DNA of 64,000 nucleotides. Source: Malacoraja senta (lineage: Eukaryota). A program made the translations under genes and the position numbers. This document shows, in pieces, positions 1 to 64,000 of this stretch. The notes below the pieces were generated by a model that ran no database searches, had not been told where the DNA came from, and was given only the letters and a program-made list of their open reading frames with translations. Numbering within the stretch: position 1 is the first letter of the stretch; every line of letters begins with the position of its first letter. The DNA lies in the NCBI GenBank assembly GCA_038087875.1, contig CM075994.1, positions 744,001-808,000 on the forward strand. The letters are read 5' to 3'.

Positions 1-1450
1 ACGCGCCCGGGGATGCCGTCGGGGCCAGCAGCCTTACGTGCATTAGTCCTACTCAGTGCCACGTACACGTCGTAGGGGGTGAGTGAGAGGGGCTGGTGAT
101 CGGCAGGGAGCACCGCCTTGATGGCCAACTGCCGATTGTCCCTATGGAAGCGGCCATAGAAGTGGTTAAGCTCCTCAAGGAAGGAGGCGTTGCTGGATGT
201 GGGGGTGGTGTTGGTGGGTCTAAAGTCCATGATGGCCTGGATGCCTTGCCACATGCGTCGGGGGTCGGAGTTGTTGTTGAAGTGCTCCTCAATCCTGAGC
301 TTATGGCAGTGCTTGGCCTTCTTTATGCCCTTCTTCAGGTTCGCCCTGGATGAACTATAGGCTCGGGCATCGCCTGATCTGAAAGCGGTGTCCCGTGCTT
401 TCAGCAGTAGCCTGACCTCGCTGTTCATCCATGGCTTCTGATTCGGGAATATGGTCACCCGTTTGAGGGAGGTGACACTGTTGATGGTGGAGATTATAAA
501 GTCCAGAACAGTCAAGGGTGGCCTGGGCTGCAAACGCCTTCCAGTCAGTGTTTCCAAAACACTGCTGAAGTGTGATGTACGCATCCACTGACCAGACTTT
601 AACTGTCCTCACAGTGCGTTTAACCCGTCTGATGAGTGGGGAACACTTTGGGAGCAGGAACAATGAGAGGTGATCAGACTGTCCAAGGTGGGGGAGTGGG
701 ACTGCTTTGTAAGCTACAGCCATGTTGGTGTAGACTTTGTCCAGTGTCTTGTCTTCTCTAGTGGCGAAGGAGACATGTTGGTGGAATTTGGGGAGTACAG
801 TCTTCAGGTTGGAGTGATTGAAGTCACCCGCAACAACGAAGGCTGCCTCGGGGTTGTGAGTCTGTTGTTTGCTAATGGCAGTATGCAGATCTTTCATTGC
901 AAGCTTGGCATTAGCATCAGGAGGAATATAGGCTGCAGTCACAACAGTGGAGGTAAACTCTCTGGGCAGATAGAACGGTCTGCAACTAACCAAGAGGAAC
1001 TCTAGGTTAGCTGAGCAGTGACTCTCGATGATGGTGGTGTCCGTGCACCATGCTTTGTTTACATAAATGCACAGACCTCCACCTCTGGTCTTTCCGGAGT
1101 CTGTTGTCCTGTCCGCTCGGAGTAAATGCCGGCCCGTTAGCTGGATGGCGCTGTCAGGAACGTCGGTGTTGAGCCAAGTTTCAGTGACGATCAAGATGCT
1201 GCAGTCTTTGATCCAGTTGTGGGAGGTGATCCTTAGCCGGAGTTCGTCCATTTTGCTTGCAAGTGAACGCACGTTGGCGAGGAAAAGGCTAGGAATCGCT
1301 AGCCTGTGTGGGACTAGCTCTAACCTGGCCTTTAACCCACCTCTGCGTCCCCGGCGGTGCTTCCGTTCACGTCGCCGTCTGTTGGTGCTTCCGGTCGGCC
1401 GAGCTGGTGCGCGCTGGTGTTCTGCCGCCCCGCGACTCCGCTGGCGTTCT
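1..1450 (-). mobile_element. Rex1/Babar-type LINE, 5' (endonuclease) part, cut by the window edge; ~32-bp internal deletion near 510
   Basis: LANVRSL..KMDEL, TETWL, AGDFN and SDH motifs; nearly identical to the downstream copies. Confidence 0.88.
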
Positions 1451-1750
1451 ACTAGTTTACTAGTTTAGTTTAGTTAGTGTAATCACTAGTTTAGTTTAGT
1501 AAGTGTGCTTTAGTTAATTTAATTTAGTTAGTTTGCTTTAGTTAGTTTACTTTAGTGTATTAGTTTGCTTTAATTAGTTATGTTATCATTAATCTAGTTT
1601 AGTTTTGTTTTGTTCCATTTCATTATGTTCCGTTCAATTTCATTTAGCCAAGTTAGTTTAGTTTAATTTAGTTTAGTTTAATTTAGTTTAGTTTAGTCTA
1701 TTCTAGTCGAGTATAGTTTAGTTTTGATTCGTTTATTTTAGGTTAGTTGA
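1451..1750. repeat. Degenerate (TTTAG)n low-complexity tract; copies at ~17963-18260, 29770-30068, 41277-41575, 52359-52657 and 61201-61465
   Basis: Read directly from the sequence. Confidence 0.93.
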
Positions 1751-1929
1751 GTGGTACAGCTCGGAAACTTGATCTGAAACTTGATCTGAAAAGCCACATC
1801 ATCACATTCAGGCACAGTTTCTTCCCAGCTGTTATCAGGCAATTGATACACCCTAGCATAACCAGAGAGCAGTCCTGAACTACTATCTACCCTTTTGGTG
1901 ACCCTTGGTCTATCCTCTATCAGATTTCG

Positions 1930-2705
1930 ATGTCCGGAAGTGGCGGCGCTGCCCAAGCAGCTGCGGCTGACCTGCAGTCCGTTTGTCTTTTCTTTTTGTC
2001 CAGTTGTTTAGTTTATTTCGTTTATTTTAGTTGTGTATGTGTGGGGGGAATGGGAGAAATTGTCTTTAGTCTCCTCCATCGGGGGGGGGGGGGGTGCGAC
2101 ATTTTCTTGTCGTATCCCCAGTCTCCGTCTCGGTCTGCGCTGAGGCCTAATCGGGGAGCTGGCGGCCTCCAACAGGGACCGACCTCGAGGCTCCGAAGGC
2201 AGAGCCAGGACTTACCATCGCGAGGCTGGCCGATTTCGGGGCTGTGGTGGCGGCGACCCGACTTCGGAGCCTCGGAGGCTCGGCCGCGGGCCCAGTGGAC
2301 GACAACGTCGGGAGCTCGCAGGTCCCAGGTTGGTGACCGATTCTCCGGAGCTCCCGCAACATCAGCTTCGTCCGCTGGACTGGTGGGTGGCAGCTTCGGC
2401 AGCTTCGACCGCCCCGGGCCACGGAGTTTGAACCAGCCCGTTCGCGGAGCTCGGATGCAGCCGCTGGGAGGCCCAACACCGGAAGCCTGGATCGCCTCAA
2501 AGTAGAGGGAGACGAGGAGGGAAATGACAAGGACTTTAAGATTTTTGCCTTCCATCACAATGAGGAGGTGCCTGGTAGACTCACTGTGGTGGATGTTAAA
2601 CTGTGTTAACTGTGTGTTTTGTTATTTTATTCTATGTTATGACTGCAAGGTATACAATTTCGCTCAGACTGAAATGTCTAAATGACAATAAAGGATACTT
2701 AAATT
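1930..2705 (+). mobile_element. Unclassified GC/CpG-rich, probably non-autonomous retroelement; copies at ~18441-19225, 30253-31028, 41755-42540, 52837-53606 and 61645-62406
   Basis: Starts CCGGAAGTGGCGGCG, has a CpG-rich core, and ends with CAGACTGAAATGTCTAAATGACAATAAA, a LINE-like 3' end. No ORF is conserved between copies. Confidence 0.5.
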
Positions 2706-2724
2706 GCTTCAATTTAAGACGGTT

Positions 2725-2885
2725 AAGACGGACAGAGCGGAGGTGTTCAACAAAACGATCGCCGAGCCTGCGCTTGGTCTCGCCGATGTGCGGAGGTTGA
2801 CATCTGGGACAGCGGATACAGTAGATGAGGTTGTAGGAGATGCAAGTGAACCTCTGCCTCACCTGAAAAGACTGTCGGGGTGAGG
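2725..2885 (-). mobile_element. Penelope-like element fragment (GIY-YIG endonuclease); copies at ~19245-19400, 31047-31203, 42560-42720, 53625-53782 and 62427-62583
   Basis: Translation FQVRQRFTCISYNLIYCIRCPRC...IGETKRRLGDRFVEHLRSV. Confidence 0.85.
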
Positions 2886-2949
2886 AGGTGCAAATGCAGA
2901 TGAAGCAGAGGTTGACTGGCATCTCCTCCAACATCATCTACAGGGCCGA

Positions 2950-3170
2950 GGTTAGATTCCGACTATGGGTGCTGTCTGTAAGTTCTCCCGTTGACCTGCG
3001 TCAGAGATGTTCGGTTAATTGGCTTGGTAGAAATGTAAATTGTCCCTAGTGTGTGCGGGATCGTGTCAACGTGCGGGTATCGTTGGTCGGCACGGACTCG
3101 GTGGGCCGAAGGGCCTGTTCCACGCTGCATCTCTAAACTAAACTAAACTAAACGAAGCTAAAACTAAAAG
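2950..3170 (+). mobile_element. 5'-truncated tRNA-derived SINE (HE1/V-SINE-like) with CR1-type 3' end and (CTAAA)n tail; copies at ~19470-19725, 31272-31527, 42788-43040, 53850-54107 and 62650-62908
   Basis: Central domain (GGTTTCCTCCCACACTCCAAAGAC in the other copies) and a GGGCCGAAGGGCCTGTT...CTCTAAACTAAACTAAA end. Confidence 0.75.
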
Positions 3171-3409
3171 TTAGTGACGCCAAATGTATTAATGGCAAGT
3201 CTGTATGTATTGGATATATAATGGTAATAACAGCGAGCATGTCAAATGGTCTGCCTATCGTCTTCTGAAACCTCAAGGAGCGGAGTTCAAAGGTAGGGAA
3301 CATGAATAGGTTGACAACAGGTACTAACTGGCACCTTGTTTTAATGTATTGATGAATTGTACACCTTCAATAGCTTTTGGGATACCCACATGAGTCAGTG
3401 TGTTCTCTA

Positions 3410-4010
3410 GTCATAACAAGAGGAGTCGAGTATGTGAGCAAAGAGGTCCTTCTGCAGTGGTACAGGGCACTAGTGAGACGACACCTGGAGTATTGTGAGC
3501 AGTTTTGGTCCCCTTATTTGAGGAAGGAAATTCTTGCTATTGAGGGAGTGCAGCGTAGGTATACAAGGTTAATTCCCCGGATGGCGGGACTGTCATATGC
3601 TGAGAGAATGGTGCGGCTGGGCTTATATACTCTCGAATTTAGATGAGAGGGGATCTTTTTTAACATATAAGATTATTAAGGGTTTGGACATGCTAGAGGC
3701 AGGACACGTGTTGGGGGCGTCCAGAACCAGGGGCCACAGTTTAAGACTGAGGGGTAAGCCATTTAGAACGGAGATGAGAAAACACCTTTTCACACAGAGA
3801 GCTGTGATTCTGTGGAATTCTCTGCCTGTGGAGGCTGGTTCTCTGGATACTGTCAAGAGAAAGCTAGATCGGGCTCTTAAAGATAGCGGAGTCAGGGGAT
3901 ATGTTGAGAAGGCAGGAACGGAGTACTGATTGGGGATGATCAGCCATGGTCACATTGAATGGCGGTGCTAGTTCGACGGGCCGAATGGCCCACTCCTGCG
4001 TTTATTCTCT
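3410..4010 (+). mobile_element. Older 5'-truncated CR1 3' fragment
   Basis: Frameshifted RT C-terminus (EYCEQFWSP, RTRGHSL, LWNSLP, EKAGTEY) followed by a CR1 3' UTR and TCTATAG tail. Confidence 0.88.
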
Positions 4011-4155
4011 ATAGAAACATTGAAATAATATTCCATTTCGTGTCCCGTTGTGAAACAGTGAATTCAGTGACTGCAGTTTATGTTATTTACTCCGTGCAGA
4101 CGAGATTTCTCCCCGCTTCGAATGGACCCAATGAGAACAAAGTTTGTAAAGAACA

Positions 4156-5508
4156 AATGGCTCAATGGTTCATTGGTTCAATGGCTCTATGGTTCAACGA
4201 TTCAATGGCTCAATGGTTCAATGGCTTAATGGCTAAATGGCTCAATGGCTCTATGGTTCAACGATTCAATGGCTCAATGGTTCAATGGCTCCATGATTCA
4301 ATGGCTCGATGGCTCAATGGTTCAATGATTCAATGATTCAATGATTCAATGATTCCAAATTTCTCAATGATTCAATGGCTCAATGGTTCAATGATTCAAT
4401 GGTTCAATTATTTAATGGTTCAGTGGTTCAATGGTTCAATGATTCAGTGATTCAATGATTCAATGGCTCAATCGTTCAATGGCTCAACGGTTCAATGGCT
4501 CAATGGCTCAACGGTTCAACGGTTCAATGATTCAATGATTCAATGATTCAATGAATCAATCGTTCAATGGCTCTATGGCTCAATGGCTCAATGGCTCAAC
4601 GGTTCAATGATTCAATGATTTAATGATTCAATGATTCAATGGCTCAATGGTTCAATGGTTCAATGGCTCAATGGTTCAATGATTCAATGATTCAAAATTT
4701 CTCAATGATTCAATGATTCAACGATTCCATGATTCAATGGTTCAATGGTTCGATGTTTTGATGGCTCAATGATACAATTGTTCAATGATTCGATGGTTCA
4801 ATGATTCGATGATTCAATGGTTCAATGGTTCAATGGCTCAATGGCTCAATAGCTCAACGGTTCAATGATTCAATGATCCAATGATTCATTGGTTCAATGG
4901 TTCTGTGGTTCAATGATTCAATTAATGTTATTTACTCCGTGCAGACGAGATTTGTCCCCGCTTCGAATGGACCCAATGAGAACAGAGTTTGTGATCAACC
5001 AGATTAAAGGACAAATGGCTCAATGATTCAATGGTTCAATGGCTCAATGGCTCAATCGTTCAATGGTTCAATGATTCAATGGCTCAATCGTTCAATGATT
5101 CAATGATTCCTTGTTTCAATGGTTCAATGGCTTTTGGTCTGAGTGCAGGTAGATGGGACTAGGTGAGAGTAAGCGTTCGGCACGGACTACAAGGGCCGAG
5201 ATGGCCTGTTTCCTTGCTGTAATTGTTATATAGTTATATGGTTATAATGGTTCAATGGTTGAATGATTCAATGGTTCAATGGCTTATTGGTTCAATGGCT
5301 CAATAATTCAATGAGTCAATGATTCAATGATTCAAAGGCTCAATAGTTCAATTGTTCAATGATTCAATGATTCAAAGGCACAATGGTTCAATGGATCATT
5401 GGTTCAATGATTCAATGGCTCAATGGTTCAATGATTGAATGGTTCAATGGCTCAATGGCTCAATGGCTGACTGGTTCAATGATTCAATGGTTCACTGGCT
5501 GAATGGTT
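4156..5508. repeat. Octamer minisatellite (TTCAATGG/CTCAATGG/TTCAATGA), resuming at 10501-10580 after the CR1 insertion
   Basis: Read directly. It is interrupted by a duplicated ~85-bp spacer (~4927-5012) and a short LINE 3'-end relic (~5137-5245). Confidence 0.96.
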
Positions 5509-5513
5509 CACTG

Positions 5514-6131
5514 ACAGAGGTCCGAAAGCCGTTGGAGAGTTCGCTGAGGGAGGAGCTACAACCGAGCGGTAGGACTTAAAAAGGAGCGCGGGGGCTTGTT
5601 CCTTACAGAGGTCCGAAAGCCGTTGGAGAGGTCGCTGAGGGAGGAGCTACAACCGAGCGGTAGGACTTAAAAAGGAGCGCGGGGGCTTGTTCCTTACAGA
5701 GGTCCGAAAGCCGTTGGAGAGGTCGCTGAGGGAGGAGCTACAACCGAGCGGTAGGACTTAAAAAGGAGCGCGGGGGCTTGTTCCTTACAGAGGTCCGAAA
5801 GCCGTTGGAGAGGTCGCTGAGGGAGGAGCTACAACCGAGCGGTAGGACTTAAAAAGGAGCGCGGGGGCTTGTTCCTTACAGAGGTCCGAAAGCCGTTGGA
5901 GAGGTCGCTGAGGGAGGAGCTACAACCGAGCGGTAGGACTTAAAAAGGAGCGCGGGGGCTTGTTCCTTACAGAGGTCCGAAAGCCGTTGGAGAGGTCGCT
6001 GAGGGAGGAGCTACAACCGAGCGGTAGGACTTAAAAAGGAGCGCGGGGGCTTGTTCCTTACAGAGGTCCGAAAGCCGTTGGAGAGGTCGCTGAGGGAGGA
6101 GCTACAACCGAGCGGTAGGACTTAAAAAGGA
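5514..6131 (+). repeat. 91-bp tandem monomers (~6.8 copies) forming the CR1 5' end
   Basis: ACAGAGG starts recur at 5514, 5605, 5696, 5787, 5878, 5969 and 6060. The copies are identical except for one substitution in the first. Confidence 0.97.
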
Positions 6132-6245
6132 ACCCAAATCGGCAACGTTCCACTTCAAAAACAAGTGGGTTTGAGGAAGCCGCTGATTGGTGGACGCAGA
6201 TAAGAGAGAGCAGCTGATTGGGAGTCAGATCCCTGCTGATTGTAC

Positions 6246-6325
6246 TGTATTGTAGCAGTTTGTTTTGTATTGTAGCAGTTTGTTTTGTATTGTAGCAGTT
6301 TGTTTTGTATTGTAGCAGTTTGTTT
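6246..6325 (+). repeat. 20-bp tandem repeat x4 (TGTATTGTAGCAGTTTGTTT) in the CR1 5' UTR
   Basis: Read directly from the sequence. Confidence 0.95.
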
Positions 6326-6351
6326 TATATTCTATCCAGGGTAAGGGGAGT

Positions 6352-7287
6352 ATGACGGCCAGGGCAGTTTACTGTTCTGGATGTCAGATGTGGGAAGTCA
6401 TGGAGTCTGTTAGCCCTCCAGACGTCCACATCTGCGCCAGGTGTATCGAGATGGGGCTCCTAATGGACCGTATTAGGAACCTGGAGCAGCAGCTCGATGA
6501 CCTCCGTCTGGTCAGGGAGAGCGAGGAAGTCATTGAGAGGAGTTACAGGGATGTGGTCACTCCAACACCACAGGAGGCAGGCAAGTGGATCACGGTTGGG
6601 AGAGGCAAGGGGCACAGGCAGGGACTAGAGAGTACCCCGGTGGCTGTACACCTTGACAATAAGTACTCCTGTTTGAGCACTGTTGGGGTGGACAGCCTAC
6701 CTGGGGGTAGCGACAGCGGCCGGGCCTCCGGTATAGAGACCGGTCCTGTTGCTCAGAAGGGTAAGGAAAAGAAGAGGAGGGCAATATTAATAGGGGACTC
6801 TATAGTTAGGGGGTCAGACAGGCGATTCTGTGGACGCAGTCGGGAGACCCGGATGGTAGTTTGCCTCCCTGGTGCCAGGGTCTGTGATGTGTCCCAACGT
6901 ATCCAAGACATCCTGAAAGGGCAGGGAGAGGAGCCCGAGGTCGTGATACATATAGGTACCAATGACATAGGTAAAAAAAGAGAAGAGGTCCTGAAAGGAG
7001 AATTTAGGGAGTTAGGAGGGGAGTTAAAGAGAAGGACAGCAAAGGTAACAATCTCGGGATTACTGCCTGTACCACGCGACAGTGAGAGTAGGAATGGAGC
7101 GAGGTGGAGGATAAATGCGTGGCTGAAGGACTGGTGCAGAAGGCAGGGATTCAAATTTCTGGATCATTGGGACTTCTTTTGTGGAAGGTTCGACCTGTAC
7201 AAAAAGGATGGGTTGCACTTGAACCTGAGGGGGACCGATATCCTGGCGGGGAGATCTGCAAAGGCTACTGGGGAGACTTTAAACTAG
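6352..7287 (+). CDS. CR1 ORF1p: N-terminal zinc-finger/coiled coil plus SGNH/GDSL esterase-like domain
   Basis: CxxC...CxxC, heptad LEQQLDDLR, and GDSIVR, PGARV, HIGTND and DGLHLN blocks typical of CR1 ORF1 esterases. Confidence 0.92.
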   Translation: MTARAVYCSGCQMWEVMESVSPPDVHICARCIEMGLLMDRIRNLEQQLDDLRLVRESEEVIERSYRDVVTPTPQEAGKWITVGRGKGHRQGLESTPVAVHLDNKYSCLSTVGVDSLPGGSDSGRASGIETGPVAQKGKEKKRRAILIGDSIVRGSDRRFCGRSRETRMVVCLPGARVCDVSQRIQDILKGQGEEPEVVIHIGTNDIGKKREEVLKGEFRELGGELKRRTAKVTISGLLPVPRDSESRNGARWRINAWLKDWCRRQGFKFLDHWDFFCGRFDLYKKDGLHLNLRGTDILAGRSAKATGETLN

Positions 7288-10200
7288 AATGGTTGGGGGG
7301 AGGGACTCAAATAGAGAATGCTATTAGACAGTGTGTGAGGCAGGAGGCAGAGAAGGAAAGCACTCAGACCCAACATGTAGGGGGGAAAGAAGAAAACAAT
7401 AATAAAGAGAGAATAAGAGGTGGTGGGGTTCTTAAATGGGTGAGCAGAGAAACAGAGGGGTGTAAAATGCGGGCGGAAGCAATAGGTAGCAAGGTGAAAG
7501 GTAAAAGTGGCAGGCAGACAAATCCAGGACAAAAATCAAAAAGAGCCACTTTTCAACATAATTGTATAAGGGGTAAGAGCGTTGTAAAAACAAGTCTGAA
7601 GGCTTTGTGTCTCAATGCAAGGAGCATTCGTAATAAGGTGGATGAGTTGAACGTGCAGATAGCAATTAATGATTATGATATAGTTGGGATCACGGAGACA
7701 TGGCTCCAAGGTGACCAAGGCTGGGAGCTGAACATCCAGGGATATTCAATATTCAGGAGGGATAGAGAGAAAGGAAAAGGAGGTGGGGTGGCGTTGCTGG
7801 TTAGAGAGGAGATTAACGCAGTGGAAAGGAAGGACATTAGCTTGGAGGATGTGGAATCGGTATGGGTAGAGCTGCGAAACACTAAGGGGCAGAAAACGCT
7901 GGTGGGCGTTGTGTACAGGCCACCTAGCAGTAGTAGTGAAGTTGGGGATGGCATCAAACAGGAAATTAGAAATGCGTGCAACAAAGGCAAAACAGTTATA
8001 ATGGGTGACTTCAATCTACATATAGATTGGGTGAATCAAATTGGCAGGGGTGCTGAGGAAGAGGATTTCTTGGAATGTATGAGGGATAGTTATCTAAACC
8101 AACATGTAGAGGAACCAACGAGAGAGCAGGCTATTCTAGACGGGGTATTGAGTAATGAGGAAGGGTTAGTTAGCAGACTTGTTGTGCGTGCCCCCTTGGG
8201 CAAGAGTGATCATAATATGGTAGAGTTCTTCATTAGGATGGAGAGTGACATTGTTAATTCAGAAACAACGGTTCTGAACTTAAAGAAAGGTAACTTTGAG
8301 GGTATGATACATGAATTGGCCAAGATTGACTGGCAATTAGTTCTAAAAGGGTTGACGGTGGATATGCAATGGAAGGCATTTAAAGACTGCATGGATGAAC
8401 TACAAAAATTGTTCATCCCAGTTTGGCAAAAGAATAAATCAAGGAAGGTAGTGCATCCGTGGATAACAAGGGAAATCAGGGATAGTATCAAAGCAAAAGA
8501 TGATGCGTACAAATTAGCCAGAAAAAGCAGCATACCAGAGGACTGGGAGAAATTCAGAGACCAGCAGAGGAGGACAAAGGGCTTAATTAGGAAAGGGAAA
8601 ATAGATTATGAAAGGAAACTGGCAGGGAACATAAAAACTGACTGCAAAAGTTTTTATAGATATGTGAAGAGAAAGAGATTAGTTAAATCAAATGTAGGTC
8701 CCTTGCAGTCAGAAACAGGTGAATTGATCATGGGGAACAAGGATATGGCAGACCAATTGAATAACTACTTTGGTTCCGTCTTCACTAAGGAAGACATAAA
8801 TAATCTGCCGGAAATAGCAGGGGGCCGCGGGTCAAAGGAGATGGAGGAACTGAGTGAAATCCAGGTTAGTCGGGAAGTGGTGTTGGGTAAATTGAATGGA
8901 TTAAAGGCCGATAAATCACCAGGGCCAGATAGGCTGCATCCCAGAGTACTTAAGGAAGTAGCTCCAGAAATAGTGGATGCATTAGTGATAATTTTTCAAA
9001 ACTCTTTAGATTCTGGAGTAGTTCCTGAGGATTGGAGGGTAGCAAACGTAACCCCGCTTTTTAAGAAGGGAGGGAGAGAGAAAACGGGGAATTACAGACC
9101 AGTTAGTCTAACATCGGTAGTGGGGAAACTGCTAGAGTCAGTTATTAAAGATGGGATAGCAGCACATTTGGAAAGTGGTGAAATCATTGGACAAAGTCAG
9201 CATGGATTTACGAAAGGTAAATCGTGTCTGACGAATCTTATAGAATTTTTCGAGGATGTAACTAGTAGAGTGGATAGGGGAGAACCAGTGGATGTGTTGT
9301 ATCTGGACTTTCAGAAGGCTTTCGACAAGGTACCACATAAGAGATTAGGATACAAACTTAAATCACACGGTATTGGGGGTTCAGTATTGATGTGGATAGA
9401 GAACTGGCTGGCAAACAGGAAGCAAAGAGTAGGAGTAAACGGGTCCTTTTCACAATGGCAGGCAGTGACTAGTGGGGTACCACAAGGCTCAGTGCTGGGA
9501 CCCCAGCTATTTACAATTTATATTAATGATCTGGACGAGGGAATTGAAAGCAACATCTCCAAGTTTGCGGATGACACTAAGCTGGGGGGCAGTGTTAGCT
9601 GTGAGGAGGATGCTAGGAGACTGCAAGGTGACTTGGATAGGCTGGGTGAGTGGGCAAATGTTTGGCAGATGCAGTATAATGTGGATAAATGTGAGGTTAT
9701 CCACTTTGGTAGCAAAAACGGGAAGGCAGACTATTATCTAAATGGTGGCCGATTAGGAAATGGGGAGATGCAGCGAGACCTGGGTGTCATGGTACACCAG
9801 TCATTGAAAGTAGGCATGCAGGTGCAGCAGGCAGTGAAGAAAGCGAATGGTATGTTGGCCTTCATAGCAAGAGGATTTGAGTATAGGAGCAGTGAGGTTC
9901 TACTGCAGTTGTACAGGGTCTTGGTGAGACCACACCTGGAGTATTGCGTACAGTTTTGGTCTCCAAATCTGAGGAAGGACATTATAGCCATAGAGGGAGT
10001 GCAGAGAAGGTTCACCAGACTGATTCCTGGGATGGCAGGACTTTCATATGAAGAAAGACTGGATAGACTTGGCTTATACTCGCTAGAATTTAGGAGATTG
10101 AGAGGGGATCTTATAGAAACGTACAAGATTCTTATGGGGTTGGACAGGCTAGATGCAGGAAGATTGTTCCCGATGTTGGGGAAGTCCAGGACAAGGGGTC

Positions 10201-10403
10201 ACAGCTTAAGGATAAGGGGAAAATCCTTTAAGACCGAGATGAGGAAAAACTTTTTCACACAGAGAGTGGTGAATCTCTGGAACTCTCTGCCACAGAGGGT
10301 AGTTGAGGCCAGTTCATTGGCTATATTTAAGAGGGAATTAGATGTGGCCCTTGTGGCTAAAGGGATCAGGGGGTATGGAGAGAAGGCAGGTACGGGATAC
10401 TGA
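7278..10403 (+). CDS. CR1 ORF2p: APE endonuclease plus reverse transcriptase (start uncertain: -1 frameshift at 7278-7284, or ATG at 7467)
   Basis: Endonuclease motifs NARS, ITETW, MGDFN and SDH; RT motifs LDFQKAFD, GVPQGSVLGP and FADD. No internal stops. Confidence 0.93.
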   Translation, partial: FKLEWLGGGTQIENAIRQCVRQEAEKESTQTQHVGGKEENNNKERIRGGGVLKWVSRETEGCKMRAEAIGSKVKGKSGRQTNPGQKSKRATFQHNCIRGKSVVKTSLKALCLNARSIRNKVDELNVQIAINDYDIVGITETWLQGDQGWELNIQGYSIFRRDREKGKGGGVALLVREEINAVERKDISLEDVESVWVELRNTKGQKTLVGVVYRPPSSSSEVGDGIKQEIRNACNKGKTVIMGDFNLHIDWVNQIGRGAEEEDFLECMRDSYLNQHVEEPTREQAILDGVLSNEEGLVSRLVVRAPLGKSDHNMVEFFIRMESDIVNSETTVLNLKKGNFEGMIHELAKIDWQLVLKGLTVDMQWKAFKDCMDELQKLFIPVWQKNKSRKVVHPWITREIRDSIKAKDDAYKLARKSSIPEDWEKFRDQQRRTKGLIRKGKIDYERKLAGNIKTDCKSFYRYVKRKRLVKSNVGPLQSETGELIMGNKDMADQLNNYFGSVFTKEDINNLPEIAGGRGSKEMEELSEIQVSREVVLGKLNGLKADKSPGPDRLHPRVLKEVAPEIVDALVIIFQNSLDSGVVPEDWRVANVTPLFKKGGREKTGNYRPVSLTSVVGKLLESVIKDGIAAHLESGEIIGQSQHGFTKGKSCLTNLIEFFEDVTSRVDRGEPVDVLYLDFQKAFDKVPHKRLGYKLKSHGIGGSVLMWIENWLANRKQRVGVNGSFSQWQAVTSGVPQGSVLGPQLFTIYINDLDEGIESNISKFADDTKLGGSVSCEEDARRLQGDLDRLGEWANVWQMQYNVDKCEVIHFGSKNGKADYYLNGGRLGNGEMQRDLGVMVHQSLKVGMQVQQAVKKANGMLAFIARGFEYRSSEVLLQLYRVLVRPHLEYCVQFWSPNLRKDIIAIEGVQRRFTRLIPGMAGLSYEERLDRLGLYSLEFRRLRGDLIETYKILMGLDRLDAGRLFPMLGKSRTRGHSLRIRGKSFKTEMRKNFFTQRVVNLWNSLPQRVVEASSLAIFKRELDVALVAKGIRGYGEKAGTGY

Positions 10404-11320
10404 GTTGGATGATCAGCCATGATCGTATTGAATGGCGGTGCAGGCTCGAAGGGCCGAATGGCCTACTCCTGCACCTAATTTCTATGTATCTATGTATCTA
10501 TGAATGGTTGTATGATTCAAAGGTTCAATGATTCAATGATTCAATGGTTGAAAGGTTCAATGGTTCAATGATTCAATGATGATCCAATTCATGTTTTTTT
10601 TTAAATCTGGAACAATAAAAGTGTCTATCTGTCTCCCTAGTAGAAGCATACAGTAGGAATAATTTCGTTTTGTTTGTTGCCACGTTAACGGAGGTACAGT
10701 TAAAACTTATTGTTGCGTGCTATCCAGTCAGCGGAAAGACAATACATGATTACAATGGAGCCGTCCACATTGTACAGATACACGATAAGGGAATAACGTT
10801 TCGTGCAAGGTTAATACAGTAAATTCCGTTAAAAAATAGTCCGACGGTCACCAATGAGGTAGATAGTAATTTAACAGTTGGGAAGGAACTATCCCTGAAA
10901 CTTGAGGTGTGTGTTTTCATATTTCTTTACATTTTGCTCGATGGGAGACGGGAGAAAAGGGGAGAGAGGAGAACTCCCTATTCTCTAATTGCCAATTTGG
11001 AGAGTCCAATTATCCTACAAAAATTTTAGGGTGTGGAAGGAAATGCAGCACCGAGAGGAAACCCACGCGGCAACATAGAGATTAGATGATCTTGCCATCG
11101 TGTTTGGCACGGTCATTGTGGCACGGACATTGTGTTCCAGTGCTAAGTTCCAAGTTCTAAGTGCAGGACATAGGGTTAATTATCACAACGTTTAAGAAAC
11201 ATTTATACACGTACATGGATCGGACAGGTTTGCAGGGATATGGACCAAATGCAGGCCGGTGGGACTAGTGTAGACGGAGCATGGTGGCCATTGTGAGCAG
11301 GTTTGGCTGAAGGGTACACC

Positions 11321-14300
11321 TCAGGTTCCTCGTACATCTTTCCCCCTCACCTTAACACCTATGCACAGAGCAGCGAAGGGGAACGTGAGCAGGGCGTTCA
11401 ACTGCGCTCTGAACCTGCTCTGGGTGAGGGCGTACACACAGGTGTTTGTGCAGGAACCGAGGCACTTCAGCAACATCGCGACTTGCACGGCCGCGTACAG
11501 CGAGCGGGGGCCGCGGAACATCACCGTCGCGCTCACCCCGACCCAGGCGTGGATCACCGTGATGGGAACGGCCAGCGCCACGAAGCTCCCGGAGACGGCG
11601 AACAGCGGGGCGACCGAAGCCCTCCGGCTCCTGACCTCGGGGTCGTTGCCCCCGCCCACCTGGCAAGAGCTCTTCAAAGCCAGTCGGGCCCTGCTGGCCC
11701 CTAGAATGTGTCTGGCGGTCAGCGAATTCAGAAGCAGCAGGGCGGGGATGGGGAGGAGGGTGTTGAGGAGGAAGGAGGCCCAGCGATGGGCGGACCACAG
11801 CGGGGATTCCAGGTGACCCGGCACAGGGCAGCAACCGTAGGCCACACGGTGAACGGTGAAACAGGGCCGGTAGCGGAGAGGCCAGGGCGCGTTCGTCAAC
11901 ACACTGACCATTCCTACCGCCGCTAGCACCATGGCCGCCGTTCTCTCGGTGCAATACGTGCGCCTGAGCTTCCGGCAACAGATAGCCACGAAACGGTCAC
12001 ACGTGAAGGTCACGGTGAACCAGGTATTGAGCTGGAAACTGAAGCCTTGCAGGTAGGCACTGAGCCGGCACACGGGCGTGTAGCGGAGCGGAGACCCGGG
12101 GAAGTGGTACCTGAAAGGACAAGTAACCTCGGGGTGACTCAGCGGGTCGGGCAGCGGCTCGTGAAAGAAAAATAGATACAAAACGCTGGATGTAACTCAG
12201 CGGGTCAGGCAGCAAATGGAGGAAAGATAAACACAAAACGCTGGAATAACACAGCGGGTCGGCACGGTGGCGCAGCGGTAGAGTTGCTGCCAGAGACCCG
12301 GGTTCGATTGTGACTACGGGTGCAGTCTGCCCGGAGATTGGCCGTTCTCCCCGTGACATCGTGGGTATTCTCCGGGTGCCCAAGCTTTCCTCTAACTTTT
12401 GCAATCAGACCAGTGGAGTGTGGGAGCAATCCGGAGCACCTGGATAAAACCCACGCAGTCACAGGCAGAAGGTTCATACTACACACAGACACACCAAAGT
12501 CAGAGTCGAACCCAGGTCTTTAGTGCTGTGCGGGGAACAGGAGCGGGGAAGCGTGGGAAGAGAGAGGGGTGGTGTGGGGTAGAATTGAATGGGCTTTGCG
12601 GGAGGTTGGTGAAAGGTTACCTAAAATCGGAGTATTCAATGTTCATACCGTTGGGTTGTAAGATGCTGTTGCTCCAGTTTGCGTGTGGCCTCACTCTGGC
12701 AGTGAAGGAGGCCCAGGATAAAAAAAGGTAAGTGTGGTAACGGGAAGGGAATTGTTAAAAACCGGGAGATCTAGCAGGTCTTGGCGAACCGAGCGCAAGT
12801 GTTCGGCGAAATTTTCGCCCAGTCTACACATTGTCTTGCCGATGTCCAGGAGGCCACATCGGGAACTGGGATATCTCCCGGTGGCCAAACACCCGACCAG
12901 TCTGACTGTCCCTTTGATTAAATATTTATCTCTCTTTGCTTCGTTGTCCACTTCCCCGAGCTAACACTGGTCCATTCTACATTTCCCTTGATCAGAATAC
13001 CACTTAACCCCCCACCCCCCTTCCCAAATCTTTGCACATCCCCAAACCTTTCCATTCGTCACTTTAATTTAATGTATCTTGTTTTTTTTATGACTGTTAG
13101 CAGAATACTTCCCCTCCTGGGATTAGTAAAGTTCTATCGTATTGTATGGTAACAGCGTCCCATTTGATGTCTCGTTTTCACACCTTTCCTTTTCATATCT
13201 CTGCGTGTCCCCCTCCACTGACTCTCAGTCTGAAGAAGGCTCTCGACCCGAAACGTCACCCATTCTTTCTATCCGCAGATGCTGCCTGTCCCGCCGCGTT
13301 ACTCCAGCATTTTGTGCCTATCTTCGGCGTAAACCAGCATCTGCAGTTCCTTCCTACACATGCAGTAGATGAGGTTGGAGCAGGTATCCAGTACGTACCT
13401 GACTATCTGGCTGACTATGACGTTGAAGACCAACACCATGAGATCACCCATCGCCATGGCCATCATGTAGCAGGTAATGTCTTTGGAGAGACCGCACTTT
13501 CCTCGAAACAGGATCACCAAGGACATCAAGTTGGCTGTAAGGAAACACACAACGGCGAGAAGCAAGAGGGAAATGGTATAGAGGCGTAGGGGACTGCATC
13601 TGTAGGGAACGGCAATAAATGTAACCAGAATTTCAGCAGTCCTGAACTACTTTCTACCTCATTGGTGACACTCGGACCATGTGTGACCGGACTTTGATGG
13701 CTTTACCTTGCACTGAACGTCATTCCCTTATCGTGTATATGTACACTGGAAATGGCTCGATTGTAATCGCGATTTCCGCTGACTGGTTCGCACGCAACAA
13801 AAGCTTTTCACTGTACCTCGGTACACGTGATAATGAACTAAATTCAACTGAACTGAATACGATCCAAGTCATTTGGGTATTTCTTAACCGGAGATTGACA
13901 GGCTCTTGATCAATAAGGTTGTTAAAGGATTGGGGGAAAAGGCAGGAGAATGGGGGTGATCAGGGGAAGATAGATCAGCCATGACTGAATGTTACAGTAG
14001 ACTTGACGGGCTCTTCACATTCACTCCATCCAGGCCATACACAACACCCGAGGTCAGGACTGAACCCAGGTCTTTTGCGATGTGAATCAGCAACTCTCCC
14101 TCTGCGCCACGGTGCTACACCTAATTTTAGACAATAAGAGTGAAAACAGGCCATTCGGCCCGTCGGGCCTGCGCAGACCAGCGACTACCTGCCCAATGTT
14201 AGAAGCAATCCGTCTTCCCTTAGCATTGAAACCAAGATTACAAGAGTGAACAATCTCATCGTTGCCCTGACTCTGACCACTGACTGGCACAATGGATGCA

Positions 14301-14850
14301 GAGAAATCAACTGCAGCCAAAAACAATGAAGAGACATAGAAGGATTCAACCTCCGGTATTCCAGAGAATACAATCCAAGTCTGTCCGACTTCTCCTTGTA
14401 GCTGATTCCCGCTAAAGCAGGCATCATTCTGGTAAGATGCACAAAAATGCTGGATTAACTCAGTGGGTCAGACAGCATATCTGGAGAGAAGGAATAAGTG
14501 ACATTTCGGGTCGAGACCTTTATTTCAGACCAGTAAGGAGAAAAGAAAACGAGAGATATAGTCGGTGATAGAGAGAGATAAAGAGCAAATGAATGAAAGC
14601 TATGCATAAAGTAACGATGATCAAGGAAATGGAGAGCCCATGATGGCCCATTGTAGGACGAGGGCTAGGTGATAACGAGTTATACAGACAGTGAAACTCA
14701 ATAAGACGACAGTGAAACTAGTACGACAACTAGGGTGGGGGAGGGACGGAGAGAAAACCACCGCTACATTAAATGAAATGACTTACCTGGCACACCAATG
14801 ACTGCAATAATCGGGTAGAAGATCTCGATGTGAAGTACGTACGTTCCCAT
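11321..14850 (-). CDS. GPR139/GPR142-like class A GPCR, copy A, intact 329 aa; complement(join(11321..12110,13399..13534,14787..14850))
   Basis: Spliced by hand: MGTYVLHIEIFYPIIAVIGVP|ANLMSLVILFRGKCGLSKDITCYMMAMAMGDLMVLVFNVIVSQIVR|YHFPG...WFTVTFTCDRFVAICC...SCTNTCVYALTQSRFR. GT-AG introns with phases 1 and 2 match; total 990 nt. Motifs GxPAN, AxxD, DRF and NxxxY resemble GPR139. Confidence 0.9.
12261..12530. mobile_element. Two convergent tRNA-derived SINE fragments in intron 2 (plus ~12261-12400, minus ~12414-12530); repeated in each unit
   Basis: A-box TGGCGCAGCGG and B-box GGTTCGATT on plus; B-box GGTTCGACTC on minus. Confidence 0.7.
12600..13390. mobile_element. Penelope-like fragments (GIY-YIG C-terminus and terminal repeat) in intron 2; repeated in each unit
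   Basis: Minus-strand SRCGLLDIGKT..RLGENFAEHLRSV and GLLHCQSEATRKLE; plus-strand terminal motif CTGAAGAAGG..CGACCCGAAACGTC...GATGCTGCC. Confidence 0.75.
13630..14740. mobile_element. TE relics in intron 1: LINE 3' ends, a minus-strand SINE head (~14040-14117), a CR1 RT scrap and a Penelope terminal segment (~14440-14740, minus)
   Basis: Recognisable tails (AACTGAACTGAA), A/B boxes, the GISYKEKSDRLGLYSLEYRRL peptide and a degenerate Penelope terminus. Confidence 0.55.
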
Positions 14851-14874
14851 CCTCTGGTGAACGGAGGCGCTCTA

Positions 14875-14908
14875 TGAATGGGGTGCTTTGGAAACGGAAG
14901 GATTTATA
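14875..14908 (-). promoter_or_regulatory. TATA box plus initiator-like element of GPCR copy A (equivalent motif upstream of all five copies)
   Basis: Minus-strand TATAAAT at 14908-14902. CCATTC with its A at 14879 lies 29 nt downstream of the first T. The ATG at 14850 is in a good Kozak context (AGGATGG). Confidence 0.65.
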
Positions 14909-15045
14909 CGTGAGCAGAAGGTCTGTTGCGATATCCATGTCATTAGCCAGAGCAAATATTCAACGCAAGGGTTCGCAAACCAGCACTAATGAGACCTAAT
15001 GATCCTCAGAGATAACATTGCACTTACAACCACAGACATTACATC

Positions 15046-17996
15046 AGATTCAGATTCAGAATCAGATTCAACTTTATTGTCATTGTGCAGTGTACAGTAC
15101 AGAGACAACGAAATGCAGCTGGCATCTCCCTAGAAGAGCGACATAAGTATGAGCAATAAATCAATCTAATAAATCCTGGTGGGAGGAGTGTCCGGGGGGG
15201 GGGGTGATTGGCTGTCACCGAGGTACAGTGTTGAGTAGTGTAACAGCCGCAGGGAAGAAGCTGTTCCTGGACCTGCTGGTCCGGCAACGGAGAGACCTGT
15301 AGCGCCTCCCGGATGGTAGGAGGGTAAACAGTCTGTGGTTGGGGTGAGAGCAGTCCATGACGATGCTGAGCGCCCTTCGCAGACAACGCTTGCTTTGGAC
15401 AGACTCAATGGTGGGGAGTGAGGAACCGGTGATGCGTTGGGCAATTTTCACCACCCTCTGCAGGGCTTTCCGGTCGGAGACAGAGCAGTTGCCATACCAT
15501 ACTGTGATGCAATTGGTAAGGATGCTCTCGATGGTGCAGCGGTAGACGTTCACCAGAATCTGAGGAGACAGATGGACCTTCTTTAGTCTCCTCAGGAAGA
15601 AGAGACGCTGGTGAGCCTTCTTGACCAGAGTTGAGGTATTGTTGGTCCAAGAGAGGTCATCGGAGATGTTGACCCCCAGGAACCTGAAGCTGGAAACACG
15701 TTCCACCTCCGTCCCGTTAATGTGGATGGGGGTGTGCGTGCCGCCCCTAGACTTCCTGAAGTCTACAATGAGCTCTTTGGTCTTCTTGGAGTTAAGGGCC
15801 AGGTTGTTGTCAGTGCATCATGCTGCTAGGAGCTGGATCTCCTCCCTATAGGCCGACTCATCGTTGTTGCTGATGAGGCCAATCACCGTTGTATCATCTG
15901 CATACTTGATGATGGTGTTAGTACCATGTACAGGTGTGCAGTCGTAGGTGAAGAGGGAGTAGAGGAGGGGGCTCAGCACACAGCCCGGTGGAACGCCGGT
16001 GTTCAGGGTGAGGGTTGAAGAGGTGTGCTTGTCTAACCTAACAGACTGGGGTCTGTTGGTTAGAAAGTCCAGTATCCAGTTGCAGAGGGAGGGGTCACCG
16101 AGCTTGGTGATCAGTTTAGAGGGTATGATGGTGTTGAATGCTGAGCTGTAATCGATGAACAGCATTCTTACGTAAGTGTCTCTGTTGTCGAGGTGGGAGT
16201 GGGCGGAGTGAAGTGCCGTTGAGATGGCATCCTCCGTACTCCTGTTCTTGCATTAGGCAAACTGATAGGGATCCAATGTGGGGGGTAGGCAGCCTTTGAG
16301 GTGTGCCAGGACCAGCCTCTCGAAGCACTTGGCGATGATGGGAGTAAGTGCAACTGGGCGGAAGTCGTTGTAGCTTGCCGGAGTGGAGTGTTTTGGCACC
16401 GGCACGATGGAGGTGGATTTAAGGCACGTGGGCACAACTGCTTGAGCAAGTGACAGGTTGAAGATGTCAGTCCAGACGTCTGTCAGCTGCGCAGCACAGG
16501 CCCTGAGGACGCGCCCGGGGATGCCGTCAGGGCCAGCAGCCTTACGTGCATTAGTCCTACTCAATGCCACGTACACGTCGTAGGCGGTGAGTGAGAGGGG
16601 CTGGTGATCGGCAGGGAGCACCGCCTTGATGGCCAACTGCCGATTGTCCCTGCTGAAGCGGCCATAGAAGTGGTTAAGCTCCTCAAGGAAGGAGGAGTTG
16701 CTGGATGTGGGGGTGGTGTTGGTGGGTCTAAAGTCCGTGATGGCCTGGATGCCTTGCTACATGCGTCGGGGGTCGGAGTTGTTGTTGAAGTGCTCCTCAA
16801 TCCTGAGCTTATGGCAGTGCATGGCCTTCTTTATGCCCTTCTTCAGGTTAGTCCTGGATGAACTATAGGCTCGGGCATCGCCTGACCTGAAAGCGGTGTC
16901 CCGTGCTTTCAGCAGTAGCCTGACCTCGCTGTTCATCCATGGCTTCTGATTCGGGAATATGCTCACCCGTTTGAGGGAGGTGACACTGTTGATGGTGGAG
17001 TTTATATAGTCCCGAACAGAGGATGTATAGGAGTCAATGTCCGTGTGGGAGTCAAGGGTGGCCTGGGCTGCAAACGCCTTCCAGTCAGTGTTTCCAAAAC
17101 ACTGCTGAAGTGTGGAGTCCGCATCCTCTGACCAGACTTTAACTGTCCTCACAGTGGGTTTAACCCGTCTGATGAGTGGGGAGTACTTTGGGAGCAGGAA
17201 CAATGAGAGGTGATCAGACTGTCCAAGGTGGGGGAGGGGGACGGCTTTGTAAGCTTCAGCCATGTTGGTGTAGACTTTGTCCAGTGTCTTCTCTTCTCTA
17301 GTGGCGAAGGAGACATGTTGGTGGAATTTGGGGAGTACAGTCTTCAGGTTGGAGTGATTGAAGTCACCCGCAACAATGAAGGCTGCCTCGGGGTTGTGAG
17401 TCTGTTGTTTGCTAATGGCAGTATGCAGATCTTTCATTACAAGCTTGGCATTAGCATCAGGAGGAATATAGGCTGCAGTCACAACAGTGGAGGTTAACTC
17501 TCTGGGCAGATAGAACGGTCTGCATCTAACCAAGATGATGGTGGTGTCCGTGCACCATGCTTTGTTTACATAAATGCACAGACCTCCACCTCTGGTCTTA
17601 CCGGAGTCTATTGTCCTGTCCACTCGGAGTAAATGCCGCCCCGTTAGCTGGTTGGCGTTGTCAGGAACGTCGGTGTTGAGCCAAGTTTCAGTGAGGATCA
17701 AGATGCTGCAGTCTTTGATCCAGTTGTGGGAGGTGATCCTTAGCCGGAGTTCGTCCATTTTGTTTGCCAGTGAGCGCACGTTGGCGAGGAAAAGGCTAGG
17801 AATCGCTAGCCTATGTGGGACTAGCTCTAACCTGGCCTTTAACCTACCTGTGCGTCCCCGGCGGTGCTTCCGTTCACGTCGCCGTCTGTTGGTGCTTCCG
17901 GTCGGCCGAGCTGGCTTGGTGGGCGCTGGTGTTCTGCCACGCCGCGACTACGCTGGCGTTGTACTAGTTTACTAATTTAGTTTGGTTAGTGTAATC
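15046..17996 (-). mobile_element. Rex1/Babar-type LINE copy upstream of gene A (several stops and deletions)
   Basis: APE+RT ORF broken into pieces ([21 protein letters not shown] end); (TGAATC)n 3' tail at 15046-15070. Confidence 0.9.
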
Positions 17997-19964
17997 ACTA
18001 GTTTAGTTTAGTTAGTGTGCTTTAGTTAATTTAATTTAGTTAGTTTGCTTTAGTTAGTTTACTTTAGTGTATTAGTTTGCTTTAATTAGTTATGTTATCA
18101 TTAATCTAGTTTAGTTTAGTTTTGTTCCATTTCGTTATGTTTCGTTTAATTTAATTTAGCCAAGTTAGTTTAGCTTAATTTAGTTTAGTTTAATTTAGTT
18201 TAGTTTAGTCTATACTAGTCGAGTATAGTTTAGTTTTGATTCGTTTATTTTAGGTTAGTTGAGTGATACAGCTCGGAAACTTGATCTGAAACTTGATCTG
18301 AAAAGGCACATCATCACATTCAGGCACAGTTTCTTCCCAGCTGTTATCGGGCAATTGATACACCCTAGCATAACCAGAGAGCAGTCCTGAACTACTATCT
18401 ACCCTTTTGGTGACCCTTGGTCTATCCTCTATCAGATTTCGATGTCCGGAAGTGTCGGCGCTGCCCAAGCAGCTGCGGCTCACCTGCAGTCCGTTTGTCT
18501 TTTCTTTTTTTTTGTTTCTTTTGTCCTGTTGTTTAGTTTATTTCGTTTATTTTAGTTGTGTATGTGTGGGGGGGTTGGGAGAAATTGTCTTTAGTCTCCT
18601 CCATCGGGGGGGGGGGGGGGTGCGACCTTTTCTTGTCGTATCCCCCGTCTCCGTCTCCGTCTGCGCTGAGGCCTAATCGCGGAACTGGCGACCTCCAACT
18701 GGGACCGACCCTCGAGGCTCCGGAGGCAGAGCCAGGACTTACCATCGCGAGGCTGGCCGATTTCGGGGATGTGGTGGCGGCGACCCGACTTCGGAGCCTC
18801 GGAGGCTCGGTCGCCGGCCCAGTGGACGACAACGTCGGGAGCTCGCAGGTCCCAGGTTGGTGACCGATTCTCCGGAGCTCCCGCAACAACAGCTTCGTCC
18901 GCTGGACTGGTGGGTGGCAGCTACGGCAGCTTCGACCGCCCCGGGCCACGGAGTTTGAACCAGCCCGTTCGCGGAGCTCGGTTGCAGCCGCTGGGAGGCC
19001 CAACAACGGAAGCCTGGATCGCCTCAAAGTAGAGGGAGACGAGGAGGGAAATGACAAGGATTTTTGCCTTCCATCACAATTAGGAGGTGCCTGGTAGACT
19101 CACTGTGGTGGATGTTAAACTGTGTTAACTGTGTGTTTTGTTATTTTATTCTATGTTATGACTGCAAGGTACACAATTTCGCTCAGACTGAAATGTCTAA
19201 ATGACAATAAAGGATACTTAAATTGCTTAAACTTAAGACGGTTAAGACGGACTGAGCGGAGGTGTTCAACAAAACGATCGCGAGCCTGCGCTTGGTCTCG
19301 CCGATGTGCGGAGGTTCACACCTGGGACAGCGGGATACAGTAGATGAGGTTGTAGGAGATGCAAGTGAACCTTTGCCTCACCTGAAAAGGCTGTCGGGGT
19401 GAGGAGGTGCAAATGCAGATGAGGCAGAGGTTGACTGGCATCTCCTCCAACATTATCAACTGGGCCGAGGTTAGATTCCGACTATGGGTGCTGTCTGTAA
19501 GTTCTCCCCTTGACCTGCGTCAGAGATGTTCGGTTTCCTCCCACACTCCAAAGACGTACAGGTAGGTAGGTTAATTGGCTTGGTATAAATATAAATTGTC
19601 CCTAATGTGTGCGGTATCGTGTCAACGTGCGGGGATCGTTGGTCGGCACGGACTCGGTGGGCCGAAGGGCCTGTTCCGCGCTGCATCTCTAAACTAAACT
19701 AAACTAAACGAAGCTAAAACTAAAGTTAGTGACGCCAAATGTATTAATGGCAAGTCTGTATGTATTGGATGTATAATGGTAATAACAGCGAGCATGTCAA
19801 ATGGTCTGCCTATCGTCTTCTGAAACCTCAAGGAGCGGAGTTCAAAGGTAGGGAACATGAAAAGGTTGACAACAGGTACTAACTGGCACCTTGTTTTAAT
19901 GTATTGATGAATTGTACACCTTCAATAGCTTTTGGGATATGCACATGACTCAGTGTGTTCTCTA

Positions 19965-20570
19965 GTCATAACAAGAGGAGTCGAGTATAGGAGCAAAGAG
20001 GTCCTTCTGCAGTGGTACAGGGCACTAGTGAGACGACACCTGGAGTATTGTGAGCAGTTTTGGTCCCCTTATTTGAGGAAGGAAATTCTTGCTATTGAGG
20101 GAGTGCAGCGTAGGTATACAATGTTAATTCCCGGGTTGGCGGGAGTGTCATATGCTCAGAGAATGGTGCGGCTGTGCTTGTATACTCTGGAATTTAGATG
20201 AGAGGGGATCTTATTGAAACATATAAGATTATTAAGGGTTTGGACATGCTAGAGGCAGGACACATGTTGGGGGAGTCCAATACCAGGGGCCACAGTTTAA
20301 GACTGAGGGGTAAGCCATTTAGAACGGAGACGAGAAAACACCTTTTCACACAGAGAGCTGTGATTCTGTGGAATTCTCTGCCTGTGGAGGCTGGTTCTCT
20401 GGATACTGTCAAGAGAAAGCTAGATCGGGCTCTTAAAGATAGCGGAGTCAGGGGATATGGTGAGAAGGCAGGAACGGAGAACTGAATGGGGATGTTCAGC
20501 CATGGTCACTTTGAATGGCGGTGCTAGCTCGACGGGCCGAATGGCCCACTCCTGCGTCTATTCTCTATAG
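19965..20570 (+). mobile_element. CR1 3' fragment (unit copy)
   Basis: Paralog of 3410-4010. Confidence 0.87.
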
Positions 20571-20725
20571 AAACATTGAAATAATATTCCATTTCGTGCC
20601 CCGTTTGTGAAACAGTGAATTCAGTGACTGCAGTTTATGTTATTTACTCCGTGCAGACGAGATTTCTCCCCGCTTCGAATGGACCCAATGAGAACAAAGT
20701 TTGTGATCAACCAGATTAAAGAACA

Positions 20726-22110
20726 AATGGCTCAATGGTTCATTGGTTCAATGGCTCTATGGTTCAACGATTCAATGGCTCAATGGTTCAGTGGCTTAAT
20801 GGCTAAATGGCTCAATGGCTCAATGACTCTATGGTTCAACGATTCAATGGCTCAATGGTTCAATGGCTCAATGGCTCAATGGTTCAATGATTCAATGATT
20901 CAATGATTCAATGGCTCAATGGCTCAATGATTCAATGATTCCATATTTCTCAATGATTCAATGCCTCAATGGTTCAATGATTCAATTATTTAATGGTTCA
21001 ATGGTTCAATGGTTCAATGATTCAATGATTCAATGATTCAGTGAATCAATCGTTCAATGGCTCAATGGCTCAACGGTTCAACGGTTCAATGATTCAATGG
21101 TTCAATGAATCAATCGTTCAATGGCTCAATGGCTCAATGGCTCAACGGTTCAATGATTCAATGATTCAATGATTCAATGATTCAATGGCGCAATGGTTCA
21201 ATGGTTCAATGGTTCAATGGCTCAATGGTTCAATGATTCAATGATTCAAAATGTCTCAATGATTCAATGATTCAACGATTCCATGATTCTATGGTTCAAT
21301 GGTTCGATGTTTAGATGGCTCAATGATACAATTGTTCAATGATTCGATGGTCCAATAATTCGATGATTCAATGGTTCAATGGTTCAATGGCTCAATGGCT
21401 CAATGGCTCAATGGCTCAACGGTTCAATGGTTCAACGATTCAATGGTTCAATGATTCATTGGCTCAATGATTCAATGGTTCTGTGGTTCAATGATTCAAT
21501 TAATGTTATTTACTCCGTGCAGACGAGATTTCTCCCCGCTTCGAATGGACACAATGAGAACAGAGTTTGTGATCAACCAGATTAAAGGACAAATGGCTCA
21601 ATGATTCAATGGTTCAATGGCTCAATCGTTCAATGGTTCAATGATTCAGTGGCTCAATCGTTCAATGATTCAATGATTCCTTGTTTCAATGGTTCAATGG
21701 CTTATGGTCTGCGTGCAGGTAGATGGGACTAGGTGAGAGTAAGTGTTCGGCACGGACTACAAGGGCCGAGATGGCCTGTTTCCGTGCTGTAATTTTATAT
21801 GGTTAAATGGTTATAATGGTTTAATGGTTGAATGATTCAATGGTTCAATGGCTTATTGGTTCAATGGCTCAATAATCCAATGAGTCAATGATTCAATGAT
21901 TCAAAGGCTCAATAGTTCAATGGTTCAATGGCTCATTGGTTCAATGATTCAATGGCTCAATGGTTCAATGATTGAATGGCTCAATGGCTCAATGGCTGAC
22001 TGGTTCAATGATTCAAGGGTTCAATGGCTGAATGGTTGAATGATTCAATGGTTCAATGATTCAATGATTCAATGGTTGAATGATTCAATGGTTCAATGAT
22101 TCAATGATGA
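20726..22110. repeat. Octamer YTCAATGR minisatellite
   Basis: Read directly from the sequence. Confidence 0.96.
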
Positions 22111-22890
22111 TCTAATTCATTTTTTTATTTAATGTGGAACAATAAAAGAGTCTATCTGTGTCCCTAGTAGAAGCATGCAGTAGGAATAATTTCGTTTTGT
22201 TTGTTGTCACGTTAACGGAGGTACAGTTAAAACTTTTTGTTGCGTGCTAACCAGTCAGCGGAAAGACAATACATGCTTGCAATGGAGCCGTCCACATTGT
22301 ACAGATACACGATAAGGGAATAACGTTTCGTGCAAGGTTAATCCAGTAAATTCCGGTAAAAAATAGTCCGACGGTCACCAATGAGGTAGATAGTAATTTA
22401 GCACTGCTCACTGGTTGTGGTAGGATGCTTCAGTTTCTTGATAACAGTTGGGAAGGAACTATCCCTGAAACTTGAGGTGTGTGTTTTCATATTTCTTTAC
22501 ATTTTGCTCGATGGGAGAGGGGAGAAAAGGGGAGAGAGGAGAACTCCCTATTCTCTAATTGGCAATTTGGAGAGTCCAATTATCCTACAAAAATTTTAGG
22601 TTGTGGAAGGAAATGCAGCACCGAGAGGAAACCCACGCGGCAACATAGAGATTAGATGATCTTGCCATCGTGTTTGGCACGGTCATTGTGGCACGGACAT
22701 TATGTTCCAGTGTTAAGTTCCAAGTTCTAAGTGCAGGACATAGGGTTAATTATCAAAACGTTTGAGAAACATTTATACACGTACATGGGTCGGACAGGTT
22801 TGGAGGGATATGGACCAAATGCAGGCAGGTGGGACTAGTGTAGACGGAGCATGGTGGCCATTGTGAGCAAGTTTGGCTGAAGGGTACCCC

Positions 22891-25800
22891 TCAGGTTCCT
22901 CGTACATCTTTCCCCCTCACCTTAACACCTGTGCACAGAGCAGCGAAGGGGGACGTGAGCAGGGTGTTCAACTGCGCTCTGAACCTGCTCTGGGTGAGCG
23001 CGTACACACAGGTGTTTGTGCAGTAACCGAGGCACTTCAGCAACATCGCGACTTGCACGGCCGCGTACAGCGAGCGGGGGCCGAGGAACATCACCGTCGC
23101 GCGCACCCTGACCCAGGCTTGGATCACCGTGATGGGAACGGCCAGCGCCACGAAGCTCCCGGAGACGGCGAACAGCAGGGCGACCGACGCCCTCCGGCTC
23201 CTGACCTCGGGGTCGTCGCCCCCGCCCCCCTGGCAAGAGCCCTTCAAGGCCAGTCGGGCCCTGCTCGCCCCTATGATGTGTCTGGCGGTCAGCGAATTCA
23301 GCAGCAGCAGGGCGGGGATGGGGAGGAAGGTGTTGAGGAGGTTGGAGGTCCAGCGATGGGCGGACCACAGCAGGGATTCCAGGTGACCCGGCACAGGGCA
23401 GCAACCGTAGGCCACACGGTGAACGGTGTGACAGGGCCGGTAGCGGAGAGGCAAGGGCGCGTTCGTCAACACACTGACCATTCCTACCGCCGCTAGCACC
23501 ATGGCCGCCGTTCTCTCGGTGCAATACGTGCGCCTCAGCTTCCGGCAACAGATAGCCACGAAACGGTCACACGTGAAGAACACGGTGAACCAGGTATTGA
23601 GCTGGAAACTGAAGCCTTGCAAGTAGGCACTGAGCCGGCACACGAGCGTGTAGCGGAGCGGAGACCCGGGGAAGTGGTACCTGAAAGGACAAGAAACGCC
23701 GGGGTGACTCAGCGGGGCAGGCAGCGGCTCTGGAAAGAAAATAGATACAAAACGCTGGATGTAACTCAGCGGGTCAGGCAGCAAATGGAGGAAAGATAAA
23801 CACAAAACGCTGGAATAACGCAGCGGGTCGGCACGGTGGCGCAGCGGTAGAGTTGCTGCCAGAGATCCGGGTTCGATTCTGACTACGGGTGCAGTCTGCC
23901 CGGAGATTGGCCGTTCTCCCCGTGACATCGTGGGTATTCTCCGGGTGCCCAAGGTTTCCTCTAACTTTTGCAATCAGACCAGTGGAGTGTGGGAGCAATC
24001 CGGAGCATCCGGATAAAACCCACGCAGTCACAGGCAGAATGTTCATACTACACACAGACACACCAAAGTCAGAGTCGAACCCAGGTCTTTAGTGCTGTGC
24101 AGGGAACAGGAGCGGGGAGGCGTGGGAAGAGAGAGGGGTGGTGTGGGGTAGAATGGAATGGGCTTTGGGGGAGGTTGGTGAAAGGTTACCTAAAATCGGA
24201 GTATTCAATGTTCATACCGTTGGGTTGTAAGATGCTATTCCTGCAATTTGCGTGTGGCCTCACTCTGGCAGTGAAGGAGGCCCAGGATAAAAGGCCAGAG
24301 CGGTAACGGGAAGGGAATGGTTAAAAACCGGGAGATCCAGCAGGTCTTGGCGGACCGAGCGCAAGAGTTCGGCGAAATTTTCGCCCAGTCTACACATTGT
24401 CTTGCCGATGTCCAGGAGGCCACATCGGGAACTGGGATATCTCCCGGTGGCCAAATACTTTTACTCCTCCTCCCATTCGCACACGTACCCATTCTGTCAG
24501 GGGCCTCCTCCATTGTCAGAGTGAGGCCCAGCGCAAACAGGAGCAACAGCACCTCGTGTTTCGCTTGGGCAGCTTACACCCCAGCTTGACTTCTCTAACT
24601 CCAAGTGACCCTTGCTTTTCCTCTCTCTCCATCCCATCCTAATTCCCCGACCAGTCTGACTGTCCCTTTGATTAAATATTTATCTCTCTTTGCTTCGTTG
24701 TCCACTTCCCCGAGCTAACAATGGTCCATTCTACTTTTCCCTTGATCAGAATACCTCTTCACCCCAACCCCCCTTCCCAAATCTTTGCACATCCCCAAAC
24801 CTTTCCATTCGTCACTTTAATTTAATGTATCTTGTTTTTTTATGACTGTTAGCAGAATACTTTCCCTCCTGGGATTAGTAAAGTTCTATCGTATTGTATG
24901 GTAGCAGCATCCCATTTGATGTCTCGTTTTCACACCTTTCCTTTTCATATCTCTGCGTGTCCCGCTCCACTGACTCTCAGTCTGAAGAAGGCTCTCGACA
25001 TGAAACCTCACCCATTCTTTCTATCCGCAGATGCTGCCTGTCCCGCCGCGTTACTCCAGCATTTCGTGTCTATCTTCGGCGTAAACCAGCATCTGCAGTT
25101 CCTTCCTACACATGCAGTAGATGAGGTTGGAGCAGGTATCCAGTACGTACCTGACTATCTGGCTGACTATGACGTTGAAGACCAACACCATGAGATCACC
25201 CATCGCCATGGCCATCATGTAGCAGGTGATGTCTTTGGAGAGACCGCACTTTCCTCGAAACAGGATCACCAAGGACATCAAGTTGGCTGTAAGGAAACAC
25301 ACAACGGCGAGAAGCAAGAGGGAAATGGGATAGAGGCGTGGGGACTGCATCTGTAGGGACCGGCAATAAATGTAACAATAATTTCAGCAGTCCTGAACTA
25401 CTTTCTACCTCATTGGTGACACTCGGACCGAGTGTGACCGGACTGATGTCTTTACCTTGCACTGAACGTCATTCCCTTATCATGTATCTGCACACCGGAA
25501 ATGGCTCGATTGTAATCGCGATTTCCGCTGACTGGTTCGCACGCAACAAAAGCGTTTCACTGTACCTCGGTACACGTGATAATGAACTAAATTCAACTGA
25601 ACTGAATACGATCCAAGTCATTTGGGTATTTATTAACCGGAAATTGACAGGCTCTTGATCAATAAGGTTGTTAAAGGATAGGGGGAAAAGGCAGGAGAAT
25701 GGGAGTGATCAGGGGAAGATAGATCAGCCATGACTGAATGTTACAGTAGACTTGACGGGCTCTTCACATTCACTCCATCCAGGCCATACACAACACCCGA

Positions 25801-26603
25801 GGTCAGGACTGAACCCAGGTCTTTTGCGATGTGAGGCAGCAACGCTCCCTCTGCGCCACGGTGCTACACCTAATTTTAGATAATAAGAGTGAAAATAGGC
25901 CATTCGGCCCGTCGGTCCTGCGCAGACCAGCGACTACCTGCCCAATGTTAGAAGCAATCCGTCTTCCCTTAGCATTGAAACCAAGAGCACAAAAGTGAAC
26001 AATCTCATCGTTGCCCTGACTCTGACCACTGACTGGCACAATGGATGCAGAGATATCAACTGCAGCCAAAAACAATGAAGAGACATAGAAGGATTCAACC
26101 TCCGGTATTCCAGAGAAAACAATCCAAGTCTGTCCGACTTCTCCTTGTAGCTGATTCCTGCTAAAGCAGGCATCATTCTGCTAAGAGGCACACAAATGCT
26201 GGATTAACTCAGTGGGTCAGACAGCATCTCTGGAGAGAAGGAATAAGTCACATTTTGGGTCGAGACCTTTATTTCAGACCAGTAAGGAGAAAAGAAAACG
26301 AGAGATATTGTCGGTGATAGAGAGAGATAAAGAGCAAATTAATGAAAGCTATGCATAAAGTAACGATGATCAAGGAAATGGAGAGCCCATGATGGCCCAT
26401 TGTTGGATGAGGGCTAGGTGATAACGAGTTGTACAGACAGTGAAACTCAATAAGACGACAGTGAAACTAGTACGACAACTAGGGTGGGGGAGGGAGGCAC
26501 GGAGAGAAAACCACCGCTACATTAAATTAAATGACTTACCAGGCACACCAATGACTGCAATAATCGGGTAGAAGATCTCGATGTGAAGTGCGTACGTTCC
26601 CAT
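22891..26603 (-). CDS. GPR139/GPR142-like GPCR, copy B, intact; complement(join(22891..23680,25151..25286,26540..26603))
   Basis: Same exon sizes (64/136/790), canonical splice sites and an open reading frame. Confidence 0.9.
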
Positions 26604-26798
26604 CCTCTGATGAAAGGAGGCGCTCTATGAATGGGGTGCTTTGGAAACGGAAGGATTTATACGTGAGGAGATAGTCTCTTGCGACATCCATGTCATTAGC
26701 CAGAGCAAATATTCAACGCAAGGGTTCGCAAAGCAGCACTAATGAGACCTAATGATCCTCAGAGATAACATTGCACTCACAACCACAGTCATTACATC

Positions 26799-29700
26799 AG
26801 ATTCAGATTCAGATTCAACTTTATTGTCATTGTGCAGTCTACAGTATAGAGACAACGAAATGCAGTTAGCATCTCCGTAGAAGAGCGACATAAATATGAG
26901 CAGTAAACAAATAAATCTAATAAATCCTTGTGGGATGAGTGTCCGGGGGTTGGGGGGGGGGGTGATTGGCAGTCACCGAGGTACAGTGTTGAGTAGTGTA
27001 ACCGCCGCAGGGAAGAAGCTGTCCCTGGACCTGCTGGTCCGGCAACGGAGAGACATGTAGCGCCTCCCGGATGGTAGGAGGGTAAACAGTCTGTGGTTGG
27101 GGTGAGAGCAGTCCTTGGCGATGATGAGCGCCCTTCGCAGACAACGCTTGCTTTGGACAGACTCAATGGTGGGGAGTGAGGAAACGGTGATGCGTTGGGC
27201 AATTCTCACCACCCTCTGCAGTGCTTTCCGGTCGGAGACAGAGCAGTTGCCATACCATACTGTGATGCAGTTGGTAAGGATGCTCTCGATGGTGCAGCGG
27301 TAGACGTTCACCAGAATCTGAGGAGACAGATGGACCTTCTTTAGTCTCCTCAGGAAGAAGAAACGCTGGTGAGCCTTCTTGACCAGAGTTGAGGTATTGT
27401 CGGTCCAAGAGAGGTCATCGGAGATGTTGACCCCCAGGAACCTGAAGCTGGAAACACGTTCCACCTCCGTCCCGTTAATGTGGATGGGGGTGTGCGTGCC
27501 GCCCCTAGACTTCCTGAAGTCTACAATGAGCTCCTTGGTCTTCTTGGAGTTAAGGGCCAGGTTGTTGTCAGTGCACCACGCTGCTAGGAGCTGGACCTCC
27601 TCCCTATAGGCCGACTCATCGTTGTTGCTGATGAGGCCAATCACCGTTGTATCATCTGCATACTTGATGATGGTATTAGTACCAAGTACAGGTGTGCAGT
27701 CGTAGGTGAAGAGGGAGTAGAGGAGGGGGCTCAGCACACAGCCCTGTGGAACGCCGGTGTTCGGGGTGAGGGTTGAAGAGGTGTGCTTGTCTAACCTAAC
27801 AGACTGGGGTCTGTTGGTTAGAAAGTCCAGTATACAGTTGCAGAGGGAGGGGTCGATGCCCAGGTCACCGAGTTTGGTGATCAGTTTAGAGGGTATGATG
27901 GTGTTGAATGCTGAGCTGTAATCGATCAACAGCATTCTTACGTAAGTGTCTCTGTTGTCGAGGTGGGAGAGGGCGGAGTGAAGTGCCGTTGAGATGGCAT
28001 CCTCCGTACTCCTGTTCTTGCGGTAGGCAAACTGATAGGGATCCAATGTGGGGGGTAGGCAGCCTTTGAGGTGTCCCAGGACCAGCCTCTCGAAGCACTT
28101 GGCGATTATGGGAGAAAGTGCAACTGGTCGGAAGTCGTTGAGGCTCGCCGCAGTGGAGTGTTTTGGCACCGGCACGATGGAGGTGGATTTAAGGCACGTG
28201 GGCACAACTGCTTGGGCAAGTGACAGGTTGAAGATGTCAGTCCAGACGTGTGTCAGCTGCGCAGCACAGGCCCTGAGGACGCGGCCGGGGATGCCATCGG
28301 TGCCAGCAGCCTCACGTGCATTAGTCCTACTCAGTGCCACGTACACGTCGTAGGGGGTGAGTGAGAGGGGCTGGTGATCGGCAGGGAGCGCCGCCTTGAT
28401 GGCCAACTGCCGATTGTCCCTATCGAAGCGGTCATAGAAGTGGTTAAGCTCCTCAAGAAAGGAGGCGTTGCTGGATGTGGGGGTGGTGTTGGTGGGTCTG
28501 AAGCCCGTGATGGCCTGAATGCCTTGCCACATGCGTCGGGAGTCGGAGTTGTTGTTGAAGTGCTCCTCAATCCTGAGCTTATGGCAGTGCTTGGCCTTCT
28601 TTATGCCCTTCTTCAGGTTAGCCCTGGATGAACTATAGGCTCGGGCATCGCCTGACCTGAAAGTGGTGTCCCGTGCTTTCAGCAGTAGCCTGACCTCGCT
28701 GTTCATCCATGGCTTCTGATTCGGGAATATGGTCACCCGTTTGAGGGAGGTGACACTGTTGATGGTGGAGTTTATAAAGTCCAGAACAGAGGATGTATAG
28801 GAGTCAATTTCCGTGTGGGAGTCAAGGGTGGCCTGGGCTGCAAACGCCATCCAGTCAGTGTTTCCAAAACACTGCTGAAGTGTGGAGTCCGCATCTTCTG
28901 ACCAGACTTTAACTGTCCTCACAGTGGGTTTAACCCGTCTGATGAGTGGGGAGTACTTTGGGAGCAGGAACAATGAGAGGTGATCAGACTGTCCAAGGTG
29001 GGGGAGGAGGACGGCTTTGTAAGCTTCAGCCATGTTGGTGTAGACTTTGTCCAGTGTCTTGTCTTCTCTAGTGGCGAAGGAGACATGTTGGTGGAATTTG
29101 GAGAGTGCAGTCTTCAGGTTGGAGTGATTGAAGTCACCCGCAACAATGAAGGCTGCCTCGGGGTTGTGAGTCTGTTGTTTGCTAATGTCAGTATGCAGAT
29201 CTTTCATTGCAAGCTTGGCATTAGCATCAGGAGGAATATAGGCTGCAGTCACAACAGTGGAGGTAAACTCTCTGGGCAGATAGAACGGTCTGCATCTAAC
29301 CAAGAGGAACTCTAGGTTAGCTGAGCAGTGACTCTCGATGATGGTGGTGTCCGTGCACCATGCTTTGTTTACATAAATGCACAGACCTCCACCTCTGGTC
29401 TTACCGGAGTCTATTGTCCTGTCCGCTCGGAGTAAATGCCGCCCCGATAGCTGGATGGCGCTGTCAGGAACGTCGGTGTTGAGCCAAGTTTCAGTGACGA
29501 TCAAGATGCTGCAGTCTTTGATCCAGTTGTGGGGGGGGGGTGATCCTCAGCCGGAGTTCGTCCATTTTGTTTGCCAGTGAGCGCACGTTGGCGAGGAAAA
29601 GGCTAGGAATCGCTAGCCTGTGTGGGACTAGCTCTAACCTGGCCTTTAACCCACCTCTGCGTCCCCGGCGGTGCTTCCGTTCACGTCGCCGTCTGTTGGT

Positions 29701-29803
29701 GCTTCCGGTCGGCCGAGCTGGCTTGGTGGGCGCTGGTGTTCTGCCGCCCCGCGACTCTGCTGGCGTTCTACTAGTTTACTAGTTTAGTTTGGTTAGTGTA
29801 ATC
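26799..29803 (-). mobile_element. Rex1/Babar-type LINE copy upstream of gene B, nearly intact (843-aa ORF 26973..29504; one frameshift in the G run at 29531-29540)
   Basis: Continuous APE-RT ORF with GVPQGCVLSP and YADD; (TGAATC)n tail. Confidence 0.92.
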
Positions 29804-31769
29804 ACTAGTTTAGTTTAGTTAGTGTGCTTTAGTTAATTTAATTTAGTTAGTTTGCTTTAGTTAGTTCACTTTAGTGTATTAGTTTGCTTTAATTAGTTAT
29901 GTTATCATTAATCTAGTTTAGTTTTGTTTTGTTCCATTTCATTATATTTCGTTTAATTTAATTTAGCCAAGTTAGTTTAGTTTAATTTAGTTTAGTTTAA
30001 TTTAGTTTAGTTTAGTCTATTCTAGTGGAATTTAGTTTAGTTTTGAATCGTTTATTTTAGGTTAGTTGAATGATACAGCTCGGAAACTTGATCTGAAACT
30101 TGATCTGAAAAGGCACATCATCACATTCAGGCACAGTTTCTTCCCGGCTGTTATCAGGCAATTGATACACCCTACCATAACCAGAGAGCAGTCCTGAACT
30201 ACTATCTACCCTTTTGGTGACCCTTGGCTTGGTCTATTCTCTATCAGATTTCGATGTCCGGAAGTGGCGGGGCTGCCCAACCAACTGCGGCTCTCCTGCA
30301 GTCCTTTTGTCTTTTCTTTTTTGTGTGTGTTTCTTTTGTCCTGTTGTTTACTTTATTTCGTTTATTTTAGTTGTGTATGTGTGGGGGGATGGGAGAAATT
30401 GTCTTTAGTCTCCTCCTTCAGGGAGGATGCGACCTTTTCTTGTCGTATCCCCCGTCTCCGTCTCCGTCTGCGCTGAGGCCTAATCGCGGAGCTGGCGGCC
30501 TCCAACAGGGACCGACTTCGAGGCTCCGGAGGCAGAGCCAGGACTTACCATCGCGAGGCTGGCGGACTTCGGGGTTGTGGTGGCGGCGACCCGACTACGG
30601 AGCCTCGGAGGCCCCAGTGGACGACAACGTCGGGAGCTCGCAGGTCCCAGGTTGGTGACCGATTCTCCGGAGCTCCCGCAACATCAGCTTCGTCCGCTGG
30701 ACTGGTGGGTGGCAGCTTCGGCAGCTTCGACCGCCCCGGGCCACGGTGTTTGAACCAGCCCGTTCGCGGAGCTCGGTTGCAGCCGCTGGGAGGCCCAACA
30801 CCGGAAGCCTGGATCGCCTCAAAGTAGAGGGAGACGAGGAGGGAAATGACAAGGACTTTAAATTTTTTGCCTTCCATCACAATGAGGAGGTGCCTGGTAG
30901 ACTCACTGTGGTGGATGTTAAACTGTGTTAACTGTGTGTTTTGTTATTTTATTCTATGTTATAACTGCAAGGTATAAAATTTCGCTCAGACTGAAATGTC
31001 TAAATGACAATAAAGGATACTTAAATTGCTTCAACTTAAGACGGTTAAGACGGACTGAGCGGATGTGTTCAACAAAACGATCGCCGAGCCTGCGCTTGGT
31101 CTCGCCGATGTGCGGAGGTTCACACCTGGGACAGCGGATACAGTAGATGAGGTTGTAGGAGATGCAAGTGAACCTCTGCCTCACCTGAAAAGACTGTCGG
31201 GGTGAGGAGGTGCAAATGCAGATGAGGCAGAGGTTGACTGGCATCTCCTCCAACATCATCTACAGGGCCGAGGTTAGATTCCGACTATGGGTGCTGTCTG
31301 TAAGTTCTCCCCTTGACCTGCGCCAGAGATGTTCGGTTTCCTCCCACACTCCAAAGACGTACAGGTAGGTAGGTTAATTGGCTTGGTAGAAATGTAAATT
31401 GTCCCTAGTGTGTGCGGGATCGTGTCAACGTGCGGGTATCGTTGGTCGGCACGGACTCGGTGGGCCGAAGGGCCTGTTCCGCGCTGCATCTCTAAACGAA
31501 ACTAAATAAAACGAAGCTAAAACTAAACGTTAGTGACGCCAAATGTATTAATGGCAAGTCTGTATGTATTGGATGTATAATGGTAATAACAGCGAGCATG
31601 TCAAATGGTCTGCCTATCGTCTTCTGAAACCTCAAGGAGCGGAGTTCAAAGGTAGGGAACATGAATAGGTTGACAACAGGTACTAACTGGCACCGTATTT
31701 TAATGTATTGATGAATTGTACACTTTCAAAACCTTTTGGGATATCCACATGACTCAGGGTGTTCTCTAG

Positions 31770-32372
31770 TCATGACAAGAGGAGTCGAGTATAGGAGCAA
31801 AGAGGTCCTTCTGCAGTGGTACAGGGCACTAGTGAGACGACACCTGGTGTATTGTGAGCAGTTTTGGTCCCCTTATTTGAGGAAGGAAATTCTTGCTATT
31901 GAGGGAGTGCAGCGTAGGTATACAAGGTTAATTCCCGCGATGGCGGGACTGTCATATGCTGATAGAATGGTGCGGCTGGGCTTGTATACTCTGGAATTTA
32001 GATGAGAGGGGTTCTTATTGAAACATATAAGATTATTAAGGGTTTGGACATGCTAGAGGCAGGACACATGTTGGGGGAGTCCAGAACCAGGGGCCACAGT
32101 TTAAGACTGAGGGGTAAGCCATTTAGAACGGAGACGAGAAAACACCTTTTCACACAGAGAGCTGTGATTCTGTGGAATTCTCTGCCTGTGGAGGCTGGTT
32201 CTCTGGATACTGTCAAGAGAAAGCTAGATCGGGCTCTTAAAGATAGCGGAGTCAGGGGATATGGTGAGAAGGCAGGAACGGAGTACTGATTGGGGATGAT
32301 CAGCCATGGTCACATTGAATGGCGGTGCTAGCACGACGGACCGAATGGCCCACTCCTGCGTCTATTCTCTAT
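31770..32372 (+). mobile_element. CR1 3' fragment (unit copy)
   Basis: Paralog of 3410-4010. Confidence 0.87.
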
Positions 32373-32528
32373 AGAAACATTGAAATAATATTCCATTTCG
32401 TGTCCCGTTGTGAAACAGTGAATTCAGTGACTGCAATTTATGTTATTTACTCCGTGCAGACGAGATTTCGCCCCGCTTCGAATGGACCCAATGAGAACAA
32501 AGTTTGTGATCAACCAGATTAAAGAACA

Positions 32529-33630
32529 AATGGCTCAATGGTTCATTGGTTCAATGGCTCTATGGTTCAACGATTCAATGGCTCAATGGTTCAATGGCTT
32601 AATGGCTAAATGGCTCAATGGCTCTATGGTTCAACGATTCAACGGCTCAACGGTTCAATGGTTCAATGATTCAATGATTGAATGATTCAATGATTGAATG
32701 ATTCAATGGCTCAATGATTCAATGGCTCAATGGCTCAATGGTTCAATGATTCAATGATTCAATGATTCAATGGCTCAATGGTTCAATGGTTCAATGGCTC
32801 AATGGTTCAATCATTCAAAATTTCTCAATGATCAATGATTCAACGATTCCATGATTCAATGGTTCAATGGTTCGATGTTTTGAAGGCTCAATGATACAAT
32901 TGTTCAATGATTCGATGGTTCAATGATTCGATGATTCAATGGTTCAATGGTTCAATGGCTCAATGGCTCAATGGCTCAACGGTTCAACGGTTCAATGATT
33001 CAATGATCCAATGATTCATTGGCTCAATGATTCAATGGTTCTGTGGTTCAATGATTCAATTAATGTTATTTACTCCGTGCAGACGAGATTTCTCCCCGCT
33101 TCGAATGGACCCAATGAGAACAGAGTTTGTGATCAACCAGATTAAAGGACAAATGGCTCAATGATTCAATGGTTCAATGGCCCAATGGCTCCATCGTTCA
33201 ATGGTTCAATGATTCAATGGCTCAATCGTTCAACGATTCAATGATTCATTGTTTCAATGGTTCAATGGCTTATGGTCTGAGTGCAGGTAGATGCGACTAG
33301 GTGAGAGTAAGTGTTCGGCACGGACTACAAGGGCCGAGATGGCCTGTTTCCGTGCTGTAATTGTTATATGGTTATATGGTTATAATGGTTTAATGGTTGA
33401 ATGATTCAATGGTTCAATGATTCAAAGGCTCAATAGTTCAATGGTTCAATGGCTCATTGGTTCAATGATTCAATGGCTCAATGGTTCAATGATTGAATAG
33501 CTCAATGGCTCAATGGCTGACTGGTTCAATGATTCAATGGTTCACTGGCTGAATGGTTGAATGATTCAATGGTTCAATGATTCAATGATTCAATGGTTGC
33601 ATGATTCAATGGTTCAATGATTCAATGATG
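32529..33630. repeat. Octamer YTCAATGR minisatellite
   Basis: Read directly from the sequence. Confidence 0.96.
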
Positions 33631-34411
33631 ATCCAATTCATGTTTTATTTTAATCTGGAACAATAAAAGAGTCTATCTGTCACCCTAGTAGACGCATACA
33701 GTAGGAATAATTTCGTTTTGTTTGTTGTCACGTTAACGGAGGTACAGTTAAAACTTTTTGTTGCGTGCTAACCAGTCAGCGGAAAGACAATACATGATTA
33801 CAATGGAGCCGTCCACATTGTACAGATACACGATAAGGGAATAACGTTTCGTGCAAGGTTAATCCAGTAAATTCCGGTAAAAAATAGTCCGACGGTCACC
33901 AATGAGGTAGATAGTAATTTAGCACTGCTCACTGGTTGTGGTAGGATGCTTCAGTTTCTTGATAACAGTTGGGAAGAAACTATCCCTGAAACTTGAGGTG
34001 TGTGTATTCATATTTCTATACATTTTGCGCGATGGGAGAGGGGAGAAAAGGGGAGAGAGGAGAACTCCCTATACTCTAATGGGCAATTTGGTGAGTCCAA
34101 ATATCTTACAAAATTTTTAGGGTGTGGAAGGAAATGCAGCACCGAGAGGAAACCCACGCGGCAACATAGAGATTAGATGATCTTGCCATCGTGTTTGGCA
34201 CGGTCATTGTGGCACGGACATTGTGTTCCAGTGCTAAGTTCCAAGTTCTAAGTGCAGGACATAGGGTTAATTATCACAACGTTTAAGAAACATTTATACA
34301 CGTACATGGATCGGACAGGTTTGGAGGGATATGGACCAAATGAAGGCAGGTGGGCCTAGTGTAGACGGAGCATGGTGGCCATTGTGAGCAAGTTTGGCTG
34401 AAGGGTACCCC

Positions 34412-37400
34412 TCAGGTTCCTCGTACATCTTTCCCCCTCACCTTAACACCTATGCACAGAGCAGCGAAGGGGGATGTGAGCAGGGCTTTCAACTGCGCTC
34501 TGAACCTGCTCTGGGTGAGGGCGTACACACAGGAGTTTGTGCAGGAACCGAGGCACTTCAGCAGCATCGCGACTTGCACGGCCGCGTACAGCGAGCGGGG
34601 ACCGCGGAACATCACCGTCCCGCTCACCCCCACCCAGGCGTGGATCACCGTGATGGGAACGGCCAGCGCCACGAAGCTCCAGGAGACGGCGAACAGCAGG
34701 GCGATCGAAACCCTCCGGCTCCTGACCTCGGGGTCGTTGCCCCCGCCCGCCTGGAGAGGGCCCTTCAGGGCCAGTCGGGCCCTGCTAGCCCACAGGATGT
34801 GTCTGGCGGTCAGCGAATTCAGAAGCAGCAGGGCGGGGATGGGGAGGAAGGTGTTGAGGAGGTTGGAGGCCCAGCGATGGGCGGACCACAGCGGGGATTC
34901 CAGGTGACCCGGCACAGGGCAGCAACCGTAGGCTACACGGTGAACGGTGTGACAGGGCTGGTAGCGGAGAGGCCAGTGCGCGTTCGTGAACACGCTGACC
35001 ATTCCTACCGCCGCTAACACCATCGCCGCGGTTCGCTCGGTGCAATAGGTGCGCCTCAGCTTCCGGCAACAGACGTGAAGGCCACGGTGAACCAGGTATT
35101 GAGCTGGAAACTGAAGCCTTGCAGGTAGGCACTGAGCCGGCACACGGGCGTGTAGCGGAGCGGAGACCCGGGGAAGTGGTACCTGAAAGGACAAGAAACC
35201 TCGGGGTGACTCAGCGGGCCAGGCAGCGGCTCGGCAAAGAAAAATAGATATACAAAACGCTGGAGTAACTCAGCGGGTCAGGCAGCAAATGGAGGAAAGA
35301 TAAACACAAAACGCTGGAGTAACGCAGCGGGTCGGCACGGTGGCGCAGCGGTAGAGTTGCTGCCAGAGGCCCGGGTTCGATTCTGACTACGGGTGCAGTC
35401 TGCCCGGAGATTGGCCGTTGTCCCCGTGACATCGTGGGTATCTCCAGGTGCCCAAGGTTTCCTCTAACTTTTGCAATCAGACCAGTGGAGTGTGGGAGCA
35501 ATCCGGAGCACCTGGATAAAACCCACGCAGTCACAGGCAGAATGTTCATACTACACACAGACACACCAAAGTCAGAGTCGAACCCAGGTCTTTAGTGCTG
35601 TGCGGGGAACAGGAGCGGGGAGGCGTGGGAAGAGAGAGGGGTGGTGTGGGGTAGAATGGAATGGGCTTTGCGGGAGGTTGGTGAAAGGTTACCTAAAAGC
35701 GGAGTATTCAATGTTCATACCGTTCATACCGTAAGATGCTGTTCCTCCAGTTTGCGTGTGGCCTCACTCTGGCAGTGAAGGAGGCCCAGGATTAAAAAAA
35801 AGGCCAGTGTGGTAACGGGAAGGGAATGGTTAAAAACCGGGAGAGCCAGCAGGTCTTGGCGGACCGAGCGCAAGTGTTCGGCGAAATTTTCGCCCAGTCT
35901 ACACATTGTGTTGCCGATGTCCAGGAGGACACATCGGGAACTGGGATATCTCCCGGTGGCCAAACACTTTTACTCCTCCTCCCATTCGCACACCTACCCA
36001 TTCTGTCAGGGGCCTCCTCCATTGTCAGAGTGAGGCCCAGCGCAAACAGGAGCAACAGCACCTCGTGTTTCGCTTGGGCAGCTTACACCCCAGCTTGACT
36101 TCTCTAACTCCAAGTGACCCTTGCTTTTCCACTCTCTCCATCCCATCCTAATTCCCCGACCAGTCTGACTGTCCCTTTGAGTAAATATGTATCTCTCTTT
36201 GCTTCGTTGTCCACTTCCCCGAGCTAACAATGGTCCATTCTACTTTTCCCTTGATCAGAATACCACTTCACCCCCCACCCCCCTTCCCAAATCTTTGCAC
36301 ATCCCCAAACCTTCCCATTCGTCACTTTAATTTAATTTATCTTGTTTTTTTAATGACTGTTAGCAGAATACTTTCCCTCCTGGGATTAGTAAAGTTCTAT
36401 CGTATTGTACGCTAACAGCGTCCCATTTGATGTCTCGTTTTCACACCTTTCCTTTTCATATCTCTGCGTGTCCCCTTCCACTGTCTCTCAGTCTGAAGAA
36501 GGCTCTCGACCCGAAACGTCACCCATTCTTTCTATCCGCAGATGCTGCCTGACCCGCCGCGTTACTCCAGCATTTTGTGTCTATCTTCGGCGTAAACCAG
36601 CATCTGCAGTTCCTTCCTACACATGCAGTAGATGAGGTTGGAGCAGGTATCCAGTACGTACCTGACTATCTGGCTGACTATGACGTTGAAGACCAACACC
36701 ATGAGATCACCCATCGCCATGGCCATCATGTAGCAGGTGATGTCTTTGGAGAGACCGCACTTTCCTCGGAACAGGATCACCAAGGACATCAAGTTGGCTG
36801 TAAGGAAACACACAACGGCGAGAAGCAAGAGGGAAATGGGATAGAGGCGTAGGGGACTGCATCTGTAGGGAACGGCAATAAATGTAACAATAATTTCAGC
36901 AGTCCTGAACTACTTTCTACCTCATTGGTGACACTCGGACCATGTGTGACCGGACTGATGTCTTTACCTTGCACTGAACGTCATTCCCTTATCATGTATC
37001 TGTACACTGGAAATGGCTCGATTGTAATCGTGATTTCCGCTGACTGGTTAGCACGCAACAAAAGCTTTTCACTGTACCTCGGTACACGTGATAATGAACT
37101 AAATTCAACTGAACTGAATACGATCCAAGTCATTTGGGTATTTCTTAACCGGAGATTGACAGGCTCTTGATCAATAAGGTTGTTAAAGGATAGGGGGAAA
37201 AGGCAGGAGAATGGGGGTGATCAGGGGAAGATAGATCAGCCATGACTGAATGTTACAGTAGACTTGACGGGCTCTTCACATTCACTCCATCCAGTACCAT
37301 ACACAACACCCGAGGTCAGGACTGAACCCAGGTCTTTTGCGATGTGAGGCAGCAACTCTCCCTCTGCGCCACGGTGCTACACCTAATTTTAGACAATAAG

Positions 37401-38117
37401 AGTGAAAACAGGCCATTCGGCCCGTCGGGCCTGCGCAGACCAGCGACTACCTGCCCAGTGTTAGAAGCAATCCGTCTTCCCTTAGCATTGAAACCAAGAG
37501 CACAAAAGTGAACAATCTCATCGTTGCCCTGACTCTGACCACTGACTGGCACAATGGATGCAGAGAAATCAACTGCAGCCAAAAACAATGAAGAGACATA
37601 GAAGGTCTCCATTCAACCTCCGGTATTCCAGAGAAAACAATCCAAGTCTGTCCGACTTCTCCTTGTAGCTGATTCCCGCTAAAGCAGGCATCATTCTGCT
37701 AAAAGGCACACAAATGCTGGATTAACTCAGTGGGTCAGACAGCATCTCTGGAGAGAAGGAATACGTGACATTTCGGGTCGAGACCTTTATTTCAGACCAG
37801 TAAGGAGAAAAGAAAACGAGAGATATAGTCGGTGATGGAGAGATATAAAGAGCAAATGAATGAAAGCTATGCATAAAGTAACGATGATCAATGAAATGGA
37901 GAGCCCATGATGGCCCATTGTTGGATGAGGGCTAGGTGATAACGAGTTATACAGACAGTGAAACTCAATAAGACGACAGTGAAACTAGTACGACAACTAG
38001 GGTGGGGGAGGGACGGAGAGAAAACCACCGCTACATTAAATGAAATGACTTACCAGGCACACCAATGACTGCAATAATCGGGTAGAAGATCTCGATGTGA
38101 AGTGCGTACGTTCCCAT
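34412..38117 (-). pseudogene. GPR139-like GPCR copy C, frameshifted; exons 38054..38117, 36662..36797, 34412..35182
   Basis: A 19-bp deletion between 35072 and 35073 removes the CDRFVAI (DRF) codons; exon 3 is 771 nt instead of 790. Confidence 0.88.
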
Positions 38118-38312
38118 CCTCTGGTGAAAGGAGGCGCTCTATGAATGGGGTGCTTTGGAAACGGAAGGATTTATACGTGAGCAGATGGTCTCTTGCGACA
38201 TCCATGTCATTAGCCAGAGCAAATATTCAACGCAAGGGTTCGCAAACCAGCACTAATGAGACCTAATGATCCTCAGAGATAACGTTGCACTCACAACCAC
38301 AGTCATTACATC

Positions 38313-41310
38313 AGATTCAGATTCAGATTCAACTTTATTGTCATTGTGCAGTGTACAGTACAGAGACAACGAAATGCAGTTAGCATCTCCCTAGAAGAGC
38401 GACATAAATATGAGCAGTAAATAAATAAATCTAATAAATCCTGGTGGGAGGAGTGTCCGGGGGGGGGGGGGGAGTGATTGGCAGTCACCGAGGTACAGTG
38501 TTGAGTAGTGTAACCGCCGCAGGGAAGAAGCTGTCGCTGGACCTGCTGGTCCGGCAACGGAGAGACCTGTAGCGCCTCCCGGATGGTAGGAGGGTAAACA
38601 GTCTGTGGTTGGGGTGAGAGCAGTCCTTGGCGATGCTGAGCGCCCTTCGCAGACAACGGTTGCTTTGGACAGACTCAATGGTGGGGAGTGAGCAACCGGT
38701 GATGCGTTGGGCAATTTTCACCACCCTCTGCAGTGCTTTCCGGTCAGAGACAGAGCAGTTGCCATACCATACTGTGATGCAGTTGGTAAGGATGCTCTCG
38801 ATGGTGCAGCGGTAGAAGTTCACCAGAATCTGAGGAGACCGATGGACCTTCTTTATTCTCCTCAGGAAGAAGAAACGCTGGTGAGGCTTGTTGACCAGAG
38901 TTGAGGTATTGTTGGTCCAAGAGAGGTCATCGGAGATGTTGACCCCCAGGAACCTGAAGCTGGATACACGTTCCACCTCCGTCCCGTTAATATGGATGGG
39001 GGTGTGCGTGCCGCCCCTAGACTTCCTGAAGTCTACAATGAGCTCCTTGGTCTTCTTGGAGTTAACGGCCAGGTTGTAGTCAGTGCACCACGCTGCTAGG
39101 AGCTGGACCTCCAACCTATAGGCCGACTCATCGTTGTTGCTGATGAGGCCAATCACCGTTGTATCATCTGCATACTTGATGATGGTGTTAGTACCATGTA
39201 CAGGTGTGCAGTCGTAGGTGAAGAGGGAGTAGAGGAGGGGGCTCAGCACACAGCCCTGTGGAACGCCGGTTTTCGGGGTGAGGGTTGAAGAGGTGTGCTT
39301 GTCTAACCTAACAGACTGGGGTCTGTTGGTTAGAAAGTCCAGTATACAGTTGCAGAGGGAGAGGTCGATGCCCAGGTCACCGAGTTTGGTGATCAGTTTA
39401 GAGGGTATGATGGTGTTGAATGCTGAGCTGTAATCGATGAACAGCATTCTTACGTAAGTGTCTCTGTTGTCGAGGTGGGAGAGGGCGGAGTGAAGTGCCG
39501 TTGAGATGGCATCCTCCGTACTCCTGTTCTTGCGGTAGGTAAACTGATAGGGATCCAATGTGGGGGGTAGGCAGCCTTTGAGGTGTGCCAGGACCAGCCT
39601 CTCGAAGCACTTGGCGATGATGGGAGTAAGTGCAACTGGGCGGAAGTCGTTGAGGCTTGCCGCAGTGGAGTGTTTTGGCACCGGCTCGATGGAGGTGGAT
39701 TTAAGGGACGTGGGCACAACTGCTTGGGCAAGTGACAGGTTGAAGATGTCAGTCCAGACGTCTGTCAGCTGCGCAGCACAGGCCCTGAGGACGCGCCCGG
39801 GGATGCCGTCGGGGCCAGCAGCCTTACGTGCATTAGTCCTACTCAGTGCCACGTACACGTCGTAGGGGGTGAGTGAGAGGGGCTGGTGATCGGCAGGGAG
39901 CACCGCCTTGATGGCCAACTGCCGATTGTCCCTATCGAAGCGGCCATAGAAGTGGTTAAGCTCCTCAAGGAAGGAGGCGTTGCTGGATGTGGGGGTATTG
40001 TTGGTGGGTCTAATGTCCGTGATGGCCTGGATGCCTTGCCACATGTGTCGGGGATCGGAGTTGTTGTTGAAGTGCTCCTCAATCCTAAGCTTATGGCAGT
40101 GCTTGGCCTTCTTTATGCCCTTCTTCAGGTTAGCCCTGGATGAACTATAGGCGCGGGCATCGCCTGACCTGAAAGCGGTGTCCCGTGCTTTCAGCAGTAG
40201 CCTGACCTCGCTGTTCATCCATGGCTTCTGATTCGGGAATATGGTCACCCGTTTGAGGGAGGTGACACTGTTGATGGTGGAGTTCATAAAGTCCAGAACA
40301 GAGGATGTATAGGAGTCAATGTCCGTGTGGGAGTCAAGGGTGGCCTGGGCTGCAAACGCCTTCCAGTCAGTGTTTCCAAAACACTGCTGAAGTGTGGAGT
40401 CCGCATCCTCTGACCAGACTTTAACTGTCCTCACAGTGGGTTTAACCTGTCTGATGAGTGGGGAGTACTTTGGGAGCAGGAACAATGAGAGGTGATCAGA
40501 CTGTCCAAGGTGGGGGAGGGGGCGGCTTTGTAAGCTTCAGTCATGTTAGTGTAGACTTTGTCCAGTGTCTTGTCTTCTCTAGTGGCGAAGGAGACGTGTT
40601 GGTGGAATTTGGGGAGTACAGTCTTCAGGTTGGAGTGATTGAAGTCACCCGCAACAATGAAGGCTGCCTCGGGGTTGTGAGTCTGTTGTTTGCTAATGGC
40701 AGTATGCAGATCTTTCATTGCAAGCTTGGGATTAGCATCAGGAGGAATATAGGCTGCAGTCACAACAGTGGAGATAAACCCTCTGGGCAGATAGAACGGT
40801 CTGCATCTAACCAAGAGGAACTCTAGGTTAGCTGAGCAGTGACTCTCGATGATGGTGGTGTCCGTGCACCATGCTTGGTTTACATAAATGCACAGACCTC
40901 CACCTCTGGTCTTACCGGAGTCTATTGTCCTGTCCGCTCGGACTAAATGCCGCCCCGTTAGCTGGATGGCGCTGTCAGGAACGTCGGTGTTGAGCCAAGT
41001 TTCAGTGACGATCAAGATGCTGCAGTCTTTGATCCAGTTGTGGGAGGTGATCCTTAGCCGGAGTTCGTCCATTTTGTTTGCCAGTGAGCGCACGTTGGCG
41101 AGGAAAAGGCTAGGAATCGCTAGCCTGTGTGGGACTAGCTCTAACCTGGCCTTTAACCCACCTCTGCGTCCCCGGCGGTGCTTCCGTTCACGTCGCCGTC
41201 TGTTGGTGCTTCCGGTCGGCCGAGCTGGCTTGGTGGGCGCTGGTGTTCTGCCGCCCCGCGACTCCGCTGGCGTTCTACTAGTTTACTAGTTTAGTTTAGT
41301 TAGTGTAATC
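38313..41310 (-). mobile_element. Rex1/Babar-type LINE copy upstream of gene C (one frameshift near 40515)
   Basis: ORFs 40431..41093 and 38485..40485 together give the APE-RT protein. Confidence 0.92.
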
Positions 41311-43281
41311 ACTAGTTTAGTTTAGTTAGTGTGCTTTAGTTAATTTAATTTAGTTAGTTTGCTTTTGTTAGTTTACTTTAGTGTATTAGTTTGCTTTAAT
41401 TAGTTATGTTATCATTAATCTAGTTTAGTTTTGTTTTGTTCCATTTCATTATGTTTCGTTTAATTTAATTTAGCCAAGTTAGTTTAGTTTAATTTAGTTT
41501 AGTTTAATTTAGTTTAGTTTAGTTTATTCTAGTCGAGTTTAGTTTAGTTTTGATTCGTTTATTTTAGGTTAGTTGAGTGATACAGCTCGGAAACTTGATC
41601 TGAAACTTGATCTGAAAAGGCACATCATCACATTCAGGCACAGTTTCTTCCCAGCTGTTATCAGGCAATTGATACACCCTACCATAACCAGAGAGCAGTC
41701 CTGAACTACTATCTACCCTTTTGGTGGCCCTTGGTCTATTCCCTATCAGATTTCGATGTCCGGAAGTGGCGGCGCTGCCCAAGCAGCTGCGGCTCTCCTG
41801 CAGTCCGTTTGTCTTTTCTTTTTTGTTGTTGTTTCTTTTGTCCTGTTGTTTACTTTATTTCGTTTATTTTAGTTGTGTATGTGTGGGGGGGTGGGAGAAA
41901 TTGTCTTTAGTCTCCTCCTTCGGGGAGGATGCGACATTTTCTTGTCGAATCCCCCGTCTCCGTCTCCGTCTGCGCTGAGGCCTAATCGCGGAGCTGGCGG
42001 CCTCCAACTGGGACCGACCTCGAGGCTCCGGAGGCAGAGCCAGGACTTACCATCGCGAGGCTGGACGATTTCGGGGCTGTGGTGGCGGCGACCCGACTTC
42101 GGAACCTCGGAGGCTCGGCCGCGGCCCCAGTGGACGACAACGTCGGGAGCTCGCAGGTCCCAGGTTGGTGACCGATTCTCCGGAGCTCCCGCAACATCAG
42201 CTTCGTCCGCTGGACTGGTGGGTGGCAGCTTCGGCAGCTTCGACCGCCCCGGGCCACGGAGTTTGAACCAGCCCGTTCGCGGAGCTCGGTTGCAGCCGCT
42301 GGGAGGCCCAACACCGGAAGCCTGGATCGCCTCAAAGTAGAGGGAGACGAGGAGGGAAATGCCATGGACTTTAAGATTTTTGCCTTCCATCACAATGAGG
42401 AGGTGCCTGGTAGACTCACTGTGGTGGATGTTAAACTGTGTTAACTGTGTGTTTTGTTATTTTATTCTATGTTATGACTGCAAGGTATACAATTTCGCTC
42501 AGACTGAAATGTCTAAATGACAATAAAGGATACTTAAATTGCTTAAACTTAAGACGGTTAAGACGGACTGAGCGGAGGTGTTCAACAAAACGATCGCCGA
42601 GCCTGCGCTTGGTCTCGCCGATGTGCGGAGGTTCACACCTGGGACAGCGGATACAGTAGATGAGGTTGTAGGAGATGCAATTGAACCTCTGCCTCACCTG
42701 AAAAGACTGTCGGGGCGAGGAGGTGCAAATGCAGATGAGGCAGACGTTGACTGGCATCTCCTCCAACATCATCTACGCGGCCGAGGTTAGATTCCGACTA
42801 TGGGTGCTGTCTGTAAGTTCTCCCCTTGACCTGCGTCAGAGATATTCGGTTTCCTCCCACACTCCAAAGACGTACAGGTAGGTAGGTTAATTGGCTTGGT
42901 AGAAATCTAAATTGTCCCTAGTGTGTGCGGGATCGTGTCAACGTGCGGGGATCGTTGGTCGGCACGGACTCGGTGGGCCGAAGGGCCTGTTCCGCGCTGC
43001 ATCTCTAAACTAAACTAAACTAAACGAAGCTAAAACTAAAAGTTAGTGACGCCAAATGTATTAATGGCAAGTCTGTATGTGTTGGATATATAATGGTAAT
43101 AACAGCGAGCATGTCAAATGGTCTACCTATCGTCTTCTGAAACCTCAAGGAGCGGAGTTCAAAGGTAGGGAACATGAATAGGTTGACAACAGGTACTAAC
43201 TGGCACCTTGTTTTAATGTATTGATGAATTGTACACCTTCAATAGCTTTTGGGATATCCACATGACTCAGTGTGTTCTCTA

Positions 43282-43885
43282 GTCATAACAAGAAGAGTCG
43301 AGTATAGGAGCAAAGAGGTCCTTCTGCAGTGGTACAGGGCACTAGTGAGACGACACCTGGAGTATTGTGAGCAGTTTTGGTCACCTTATTTGAGGAAGGA
43401 ATTTCTTGCTATTGAGGGAGTGCAGTGTAGGTATACAAGGTTAATTCCCGGGATGGCGGGACTGTCATATGCTGAGAGAATGGTGCGGCTGGGCTTGTAT
43501 ACTCTGGAATTTAGATGAGAGGGCATCTTATTGAAACATATAAGATTATTAAGGGTTTGGACATGCTAGAGGCAGGACACATGTTGGGGGAGTCCAGAAC
43601 CAGGGGCCACAGTTTAAGACCGAGGGGTAAGCCATTTAGAACGGAGATGAGAAAACACCTTTTCACACAGAGAGCTGTGATTCTGTGGAATTCTCTGCCT
43701 GTGGAGGCTGGTTCTCTGGATACTGTCAAGAGAAAGCTTGATCGGGCTCTTAAAGATAGCGGAGTCAGAGGATGTGGTGAGAAGGCAGGAACGGAGTACT
43801 GATTGGGGATGATCAGCCATGGTCACATTGAATGGCGGTGCTAGCTCGACGGGCCGAATGGCCCACTCCTGCGTCTATTCTCTAT
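43282..43885 (+). mobile_element. CR1 3' fragment (unit copy)
   Basis: Paralog of 3410-4010. Confidence 0.87.
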
Positions 43886-44041
43886 AGAAACATGGAAATA
43901 ATATTCCATTTCGTGTCCCGTTGTGAAAGAGTGAATTCAGTGACTGCAGTTTAAGTTATTTACTCCGTGCAGATGAGATTTCTCCCCGCTTCGAATGGAC
44001 CCAATGAGAACAAAGTTTGTGATCAACCAGATTAAAGGACA

Positions 44042-44702
44042 AATGGATCAATGGTTCAATGGCTCAATGGCTCAATGGTTCAATGGCTTAATGGCTCAAT
44101 GGTTCAGTGGCTCAATGGCTCAATCGTTCAATGGTTCAATGATTCAATGGCTCAATCGTTCAATGATTCAATGATTCAATGATTCCTTGTTTCAATGGTT
44201 CAATGGCTTATGGTCTGAGTGCAGGTAGATGGGACTAGGTGAGAGTAAGTGTTCGGCACGGACTACAAGGGCCGAGGGCCTGTTTTCGTGCTGTAATTGT
44301 TATATGGTTATATGGTTATAATGGTTCAATGGTTGAATGATTCAATGGTTCAATGGCTTATTGGTTCAATGGCTCAATAATTCAATGAGTCAATGATTCA
44401 ATGATTCAAAGGCTCAATAGTTCAATGGTTCAATGGCTCATTGGTTCAATGGTTCAATGGCTCATTGGTTCAATGATTCAATGGCTCAATGGTTCAATGA
44501 TTGAATGGCTCAATGGCTCAATGGCTGACTGGTTCAACGATTCAATGGTTCAATGGCTGAATGGTTGAATGATTCAATGGTTCAATGATTCAATGATTCA
44601 ATGGTTGAATGATTCAATGGTTCAATGGCTGAATGGCTGAATGATTCAATGATTCAATGATTCAATGGTTGAATGATTCAATGGTTCAATGATTCAATGA
44701 TG
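44042..44702. repeat. Octamer YTCAATGR minisatellite (short variant)
   Basis: Read directly; it lacks the first block present in the other units. Confidence 0.96.
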
Positions 44703-45483
44703 ATCCAATTCATGTTTTTATTTAATGTGGAACAATAAAAGAGTCTATCTGTCTCCCAAGTAGAAGCATACAGTAGGAATAATTTCGTTTTGTTTGTTGT
44801 CACGTGTACGGAGGTACAGTTAAAACGTTTTGTTGCGTGCTAACCAGTCAGCGGAAAGACAATACATGATTACAATGGAGCCGTCCACATTGTACAGATA
44901 CACGATAAGGGAATAACGTTTCGTGCAAGGTTAATCCAGTAAATTCCGGTAACAAACAGTCCGACGGTCACCAATGAGGTAGATAGCAGTTTAGCACTGC
45001 TCACTGGTTGTGGTAGGATGCTTCAGTTTCTTGATAACAGTTGGGAAGAAATTATCCCTGAAACTTGAGGTGTGTGTATTCATATTTCTATACATTTTGC
45101 ACGATGGGAGAGGGGAGAAAAGGGGAGAGAGGAGAACTCCCTATAATCTAATGGGCAATTTGGAGAGTCCAATTATCCTACAAAATGTTTAGGGCGTGGA
45201 AGGAAATGCAGCACCGAGAGGAAACCCACGCGGCCACATAGAGATTAGATGATCTTGCCATCGTGTTTGGCACGGTCATTGTGGCACGGACATTGTGTTC
45301 CAGTGCTAAGTTCCAAGTTCTAAGTGCAGGACATAGGGTTAATTATCAAAACGTTTAAGAAACATTTATACACGTACATGGATCGGACAGGTTTGGAGGG
45401 ATATGGACCAAATGCAGGCAGGGGGGACTAGTGTAGACGGAGCATGGTGGCCATTGTGAGCAAGTTTGGCTGAAGGGTACCCC

Positions 45484-48400
45484 TCAGGTTCCTCGTACAT
45501 CTTTCCCCCTCACCTTAACACCTATGCACAGAGCAGTGAAGGGGGACGTGAGCAGGGCGTTCAACTCCACTCTGAACCTGCTCTGGGTGAGGGCGTACAC
45601 ACAGGTGTTTGTGCAGGAACCGAGGCACTTCAGCAACATCGCGACTTGCACGGCCGCGTACAGCGAGCGGGGGCCGCGGAACATCACCGTCGCGCTCACC
45701 CCCACCCAGGCGTGGATCACCGTGATGGGAACGGCTAGCGCCACGAAGCTCCCGGAGACGGCGAACAGCAGGGCGACGGAAGCCCTCCGGCTCCTGACCT
45801 CGGGGTCGTCGCCCCCGCCCCCCTGGCAAGAGCCCTTCAAGGCCAGTCGGGCCCTGCTAGCCCCTAGGACGTGTCTGGCGGTCAGCGAATTCAGCAGCAG
45901 CAGGGCGGGGATGGGGAGGAAGGTGTTGAGGAGGTTGGAGGTCCAGCGATGGGCGGACCACAGCGGGGATTCCAGGTGACCCGGCACAGGGCAGCAACCG
46001 TAGGCCACACGGTGAACGGTGTGACAGGGCCGGTAGCGGAGAGGCCAGGGCGCGTTCGTCAACACACTGACCATTCCTACCGCCGCTAGCACCATGGCCG
46101 CGGTTCTCTCGGTGCAATACGTGCGCCTCAGCTTCCGGCAACAGATAGCCACGAAACGGTCACACGTGAAGGCCACGGTGAACCAGGTATTGAGCTGGAA
46201 ACTGAAGCCTTGCAGGTAGGCACTGAGCCGGCACACGGGCGTGTAGCGGAGCGGAGACCCGGGGAAGTGTTACCTGAATGGACAAGAAACGCCGGGGTGA
46301 CTCAGCGGGTCAGGCAGCGGCTCTGGAAAGAAAAATAGATACAAAACGCTGGATGTAACTCAGCGGGTCAGGCAGCAAATGGAGGAAAGATAAACACAAA
46401 ACGCTGGAGTAACGCAGCGGTCGGCACGGTGGCGCAGCGGTAGAGTTGCTGTCAGAGACCCGGGTTCGATTCTGACTACGGGTGCAGTCTGCCCGGAGAT
46501 TGGCCGTTCTCCCCGTGACATCGTGGGTATTCTCCGGGTGCCCAAGGTTTCCTCTAACTTTTGCAATCAGACCAGTGGAGTGTGGGAGCAATCCGGAGCA
46601 TTTGGATAAAACCCACGCAGTCACAGGCAGAATGTTCATACTACACACAGACACACCAAAGTCAGAGTCGAACCCAGGTCTTTAGTGCTGTGCGGGGAAC
46701 AGGAGCGGGGAAGCGTGGGAAGAGAGAGGGGTGGTGTGGGGTAGAATGGAATGGGCTTTGCGGGAGGTTGGTGAAAGGTTACCTATAATCGGAGTATTCA
46801 ATGTTCATACCGTTGGGTTGTAAGATGCTGTTGCTCCAGTTTGCGTGTGGCCTCACTCTGGCAGTGAAGGAGGCCCAGGATAAAAAAAGGTCAGTGCGGT
46901 AACGGGAAGGGAACGGTTAAAAACCGGGAGATCCAGCAGGTCTTGGCGGACCGAGCGCAAGTGTCCGGCGAAATTTTCGCCCAGTCTACACATTGTCTTG
47001 CCGATGTCCAGGAGGCCACATCGGGAACTGGGATATCTCCCGGTGGCCAAACACCTTTACTCCTCCTCCCATTCGCACACGTACCCATTCTGTCAGGGGC
47101 CTCCTCCATTGTCAGAGTGAGGGCCAACGCAAACAGGAGCAACAGCACCTCGTGTTTCGCTTGGGCAGCTTACACCCCAGCTTGACTTCTCTAACTCCAA
47201 GTGACCCTTGCTTTTCCTCTCTCTCCATCCCATCCTAATTCCCCGACCAGTCTGACTGTCCCTTTGATTAAATATTTATCTCTCTTTGATTCGTTGTCCA
47301 CTTCCCCGAGCTAACAATGGTCCATTCTACTTTTCCCTTGATCAGAATACCACTTCACCCCCCACCCCCCTTCCCAAATCTTTGCACATCCCCAAACCTT
47401 TCTATTCGTCACTTTAATTTAATGTATCTTGTTTTTTTTATGACTGTTAGCAGAATACTTTCCCTCCTAGGTTTATTAAAGTTCTATCGTATTGTATGGT
47501 AACAGCGTCCCATTTGATGTCTCGTTTTCACACCTTTCCTTTTCATATCTCTGCGTGTCCCCCTCCACTGACTCTCAGTCTGAAGAAGGCTCTCGACCCG
47601 AAACGTCACCCATTCTTTCTATCCGCAGATGCTGCCTGTCCCGCCGCGTTACTCCAGCATTTTGTGTCTATCTTCGGCGTAAACCAGCATCTGCAGTTCC
47701 TTCCTACACATGCAGTAGATGAGGTTGGAGCAGGTATCCAGTACGTACCTGACTATCTGGCTGACTATGACGTTGAAGACCAACACCATGAGATCACCCA
47801 TCGCCATGGCCATCATGTAGCAGGTGATGTCTTTGGAGAGACCGCACTTTCCTCGAAACAGGATCACCAAGGACATCAAGTTGGCTGTAAGGAAACACAC
47901 AACGGCGAGAAGCAAGAGGGAAATGGGATAGAGGCGTAGGGGACTGCATCTGTAGGGAACGGCAATAAATGTAACCAGAATTTCAGCAGTCCTGACCTAC
48001 TATCTACCTCATTGGTGACACTCGGACCATGTGTGACCGGACTTTGATGGCTTTACCTTGCACTGAACGTCATTTCCTTATCATGTATCTGTACACTGGA
48101 AATGGCTCGATTGTAATCGCGATTTCCGCGGACTGGTTAGCACGCAACAAAAGCGTTTCACTGTACCTCGGTACACGTGATAATGAACTAAATTCAACTG
48201 AACTGAATACGATCCAAGTCATTTGGGTATTTCTTAACCGGAGATTGACAGGCTCTTGATCAATAAGGTTGTTAAAGGATAGGGGGAAAAGGCAGGAGAA
48301 TGGGGGTGATCAGGGGAAGATAGATCAGCCATGACTGAATGTTACAGTAGACTTGACGGGCTCTTCACATTCACTCCATCCAGGCCATACACAACACCCG

Positions 48401-49199
48401 AGGTCAGGACTGAACCCAGGTCTTTTGCGATGTGAGGCAGCAACTCTCCCTCTGCGCCACGGTGCTAACCTAATTTTAGACAATAAGAGTGAAAACAGGC
48501 CATTCGGCCCGTCGGGTCTGCGCAGACCAGCGACTACCTGCCCAATGTTAGAAGCAATCCGTCTTCCCTTAGCATTGAAACCAAGAGCACAAAAGTGAAC
48601 AATCTCATCGTTGCCCTGACTCTGACCACTGACTGGCACAATGGATGCAGAGAAATCAACTGCAGCCAAAAACAATGAAGAGACATAGAAGGATTCAACC
48701 TCCGGTATTCCAGAGAAAACAATCCAAGTCTGTCCGACTTCTCCTTGTAGCTGATTCCCGCTAAAGCAGGCATCATTCTGGTAAGAGGCACAAAAATGCT
48801 GGATTAACTCAGTGGGTCAGACAGCATCTCTGGAGAGAAGGAATAAGTGACATTTCGGGTCGAGACCTTTATTTCAGACCAGTAAGGAGAAAAGAAAACG
48901 AAAGATATAGTCGGTGATAGAGAGAGATAAAGAGCAAATGAATGAAAGCTATGCATAAAGTAACGATGATCAATGAAATGGAGAGCCCATGATGGCCCAT
49001 TGTTGGATGAGGGCTAGGTGATAACGAGTTATACAGACAGTGAAACTCAATAAGACGACAGTGAAACTAGTACGACAACTAGGGTGGGGGAGGGACGGAG
49101 AGAAAACCACCGCTACATTAAATGAAATGACTTACCAGGCACACCAATGACTGCAATAATCGGGTAGAAGGTCTCGATGTGAAGTGCGTACGTTCCCAT
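45484..49199 (-). pseudogene. GPR139-like GPCR copy D, nonsense allele; exons 49136..49199, 47749..47884, 45484..46273
   Basis: The first full codon of exon 3 is TAA (plus-strand tta at 46270-46272) where the other copies have TAC (Y68*). The rest of the frame is open. Confidence 0.83.
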
Positions 49200-49394
49200 C
49201 CTCTGGGGAAAGGAGGCGCTCTATGAATGGGGTGCTTTGGAAATGGAAGGATTTATACGTGAGCAGATGGTCTCTTGCGACATCCATGTCATTAGCCAGA
49301 GCAAATATTCAACGCAAGGGTTCGCAAACCAGCACTAATGAGACCTAATGATCCTCAGAGATAACATTGCACTCACAACCACAGTCATTACGCC

Positions 49395-52392
49395 AGATTC
49401 AGATTCAGATTCAACTTTATTGTCATTGTGCAGTGTACAGTACAGAGACAACGAAATGCAGTTAGCATCTCCCTAGAAGAGCGACATAAATATGAGCAGT
49501 AAATAAATACATCTAATAAATCCTGGTGGGAGGAGTGTCCGGGGGGGGGGGTGTGATTGGCAGTCACCGAGGTACACTGTTGAGTAGTGTAACCGCCGCA
49601 GGGACGAAGCTGTTCCTGCACCTGCTGGTCCGGCAACGGAGAGACATGTAGCGCCTCCCGGATGGTAGGAGGGTAAACAGTCTGTGGTTGGGGTGAGAGC
49701 AGTCCTTGGCGATGCTGAGCGCCCTTCGCAGACAACGCTTGCTTTGGACAGACTCAATGGTGGGGAGTGAGCAACCGGTGATGCGTTGGGCAATTTTCAC
49801 CACCCTCTGCAGTGCTTTCCGGTCGGAGACAGAGCAGTTGCCATACCATACTGTGATGCAGTTGGTAAGGATGCACTCGATGGTGCAGCGGGAGAAGTTC
49901 ACCAGAATCTGAGGAGACAGATGGACCTTCTTTAGTCTCCTCAGGAAGAAGAAACGCTGGTGAGCCTTCTTGACCAGAGTTGAGGTATTGTTGGTCCAAG
50001 AGAGGTCATCGGAGATGTTGACCCCCAGGAACCTGAAGCTGGAAACACGTTCCACCTCCGTCCCGTTAATGTGGATGGGGGTGTGCTTGCCGTCCCTAGA
50101 CTTCCTGAAGTCTACAATGAGCTCCTTGGTCTTCTTGGAGTTAAGGGCCAGGTTGTTGTCAGTGCACCATGCTGCTAGGAGCTGGACCTCCCCCCTATAG
50201 GCCGACTCATCGTTGTTGCTCATGAGGCCAATCACCGTTGTATCATCTGCATACTTGATGATGGTGTTAGTACCATGTACAAGTGTGCAGTCGTAGGTGA
50301 AGAGGGAGTAGAGGAGGGGGCTCAGCACTCAGCCCTGTGGAACGCCGGTGTTCAGGGTGAGGGTTGAAGAGGTGTGCTTGTCTAACCTAACAGACTGGGG
50401 TCTGTTGGTTAGAAAGTCCAGTATCCAGTTGCAGAGGGAGCGGTCGATGCCCAGGTCACCGAGTTTGGTGATCAGTTTAGAGGGTATGATGGTGTTGAAT
50501 GCTGAGCTGTAATCGATGAACAGCATCCTTACGTAAGTGTCTCTGTTGTCGAGGTGGGAGAGGGCAGAGTGAAGTGCCGTTGAGATGGCATCCTCCGTAC
50601 TCCTGTTCTTGCGGTAGGCAAACTGATAGGGATCCAATGTGGGGGGTAGGCAGCCTTTGAGGTGTGCCAGGACCAGCCTCTCGAAGCACTTGGCGATGAT
50701 GGGAGTAAGTGCAACTGGGCGGAAGTCGTTGAGGCTTGCCGCAGTGGAGGGTTTTGACACCGGCACGATGGAGGTGGATTTAAGGCACGTGGGCACAACT
50801 GCTTGGGCAAGTGACAGGTTGAAGATGTCAGTCCAGACGTCTGTCAGCTGCGCAGCACAGGCCCTGAGGACGCGCCCGGGGATGCCGTCGGGGCCAGCAG
50901 CCTTACGTGCATTAGTCCTACACACTGCCACGTACACGTCGTAGGGGGGTGAGTGAGAGGGGCTGGTGATCGGCAGGGAGCACCGCCTTGATGGCCAACT
51001 GCTGATTGTCCCTATCGAAGCGGCCATAGAAGTGGTTAAGCTCCTCAAGGAAGGAGGCGTTGCTGGATGTGGGGGTGGTGTTGGTGGGTCTAAAGTCCAT
51101 GATGGCCTGGATGCCCTGCCACATGCGTCGGGGGTCGGAGTTGTTGTTGAAGTGCTCCTCAATCCTGAGCTTATCGCAGTGCTTGGCCTTCTTTATGCCC
51201 CTCTTCAGGTTAGCCCTGGATGAACTATAGGCTCGGGCATCGCCTGACCTGAAAGCGGTGTCCCGTGCTTTCAGCAGTAGCCTGACCTCGCTGTTCATCC
51301 ATGGCTTCTGATTCGGGAATATGGTCACCCGTTTGAGGGAGGTGACACTGTTGATGGTGGAGTTTATAAAGTCCAGAACAGAGGATGTATAGGAGTCAAT
51401 GTCCATGTGGGAGTCAAGGGTGGCCTGGGCTGCAAACGCCTTCCAGTCAGTGTTTCCAAAACACTGCTGAAGTGTGGAGTCCGCATCCTCTGACCAGACT
51501 TTAACTGTCCTCACAGTGGGTTTAACCCGTCTGATGAGTGGGGAGTACTTTGGGAGCAGGAACAATGAGAGGTGATCAGACTGTCCAAGGTGGGGGGGGG
51601 GACGGCTTTGTAAGCTTCAGCCATGTTGGTGTAGACTTTGTCCAGTGTCTTGTCTTCTCTAGTGGCGAAGGGGACATGTTGGTGGAATTTGGGGAGTACA
51701 GTCTTCAGGTTGGAGTGATTGAAGTCAACCGCAACAATGAAGGCTGCCTCGGGGTTGTGAGTCTGTTGTTTGCTAATGGCAGTATGCAGATCTTTCATTG
51801 CAAGCTTGGCATTAGCATCAGGAGGAATATAGGCTGCAGTCACAACAGTGGAGGTAAACTCTCTGGGCAGATAGGACGGTCTGCATCTAACCAAGAGGAA
51901 CTCTAGGTTAGCTGAGCAGTGACTCTCGATGATGGTGGTGTCCGTGCACCATGCTTTGTTTACATAAATGCACAGACCTCCACCTCTGGTCTTACCGGAG
52001 TCTATTGTCCTGTCCGCTCGGAGTAAATGCCGCCCCGTTAGCTGGATGGCGCTGTCAGGAACGTCGGTGTTGAGCCAAGTTTCAGTGAGGATCAAGATGC
52101 TGCAGTCTTTGATCCAGTTGTGGGAGGTGATCCTTAGCCGGAGTTCGTCCATTTTTTGTTTGCCAGTGAGCGCACGTTGGCGAGGAAAAGGCTAGGAATC
52201 GCTAGCCTGTGTGGGACTAGCTCTAACCTGGCCTTTAACCCACCTCTGCGTCCCCGGCGGTGCTTCCGTTCACGTCGCCGTCTGTTGGTGCTTCCGGTCG
52301 GCCGAGCTGGCTTGGTGGGCGCTGGCGTTCTGCCGCCCCGCGACTCCGCTGGCGTTGTACTAGTTTACTAGTTTAGTTTAGTTAGTGTAATC
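49395..52392 (-). mobile_element. Rex1/Babar-type LINE copy upstream of gene D (stop at 50329 and several frameshifts)
   Basis: Four ORF fragments tile the same APE-RT protein. Confidence 0.9.
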
Positions 52393-54347
52393 ACTAGTTT
52401 AGTTTAGTTAGTGTACTTTAGTTAATTTAATTTAGTTAGTTTGCTTTAGTTAGTTTACTTCAGTGTATTAGTTTGCTTTAATTAGTTATGTTATCATTAA
52501 TCTAGTTTAGTTTTGTTTTGTTCCATTTCATTATGTTTCGTTCAATTTAATTTAGCCAAGTTAGCTTAGTTTAATTTAGTTTAGTTTAATTTAGTTTAGT
52601 TTAGTCTATTCTAGTCGAGTATCGTTTAGTTTTGATTCGTTTATTTTAGGTTAGTTGAGTGGTACAGCTCGGAAACTTGATCTGAAACTTGATCTCAAAA
52701 GGCACATCATCACATTCAGGCACAGTTTCTTTCCAGCTGTTATCAGGCAATTGATACACCCTAGCATAACCAGAGAGCAGTCCTGAACTACTATCTACCC
52801 TTTTGGTGACCCTTGGTCTATCCTCTATCAGATTTCGATGTCCTGAAGCGGCGGCGCTGCCCAAGCAGCTGCGGCTCACCTGCAGTCCGTTTGTCTTTTC
52901 TTTTTGTCCAGTTGTTTAGTTTATTTCGTTTATTTTAGTTGTGTATGTGTGGGGGGAATGGGAGAAATTGACTTTAGTCTCCTCCATCGGGGGGGGGGGG
53001 GGGTGTGCGACCTTTTCTTGTCGTATCCCCCGTCTCCGTCTCCGTCTGCGCTGAGGCCTAATCGCGGAGCTGGCGGCCTCCAACAGGAACCGACCTCGAG
53101 GCTCCGGAGGCAGAGCCAGGACTTACCATCGCGAGGCTGGCCGATTTCGGGGCTGTGGTGGCGGCGACCCGACTTCGGAGCCTCGGAGGCTCGGCCGCGG
53201 GCCCAGTGGACGACAACGTCGGGAGCTCGCAGGTACCAGGTTGGTGACCGATTCTCCGGAGCTCCCGCAACATCAGCTTCGTCCGCTGGACTGGTGGTTG
53301 GCAGCTTCGGCAGCTTCGACCGCCCCGGGCCACGGAGTTTGAACCAGCCCGTTCGCGGAGCCGCTGGGATGCCCAACACCGGAAGCCTGGATCGCCTCAA
53401 AGTAGAGGGAGACGCGGAGGGAAATTACAAGGACTTTAAGATTTTTGCCTTCCATCACAATGAGGTGGTGCCTGGTAGACTCACTGTGGTGGATGTTAAA
53501 CTGTGTTATCTGTGTGTTTTGTTATTTTATTCTATGTTATGACTGCAAGGTATACAATTTCGCTCAGACTGAAATGTCTAAATGACAATAAAGGATACTT
53601 AAATTGCTTCAACTTAAGACGGTTAAGACGGACTGAGCGGAGGTGTTCAACAAAACGATCGCCGAGCCTGCGCTTGGTCTCGCCGATGTGCGGAGGTTCA
53701 CACCTGGGACAGCGGATACAGTAGATGAGGTTGTAGGAGATGCAAGTGAACCTCTGCCTCACCTGAAAAGACTGTCGGGGCGAGGAGGTGCAAATGCAGA
53801 TGAGGCAGAGGTTGACTGGCATCTCCTCCAACATCATCTACATGGCCGAGGTTAGATTCCGACTATGGGTGCTGTCTGTAAGTTCTCCCCTTGACCTGCG
53901 TCAGAGATGTTCGGGTTCCTCCCACACTCCAAAGACGTACAGGTAGGTAGGTTAATTGGCTTGGTAGAAATGTAAATTGTCCCTAGTGTGTGCGGGATCG
54001 TGTCAACGTGCGGGGATCGTTGGTGGGCACGGACTCGGTGGGCCGAAGGAGCCTGTTCCACGCTGCATCTCTAAACTAAACTAAACTAAACGAAGCTAAA
54101 ACTTAAAGTTAGTGACGCCAAATGTATTAATGGCAAGTCTGTATGTATTGGATGTATAATTGTAATAACAGCGAGCATGTCAAATGGTCTGCCTATCGTC
54201 TTCTGAAACCTCAAGGAGCGGAGTTCAAAGGTAGGGAACATGAATGGGTTGACAACAGGTACTAACTGGCACCTTGTTTTAATGTATTGATGAATTGTAC
54301 ACCTTCAATAGCTTTTGGGATATCCACATGACTCAGTGTGTTCTCTA

Positions 54348-54950
54348 GTCATAACAAGAGGAGTCGAGTATATGAGCAAAGAGGTCCTTCTGCAGTGGTA
54401 CAGGGCACTAGTGAGACGACACCTGGAGTATTGTGAGCAGTTTTGGTCCCCTTATTTGAGGAAGGAAAGTCTTGCTATTGAGGGAGTGCAGCGTAGGTAT
54501 ACAAGGTTAATTCCCGAGATGGCGGGACTGTCATAAGCTGAGAGAATGGTGCGGCTGGGCTTGTATACTCTGGAATTTAGATGAGAGGGGATCTTATTTA
54601 AACATATAAGATTATTAAGGGTTTGGACATGCTAGAGGCAGGACACATGTTGGGGGAGTCCAGAACCAGTGGCCACAGTTTAAGACTGAGGGGTAAGCCA
54701 TTTAGAACGGAGATGAGAAAACACCTTTTCACACAGAGAGCTGTGATTCTGTGGAATTCTCTGCCTGTGGAGGCTGGTTCTCTGGATACTGTCAAGAGAA
54801 AGCTAGATCGGCCTCTTAAAGATAGCGGAGTCAGGGGATATGGTGAGAAGGCAGGAACGGAGTACTGATTGGGGATGATCAGCCATGGTCACATTGAATG
54901 GCGGTGCTAGTTCGACGGGCCGAATGGCCCACTCCTGCGTCTATTCTCTA
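54348..54950 (+). mobile_element. CR1 3' fragment (unit copy)
   Basis: Paralog of 3410-4010. Confidence 0.87.
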
Positions 54951-55094
54951 TAGAAACATTGAAATAATATTCCATTTCGTGTCCCGTTGTGAAACAGTGA
55001 ATTCAGTGACTGCAGTTTATGTTATTTACTCCGTGCAGACGAGATTTCTCCCCGCTTCGAATGGACCCAATGAGAGCAAAGTTTGTAAAGAACA

Positions 55095-56495
55095 AATGGC
55101 TCAATGGTTCATTGGTTCAATGGCTCTATGGTTCAATGATTCAATGGCTCAATGGTTCAATGGCTTAGTGGCTAAATGGCTCAATGGCTCTATGGTTCAA
55201 CGATTCAATGGCTCAATGGTTCAATGGTTCCATGATTCAATGGCTCAATGGCTCAATGGTTCAATGATTCAATGATTCAATGATTCAATGATTCAAAATT
55301 TCTCAATGATTCAATGGCTCAATGGTTCAATGATTCAATGGTTCAATTATTTATTGGTTCAATGGTTCAATGGTTCAATGATTCAATGATTCAATGATTC
55401 AATGGCTCAATTGTTCAATGGCTCAACGGTTCAATGGCTCAATGGCTCAACGGTTCAACGGTTTAATGATTCAATGATTCAATGATTCAATGAATCAATC
55501 GTTCAATGGCTCTTTGGCTCAATGGCTCAATGGCTCAACGGTTCAATGATTCAATGATTCAATGATTCAATGATTCAATGGCTCAATGGTTCAATGGTTC
55601 AATGGTTCAATGGCTCAATGGTTCAATGATTCAATGATTCAAAATTTCTCAATGATTCAATGATTCAACGATTCCATGATTCAATGGTTCAATGGTTCGA
55701 TGTTTTGATGGCTCAATGATACAATTGTTCAATGATTCGATGGTTCAATGATTCGATGATTCAATGGTTCAATGGTTCAATGGCTCAATGGCTCAATGGC
55801 TCAACGGTACAATGATTCAATGATCCAATGATTCATTGGCTCAATGATTCAATGGTGCTGTGGTTCAATGATTCAATTAATGTTATTTACTCCGTGCAGA
55901 CGAGATTTCTCCCCGCTTCGAAAGGACCCAATGAGAACAGAGTTTGTGATCAACCGGATTAAAGGACAAATGGCTCAATGATTCAATGGTTCAATGGCTC
56001 AATGGCTCAATCGTTCAATGGTTCAATGATTCAATGGCTCAATCGTTCAATGATTCAATGATTCCTTGTTTCAATGGTTCAATGGCTTATGGTCTGAGTG
56101 CAGGTAGATGGGACTAGGTGAGAATAAGTGTTCGGCACGGACTACAAGGGCCGAGATGGCCTGTTTCCTTGCTGTAATTGTTATATGGTTATATGGTTAT
56201 AATGGTTCAATGGTTGAATGATTCAATGGTTCAATGGCTTATTGGTTCAATGGCTCAATAATTCAATGAGTCAATGATTCAATGATTCAAGGCTCAATAG
56301 TTCAATGGTTCAATGGATCATTGGTTCAATTATTCAATGTCTCAATGGTTCAATGATTGAATGGCTCAATGGCTCAATGGCTGACTGGTTCAATGATTCA
56401 ATGGTTCACTGGCTGAATGGTTGAATGATTCAAAGGTTCAATGATTCAATGATTCAATGGTTGAATGATTCAATGGTTCAATGATTCAATGATGA
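55095..56495. repeat. Octamer YTCAATGR minisatellite
   Basis: Read directly from the sequence. Confidence 0.96.
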
Positions 56496-57277
56496 TCCAA
56501 TTCATGTTTTTTTTTTAAATCTGGAACAATAAAAGTGTCTATCTGTCTCCCCAGTAGAAGCATACAGTAGGAATAATTACGTTTTGTTTGTTGCCACGTT
56601 AACGGAGATACAGTTAAAACTTATTGTTGCGTGCTATCCAGTCAGCGGAAAGACAATACATGATTACAATGGAGCCGTCCACATTGTACAGATACACGAT
56701 AAGGGAATAACGTTTCGTGCAAGGTTAATCCAGTAAATTCCGTTAACAAATAGTCCGACGGTCACCAATGAGGTAGATAATAATTTAGCACTGCTCACTG
56801 CTTGTGGTAGGATGCTTGAGTTTCTTGATAACAGTTGGGAAGGAACTATCCCTGAAACTTGAGGTGTGTGTTTTCATATTTCTTTACATTTTGCTCGATG
56901 GGAGAGGGGTGAAAAGGGGAGAGAGGAGAACTCCCTATTCTCTAATTGGCAATTTGGAGAGGCCAATTATCCTACAAAAATTTTAGGGTGTGGAAGGAAA
57001 TGCAGCCCCGAGAGGAAACCCACGCGGCAACATAGAGATTAGATGATCTTGCCATCGTGTTTGGCACGGTCATTGTGGCACGGACATTGTGTTCCAGTGC
57101 TAAGTTCCAAGTTCTAAGTGCAGGACATAGGGTTAATTATCACAACGTTTAAGAAACATTTATACACGTACATGGATCGGACAGGTTTGCAGGGATATGG
57201 ACCAAATGCAGGCCGGTGGGACTAGTGTAGACGGAGCATGGTGGCCATTGTGAGCAGGTTTGGCTGAAGGGTACCCC

Positions 57278-60200
57278 TCAGGTTCCTCGGACATCTTTCC
57301 CCCTCACCTTAACACCTATGCACAGAGCAGCGAAGGGGGACGTGAGCAGGGCGTTCAACTGTGCTCTGAACCTGCTCTGGGTGAGGGCGTACACACAGGT
57401 GTTTGTGCAGGAACCGAGGCACTTCAGCAACATCGCGACTTGCACGGCCGCGTACAGCGAGCGGGGGCCGCGGAACATCACCGTCGTGCTCACCCCGACC
57501 CAGGCGTGGATCACCGTGATGGGAACGGACAGCGCCACGAAGCTCCCGGAGACGGCGAACAGCAGGACGACCGACGCCCTCCGGCTCCTGACCTCGGGGT
57601 CGTTGCCCCCGCCCACCTGGCAAGAGCCCTTCAAGGCCAGTCGGGCCCTGCTGGCCCCTAGAATGTGTCTGGCGGTCAGCGAATTCAGAAGCAGCAGGGC
57701 GGGAATGGGGAGGAGGGTGTTGAGGAGGAAGGAGGCCCAGCGATGGACGGACCACAGCGGGTATTCCAGGTGACCCGGCAAAAGGCAGCAATCGTAGGCC
57801 ACACGGTGAACGGTGAAACAGGGCCGGTAGCGGAGAGGCAAGGGCGCGTTCGTCAACACGCTGACCATTCCTACCGCCGCTAGCACCATGGCCGCGGTTC
57901 TCTCGGTGCAATAAGTGCGCCTCAGCATCCGGCAACAGATAGCCACGAAACGGTCACACGTGAAGGACACGGTGAACCATGTATTGAGCTGGAAACTGAA
58001 GCCTTGCAGGTAGGCACTGAGCCGGCACACGGGCGTGTAGCGGAGCGGAGACCCGGGGAAGTGGTACCTGAAAGGACAAGTAACCTCGGGGTGACTCAGC
58101 GGGTCAGGCAGCGGCTCTGGAAAGAAAAATAGATATACAAAACGCTGGATGTAACTCAGCGGGTCAGGCAGCAAATGGAGGAAAGATAAACACAAAACGC
58201 TGGAGTAACGTAGCGGGTCGGCACGGTGGCGCAGCGGTAGAGTTGCTGCCAGAGTCCCGGGTTCGATTCTGACTACGGGTGCAGTCTGCCCGGAGATTGT
58301 CCGTTCTCCCCGTGACATCGTGGGTATTCTCCGGGTGCCCAAGGTTTCCTCTAACTTTTGCAATCAGACTAGTGGAGAGTGGGAGCAATCCGGAGCACCT
58401 GGATAAAACCCACGCAGTCACATGCAGAATCTTCATACTACACACAGACACACCAAAGTCAGAGTCGAACCCAGGTCTTTAGTGCTGTGCGGGGACAGGA
58501 GCGGGGAGGCGTGGGAAGAGAGAGGGGTGGTGTGGGGTAGAATGGAATGGGCTTTGCGGGAGGTTGGTGAAAGGTTACCTAAAATCGGAGTATTCAATGT
58601 TCATACCGTTGGGTTGTAAGATGCTGTTCCTCCAGTTTGCGTGTGGCCTCACTCTGGCAGTGAAGGAGGCCCAGGATTTTAAAAAAAAAGGTCAGTGTGG
58701 TAACGGGAAGGGAATGGTTAAAAACCGGGAGATCCAGCAGGTCTTGGCGGACCGAGCGCAAGTGTTCGGCGAAATTTTCGCCCAGTCTACACATTGTGTT
58801 GTCGATGTCCAGGAGGCCACATCGGGAACTGGGATATCTCCCGGTGGCCAAACACTTTTACTCCTCCTCCCATTCGCACACCTACCCATTCTGTCAGGGG
58901 CCTCCTCCATTGTCAGAGTGAGGCCCAGCGCAAACAGGAGCAACAGCACCTCGTGTTTCGCTTGGGCAGCTTACACCCCAGCTTGACTTCTCTAACTCCA
59001 AGTGACCCTTGCTTTTCCTCTCTCTCCATCCCATCCTAATTCCCCGACCAGTCTGACTGTCCCTTTGATTAAATATTTCTCTCTCTTTGCTTCGTTGTCC
59101 TCTTCCCCGAGCTAACAATGGTCCATTCCACTTTTCCCTTGGTCAGAATACCACTTCACCCCCACCCCCCTTCCCAAATCTTTGCACATCCCCAAACCTT
59201 TCCATTCGTCACTTTAATTTAATGTATCTTGTTTTTTTTATGACTGTTAGCAGAATATTTCCCTCCTGGGATTAGTAAAGTTCTATCGTATTGTATGGTA
59301 ACAGCGTCCCATTTGATGTCTCGTTTTCACCCCTTTATTTTTCATATCTCTGCGTGTCCCCCTCCACTGTCTCTCAGTCTGAAGAAGGCTCTCGACCCGA
59401 AACGTCACCCATTCTTTCTATCACCAGATGCTGCCTGTCCCGCCGCGTTACTCCAGCATTTTGTGTCTATCTTCGGCGTAAACCAGCATCTGCAGTTCCT
59501 TCCTACACATGCAGTAGAAGAGGTTGGAGCAGGTATCCAGTACGTACCTGACTATCTGGCTGACTATGACGTTGAAGACCAACACCATGAGATCACCCAT
59601 CGCCATGGCCATCATGTAGCAGGTGATTTCTTTGGAGAGACCGCACTTTCCTCGAAACAGGATCAACAAGGACATCAAGTTGGCTGTAAGGAAACACACA
59701 ACGGCGAGAAGCAAGAGGGAAATGGGACAGAGGCGTAGGGGACTGCATCTGTAGGGAACGGCAATAAAAGTAACCAGAATTTCAGCAGTCCTGAACTACT
59801 TTCTACCTCATTGGTGACACTCGGACCATGTGTGACCGGACTTTGATGGCTTTACCTTGCACTTAACGTCATTCCCTTATCATGTATCTGTACACTGGAA
59901 ATGGCTCGATTGTAATCTTGTATTGTATTTCCGCTGACTGGTTAGCACGCAACAAAAGCTTTTCACTGTACCTCAGTACACGTGATAATGAACTAAATTC
60001 AACTGAACTGAATACGATCCAAGTCATTTGGGTATTTCTTAACCGGAGATTGACAGGCTCTTGATCAATAAGGTTGTTAAAGGATAGGGGGAAAAGGCAG
60101 GAGAATGGGGGTGATCAGGGAAGATAGATCAGCGATGACTGAATGTTACAGTAGACTTGACGGACTCTTCACATTCACTCCATCCAGCCCATACACAACA

Positions 60201-61005
60201 CCCGAGGTCAGGACTGAACCCAGGTCTTTTGCAATATGAGGCAGCAACTCTCCCTCTGCGCCACGGTGCTAACCTAATTTTAGACAATAAGAGTGAAAAC
60301 AGGCCATTCGGCCCGTCGGGTCTGCGCAGACCAGCGACTAACTGCCCAATGTTAGAAGCAATCCGTCTTCCCTTAGCCTTGAAACCAAGAGCACAAAAGT
60401 GGATAATCTCATCGTTGCCCTGACTCTGACCACTGACTGGCACAATGGATGCAGAGAAATCAACTGCAGCCAAAAACAATGAAGAGACATAGAAGGTCTC
60501 CATTCAACCTCCGGTATTCCAGAGAAAACAATCCAAGTCTGTCCGACTTCTCCTTGTAGCTGATTCCCGCTCAAGCAGGCAACATTCTGCTAAGAGGCAC
60601 AAAAATGCTGGATTAACTCAGTGGGTCAGACAGCATCTCTGGAGAGAAGGAATAAGTGGCATTTCGGGTCGAGACCTTTAGTTCAGACCAGTAAGGAGAA
60701 AAGAAAACGAGAGATATAGTCGGTGATAGAGAGATAAAGAGCAAATGAATGAAAGCTATGCATAAAGTAACGATGATCAAGGAAATGGAGAGCCCATGAT
60801 GGCCCATTGTTGGATGAGGGCTAGGTGATAACGAGTTATACAGACAGTGAAACTCAATAAGACGACAGTGAAACTAGTACGACAACTAGGGTGGGGGAGG
60901 GACGGAGAGAAACCACCGCTACATTAAATGAAATGACTTACCAGGCACACCAATGACTGCAATAATCGGGTAGAAGATCTCGATGTGAAGTGCGTACGTT
61001 CCCAT
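57278..61005 (-). CDS. GPR139/GPR142-like GPCR, copy E, intact; complement(join(57278..58067,59548..59683,60942..61005))
   Basis: Same exon sizes, canonical splice sites and an open reading frame. Confidence 0.9.
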
Positions 61006-63147
61006 CCTCTGGTGAAAGGAGGCGCTCTATGAATGGGGTGCTTTGGAAACGGAAGGATTTATACGTGAGCAGATGGTCTCTTGCGACATCCATGTCATTA
61101 GCCAGAGCAAATATTCAACGCAAGGGTTCGAAAACCAGCACTAATGAGATCTAATGATCCTCAGAGATAACATTGCACTCACAACCATAGTCATTACATC
61201 ACTAGTTTAGTTTAGTTAGTGTGCTGTAGTTAATTTAATTTAGTTAGTTTGCTTTAGTTAGTTTACTTTAGTGTATTAGTTTGCTTTAATTAGTTATGTT
61301 ATCATTAATCTGGTTTAGTTTTGTTTTGTTCCATTTCATTATGTTTCGTTTAATTTAATTTAGCCAAGTTAGTTTAGTTTAATTTAGTTTAGTTTAATTT
61401 AGTTTAGTTTAGGCTATTCTAGTCGAGTATAGGTTAGTTTTGATTCATTTATTTTAGGTTAGTTGAGTGATAAAGCTCGGAAACTTGATCTGAAACTTGA
61501 TCTGAAAAGGCACATCATCACATTCAGGCACAGTTTCTTCCAGGCTGTTATCAGGCAATTGATACACCCTACCATAACCAGAGAGCAGTCCTGAACTACT
61601 ATCTACCCTTTTGGTGACCCTTGGTCTATTCTCTAGCAGATTTCGATGTCCGGAAGTGGCGGCGCTGCCCAAGCAGCTGCGGCTCACCTGCAATCCGTTT
61701 GTCTTTTCTTTGTTTTTGTTTCTTTTGTCCTGTTGTTTAGTTTATTTCGTTTATTTTAGTTGTGTATGTATGGGGGGGAATGGGAGAAATTGTCTTTAGT
61801 CTCCTCAATCGGGGGGTGCGACCTTTTCTTGTCGTATCCCCCGTCTCCGTCTGCGCTGAGGCCTAATCGCGGAGCTGGCGGCCTCCAACTGGGACCGACC
61901 TCGAGGCTCCGGAGGCAGAGCCAGGACTTACCATCGCGAGGCTGGCCGACTTCCGGGCTGTGGTGGCGGCGACCCGACTTCGGAGCCTCGGAGGCTCGGC
62001 CGCAGGCCAAGTGGACGACAACGTCGGGAGCTCGCAGGTCCCAGGTTGGTGACCGATTCTCCGGAGCTCCCGCAACAACAGCTTCGTCCGTTGGACTGGT
62101 GGGTGGCAGCTTCGGCAGCTTCGACCGCCCCGGGCCACGGAGTTTGAACCAGCCCGTTCGCGGAGCTCGGATGCAGCCGCTGGGAGGCCCAACACCGGAA
62201 GCCTAGATCGCCTCAACGTAGAGGGAGACAAGGACTTTAAGTCTTTTGCCTTCCATCTCAATGAGTAGGTGCCTGGTAGACTCACTGTGGTGGATGTTAA
62301 ATTGTGTTAACTGTGTGTTTTATTATTTTATTCTATGTTATGACTGCAAGGTATACAATTTCGCTCAGACTGAAATGTCTAAATGACAATAAAGGATACT
62401 AAAATTGCTTCAACTTAAGACGGTTAAGACAGACTGAGCGGAGTTGTTCAACAAAACGATCGCCGAGCCTGCGCTTGGTCTCGCCGATGTGCGGAGGTTC
62501 ACACCTGGGACAGCGGATACAGTAGATGAGGTTGTAGGAGATGCAAGTGAACCTTTGCCTCACCTGAAAAGACTGTCGGGGCGAGGAGGTGCAAATGCAG
62601 TTGAGGCAGAGGTTGACTGGCATCTCCTCCAACATCATCTACAGGGCCGAGGTTAGATTCCGACTATGGGTGCTGTCTGTAAGTTCTCCCCTTGACCTGC
62701 GTCAGAGATGTTCGGTTTCCTCCCACACTCCAAAGACGTACAGGTAGATAGGTTAATTGGCTTCGTAGAAATGTAAATTATCCCTGGTGTGTGCGGGATC
62801 GTGTTAACGTGCGGGGATCGTTGGTCGGCGCGGACTCGGTGGGCCGAAGGGCCTGTTCCACGCTGCATCTCTAAACTAAACTAAACTAAACGAAGCTAAA
62901 ACTAAAAGTTAGTGAGGCCAAATGTATTAATGGCAAGTCTGTATGTATTGGATGTATAATGGTAATAACAGCGAGCATGCCAAATGGTCTGCCTATCGTC
63001 TTCTGAAACATCAAGGAGCGGAGTTCAAAGGTAGGGAACATGAATAGGTTAACAACAGGTACTAACTGGCACCTTGTTTTAATTTATTGATGAATTGTAC
63101 ACCTTCAATAGCTTTTGGGATATCCACATGACTCCGTGTGTTCTCTA

Positions 63148-63748
63148 GTCATAACAAGAGGAGTCGTGTATATGAGCAAAGAGGTCCTTCTGCAGTGGTA
63201 CAGGGCATTAGTGAGACGACACCTGGAGTATTGTGAGCAGTTTTGGTCCCCTTATTTGAGGAAGGAAATTCTTGCTATTGAGGGCGTGCAGCGTAGGTAT
63301 ACAAGGTTAATTCCCGGGATGGCGGGACTGTCATATGCTGAGAGAATGGTACGGCTGGGCTTGTATACTCTGGAATTTAGATGAAAGGGGATCTTATTGA
63401 ATCATATAAGATTATTAAGGGTTTGGACATGCCAGAGGCAGGACACATGTTGGGGGAGTCCAGAACCAGGGGCCACAGTTTAAGACTGAGGGGTAAGTCA
63501 TTTAGAACGGAGATGAGAAAACACCTTTTCACACAGAGAGCTGTGATTCTGTGGAATTCTCTGCCTGTGGAGGCTGGTTCTCTGGATACTGTCAAGTGAA
63601 AGACAGATCGGGCTCTTAAAGATAGTGGAGTCAGGGGATATGGTGAGAAGGCAGGAACGGAGTACTGATTGGGGATGATCAGCCATGGTCACATTGAATG
63701 GCGGTGCTAGTTCGACGGGCCGAATGGCCCACTCCTGCGTCTATTCTC
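63148..63748 (+). mobile_element. CR1 3' fragment (unit copy)
   Basis: Paralog of 3410-4010. Confidence 0.87.
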
Positions 63749-63894
63749 TATAGAAACATTGAAATAATATTCCATTTCGTGTCCCGTTGTGAAACAGTGA
63801 ATTCAGTGACTGCAGTTTATGTTATTTACTCCGTGCAGACGAGATTTCTCCCCGCTTCGAATGGACCCAATGAGAACAAAGTTTGTAAAGAACA

Positions 63895-64000
63895 AATGGC
63901 TCAATGGTTCATTGGTTCAATGACTCTATGGTTCAACGATTCAATGGCTCAATGGTTCAATGGCTTAATGGCTAAATGGCTCAATTGCTCTATGGTTCAA
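63895..64000. repeat. Octamer minisatellite, start of the next unit's copy
   Basis: Read directly from the sequence. Confidence 0.93.

Follow-up and report, generated by a model that had tools for sequence, protein, structure and literature searches.

A slippery heptamer of the coronavirus type is conserved at the ORF1-ORF2 junction of a CR1 LINE from Malacoraja senta and probably directs −1 frameshifting

A CR1 LINE of Malacoraja senta carries the heptamer T_TTA_AAC in phase at the very end of its first open reading frame, with the second frame lying at −1, and comparisons with related elements indicate that this feature is real and conserved. The combination of a coronavirus-type heptamer, its conservation in distant relatives and a G-rich run that follows it makes it likely that ORF2 is produced by −1 slippage, and we hold with good confidence that programmed −1 frameshifting would yield an ORF1-ORF2 fusion. 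On U_UUA_AAC, the smaller share of the ribosomes would shift back by one base, pass the UAG and complete a predicted esterase-endonuclease-reverse transcriptase (RT) fusion of 1350 aa; the majority would terminate at the UAG and release ORF1p. The G-rich run would stimulate the slippage, the fusion would be the working ORF2 protein, and the purpose of the arrangement would be to fix a high ORF1p:ORF2p ratio, as in Gag/Gag-Pol. In families that have a downstream ATG, this codon may add some separately initiated ORF2p. Frameshifting and reinitiation may both operate in some families.

The window, that is, the whole stretch of 64,000 nt that we analysed, is a tandem array with a unit of ~11.5 kb, containing 7tm_1 receptor ORFs and decayed LINEs. 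A single full-length LINE occupies ~5515–10500, in one unit of the array and inside an 8-nt satellite, with the following features:

5515..6351, + strand: CR1 5′ UTR, with about seven 91-nt monomers followed by four 20-nt repeats, with its 5′ limit placed approximately
6352..7287, + strand: ORF1, 311 aa, with N-terminal Cys pairs and an SGNH esterase domain at ~6790–7236
7278..7284, + strand: putative slippery heptamer T_TTA_AAC, read in phase with the two final codons of ORF1
7285..7287, + strand: ORF1 stop codon TAG, directly abutting the heptamer
7291..7304, + strand: G-rich run that may act as stimulator; relatives share G at 7292 and 7295–7299, some of these being third positions of −1-frame codons
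7278..10403, + strand: ORF2, in the −1 frame, with a linker of ~105 codons, an APE endonuclease from ~7596 and an RT at ~9072–9716
7467..7469, + strand: first in-frame ATG of ORF2, which would be the start codon if ORF2 were reached by reinitiation
10404..10501, + strand: 3′ UTR, terminating in short 8-nt repeats without poly(A) and merging into the flanking 8-nt satellite

The product of ORF1 matches the esterase family PF13472 (E 3.5e-14) and contains the GDS, GTN and DxxH motifs; a profile search recovered PDB 4c1b (E 2.3e-43), and among named proteins the nearest come from Leucoraja (83%) and Mobula (76%), pointing to a skate or ray as host. ORF2 contains the endonuclease and RT domains PF03372, PF14529 and PF00078, and is 43–45% identical, over ~950 aa, to the ORF2 of three presumed CR1 loci (L001, L002 and L011). 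Vertebrate CR1 LINEs end in short 8-nt repeats and have no poly(A); likewise, TATCTATG-type 8-nt repeats lie past the 3′ UTR of this copy, and poly(A) is absent. From its ORF2 domains, its esterase-type ORF1 and its 3′-end repeats, we take the element to be an intact, full-length CR1 LINE.

ORF1 (ATG 6352 to TAG 7287) terminates as ACT TTA AAC TAG and, therefore, TTTAAAC at 7278–7284 is read as T_TTA_AAC directly 5′ of the stop, as the original prediction had claimed. The same prediction identified the −1 frame with ORF2, open to 10403 and running for about 100 codons ahead of the endonuclease, and placed a G-rich run 6 nt downstream. Both points hold: no stop interrupts the frame between 7092 and 10403, the NARS motif of the endonuclease begins ~112 codons past the heptamer, and GGTTGGGGGGAGGG begins at 7291, 6 bases 3′ of it. 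A fusion of about 1350 aa had also been envisaged, and the computed conceptual product has exactly 1350 aa. One proposed form of the junction peptide, containing Thr-Phe-Lys, did not survive, since it corresponds only to the conceptual −1 translation and to no ribosomal product; with tandem slippage, products would have Leu-Asn or Leu-Lys at the site. In this copy the −1 frame contains no ATG upstream of the heptamer, and four out-of-frame ATGs (7289, 7318, 7375 and 7436) precede the in-frame ATG at 7467.

Among the 309 positions of ORF1 there is no other in-phase X_XXY_YYZ; ORF2, with 1039 positions, has a single one, and the + strand of the window contains two copies of TTTAAAC. When the bases were shuffled 20,000 times, the 60-codon stretch between the stop and ATG 7467 stayed free of stops in 1.2% of the shuffles; each of the other two frames contains 5 stops. 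We conclude, on sequence grounds, that the position of the heptamer at the end of ORF1 is not due to chance.

A metagenome scan returned 24 loci, of which 14 stop short of the junction and 10 reach the end of ORF1. All 10 contain N_TTA_AAC (9 with T and 1 with G), followed by TAG in 9; the remaining one, L020, is a decayed copy with AAG instead of TAG and was excluded from later counts. In the window and the other nine loci, TTAAACTAG is invariant (10/10) and preceded by T in nine rows and by G in one, even though the codon to which this base belongs encodes Ala, Ser, Thr or Cys. The third base varies in four other mostly-Leu columns of these rows, and TTA accounts for only 3–15% of Leu codons (3/113 to 14/96, in the six ORF2s counted). 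The form with G, G_TTA_AAC, is carried by L001, a distant element. ORF2 lies in the −1 frame at every locus where it is readable, and this frame is closed 2–4 codons upstream of the heptamer in seven of nine loci, excluding an upstream start there. Eight of the nine loci are bird-type, a label derived from similarity to a stork-annotated protein, and being kin they are not independent. We consider the heptamer to be conserved beyond the needs of the protein. The original prediction had pointed to the ends of related ORF1s as the place to look for conservation; the heptamer, its phase and ORF2 at −1 do recur in related loci, and the ORF1 tails switch among Leu-Asn, Gly-Asn and Lys-Asn with a coupled preceding residue.

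Other collections added little. Viral contigs, searched with four alignments, contained no member of this family; the one locus returned, L145, resembles an unrelated SGNH gene. A motif scan of viral contigs produced 120 loci with no match to ORF1 or ORF2, indicating that these are chance matches. Searches of genome contigs for junction DNA returned nothing besides one 741-nt piece beginning downstream of the junction, and searches of plasmids and phages returned nothing. A search for longer proteins gave 22 matches, mostly unrelated esterases, with one ORF1-ORF2 gene model, P0093. This and the other fused gene models (P0035, P0054, P0083 and P0290) are readouts of the −1 frame only, and were not counted as evidence for a natural fusion.

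We then compared the C-terminal tails of 225 ORF1 homologs, comprising 86 from a first search (counting the protein from the window and dropping the five weakest) and 139 further ones taken from the top 150 of 15,963 matches. A DGxH-like motif is present in 185 of them, and 169 have a tail of 22–45 aa after it, whose length is nearly constant, at 26 aa, in vertebrate-type proteins. Asn is the last residue of 125 of the 169 tails, and 96 end in Leu-Asn, including named ray, shark and frog entries; turtle and sturgeon entries from a further search have the same ending. De-duplication at 70% tail identity left 84 tails, 59 of which carry LN (39), GN (16) or KN (4), as compared with a background of 3% of windows for [LGKP]N. 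These are the dipeptides encoded by X_XXA_AAC, a heptamer in which X is also the last base of the codon before, so that a T-ending codon is needed ahead of Leu-Asn and a G- or A-ending codon ahead of Gly-Asn or Lys-Asn. Accordingly coupled residues were found: the ratio of pyrimidine-only to purine-only codon ends in the residue before the dipeptide was 15:0 for LN and 0:11 for GN/KN (Fisher p 1e-7; 70% set), and 12:0 versus 0:6 (p 5e-5) in a stricter set de-duplicated at 55% identity, p-values that are inflated by kinship. Without de-duplication there was one exception in 98, a Glu before LN that is compatible with G_TTA_AAC. In the control, positions 2–7 before LN were 22% purine-only. A quick, unfinished tree contained ~20 label changes, including an FLN protein within a QGN group, indicating that the coupling arose more than once.

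In 12 of 16 KN proteins ORF1 extends 2–12 residues beyond the site, so the motif need not lie at the C-terminus or at the stop. Among the 25 remaining tails, 11 have FF, FL, GF, NF or PF, against a background of 2.6%, this set of dipeptides having been picked after viewing the tails; such tails are as U-type heptamers would give. For the GN, KN and F-type families the putative heptamers are read from residues, not from DNA, and the site picks in P0137, P0227 and P0229 are doubtful. Among proteins read in the −1 frame, entries from ray, stork and the sturgeon cluster contain Phe-Lys-Leu. No Met occurs between Phe-Lys-Leu and the endonuclease in two families (3/4 and 3/3 of the members showing the region), and in both the start chosen by the gene caller lies in the −1 frame inside ORF1, 26–30 codons upstream.

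Viral −1 sites typically employ a 3′ pseudoknot or stem. Among the related loci we found no conserved stem or pseudoknot 3′ of the heptamer and no long-range partner for the G-run common to the loci, and folding of this copy revealed no significant local structure (best z −1.9). A long-range stem to CCCAAC at 7369, which had been put forward as a possible stimulator, does appear in the predicted fold, but its z was −1.9, with 7 of 200 shuffles as good, and it has no equivalent in relatives. Rfam gave only two sub-threshold matches (E 7 and 8.2). Luteovirus-type pairing of the site with the 3′ end was also not apparent, the duplex being no better than controls in all four elements with a 3′ end (3/15, 10/23, 12/14 and 7/13 control windows were as good).

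The G-run itself is well kept: G occupies offsets 14, 17 and 20 from the start of the heptamer in 10/10, 9/9 and 9/9 rows, respectively, all of them third positions of −1-frame codons. In a comparison of eight loci (L007 and L012 were omitted as too short), the run, ~10 nt downstream, was within the top 0.34% of G4Hunter windows in seven, and ViennaRNA selected a quadruplex for it in only two. Candidate stimulators are a two-tier G-quadruplex and a single-stranded protein-binding site, with the adjacent stop perhaps helping. We advance only tentatively, as a possibility we would not bet on, the wider proposal that esterase-ORF1 CR1 LINEs across animals make a Gag-Pol-like ORF2p fusion stimulated by the conserved G-run, as an RNA G-quadruplex or a protein-binding site, and not by a pseudoknot. 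The available part of a 2016 review describes PCBP-dependent frameshifting in arteriviruses, in which a protein-binding site is the stimulator, and gives the natural use of quadruplexes in frameshifting as not known at that date (PMC5009743).

Several observations count against frameshifting. All seven DNA rows in which the endonuclease motif is reached in frame contain an in-frame ATG between the heptamer and that motif, at codons 64, 29 and 23 and, in four loci, at codon 5. An ATG at codon 5, found also in one of four sturgeon-cluster members and in P0388, is 2 nt past the stop, a layout that suits reinitiation; across the 10 DNA rows this position holds ATG in four, and TGG, GTG, TCG or GCG in the other six, including this copy. 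Among the 40 listed of 114 close-copy variants, some of which look private to the copy in the window, six of the seven between the stop and ATG 7467 alter a residue in the ORF2 frame and none makes a stop; six of the eight in 7467–7600 are silent. This pattern fits a predicted protein starting at 7467, or a linker needing only to stay open. In a contig comparison (X3), three single-contig joints omit a net 141–147 nt in frame, including ATG 7467; with their short anchors and ~0.1% of depth, they are weak hints. Two comparisons with raw reads, yielding 4 and 0 reads, were uninformative.

ORF2 could instead be translated only through termination-reinitiation, or through scanning to ATG 7467 or a codon just past the stop, a route put forward for L1 and SART1 in the available text of PMC5972666 and PMC3894237, which provide the precedent; TTTAAACTAG and the G-run would then be a conserved termination/reinitiation context. 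The constant presence of an in-frame ATG and the clustering of silent variants downstream of 7467 speak for this, but the ATG shifts place between loci, from codon 5 to codon 64, 7467 is preceded by four out-of-frame ATGs and the linker lacks Met in two families. It also leaves unexplained the coupled X_XXA_AAC pattern and the KN sites located 10–12 codons before the stop, and we consider it unlikely. Less probable still, to the point of being hard to sustain, is that Leu-Asn belongs to the esterase as a C-terminal protein motif, with the shared DNA sequence reflecting inherited codon choice: the penultimate residue alternates among L, G and K with a third-base constraint on the preceding codon, Leu is encoded by the rare TTA in 10/10 loci, and KN is mostly internal, points that outweigh the near-constant tail after DGxH and the kinship of many rows.

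We give equally little credence to ORF2 being expressed by splicing, with the TAG as 3′ acceptor, or from an AUG inside the end of ORF1. Although the site ends in YAG, a pyrimidine tract is absent, and families reading FKL followed by Ile, Asn or Thr cannot have a TAG stop. An upstream start would agree with the open −1 frame and the gene-caller starts in the two Met-less families, but is opposed by the closure of that frame just upstream of the heptamer at most loci and by the lack of an upstream ATG in the copy in the window. Programmed −1 frameshifting is thus the reading we favor. The available text of PMC5009743 counts U_UUA_AAC, G_GGA_AAC and A_AAA_AAC among the heptamers most prone to slippage and lists G_UU(A) as a variant found in nature. 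Against a fusion, transposition is apparently independent of the esterase activity of ORF1, according to the accessible part of PMC13343379.

The translation of LINE ORF2 is described as an open question in the available text of PMC3894237, and the CR1 group as the dominant retrotransposon in most vertebrates in that of PMC13343379. The conserved heptamer offers a 30-nt target, testable in one reporter assay. If frameshifting does occur, the ratio of CR1 proteins would be set as in a retrovirus, the N-terminus of ORF2p would bear an esterase, annotations that begin ORF2 with its first Met would miss part of it, and the G-run would qualify as a candidate for a new class of natural frameshift stimulator. 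Our literature search, covering titles and the starts of abstracts, found no report of CR1 frameshifting; Haas 1997, Kajikawa 1997, and Kapitonov and Jurka 2003 may have remarked on the site. The word "frameshift" is absent from the main text, as available, of PMC3894237, PMC13343379, PMC3905857 (the ZfL2-1 structure), PMC4316615 and PMC4120745, and "CR1" from the first 300,000 characters of the frameshifting review PMC5009743; in the available portions of PMC4255032, PMC6609765 and PMC11835228, mentions of frameshifting do not concern CR1 translation.

Parts of this arrangement have counterparts in known systems. The ORF1 esterase of zebrafish ZfL2-1 (PDB 4c1b) shares the SGNH esterase fold family with the ORF1 described here (PMC3905857, from the part available). 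Mammalian L1 and silkworm SART1 share the two-ORF LINE layout and the need for little ORF2p, but the accessible text of PMC5972666 and PMC3894237 describes termination-reinitiation, over a 63-nt spacer or an overlapping stop-start, and no fusion. The closest match in sequence is viral: U_UUA_AAC of coronavirus (IBV), G_UUA_AAC of equine arteritis virus and the retroviral G_GGA_AAC and A_AAA_AAC are the same heptamers in the same phase, with the polymerase at −1 (available part of PMC5009743). Unlike these viral sites, the CR1 junction presents no conserved stem that we could find, and only a G-rich run. LINE frameshifting is not unheard of, since the available text of PMC5009743 mentions it for the gag of HeT-A and that of PMC5911963 states that ORF2 of Dictyostelium TRE5-A and TRE3-A, APE-type non-LTR elements that are two-ORF LINEs like CR1, needs a −1 frameshift. 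The TRE elements are amoebal, with an ORF1 described there as of unknown function and with neither heptamer nor stimulator given, whereas the junction reported here belongs to a vertebrate CR1 with an esterase ORF1 and a heptamer class that is kept across distant families.

Twelve ORF1 proteins that carry Lys-Asn at the heptamer site continue beyond it (P0084, P0165, P0168, P0188, P0196, P0210, P0212, P0216, P0220, P0226, P0248 and P0249), and in 12/12 the Asn is followed directly by Ala, Gly or Glu, so that in every case a G would stand immediately 3' of the inferred A_AAA_AAC. Relatives of L001, a distant element with G_TTA_AAC, end in Ser-Asn instead of Leu-Asn (P0073, P0075, P0076, P0127, P0139 and P0252); judging from these residues, if the site were still slippery, its P-site triplet would be non-canonical.

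Ray/shark-type CR1 sequence also appeared in bacterial records: nucleotides 1-741 of the genome-contig piece L146 sit in an Aeromonas assembly, and protein P0023 carries Pseudomonas as organism name. Both are most likely host contamination.

The window array, a young cluster of receptor genes, consists of ~11.5-kb units in tandem (510-64000), with most blocks 92-97% alike between units. Each unit holds one minus-strand 7tm_1 receptor ORF and one older, 600-nt CR1 3'-end piece with ~75% identity to the intact CR1. A second LINE family (APE + RT + ALKBH8_N) was copied along with each unit, its breaks differing from copy to copy; no ORF1 was recognised upstream of its copies in the window.

11321-12196, minus, 7tm_1 receptor ORF (Pfam)
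22891-23973, minus, 7tm_1 receptor ORF (Pfam)
57278-58363, minus, 7tm_1 receptor ORF (Pfam)
34412-35269, minus, 7tm_1 receptor ORF (assigned by position)
45484-46269, minus, 7tm_1 receptor ORF (assigned by position)
3411-4012, 19966-20568, 31770-32372, 43283-43885, 54349-54951, 63149-63751, older CR1 3'-end pieces
26973-29546, minus, second LINE family, APE + RT + ALKBH8_N
355-1464, 16757-17947, 38485-41282, 49564-52191, minus, further copies of this family

The intact CR1 is inserted within an 8-nt TTCAATGA-type satellite, 8 nt being also the repeat length of its own 3' repeats, and no clear target-site duplication was found around it.

4300-5514 and 10502-10590, TTCAATGA-type satellite flanking the intact CR1
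5515-6131, about seven near-identical 91-nt monomers within the 5' UTR of the intact CR1

These 5' UTR monomers resemble the promoter monomers of mouse L1.

Follow-up and report, generated by a model that had tools for sequence, protein, structure and literature searches.

The 64,000-nt stretch of Malacoraja senta DNA analyzed here (the window) contains five minus-strand tandem copies of one class A GPCR gene, each of three exons and 329 codons. The array itself is an ordinary young segmental amplification, and its value lies in the receptor family it exposes. We propose that one family member was recently amplified in tandem, and that the family is a ligand-diversified repertoire sensing external or gut-lumen small molecules or short peptides, an explanation to which we give an even chance. 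We find it quite probable that the family functions as a repertoire for many ligands, and put the case that these ligands are chemosensory cues somewhat short of an even bet; a chemosensory repertoire would be the likeliest reading, still unproven. We are highly confident of the placement of the array and its family.

Table 1. Receptor genes, promoters, repeat units and transposable element in the window (positions counted from its first letter).
Feature	Position	Strand	Details
Receptor copy 1	11321..14850	-	exons 14850-14787, 13534-13399, 12110-11321; open 329 aa
Receptor copy 2	22891..26603	-	exons 26603-26540, 25286-25151, 23680-22891; open 329 aa
Receptor copy 3, pseudogene	34412..38117	-	exons 38117-38054, 36797-36662, 35182-34412
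Receptor copy 4, pseudogene	45484..49199	-	exons 49199-49136, 47884-47749, 46273-45484
Receptor copy 5	57278..61005	-	exons 61005-60942, 59683-59548, 58067-57278; open 329 aa
TATAAA and initiator-like word, copy 1	14874..14908	-	predicted promoter
TATAAA first T, copies 2-5	26661, 38175, 49257, 61063	-	arrangement as in copy 1
One complete tandem unit	22029..33550	.	gene, remnants of decayed LINE and SINE, satellite spacer
(AATGGTTC)n spacer at unit junction	20726..22106	.	satellite
Other (AATGGTTC)n spacers	4156-5510, 32529-33627, 44042-44699, 55095-56491, 63895-64000	.	satellite
Partial unit, upstream part	1..5513	.	matches 16509-22090; gene would lie left of the window
Unit sequence off right edge	61198..64000	.	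matches 17994-20825; lacks ~2.9 kb of decayed LINE
CR1-like LINE	5506..10511	+	open ORF1 6316-7284 (GDSL-like), ORF2 7092-10400 (endonuclease and RT)

The earlier note had described five three-exon 7TM genes, three intact and two inactivated by different single lesions, and the gene models agree. Exon lengths in the array copies are 64, 136 and 790 nt, and the introns are GT-AG in phases 1 and 2; intron 2 of copy 1 is shorter by 188 nt. Copy 3 is frameshifted by a 19-nt deletion that removes codons 104-110, including the DRF motif, and copy 4 carries a nonsense change (TAC to TAA) at codon 68 (46272-46270). For copies 1, 2 and 5 intact means an open frame only, as each is altered at conserved sites: L235P in TM6 of copy 1, where the column is L in every aligned family member; P79L, P170L, L203I and S286Y in copy 2; and K114M, G159D, S169Y and A174V in copy 5, all private to their copy. 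All five copies share S3.39N; 99% of the family has S at this column. The spliced gene model is matched at 87-89% by skate proteins in databases, one of which, of 329 aa, it equals over the whole length. These matches led us to reject the alternative in which exon 2 is an ORF of 115 aa by itself and exon 3 extends into the intron.

A predicted structure of P0001, a 329-aa skate relative, is a confident 7TM bundle with helix 8 (pLDDT 89.5). TM1 starts at residue 7 and N1.50 is residue 23, and no N-x-S/T sequon was found anywhere in the three open proteins, so the short, sequon-free stretch before TM1 noticed earlier is borne out. Exon 3 alone scores 34.6 bits against the 7tm_1 profile (cut-off 30.5) and P0001 65 bits. 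A fold search of the model, which does not discriminate among class A receptors, matched class A receptors. The class A motifs N23, D52, C81/C160, DRF and P187 are present; departures are A or S at 6.48 and, family-wide, T at 7.50 (NTxxY). As the earlier note had it, a TATA box and initiator precede each gene: in all five copies TATAAA lies 58 nt upstream of an ATG in strong Kozak context, and 29 nt on from its first T stands an initiator-like BBCABW word. These are predicted promoters only. The paired pattern occurs six times in the window, five of them at the receptor genes, and these five are copies of one event. Within 900 nt past the five stops we found no canonical AATAAA; possible polyadenylation signals are TATAAA at +114 in all five copies and ATTAAA at +758 in three.

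The tandem units are 11.1-11.8 kb long and 93-96% alike; long blocks of the complete unit at 22029-33550 match the others at 94-96%. The complete (AATGGTTC)n spacers measure 658-1397 nt. The CR1-like LINE is a single insertion in the spacer left of copy 1, outside the repeated unit. Unit sequence reaches both window edges, in keeping with the earlier statement that the array runs past them, and from this we infer more gene copies beyond, the genes being the extrapolated part of that statement. The five copies contain mosaic tracts (p=0.0003), which point to homogenisation by sequence exchange. The window array is young, and constraint on it is weak: its coding sequences diverge by 2.7-5.3%, no less than its introns (1.5-3.7%), dN/dS between pairs of copies is 0.39-0.84, and replacement changes number 57 where neutrality predicts 64 (z=-1.7). 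None of the seven sets of young arrays tested had variation enriched in the outer half of the receptor (best p=0.062), and there is thus no sign of current diversifying selection.

The array belongs to a much older family. A homologue search returned 105 matches, 104 of them named, and every named match is chondrichthyan (21 species), as are all ten divergent family representatives looked up. At least ~50 family proteins are annotated in the horn shark. In trees that included no true GPR139 or GPR142 (three homologue searches returned neither, and the 492 proteins gathered include none), the family is monophyletic (100/99) and sister to a conserved amphibian lineage, lineage B (100/99; 99/99 under a mixture model). 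Grouping the family with another lineage, A, was rejected (p-AU 0.011), and sharks have a separate lineage A orthologue outside the expanded family. The window's subfamily has multiplied elsewhere, with four Rhinoraja proteins of consecutive accessions and 15 in Heterodontus; window and Rhinoraja copies form separate clades (95/95 and 96/95). With its tandem paralogues, pseudogenes and species-specific clades, this is a birth-and-death multigene family. The earlier description of the family as lineage-specific does not hold, since on these matches the family is chondrichthyan-wide and old and only the window array is lineage-specific. Nor does the short unglycosylated N-terminus set the array apart: a short sequon-free N-terminus is common to lineages A, B and C and amphioxus relatives, and by this distribution it is ancestral to the group.

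The intracellular half of these receptors is conserved and the predicted pocket is hypervariable, which is the pattern of a ligand-diversified repertoire. In the 78 members compared, drawn from sharks, rays and one chimaera, the signalling residues are invariant or nearly so (R3.50 in 78, P5.50 and N7.49 in 77 each), and both disulfide cysteines are kept in 76. Identity at inner, outer and pocket positions is 0.67, 0.36 and 0.26 in the family, and 0.68/0.63/0.76, 0.75/0.82/0.98 and 0.79/0.78/0.87 in lineages A, B and C. At matched depth, pocket identity is 0.19 in the family versus 0.72-0.98 in these three non-expanded sister lineages, an unequal comparison in that it sets paralogues against orthologues. 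Among 101 family proteins the eight pocket residues form 80 different strings, among 22 lineage B proteins one. Pocket divergence of this kind reflects either different ligands or lost constraint, and says nothing on the site of action. Within the window's subfamily the pocket is constant from horn shark to skates, and all five copies have Q3.32, G3.33, Q3.37, I6.51, Q7.35 and M7.38. The earlier suggestion of evolution like that of chemosensory or immune receptors thus fits the family, in its birth and death and its conserved inside and variable pocket, but not the array, which is weakly constrained and without ligand diversification.

Human GPR139 (PDB 7VUG) is, like the family, a class A 7TM receptor and is its best sequence match among solved structures (78 bits for the family profile versus 59 for chemokine receptors; 48 versus 42 for P0001, in a partial alignment). 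It is also the top PDB match for the lineage A, lineage B and amphioxus sets; exon 3 alone gives no match to it, and by fold it ranks 13. The family probably belongs with GPR139 and GPR142 to one deuterostome group. The neighbours of this group are the MIP, FMRFamide and myosuppressin receptors of protostomes, and for the wider clade aromatic-peptide ligands have been proposed (PMC8557429). Together with the database label 'probable GPR139', the top match could suggest that the array consists of amplified GPR139/GPR142 co-orthologues sensing tryptophan and phenylalanine. We consider this very unlikely. The 48 bits of P0001 are fewer than the 70 of coelacanth lineage A, whereas true GPR139 orthologues are 70-96% identical (PMC7318219). 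GPR139 is a single conserved two-exon gene, whereas the window genes have three coding exons and are multigene, and the TM3-ECL2 cysteines, both present in the family, lack the TM3 partner in aligned GPR139. All five residues of the GPR139 Trp/Phe pocket, F109, H187, W241, R244 and N271 (PMC5430874), or F3.33, H5.43, W6.48, R6.51 and N7.38 in generic numbers, are replaced in the array genes, where they align to G89, S179, A247 (S247 in copy 5), I250 and M279. As the family lacks this aromatic-amino-acid pocket, activation by Trp or Phe is unlikely. The earlier label 'GPR139/142-like' is supported as to the neighbourhood; the genes are no orthologues of GPR139 or GPR142, and the family is a separate paralogous lineage.

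Other readings concern what the family does. A variable pocket combined with a conserved inner face and tandem turnover also marks the FPR and MRGPR families, and the shark family might likewise be an immune or barrier sensing repertoire, on leukocytes, skin or gut, for microbial or damage-derived peptides, with a niche left by the absence of MAS1-related receptors from cartilaginous fishes (whale shark paper, PMC8455134). We find this fairly unlikely: the family is not akin to chemokine, FPR or MRGPR receptors (those for chemokines score below GPR139, as above), its N-terminus is neither acidic nor glycosylated, and young arrays show no sign of rapid diversifying selection. Endogenous peptide or metabolite receptors, neuroendocrine or reproductive, that diversified with a ligand family or were amplified for dose would suit the wider clade with its proposed aromatic-peptide ligands, the FMRFamide-receptor-like clusters that neighbour the family in the Atlas, and the peptide receptors that are its closest folds. 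However, the group's endogenous-ligand receptors fix their pocket, as lineages A, B and C do, and we know of no expanded peptide family to match; we rate this reading as improbable.

Genomic drift, in which satellite- and LINE-driven amplification leaves most extra copies of both array and family as non-functional passengers, is scarcely more probable. It accords with the near-neutral change in the array, the two broken copies and three altered ones, and units that are mostly repeat-derived with variable satellite spacers. Against it stand the near-invariant signalling residues and the pocket kept in the window's subfamily. The rarity of coding indels (1 in 990 columns versus 27 in 3596 non-coding columns) also speaks against drift, a contrast that is overstated because many non-coding indels are 1-nt changes. 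For the extra window copies alone, drift is plausible, with about as much for it as against; for the family it is not. Finally, units 93-96% alike, and the absence among the contigs listed of any that spans a whole gene, could raise the suspicion of an assembly artefact, to which we give almost no weight. The units differ by thousands of substitutions, unit-specific indels and spacer lengths, and clusters of this kind also occur in related species. Moreover, all 27 non-repeat differences from copy 1 that were checked (out of 40 listed and 49 others) are alleles of other window copies, two of them private to copy 3, in two public runs, one maybe from the source sample. Both runs are DNA-like: contigs cross exon-intron borders and, among the joints listed, none matches either intron. 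Exon depth in them (about 440-1600 and 28-97) is not read as copy numbers.

Under the sensing-repertoire explanation, an ancestral GPR139-group receptor would predate the split between sharks and bony fishes. The G-protein face of this receptor (ICL1 LSRGKCGLS, DRFxAIC, ICL3 DPExxxRRKS, N7.49-Y7.53) would have been kept as different subfamilies gained different pockets. Unequal crossing-over, probably aided by satellite spacers and shared LINE pieces, would add and remove near-identical copies. The five window copies would be drifting and, because they share one pocket, would raise the dose or redundancy of a single specificity rather than provide five.

Its sister group, the amphibian lineage B genes (for example XP_069092602.1 of Pleurodeles and XP_031757816.1 of Xenopus tropicalis; 'probable GPR139'), shares with the family the ICL3 DPE motif, short N-terminus and both cysteines. 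Lineage B has about one gene per species among the matches and a fixed pocket, whereas the family is expanded with a variable one; an ECL2 sequon is found in 7/7 lineage B proteins versus 8/78 of the shark family. Lineages A and C may be GPR210A/B, unannotated fish and coelacanth orphans near GPR139/142 (Rinne et al. 2019, PMC6504862). The word 'shark' is absent from that paper, and sharks have their own lineage A orthologue besides the expansion. OR, TAAR/TARL, V1R, V2R and T2R genes form tandem clusters with pseudogenes, species-specific copies, a variable pocket and a short N-terminus. The shark family is alike in its tandem clusters, pseudogenes, species-specific copies, variable pocket and short N-terminus but differs from OR, TAAR, V1R, V2R and T2R in ancestry and in its coding introns: all 60 members scanned with Pfam hit 7tm_1, six Srx and one TAS2R, with no olfactory, vomeronasal or Srw model among the hits listed. 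The FMRFamide-receptor clade also gave rise to the nematode srw chemoreceptor candidates and comparable expansions in invertebrates; PF10324 (Srw) occurs in Atlas clusters neighbouring the family and in some lineage A and C matches. The shark family expanded from the same broad receptor clade, but independently.

Cartilaginous fishes have been described as poor in GPCRs and olfactory receptors (PMC8455134, PMC10116579). Shark olfactory repertoires, as far as known, are small, the catshark having 34 V2R/OlfC genes and 4-9 in each other family (PMC10116579), which speaks for the sensing-repertoire explanation. Yet almost every olfactory neuron of the catshark is a Go/TRPC2 cell, and V2R expression in these cells is robust (PMC10116579), so smell needs no other family, which counts against a chemosensory role. 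A further, tentative possibility is that an unrecognised vertebrate chemoreceptor family from the GPR139/FMRFamide-receptor clade makes up the largest or second-largest chondrichthyan chemosensory repertoire, hidden as 'probable GPR139'; if true, this would explain good chemical sensing in sharks and skates despite few known receptors. With this family, RNA-seq already available from catshark or skate allows a direct test of an open question. Because the predicted pockets differ widely, the family is likely a chemical-sensing repertoire missing from current counts. It is apparently unstudied: we found no paper on this expansion in the literature searched, whose coverage excludes most subscription journals. 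With ~50 or more annotated proteins in a single shark, a number exceeding the 34 V2Rs of the catshark, and with a hypervariable pocket, the family would change the receptor count whatever the tissue. Database entries under the name GPR139 include four or more other lineages of vertebrates, a point to bear in mind wherever the label is used in transcriptomes of fish or amphibians.

The window is a tandem array, with units that align over up to 14 kb at 93-95% identity in self-comparison. A sequence search with each exon of copy 1 found five matches in the window and no more, and the five receptor genes (copies 1-5) share exons of 64, 136 and 790 nt with GT-AG introns, at ATG-to-ATG distances along the array of 11753, 11514, 11082 and 11806 nt. 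The frame is open in copies 1, 2 and 5 (329 aa), while a 19-nt deletion hits the DRF codons of copy 3 and a stop interrupts copy 4 at codon 68, bearing out the earlier note's description of five three-exon genes, three open and two inactivated by different lesions. Annotated skate proteins back the spliced model, since P0001 (Rhinoraja, 329 aa) matches its start and end, with 87% identity over exon 3, and P0002 (Leucoraja) is 89% identical; a skate is thus the likely source of the DNA. The TATA/initiator proposed for each copy was also found as a sequence motif in five out of five, with TATAAA at -58 from the ATG and an initiator-like word 29 nt on; this pairing occurs six times in the 64 kb, five of them at receptor copies. 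Because unit sequence runs up to both the left and right edges, as had been noted, more gene copies likely lie beyond the window. Exon 3 (11321-12110 and equivalents) has a G+C content of 64% and 69 CpG, compared to 46-51% G+C in the introns and first two exons.

Positions of receptor genes and repeats in the window
Feature	Position	Strand	Remarks
Copy 1	11321..14850	-	
Copy 2	22891..26603	-	
Copy 3	34412..38117	-	
Copy 4	45484..49199	-	
Copy 5	57278..61005	-	
(AATGGTTC)n satellite	4156-5510, 20726-22106, 32529-33627, 44042-44699, 55095-56491, 63895-64000		every unit junction, variable length
CR1-like LINE, apparently full-length, ~5 kb	5506-10511	+	satellite spacer of one junction only

An assembly artefact is very unlikely given differences among the units, namely spacer length, the one-off CR1-like insertion and deletions of 2.9 kb and 188 nt. 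The satellite spacer, a candidate substrate for unequal crossing-over, ranges from 658 to 1397 nt. The CR1-like LINE is likely a young insertion; its 5' end is a 91-bp x 6.9 tandem repeat, and both ORF1 (GDSL-like esterase) and ORF2 (1103 aa) are open. The last unit lacks ~2.9 kb of decayed LINE present upstream of the other genes (near 61200), with 4-nt microhomology at the junction and the other end of the LINE remaining, and the 188-nt deletion lies in a copy 1 intron. Two public contig sets, one of which may come from the source sample, cover exons and introns without break and are DNA-like. In these sets, 27 out of 27 checked differences from copy 1 (those outside high-copy repeats, among 40 listed) are alleles of other window copies.

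Divergence among copies is 2.7-5.3% in coding sequence and 1.5-3.7% in introns, with dN/dS of 0.39-0.84 and 57 replacement changes versus 64 expected under neutrality (z=-1.7, mutation-class corrected). Coding sequence has one indel in 990 columns versus 27 in 3596 non-coding columns, and one stop versus ~2.6 expected from non-coding rates; that frame-breaking events are rarer than these rates predict suggests some past constraint. Informative sites fall in tracts (16 adjacent matches among 50 sites, p=0.0003), a pattern indicating conversion or unequal exchange between copies. Private changes at conserved sites occur in each of the open copies; one of them, L235P in copy 1, may be rare or an error because public contigs carry a non-proline allele. 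All five copies have S3.39N at the sodium-site position (codon 95, exon 3), a site occupied by serine in 99% of family members and also in the two skate relatives. The window array is real, young and weakly constrained, and it exposes a family of expanded chondrichthyan GPR139-related class A receptors.

Exon 3 matched 105 proteins, and all 104 named matches are chondrichthyan (21 species, one chimaera among them), mostly labelled 'probable GPR139'. Horn shark accounts for 24 of the 105 clusters, and in two of these every listed member is from horn shark (15/15 and 15/15). This brings the species to at least ~50 distinct annotated family proteins, a count that may contain some isoforms or haplotype duplicates. 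A profile search gave 142 representatives at E<=1e-30 (50%-identity clusters, fragments frequent), and the 10 divergent and two top representatives checked were all chondrichthyan. Its closest non-family proteins were from salamander, coelacanth, teleost, frog and amphioxus. Among the related, non-expanded groups, further homologue searches found lineage A in coelacanth, bony fish, amphibians and reptiles, with shark orthologues too, lineage B in amphibians and lineage C in ray-finned fish.

The genes themselves are not new, since databases already list the proteins, with an automatically assigned name. The literature searched, mostly outside subscription journals, contained no description of the expansion. 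In related work, the whale shark paper stresses GPCR paucity in cartilaginous fishes and 'GPR139' is absent (PMC8455134), the skate and blue shark genome paper removed families of >100 copies ahead of expansion analysis (PMC12361510), and Rinne et al. call related fish orphans GPR210, with sharks unmentioned (PMC6504862). Automatic misnaming would conceal the family from name-based counts. Wrong names include melatonin, opioid, capa, cephalotocin, C5a, P2Y6 and vasopressin V2 receptor-like. The family is an old and large set of GPR139-related receptors of cartilaginous fishes, apparently undescribed; this kind of system is already known, and what is new is its origin from a GPR139-related clade in vertebrates.

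In a 75-row tree the family forms a single clade (100/99) with lineage B as its sister (100/99), a relation that stays in a 27-row mixture-model tree (99/99) with deeper order unsettled. Grouping with lineage A, an alternative chosen after the first tree was seen, was rejected (p-AU 0.011). The window copies group in a clade of their own (95/95), separate from four Rhinoraja copies (96/95), and the two arrays therefore arose or were homogenised separately. Lineage specificity, as claimed previously, thus holds for the array but not for the family, which spans all 21 species.

The trees were built without true GPR139 and GPR142, whose position was judged from PDB searches instead. Human GPR139 was the top match to the family profile (78 vs 59 bits), P0001 (48 bits), lineage B (53) and lineage A (70), in agreement with the proposed GPR139 neighbourhood. 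It was not recovered with exon 3 alone, and ranked 13th by fold search, among similar class A receptors. Identity of the copies with GPR139 itself was rejected. Orthologues of GPR139 share 70-96% identity, and GPR139 is a two-exon gene (PMC7318219); agonist and Trp/Phe action requires F109, H187, W241 and N271, with R244 modelled as a polar anchor (PMC5430874). In printed alignments F109/H187/W241/R244/N271 are all replaced in the window receptors (G89/S179/A247/I250/M279). Lineages A and C retain R6.51 and D7.35, and lineage B retains F3.33, W6.48 and N7.38. The short N-terminus without a sequon is present in the window proteins (no sequon was found in open copies 1, 2 and 5), but it is nothing special, being common to related lineages (0/41 short shark N-termini and 0/24 other rows with a sequon).

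Mean identity among 101 family proteins is 0.67 in the inner (intracellular) half, 0.36 in the outer (extracellular) half and 0.26 in the predicted ligand pocket, 17 positions that we picked via generic numbering. The corresponding values are 0.68/0.63/0.76 in lineage A, 0.75/0.82/0.98 in B and 0.79/0.78/0.87 in C. With inner identity matched at 0.6-0.7, pocket identity is 0.19 in the family versus 0.74, 0.98 and 0.72 (A, B, C), from pairs that are not independent. Signalling residues are unchanging across 78 family members, and the P0001 structure model has seven helices and helix 8 (pLDDT 89.5). Throughout the window's subfamily, from horn shark through to skates, the pocket is of one type. 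Judged from sequence, subfamilies appear to differ in specificity, and the members of an array appear to share one. The suggestion of evolution like a receptor repertoire therefore fits the pocket variation between subfamilies, but not the young arrays, where no outer-half enrichment of variation was found in the window array or six other young sets (two of the seven being overlapping window sets). Lineage B (P0202, P0329 and relatives) is the sister gene found in amphibians; its pocket is invariant (22/22), and it has unusual S1.50 and N2.50. It could serve as a simple model for the ancestral ligand of the family.

The conserved inner face would allow all subfamilies to couple a common G protein while each reads different small ligands, and unequal crossing-over would expand and contract the arrays. 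Similar expansions of the same clade in nematodes are chemoreceptor candidates. Together with the aromatic amino acids and peptides proposed as ligands of the wider clade (PMC8557429) and the small known shark chemoreceptor repertoires (PMC10116579 and PMC11979771), this leads us to favour, tentatively, a chemosensory or luminal role, with the site of action as the least certain step. Against a chemosensory role, V2Rs may be enough for shark olfactory neurons (PMC10116579), and immune, endocrine and drift readings of the family are possible alternatives. Lineage A (P0210, P0276, P0319, P0374) is a conserved non-mammalian GPR139-like gene found from sharks to reptiles. Two of its matches bear a TMEM183A isoform annotation, suggestive of a synteny marker.
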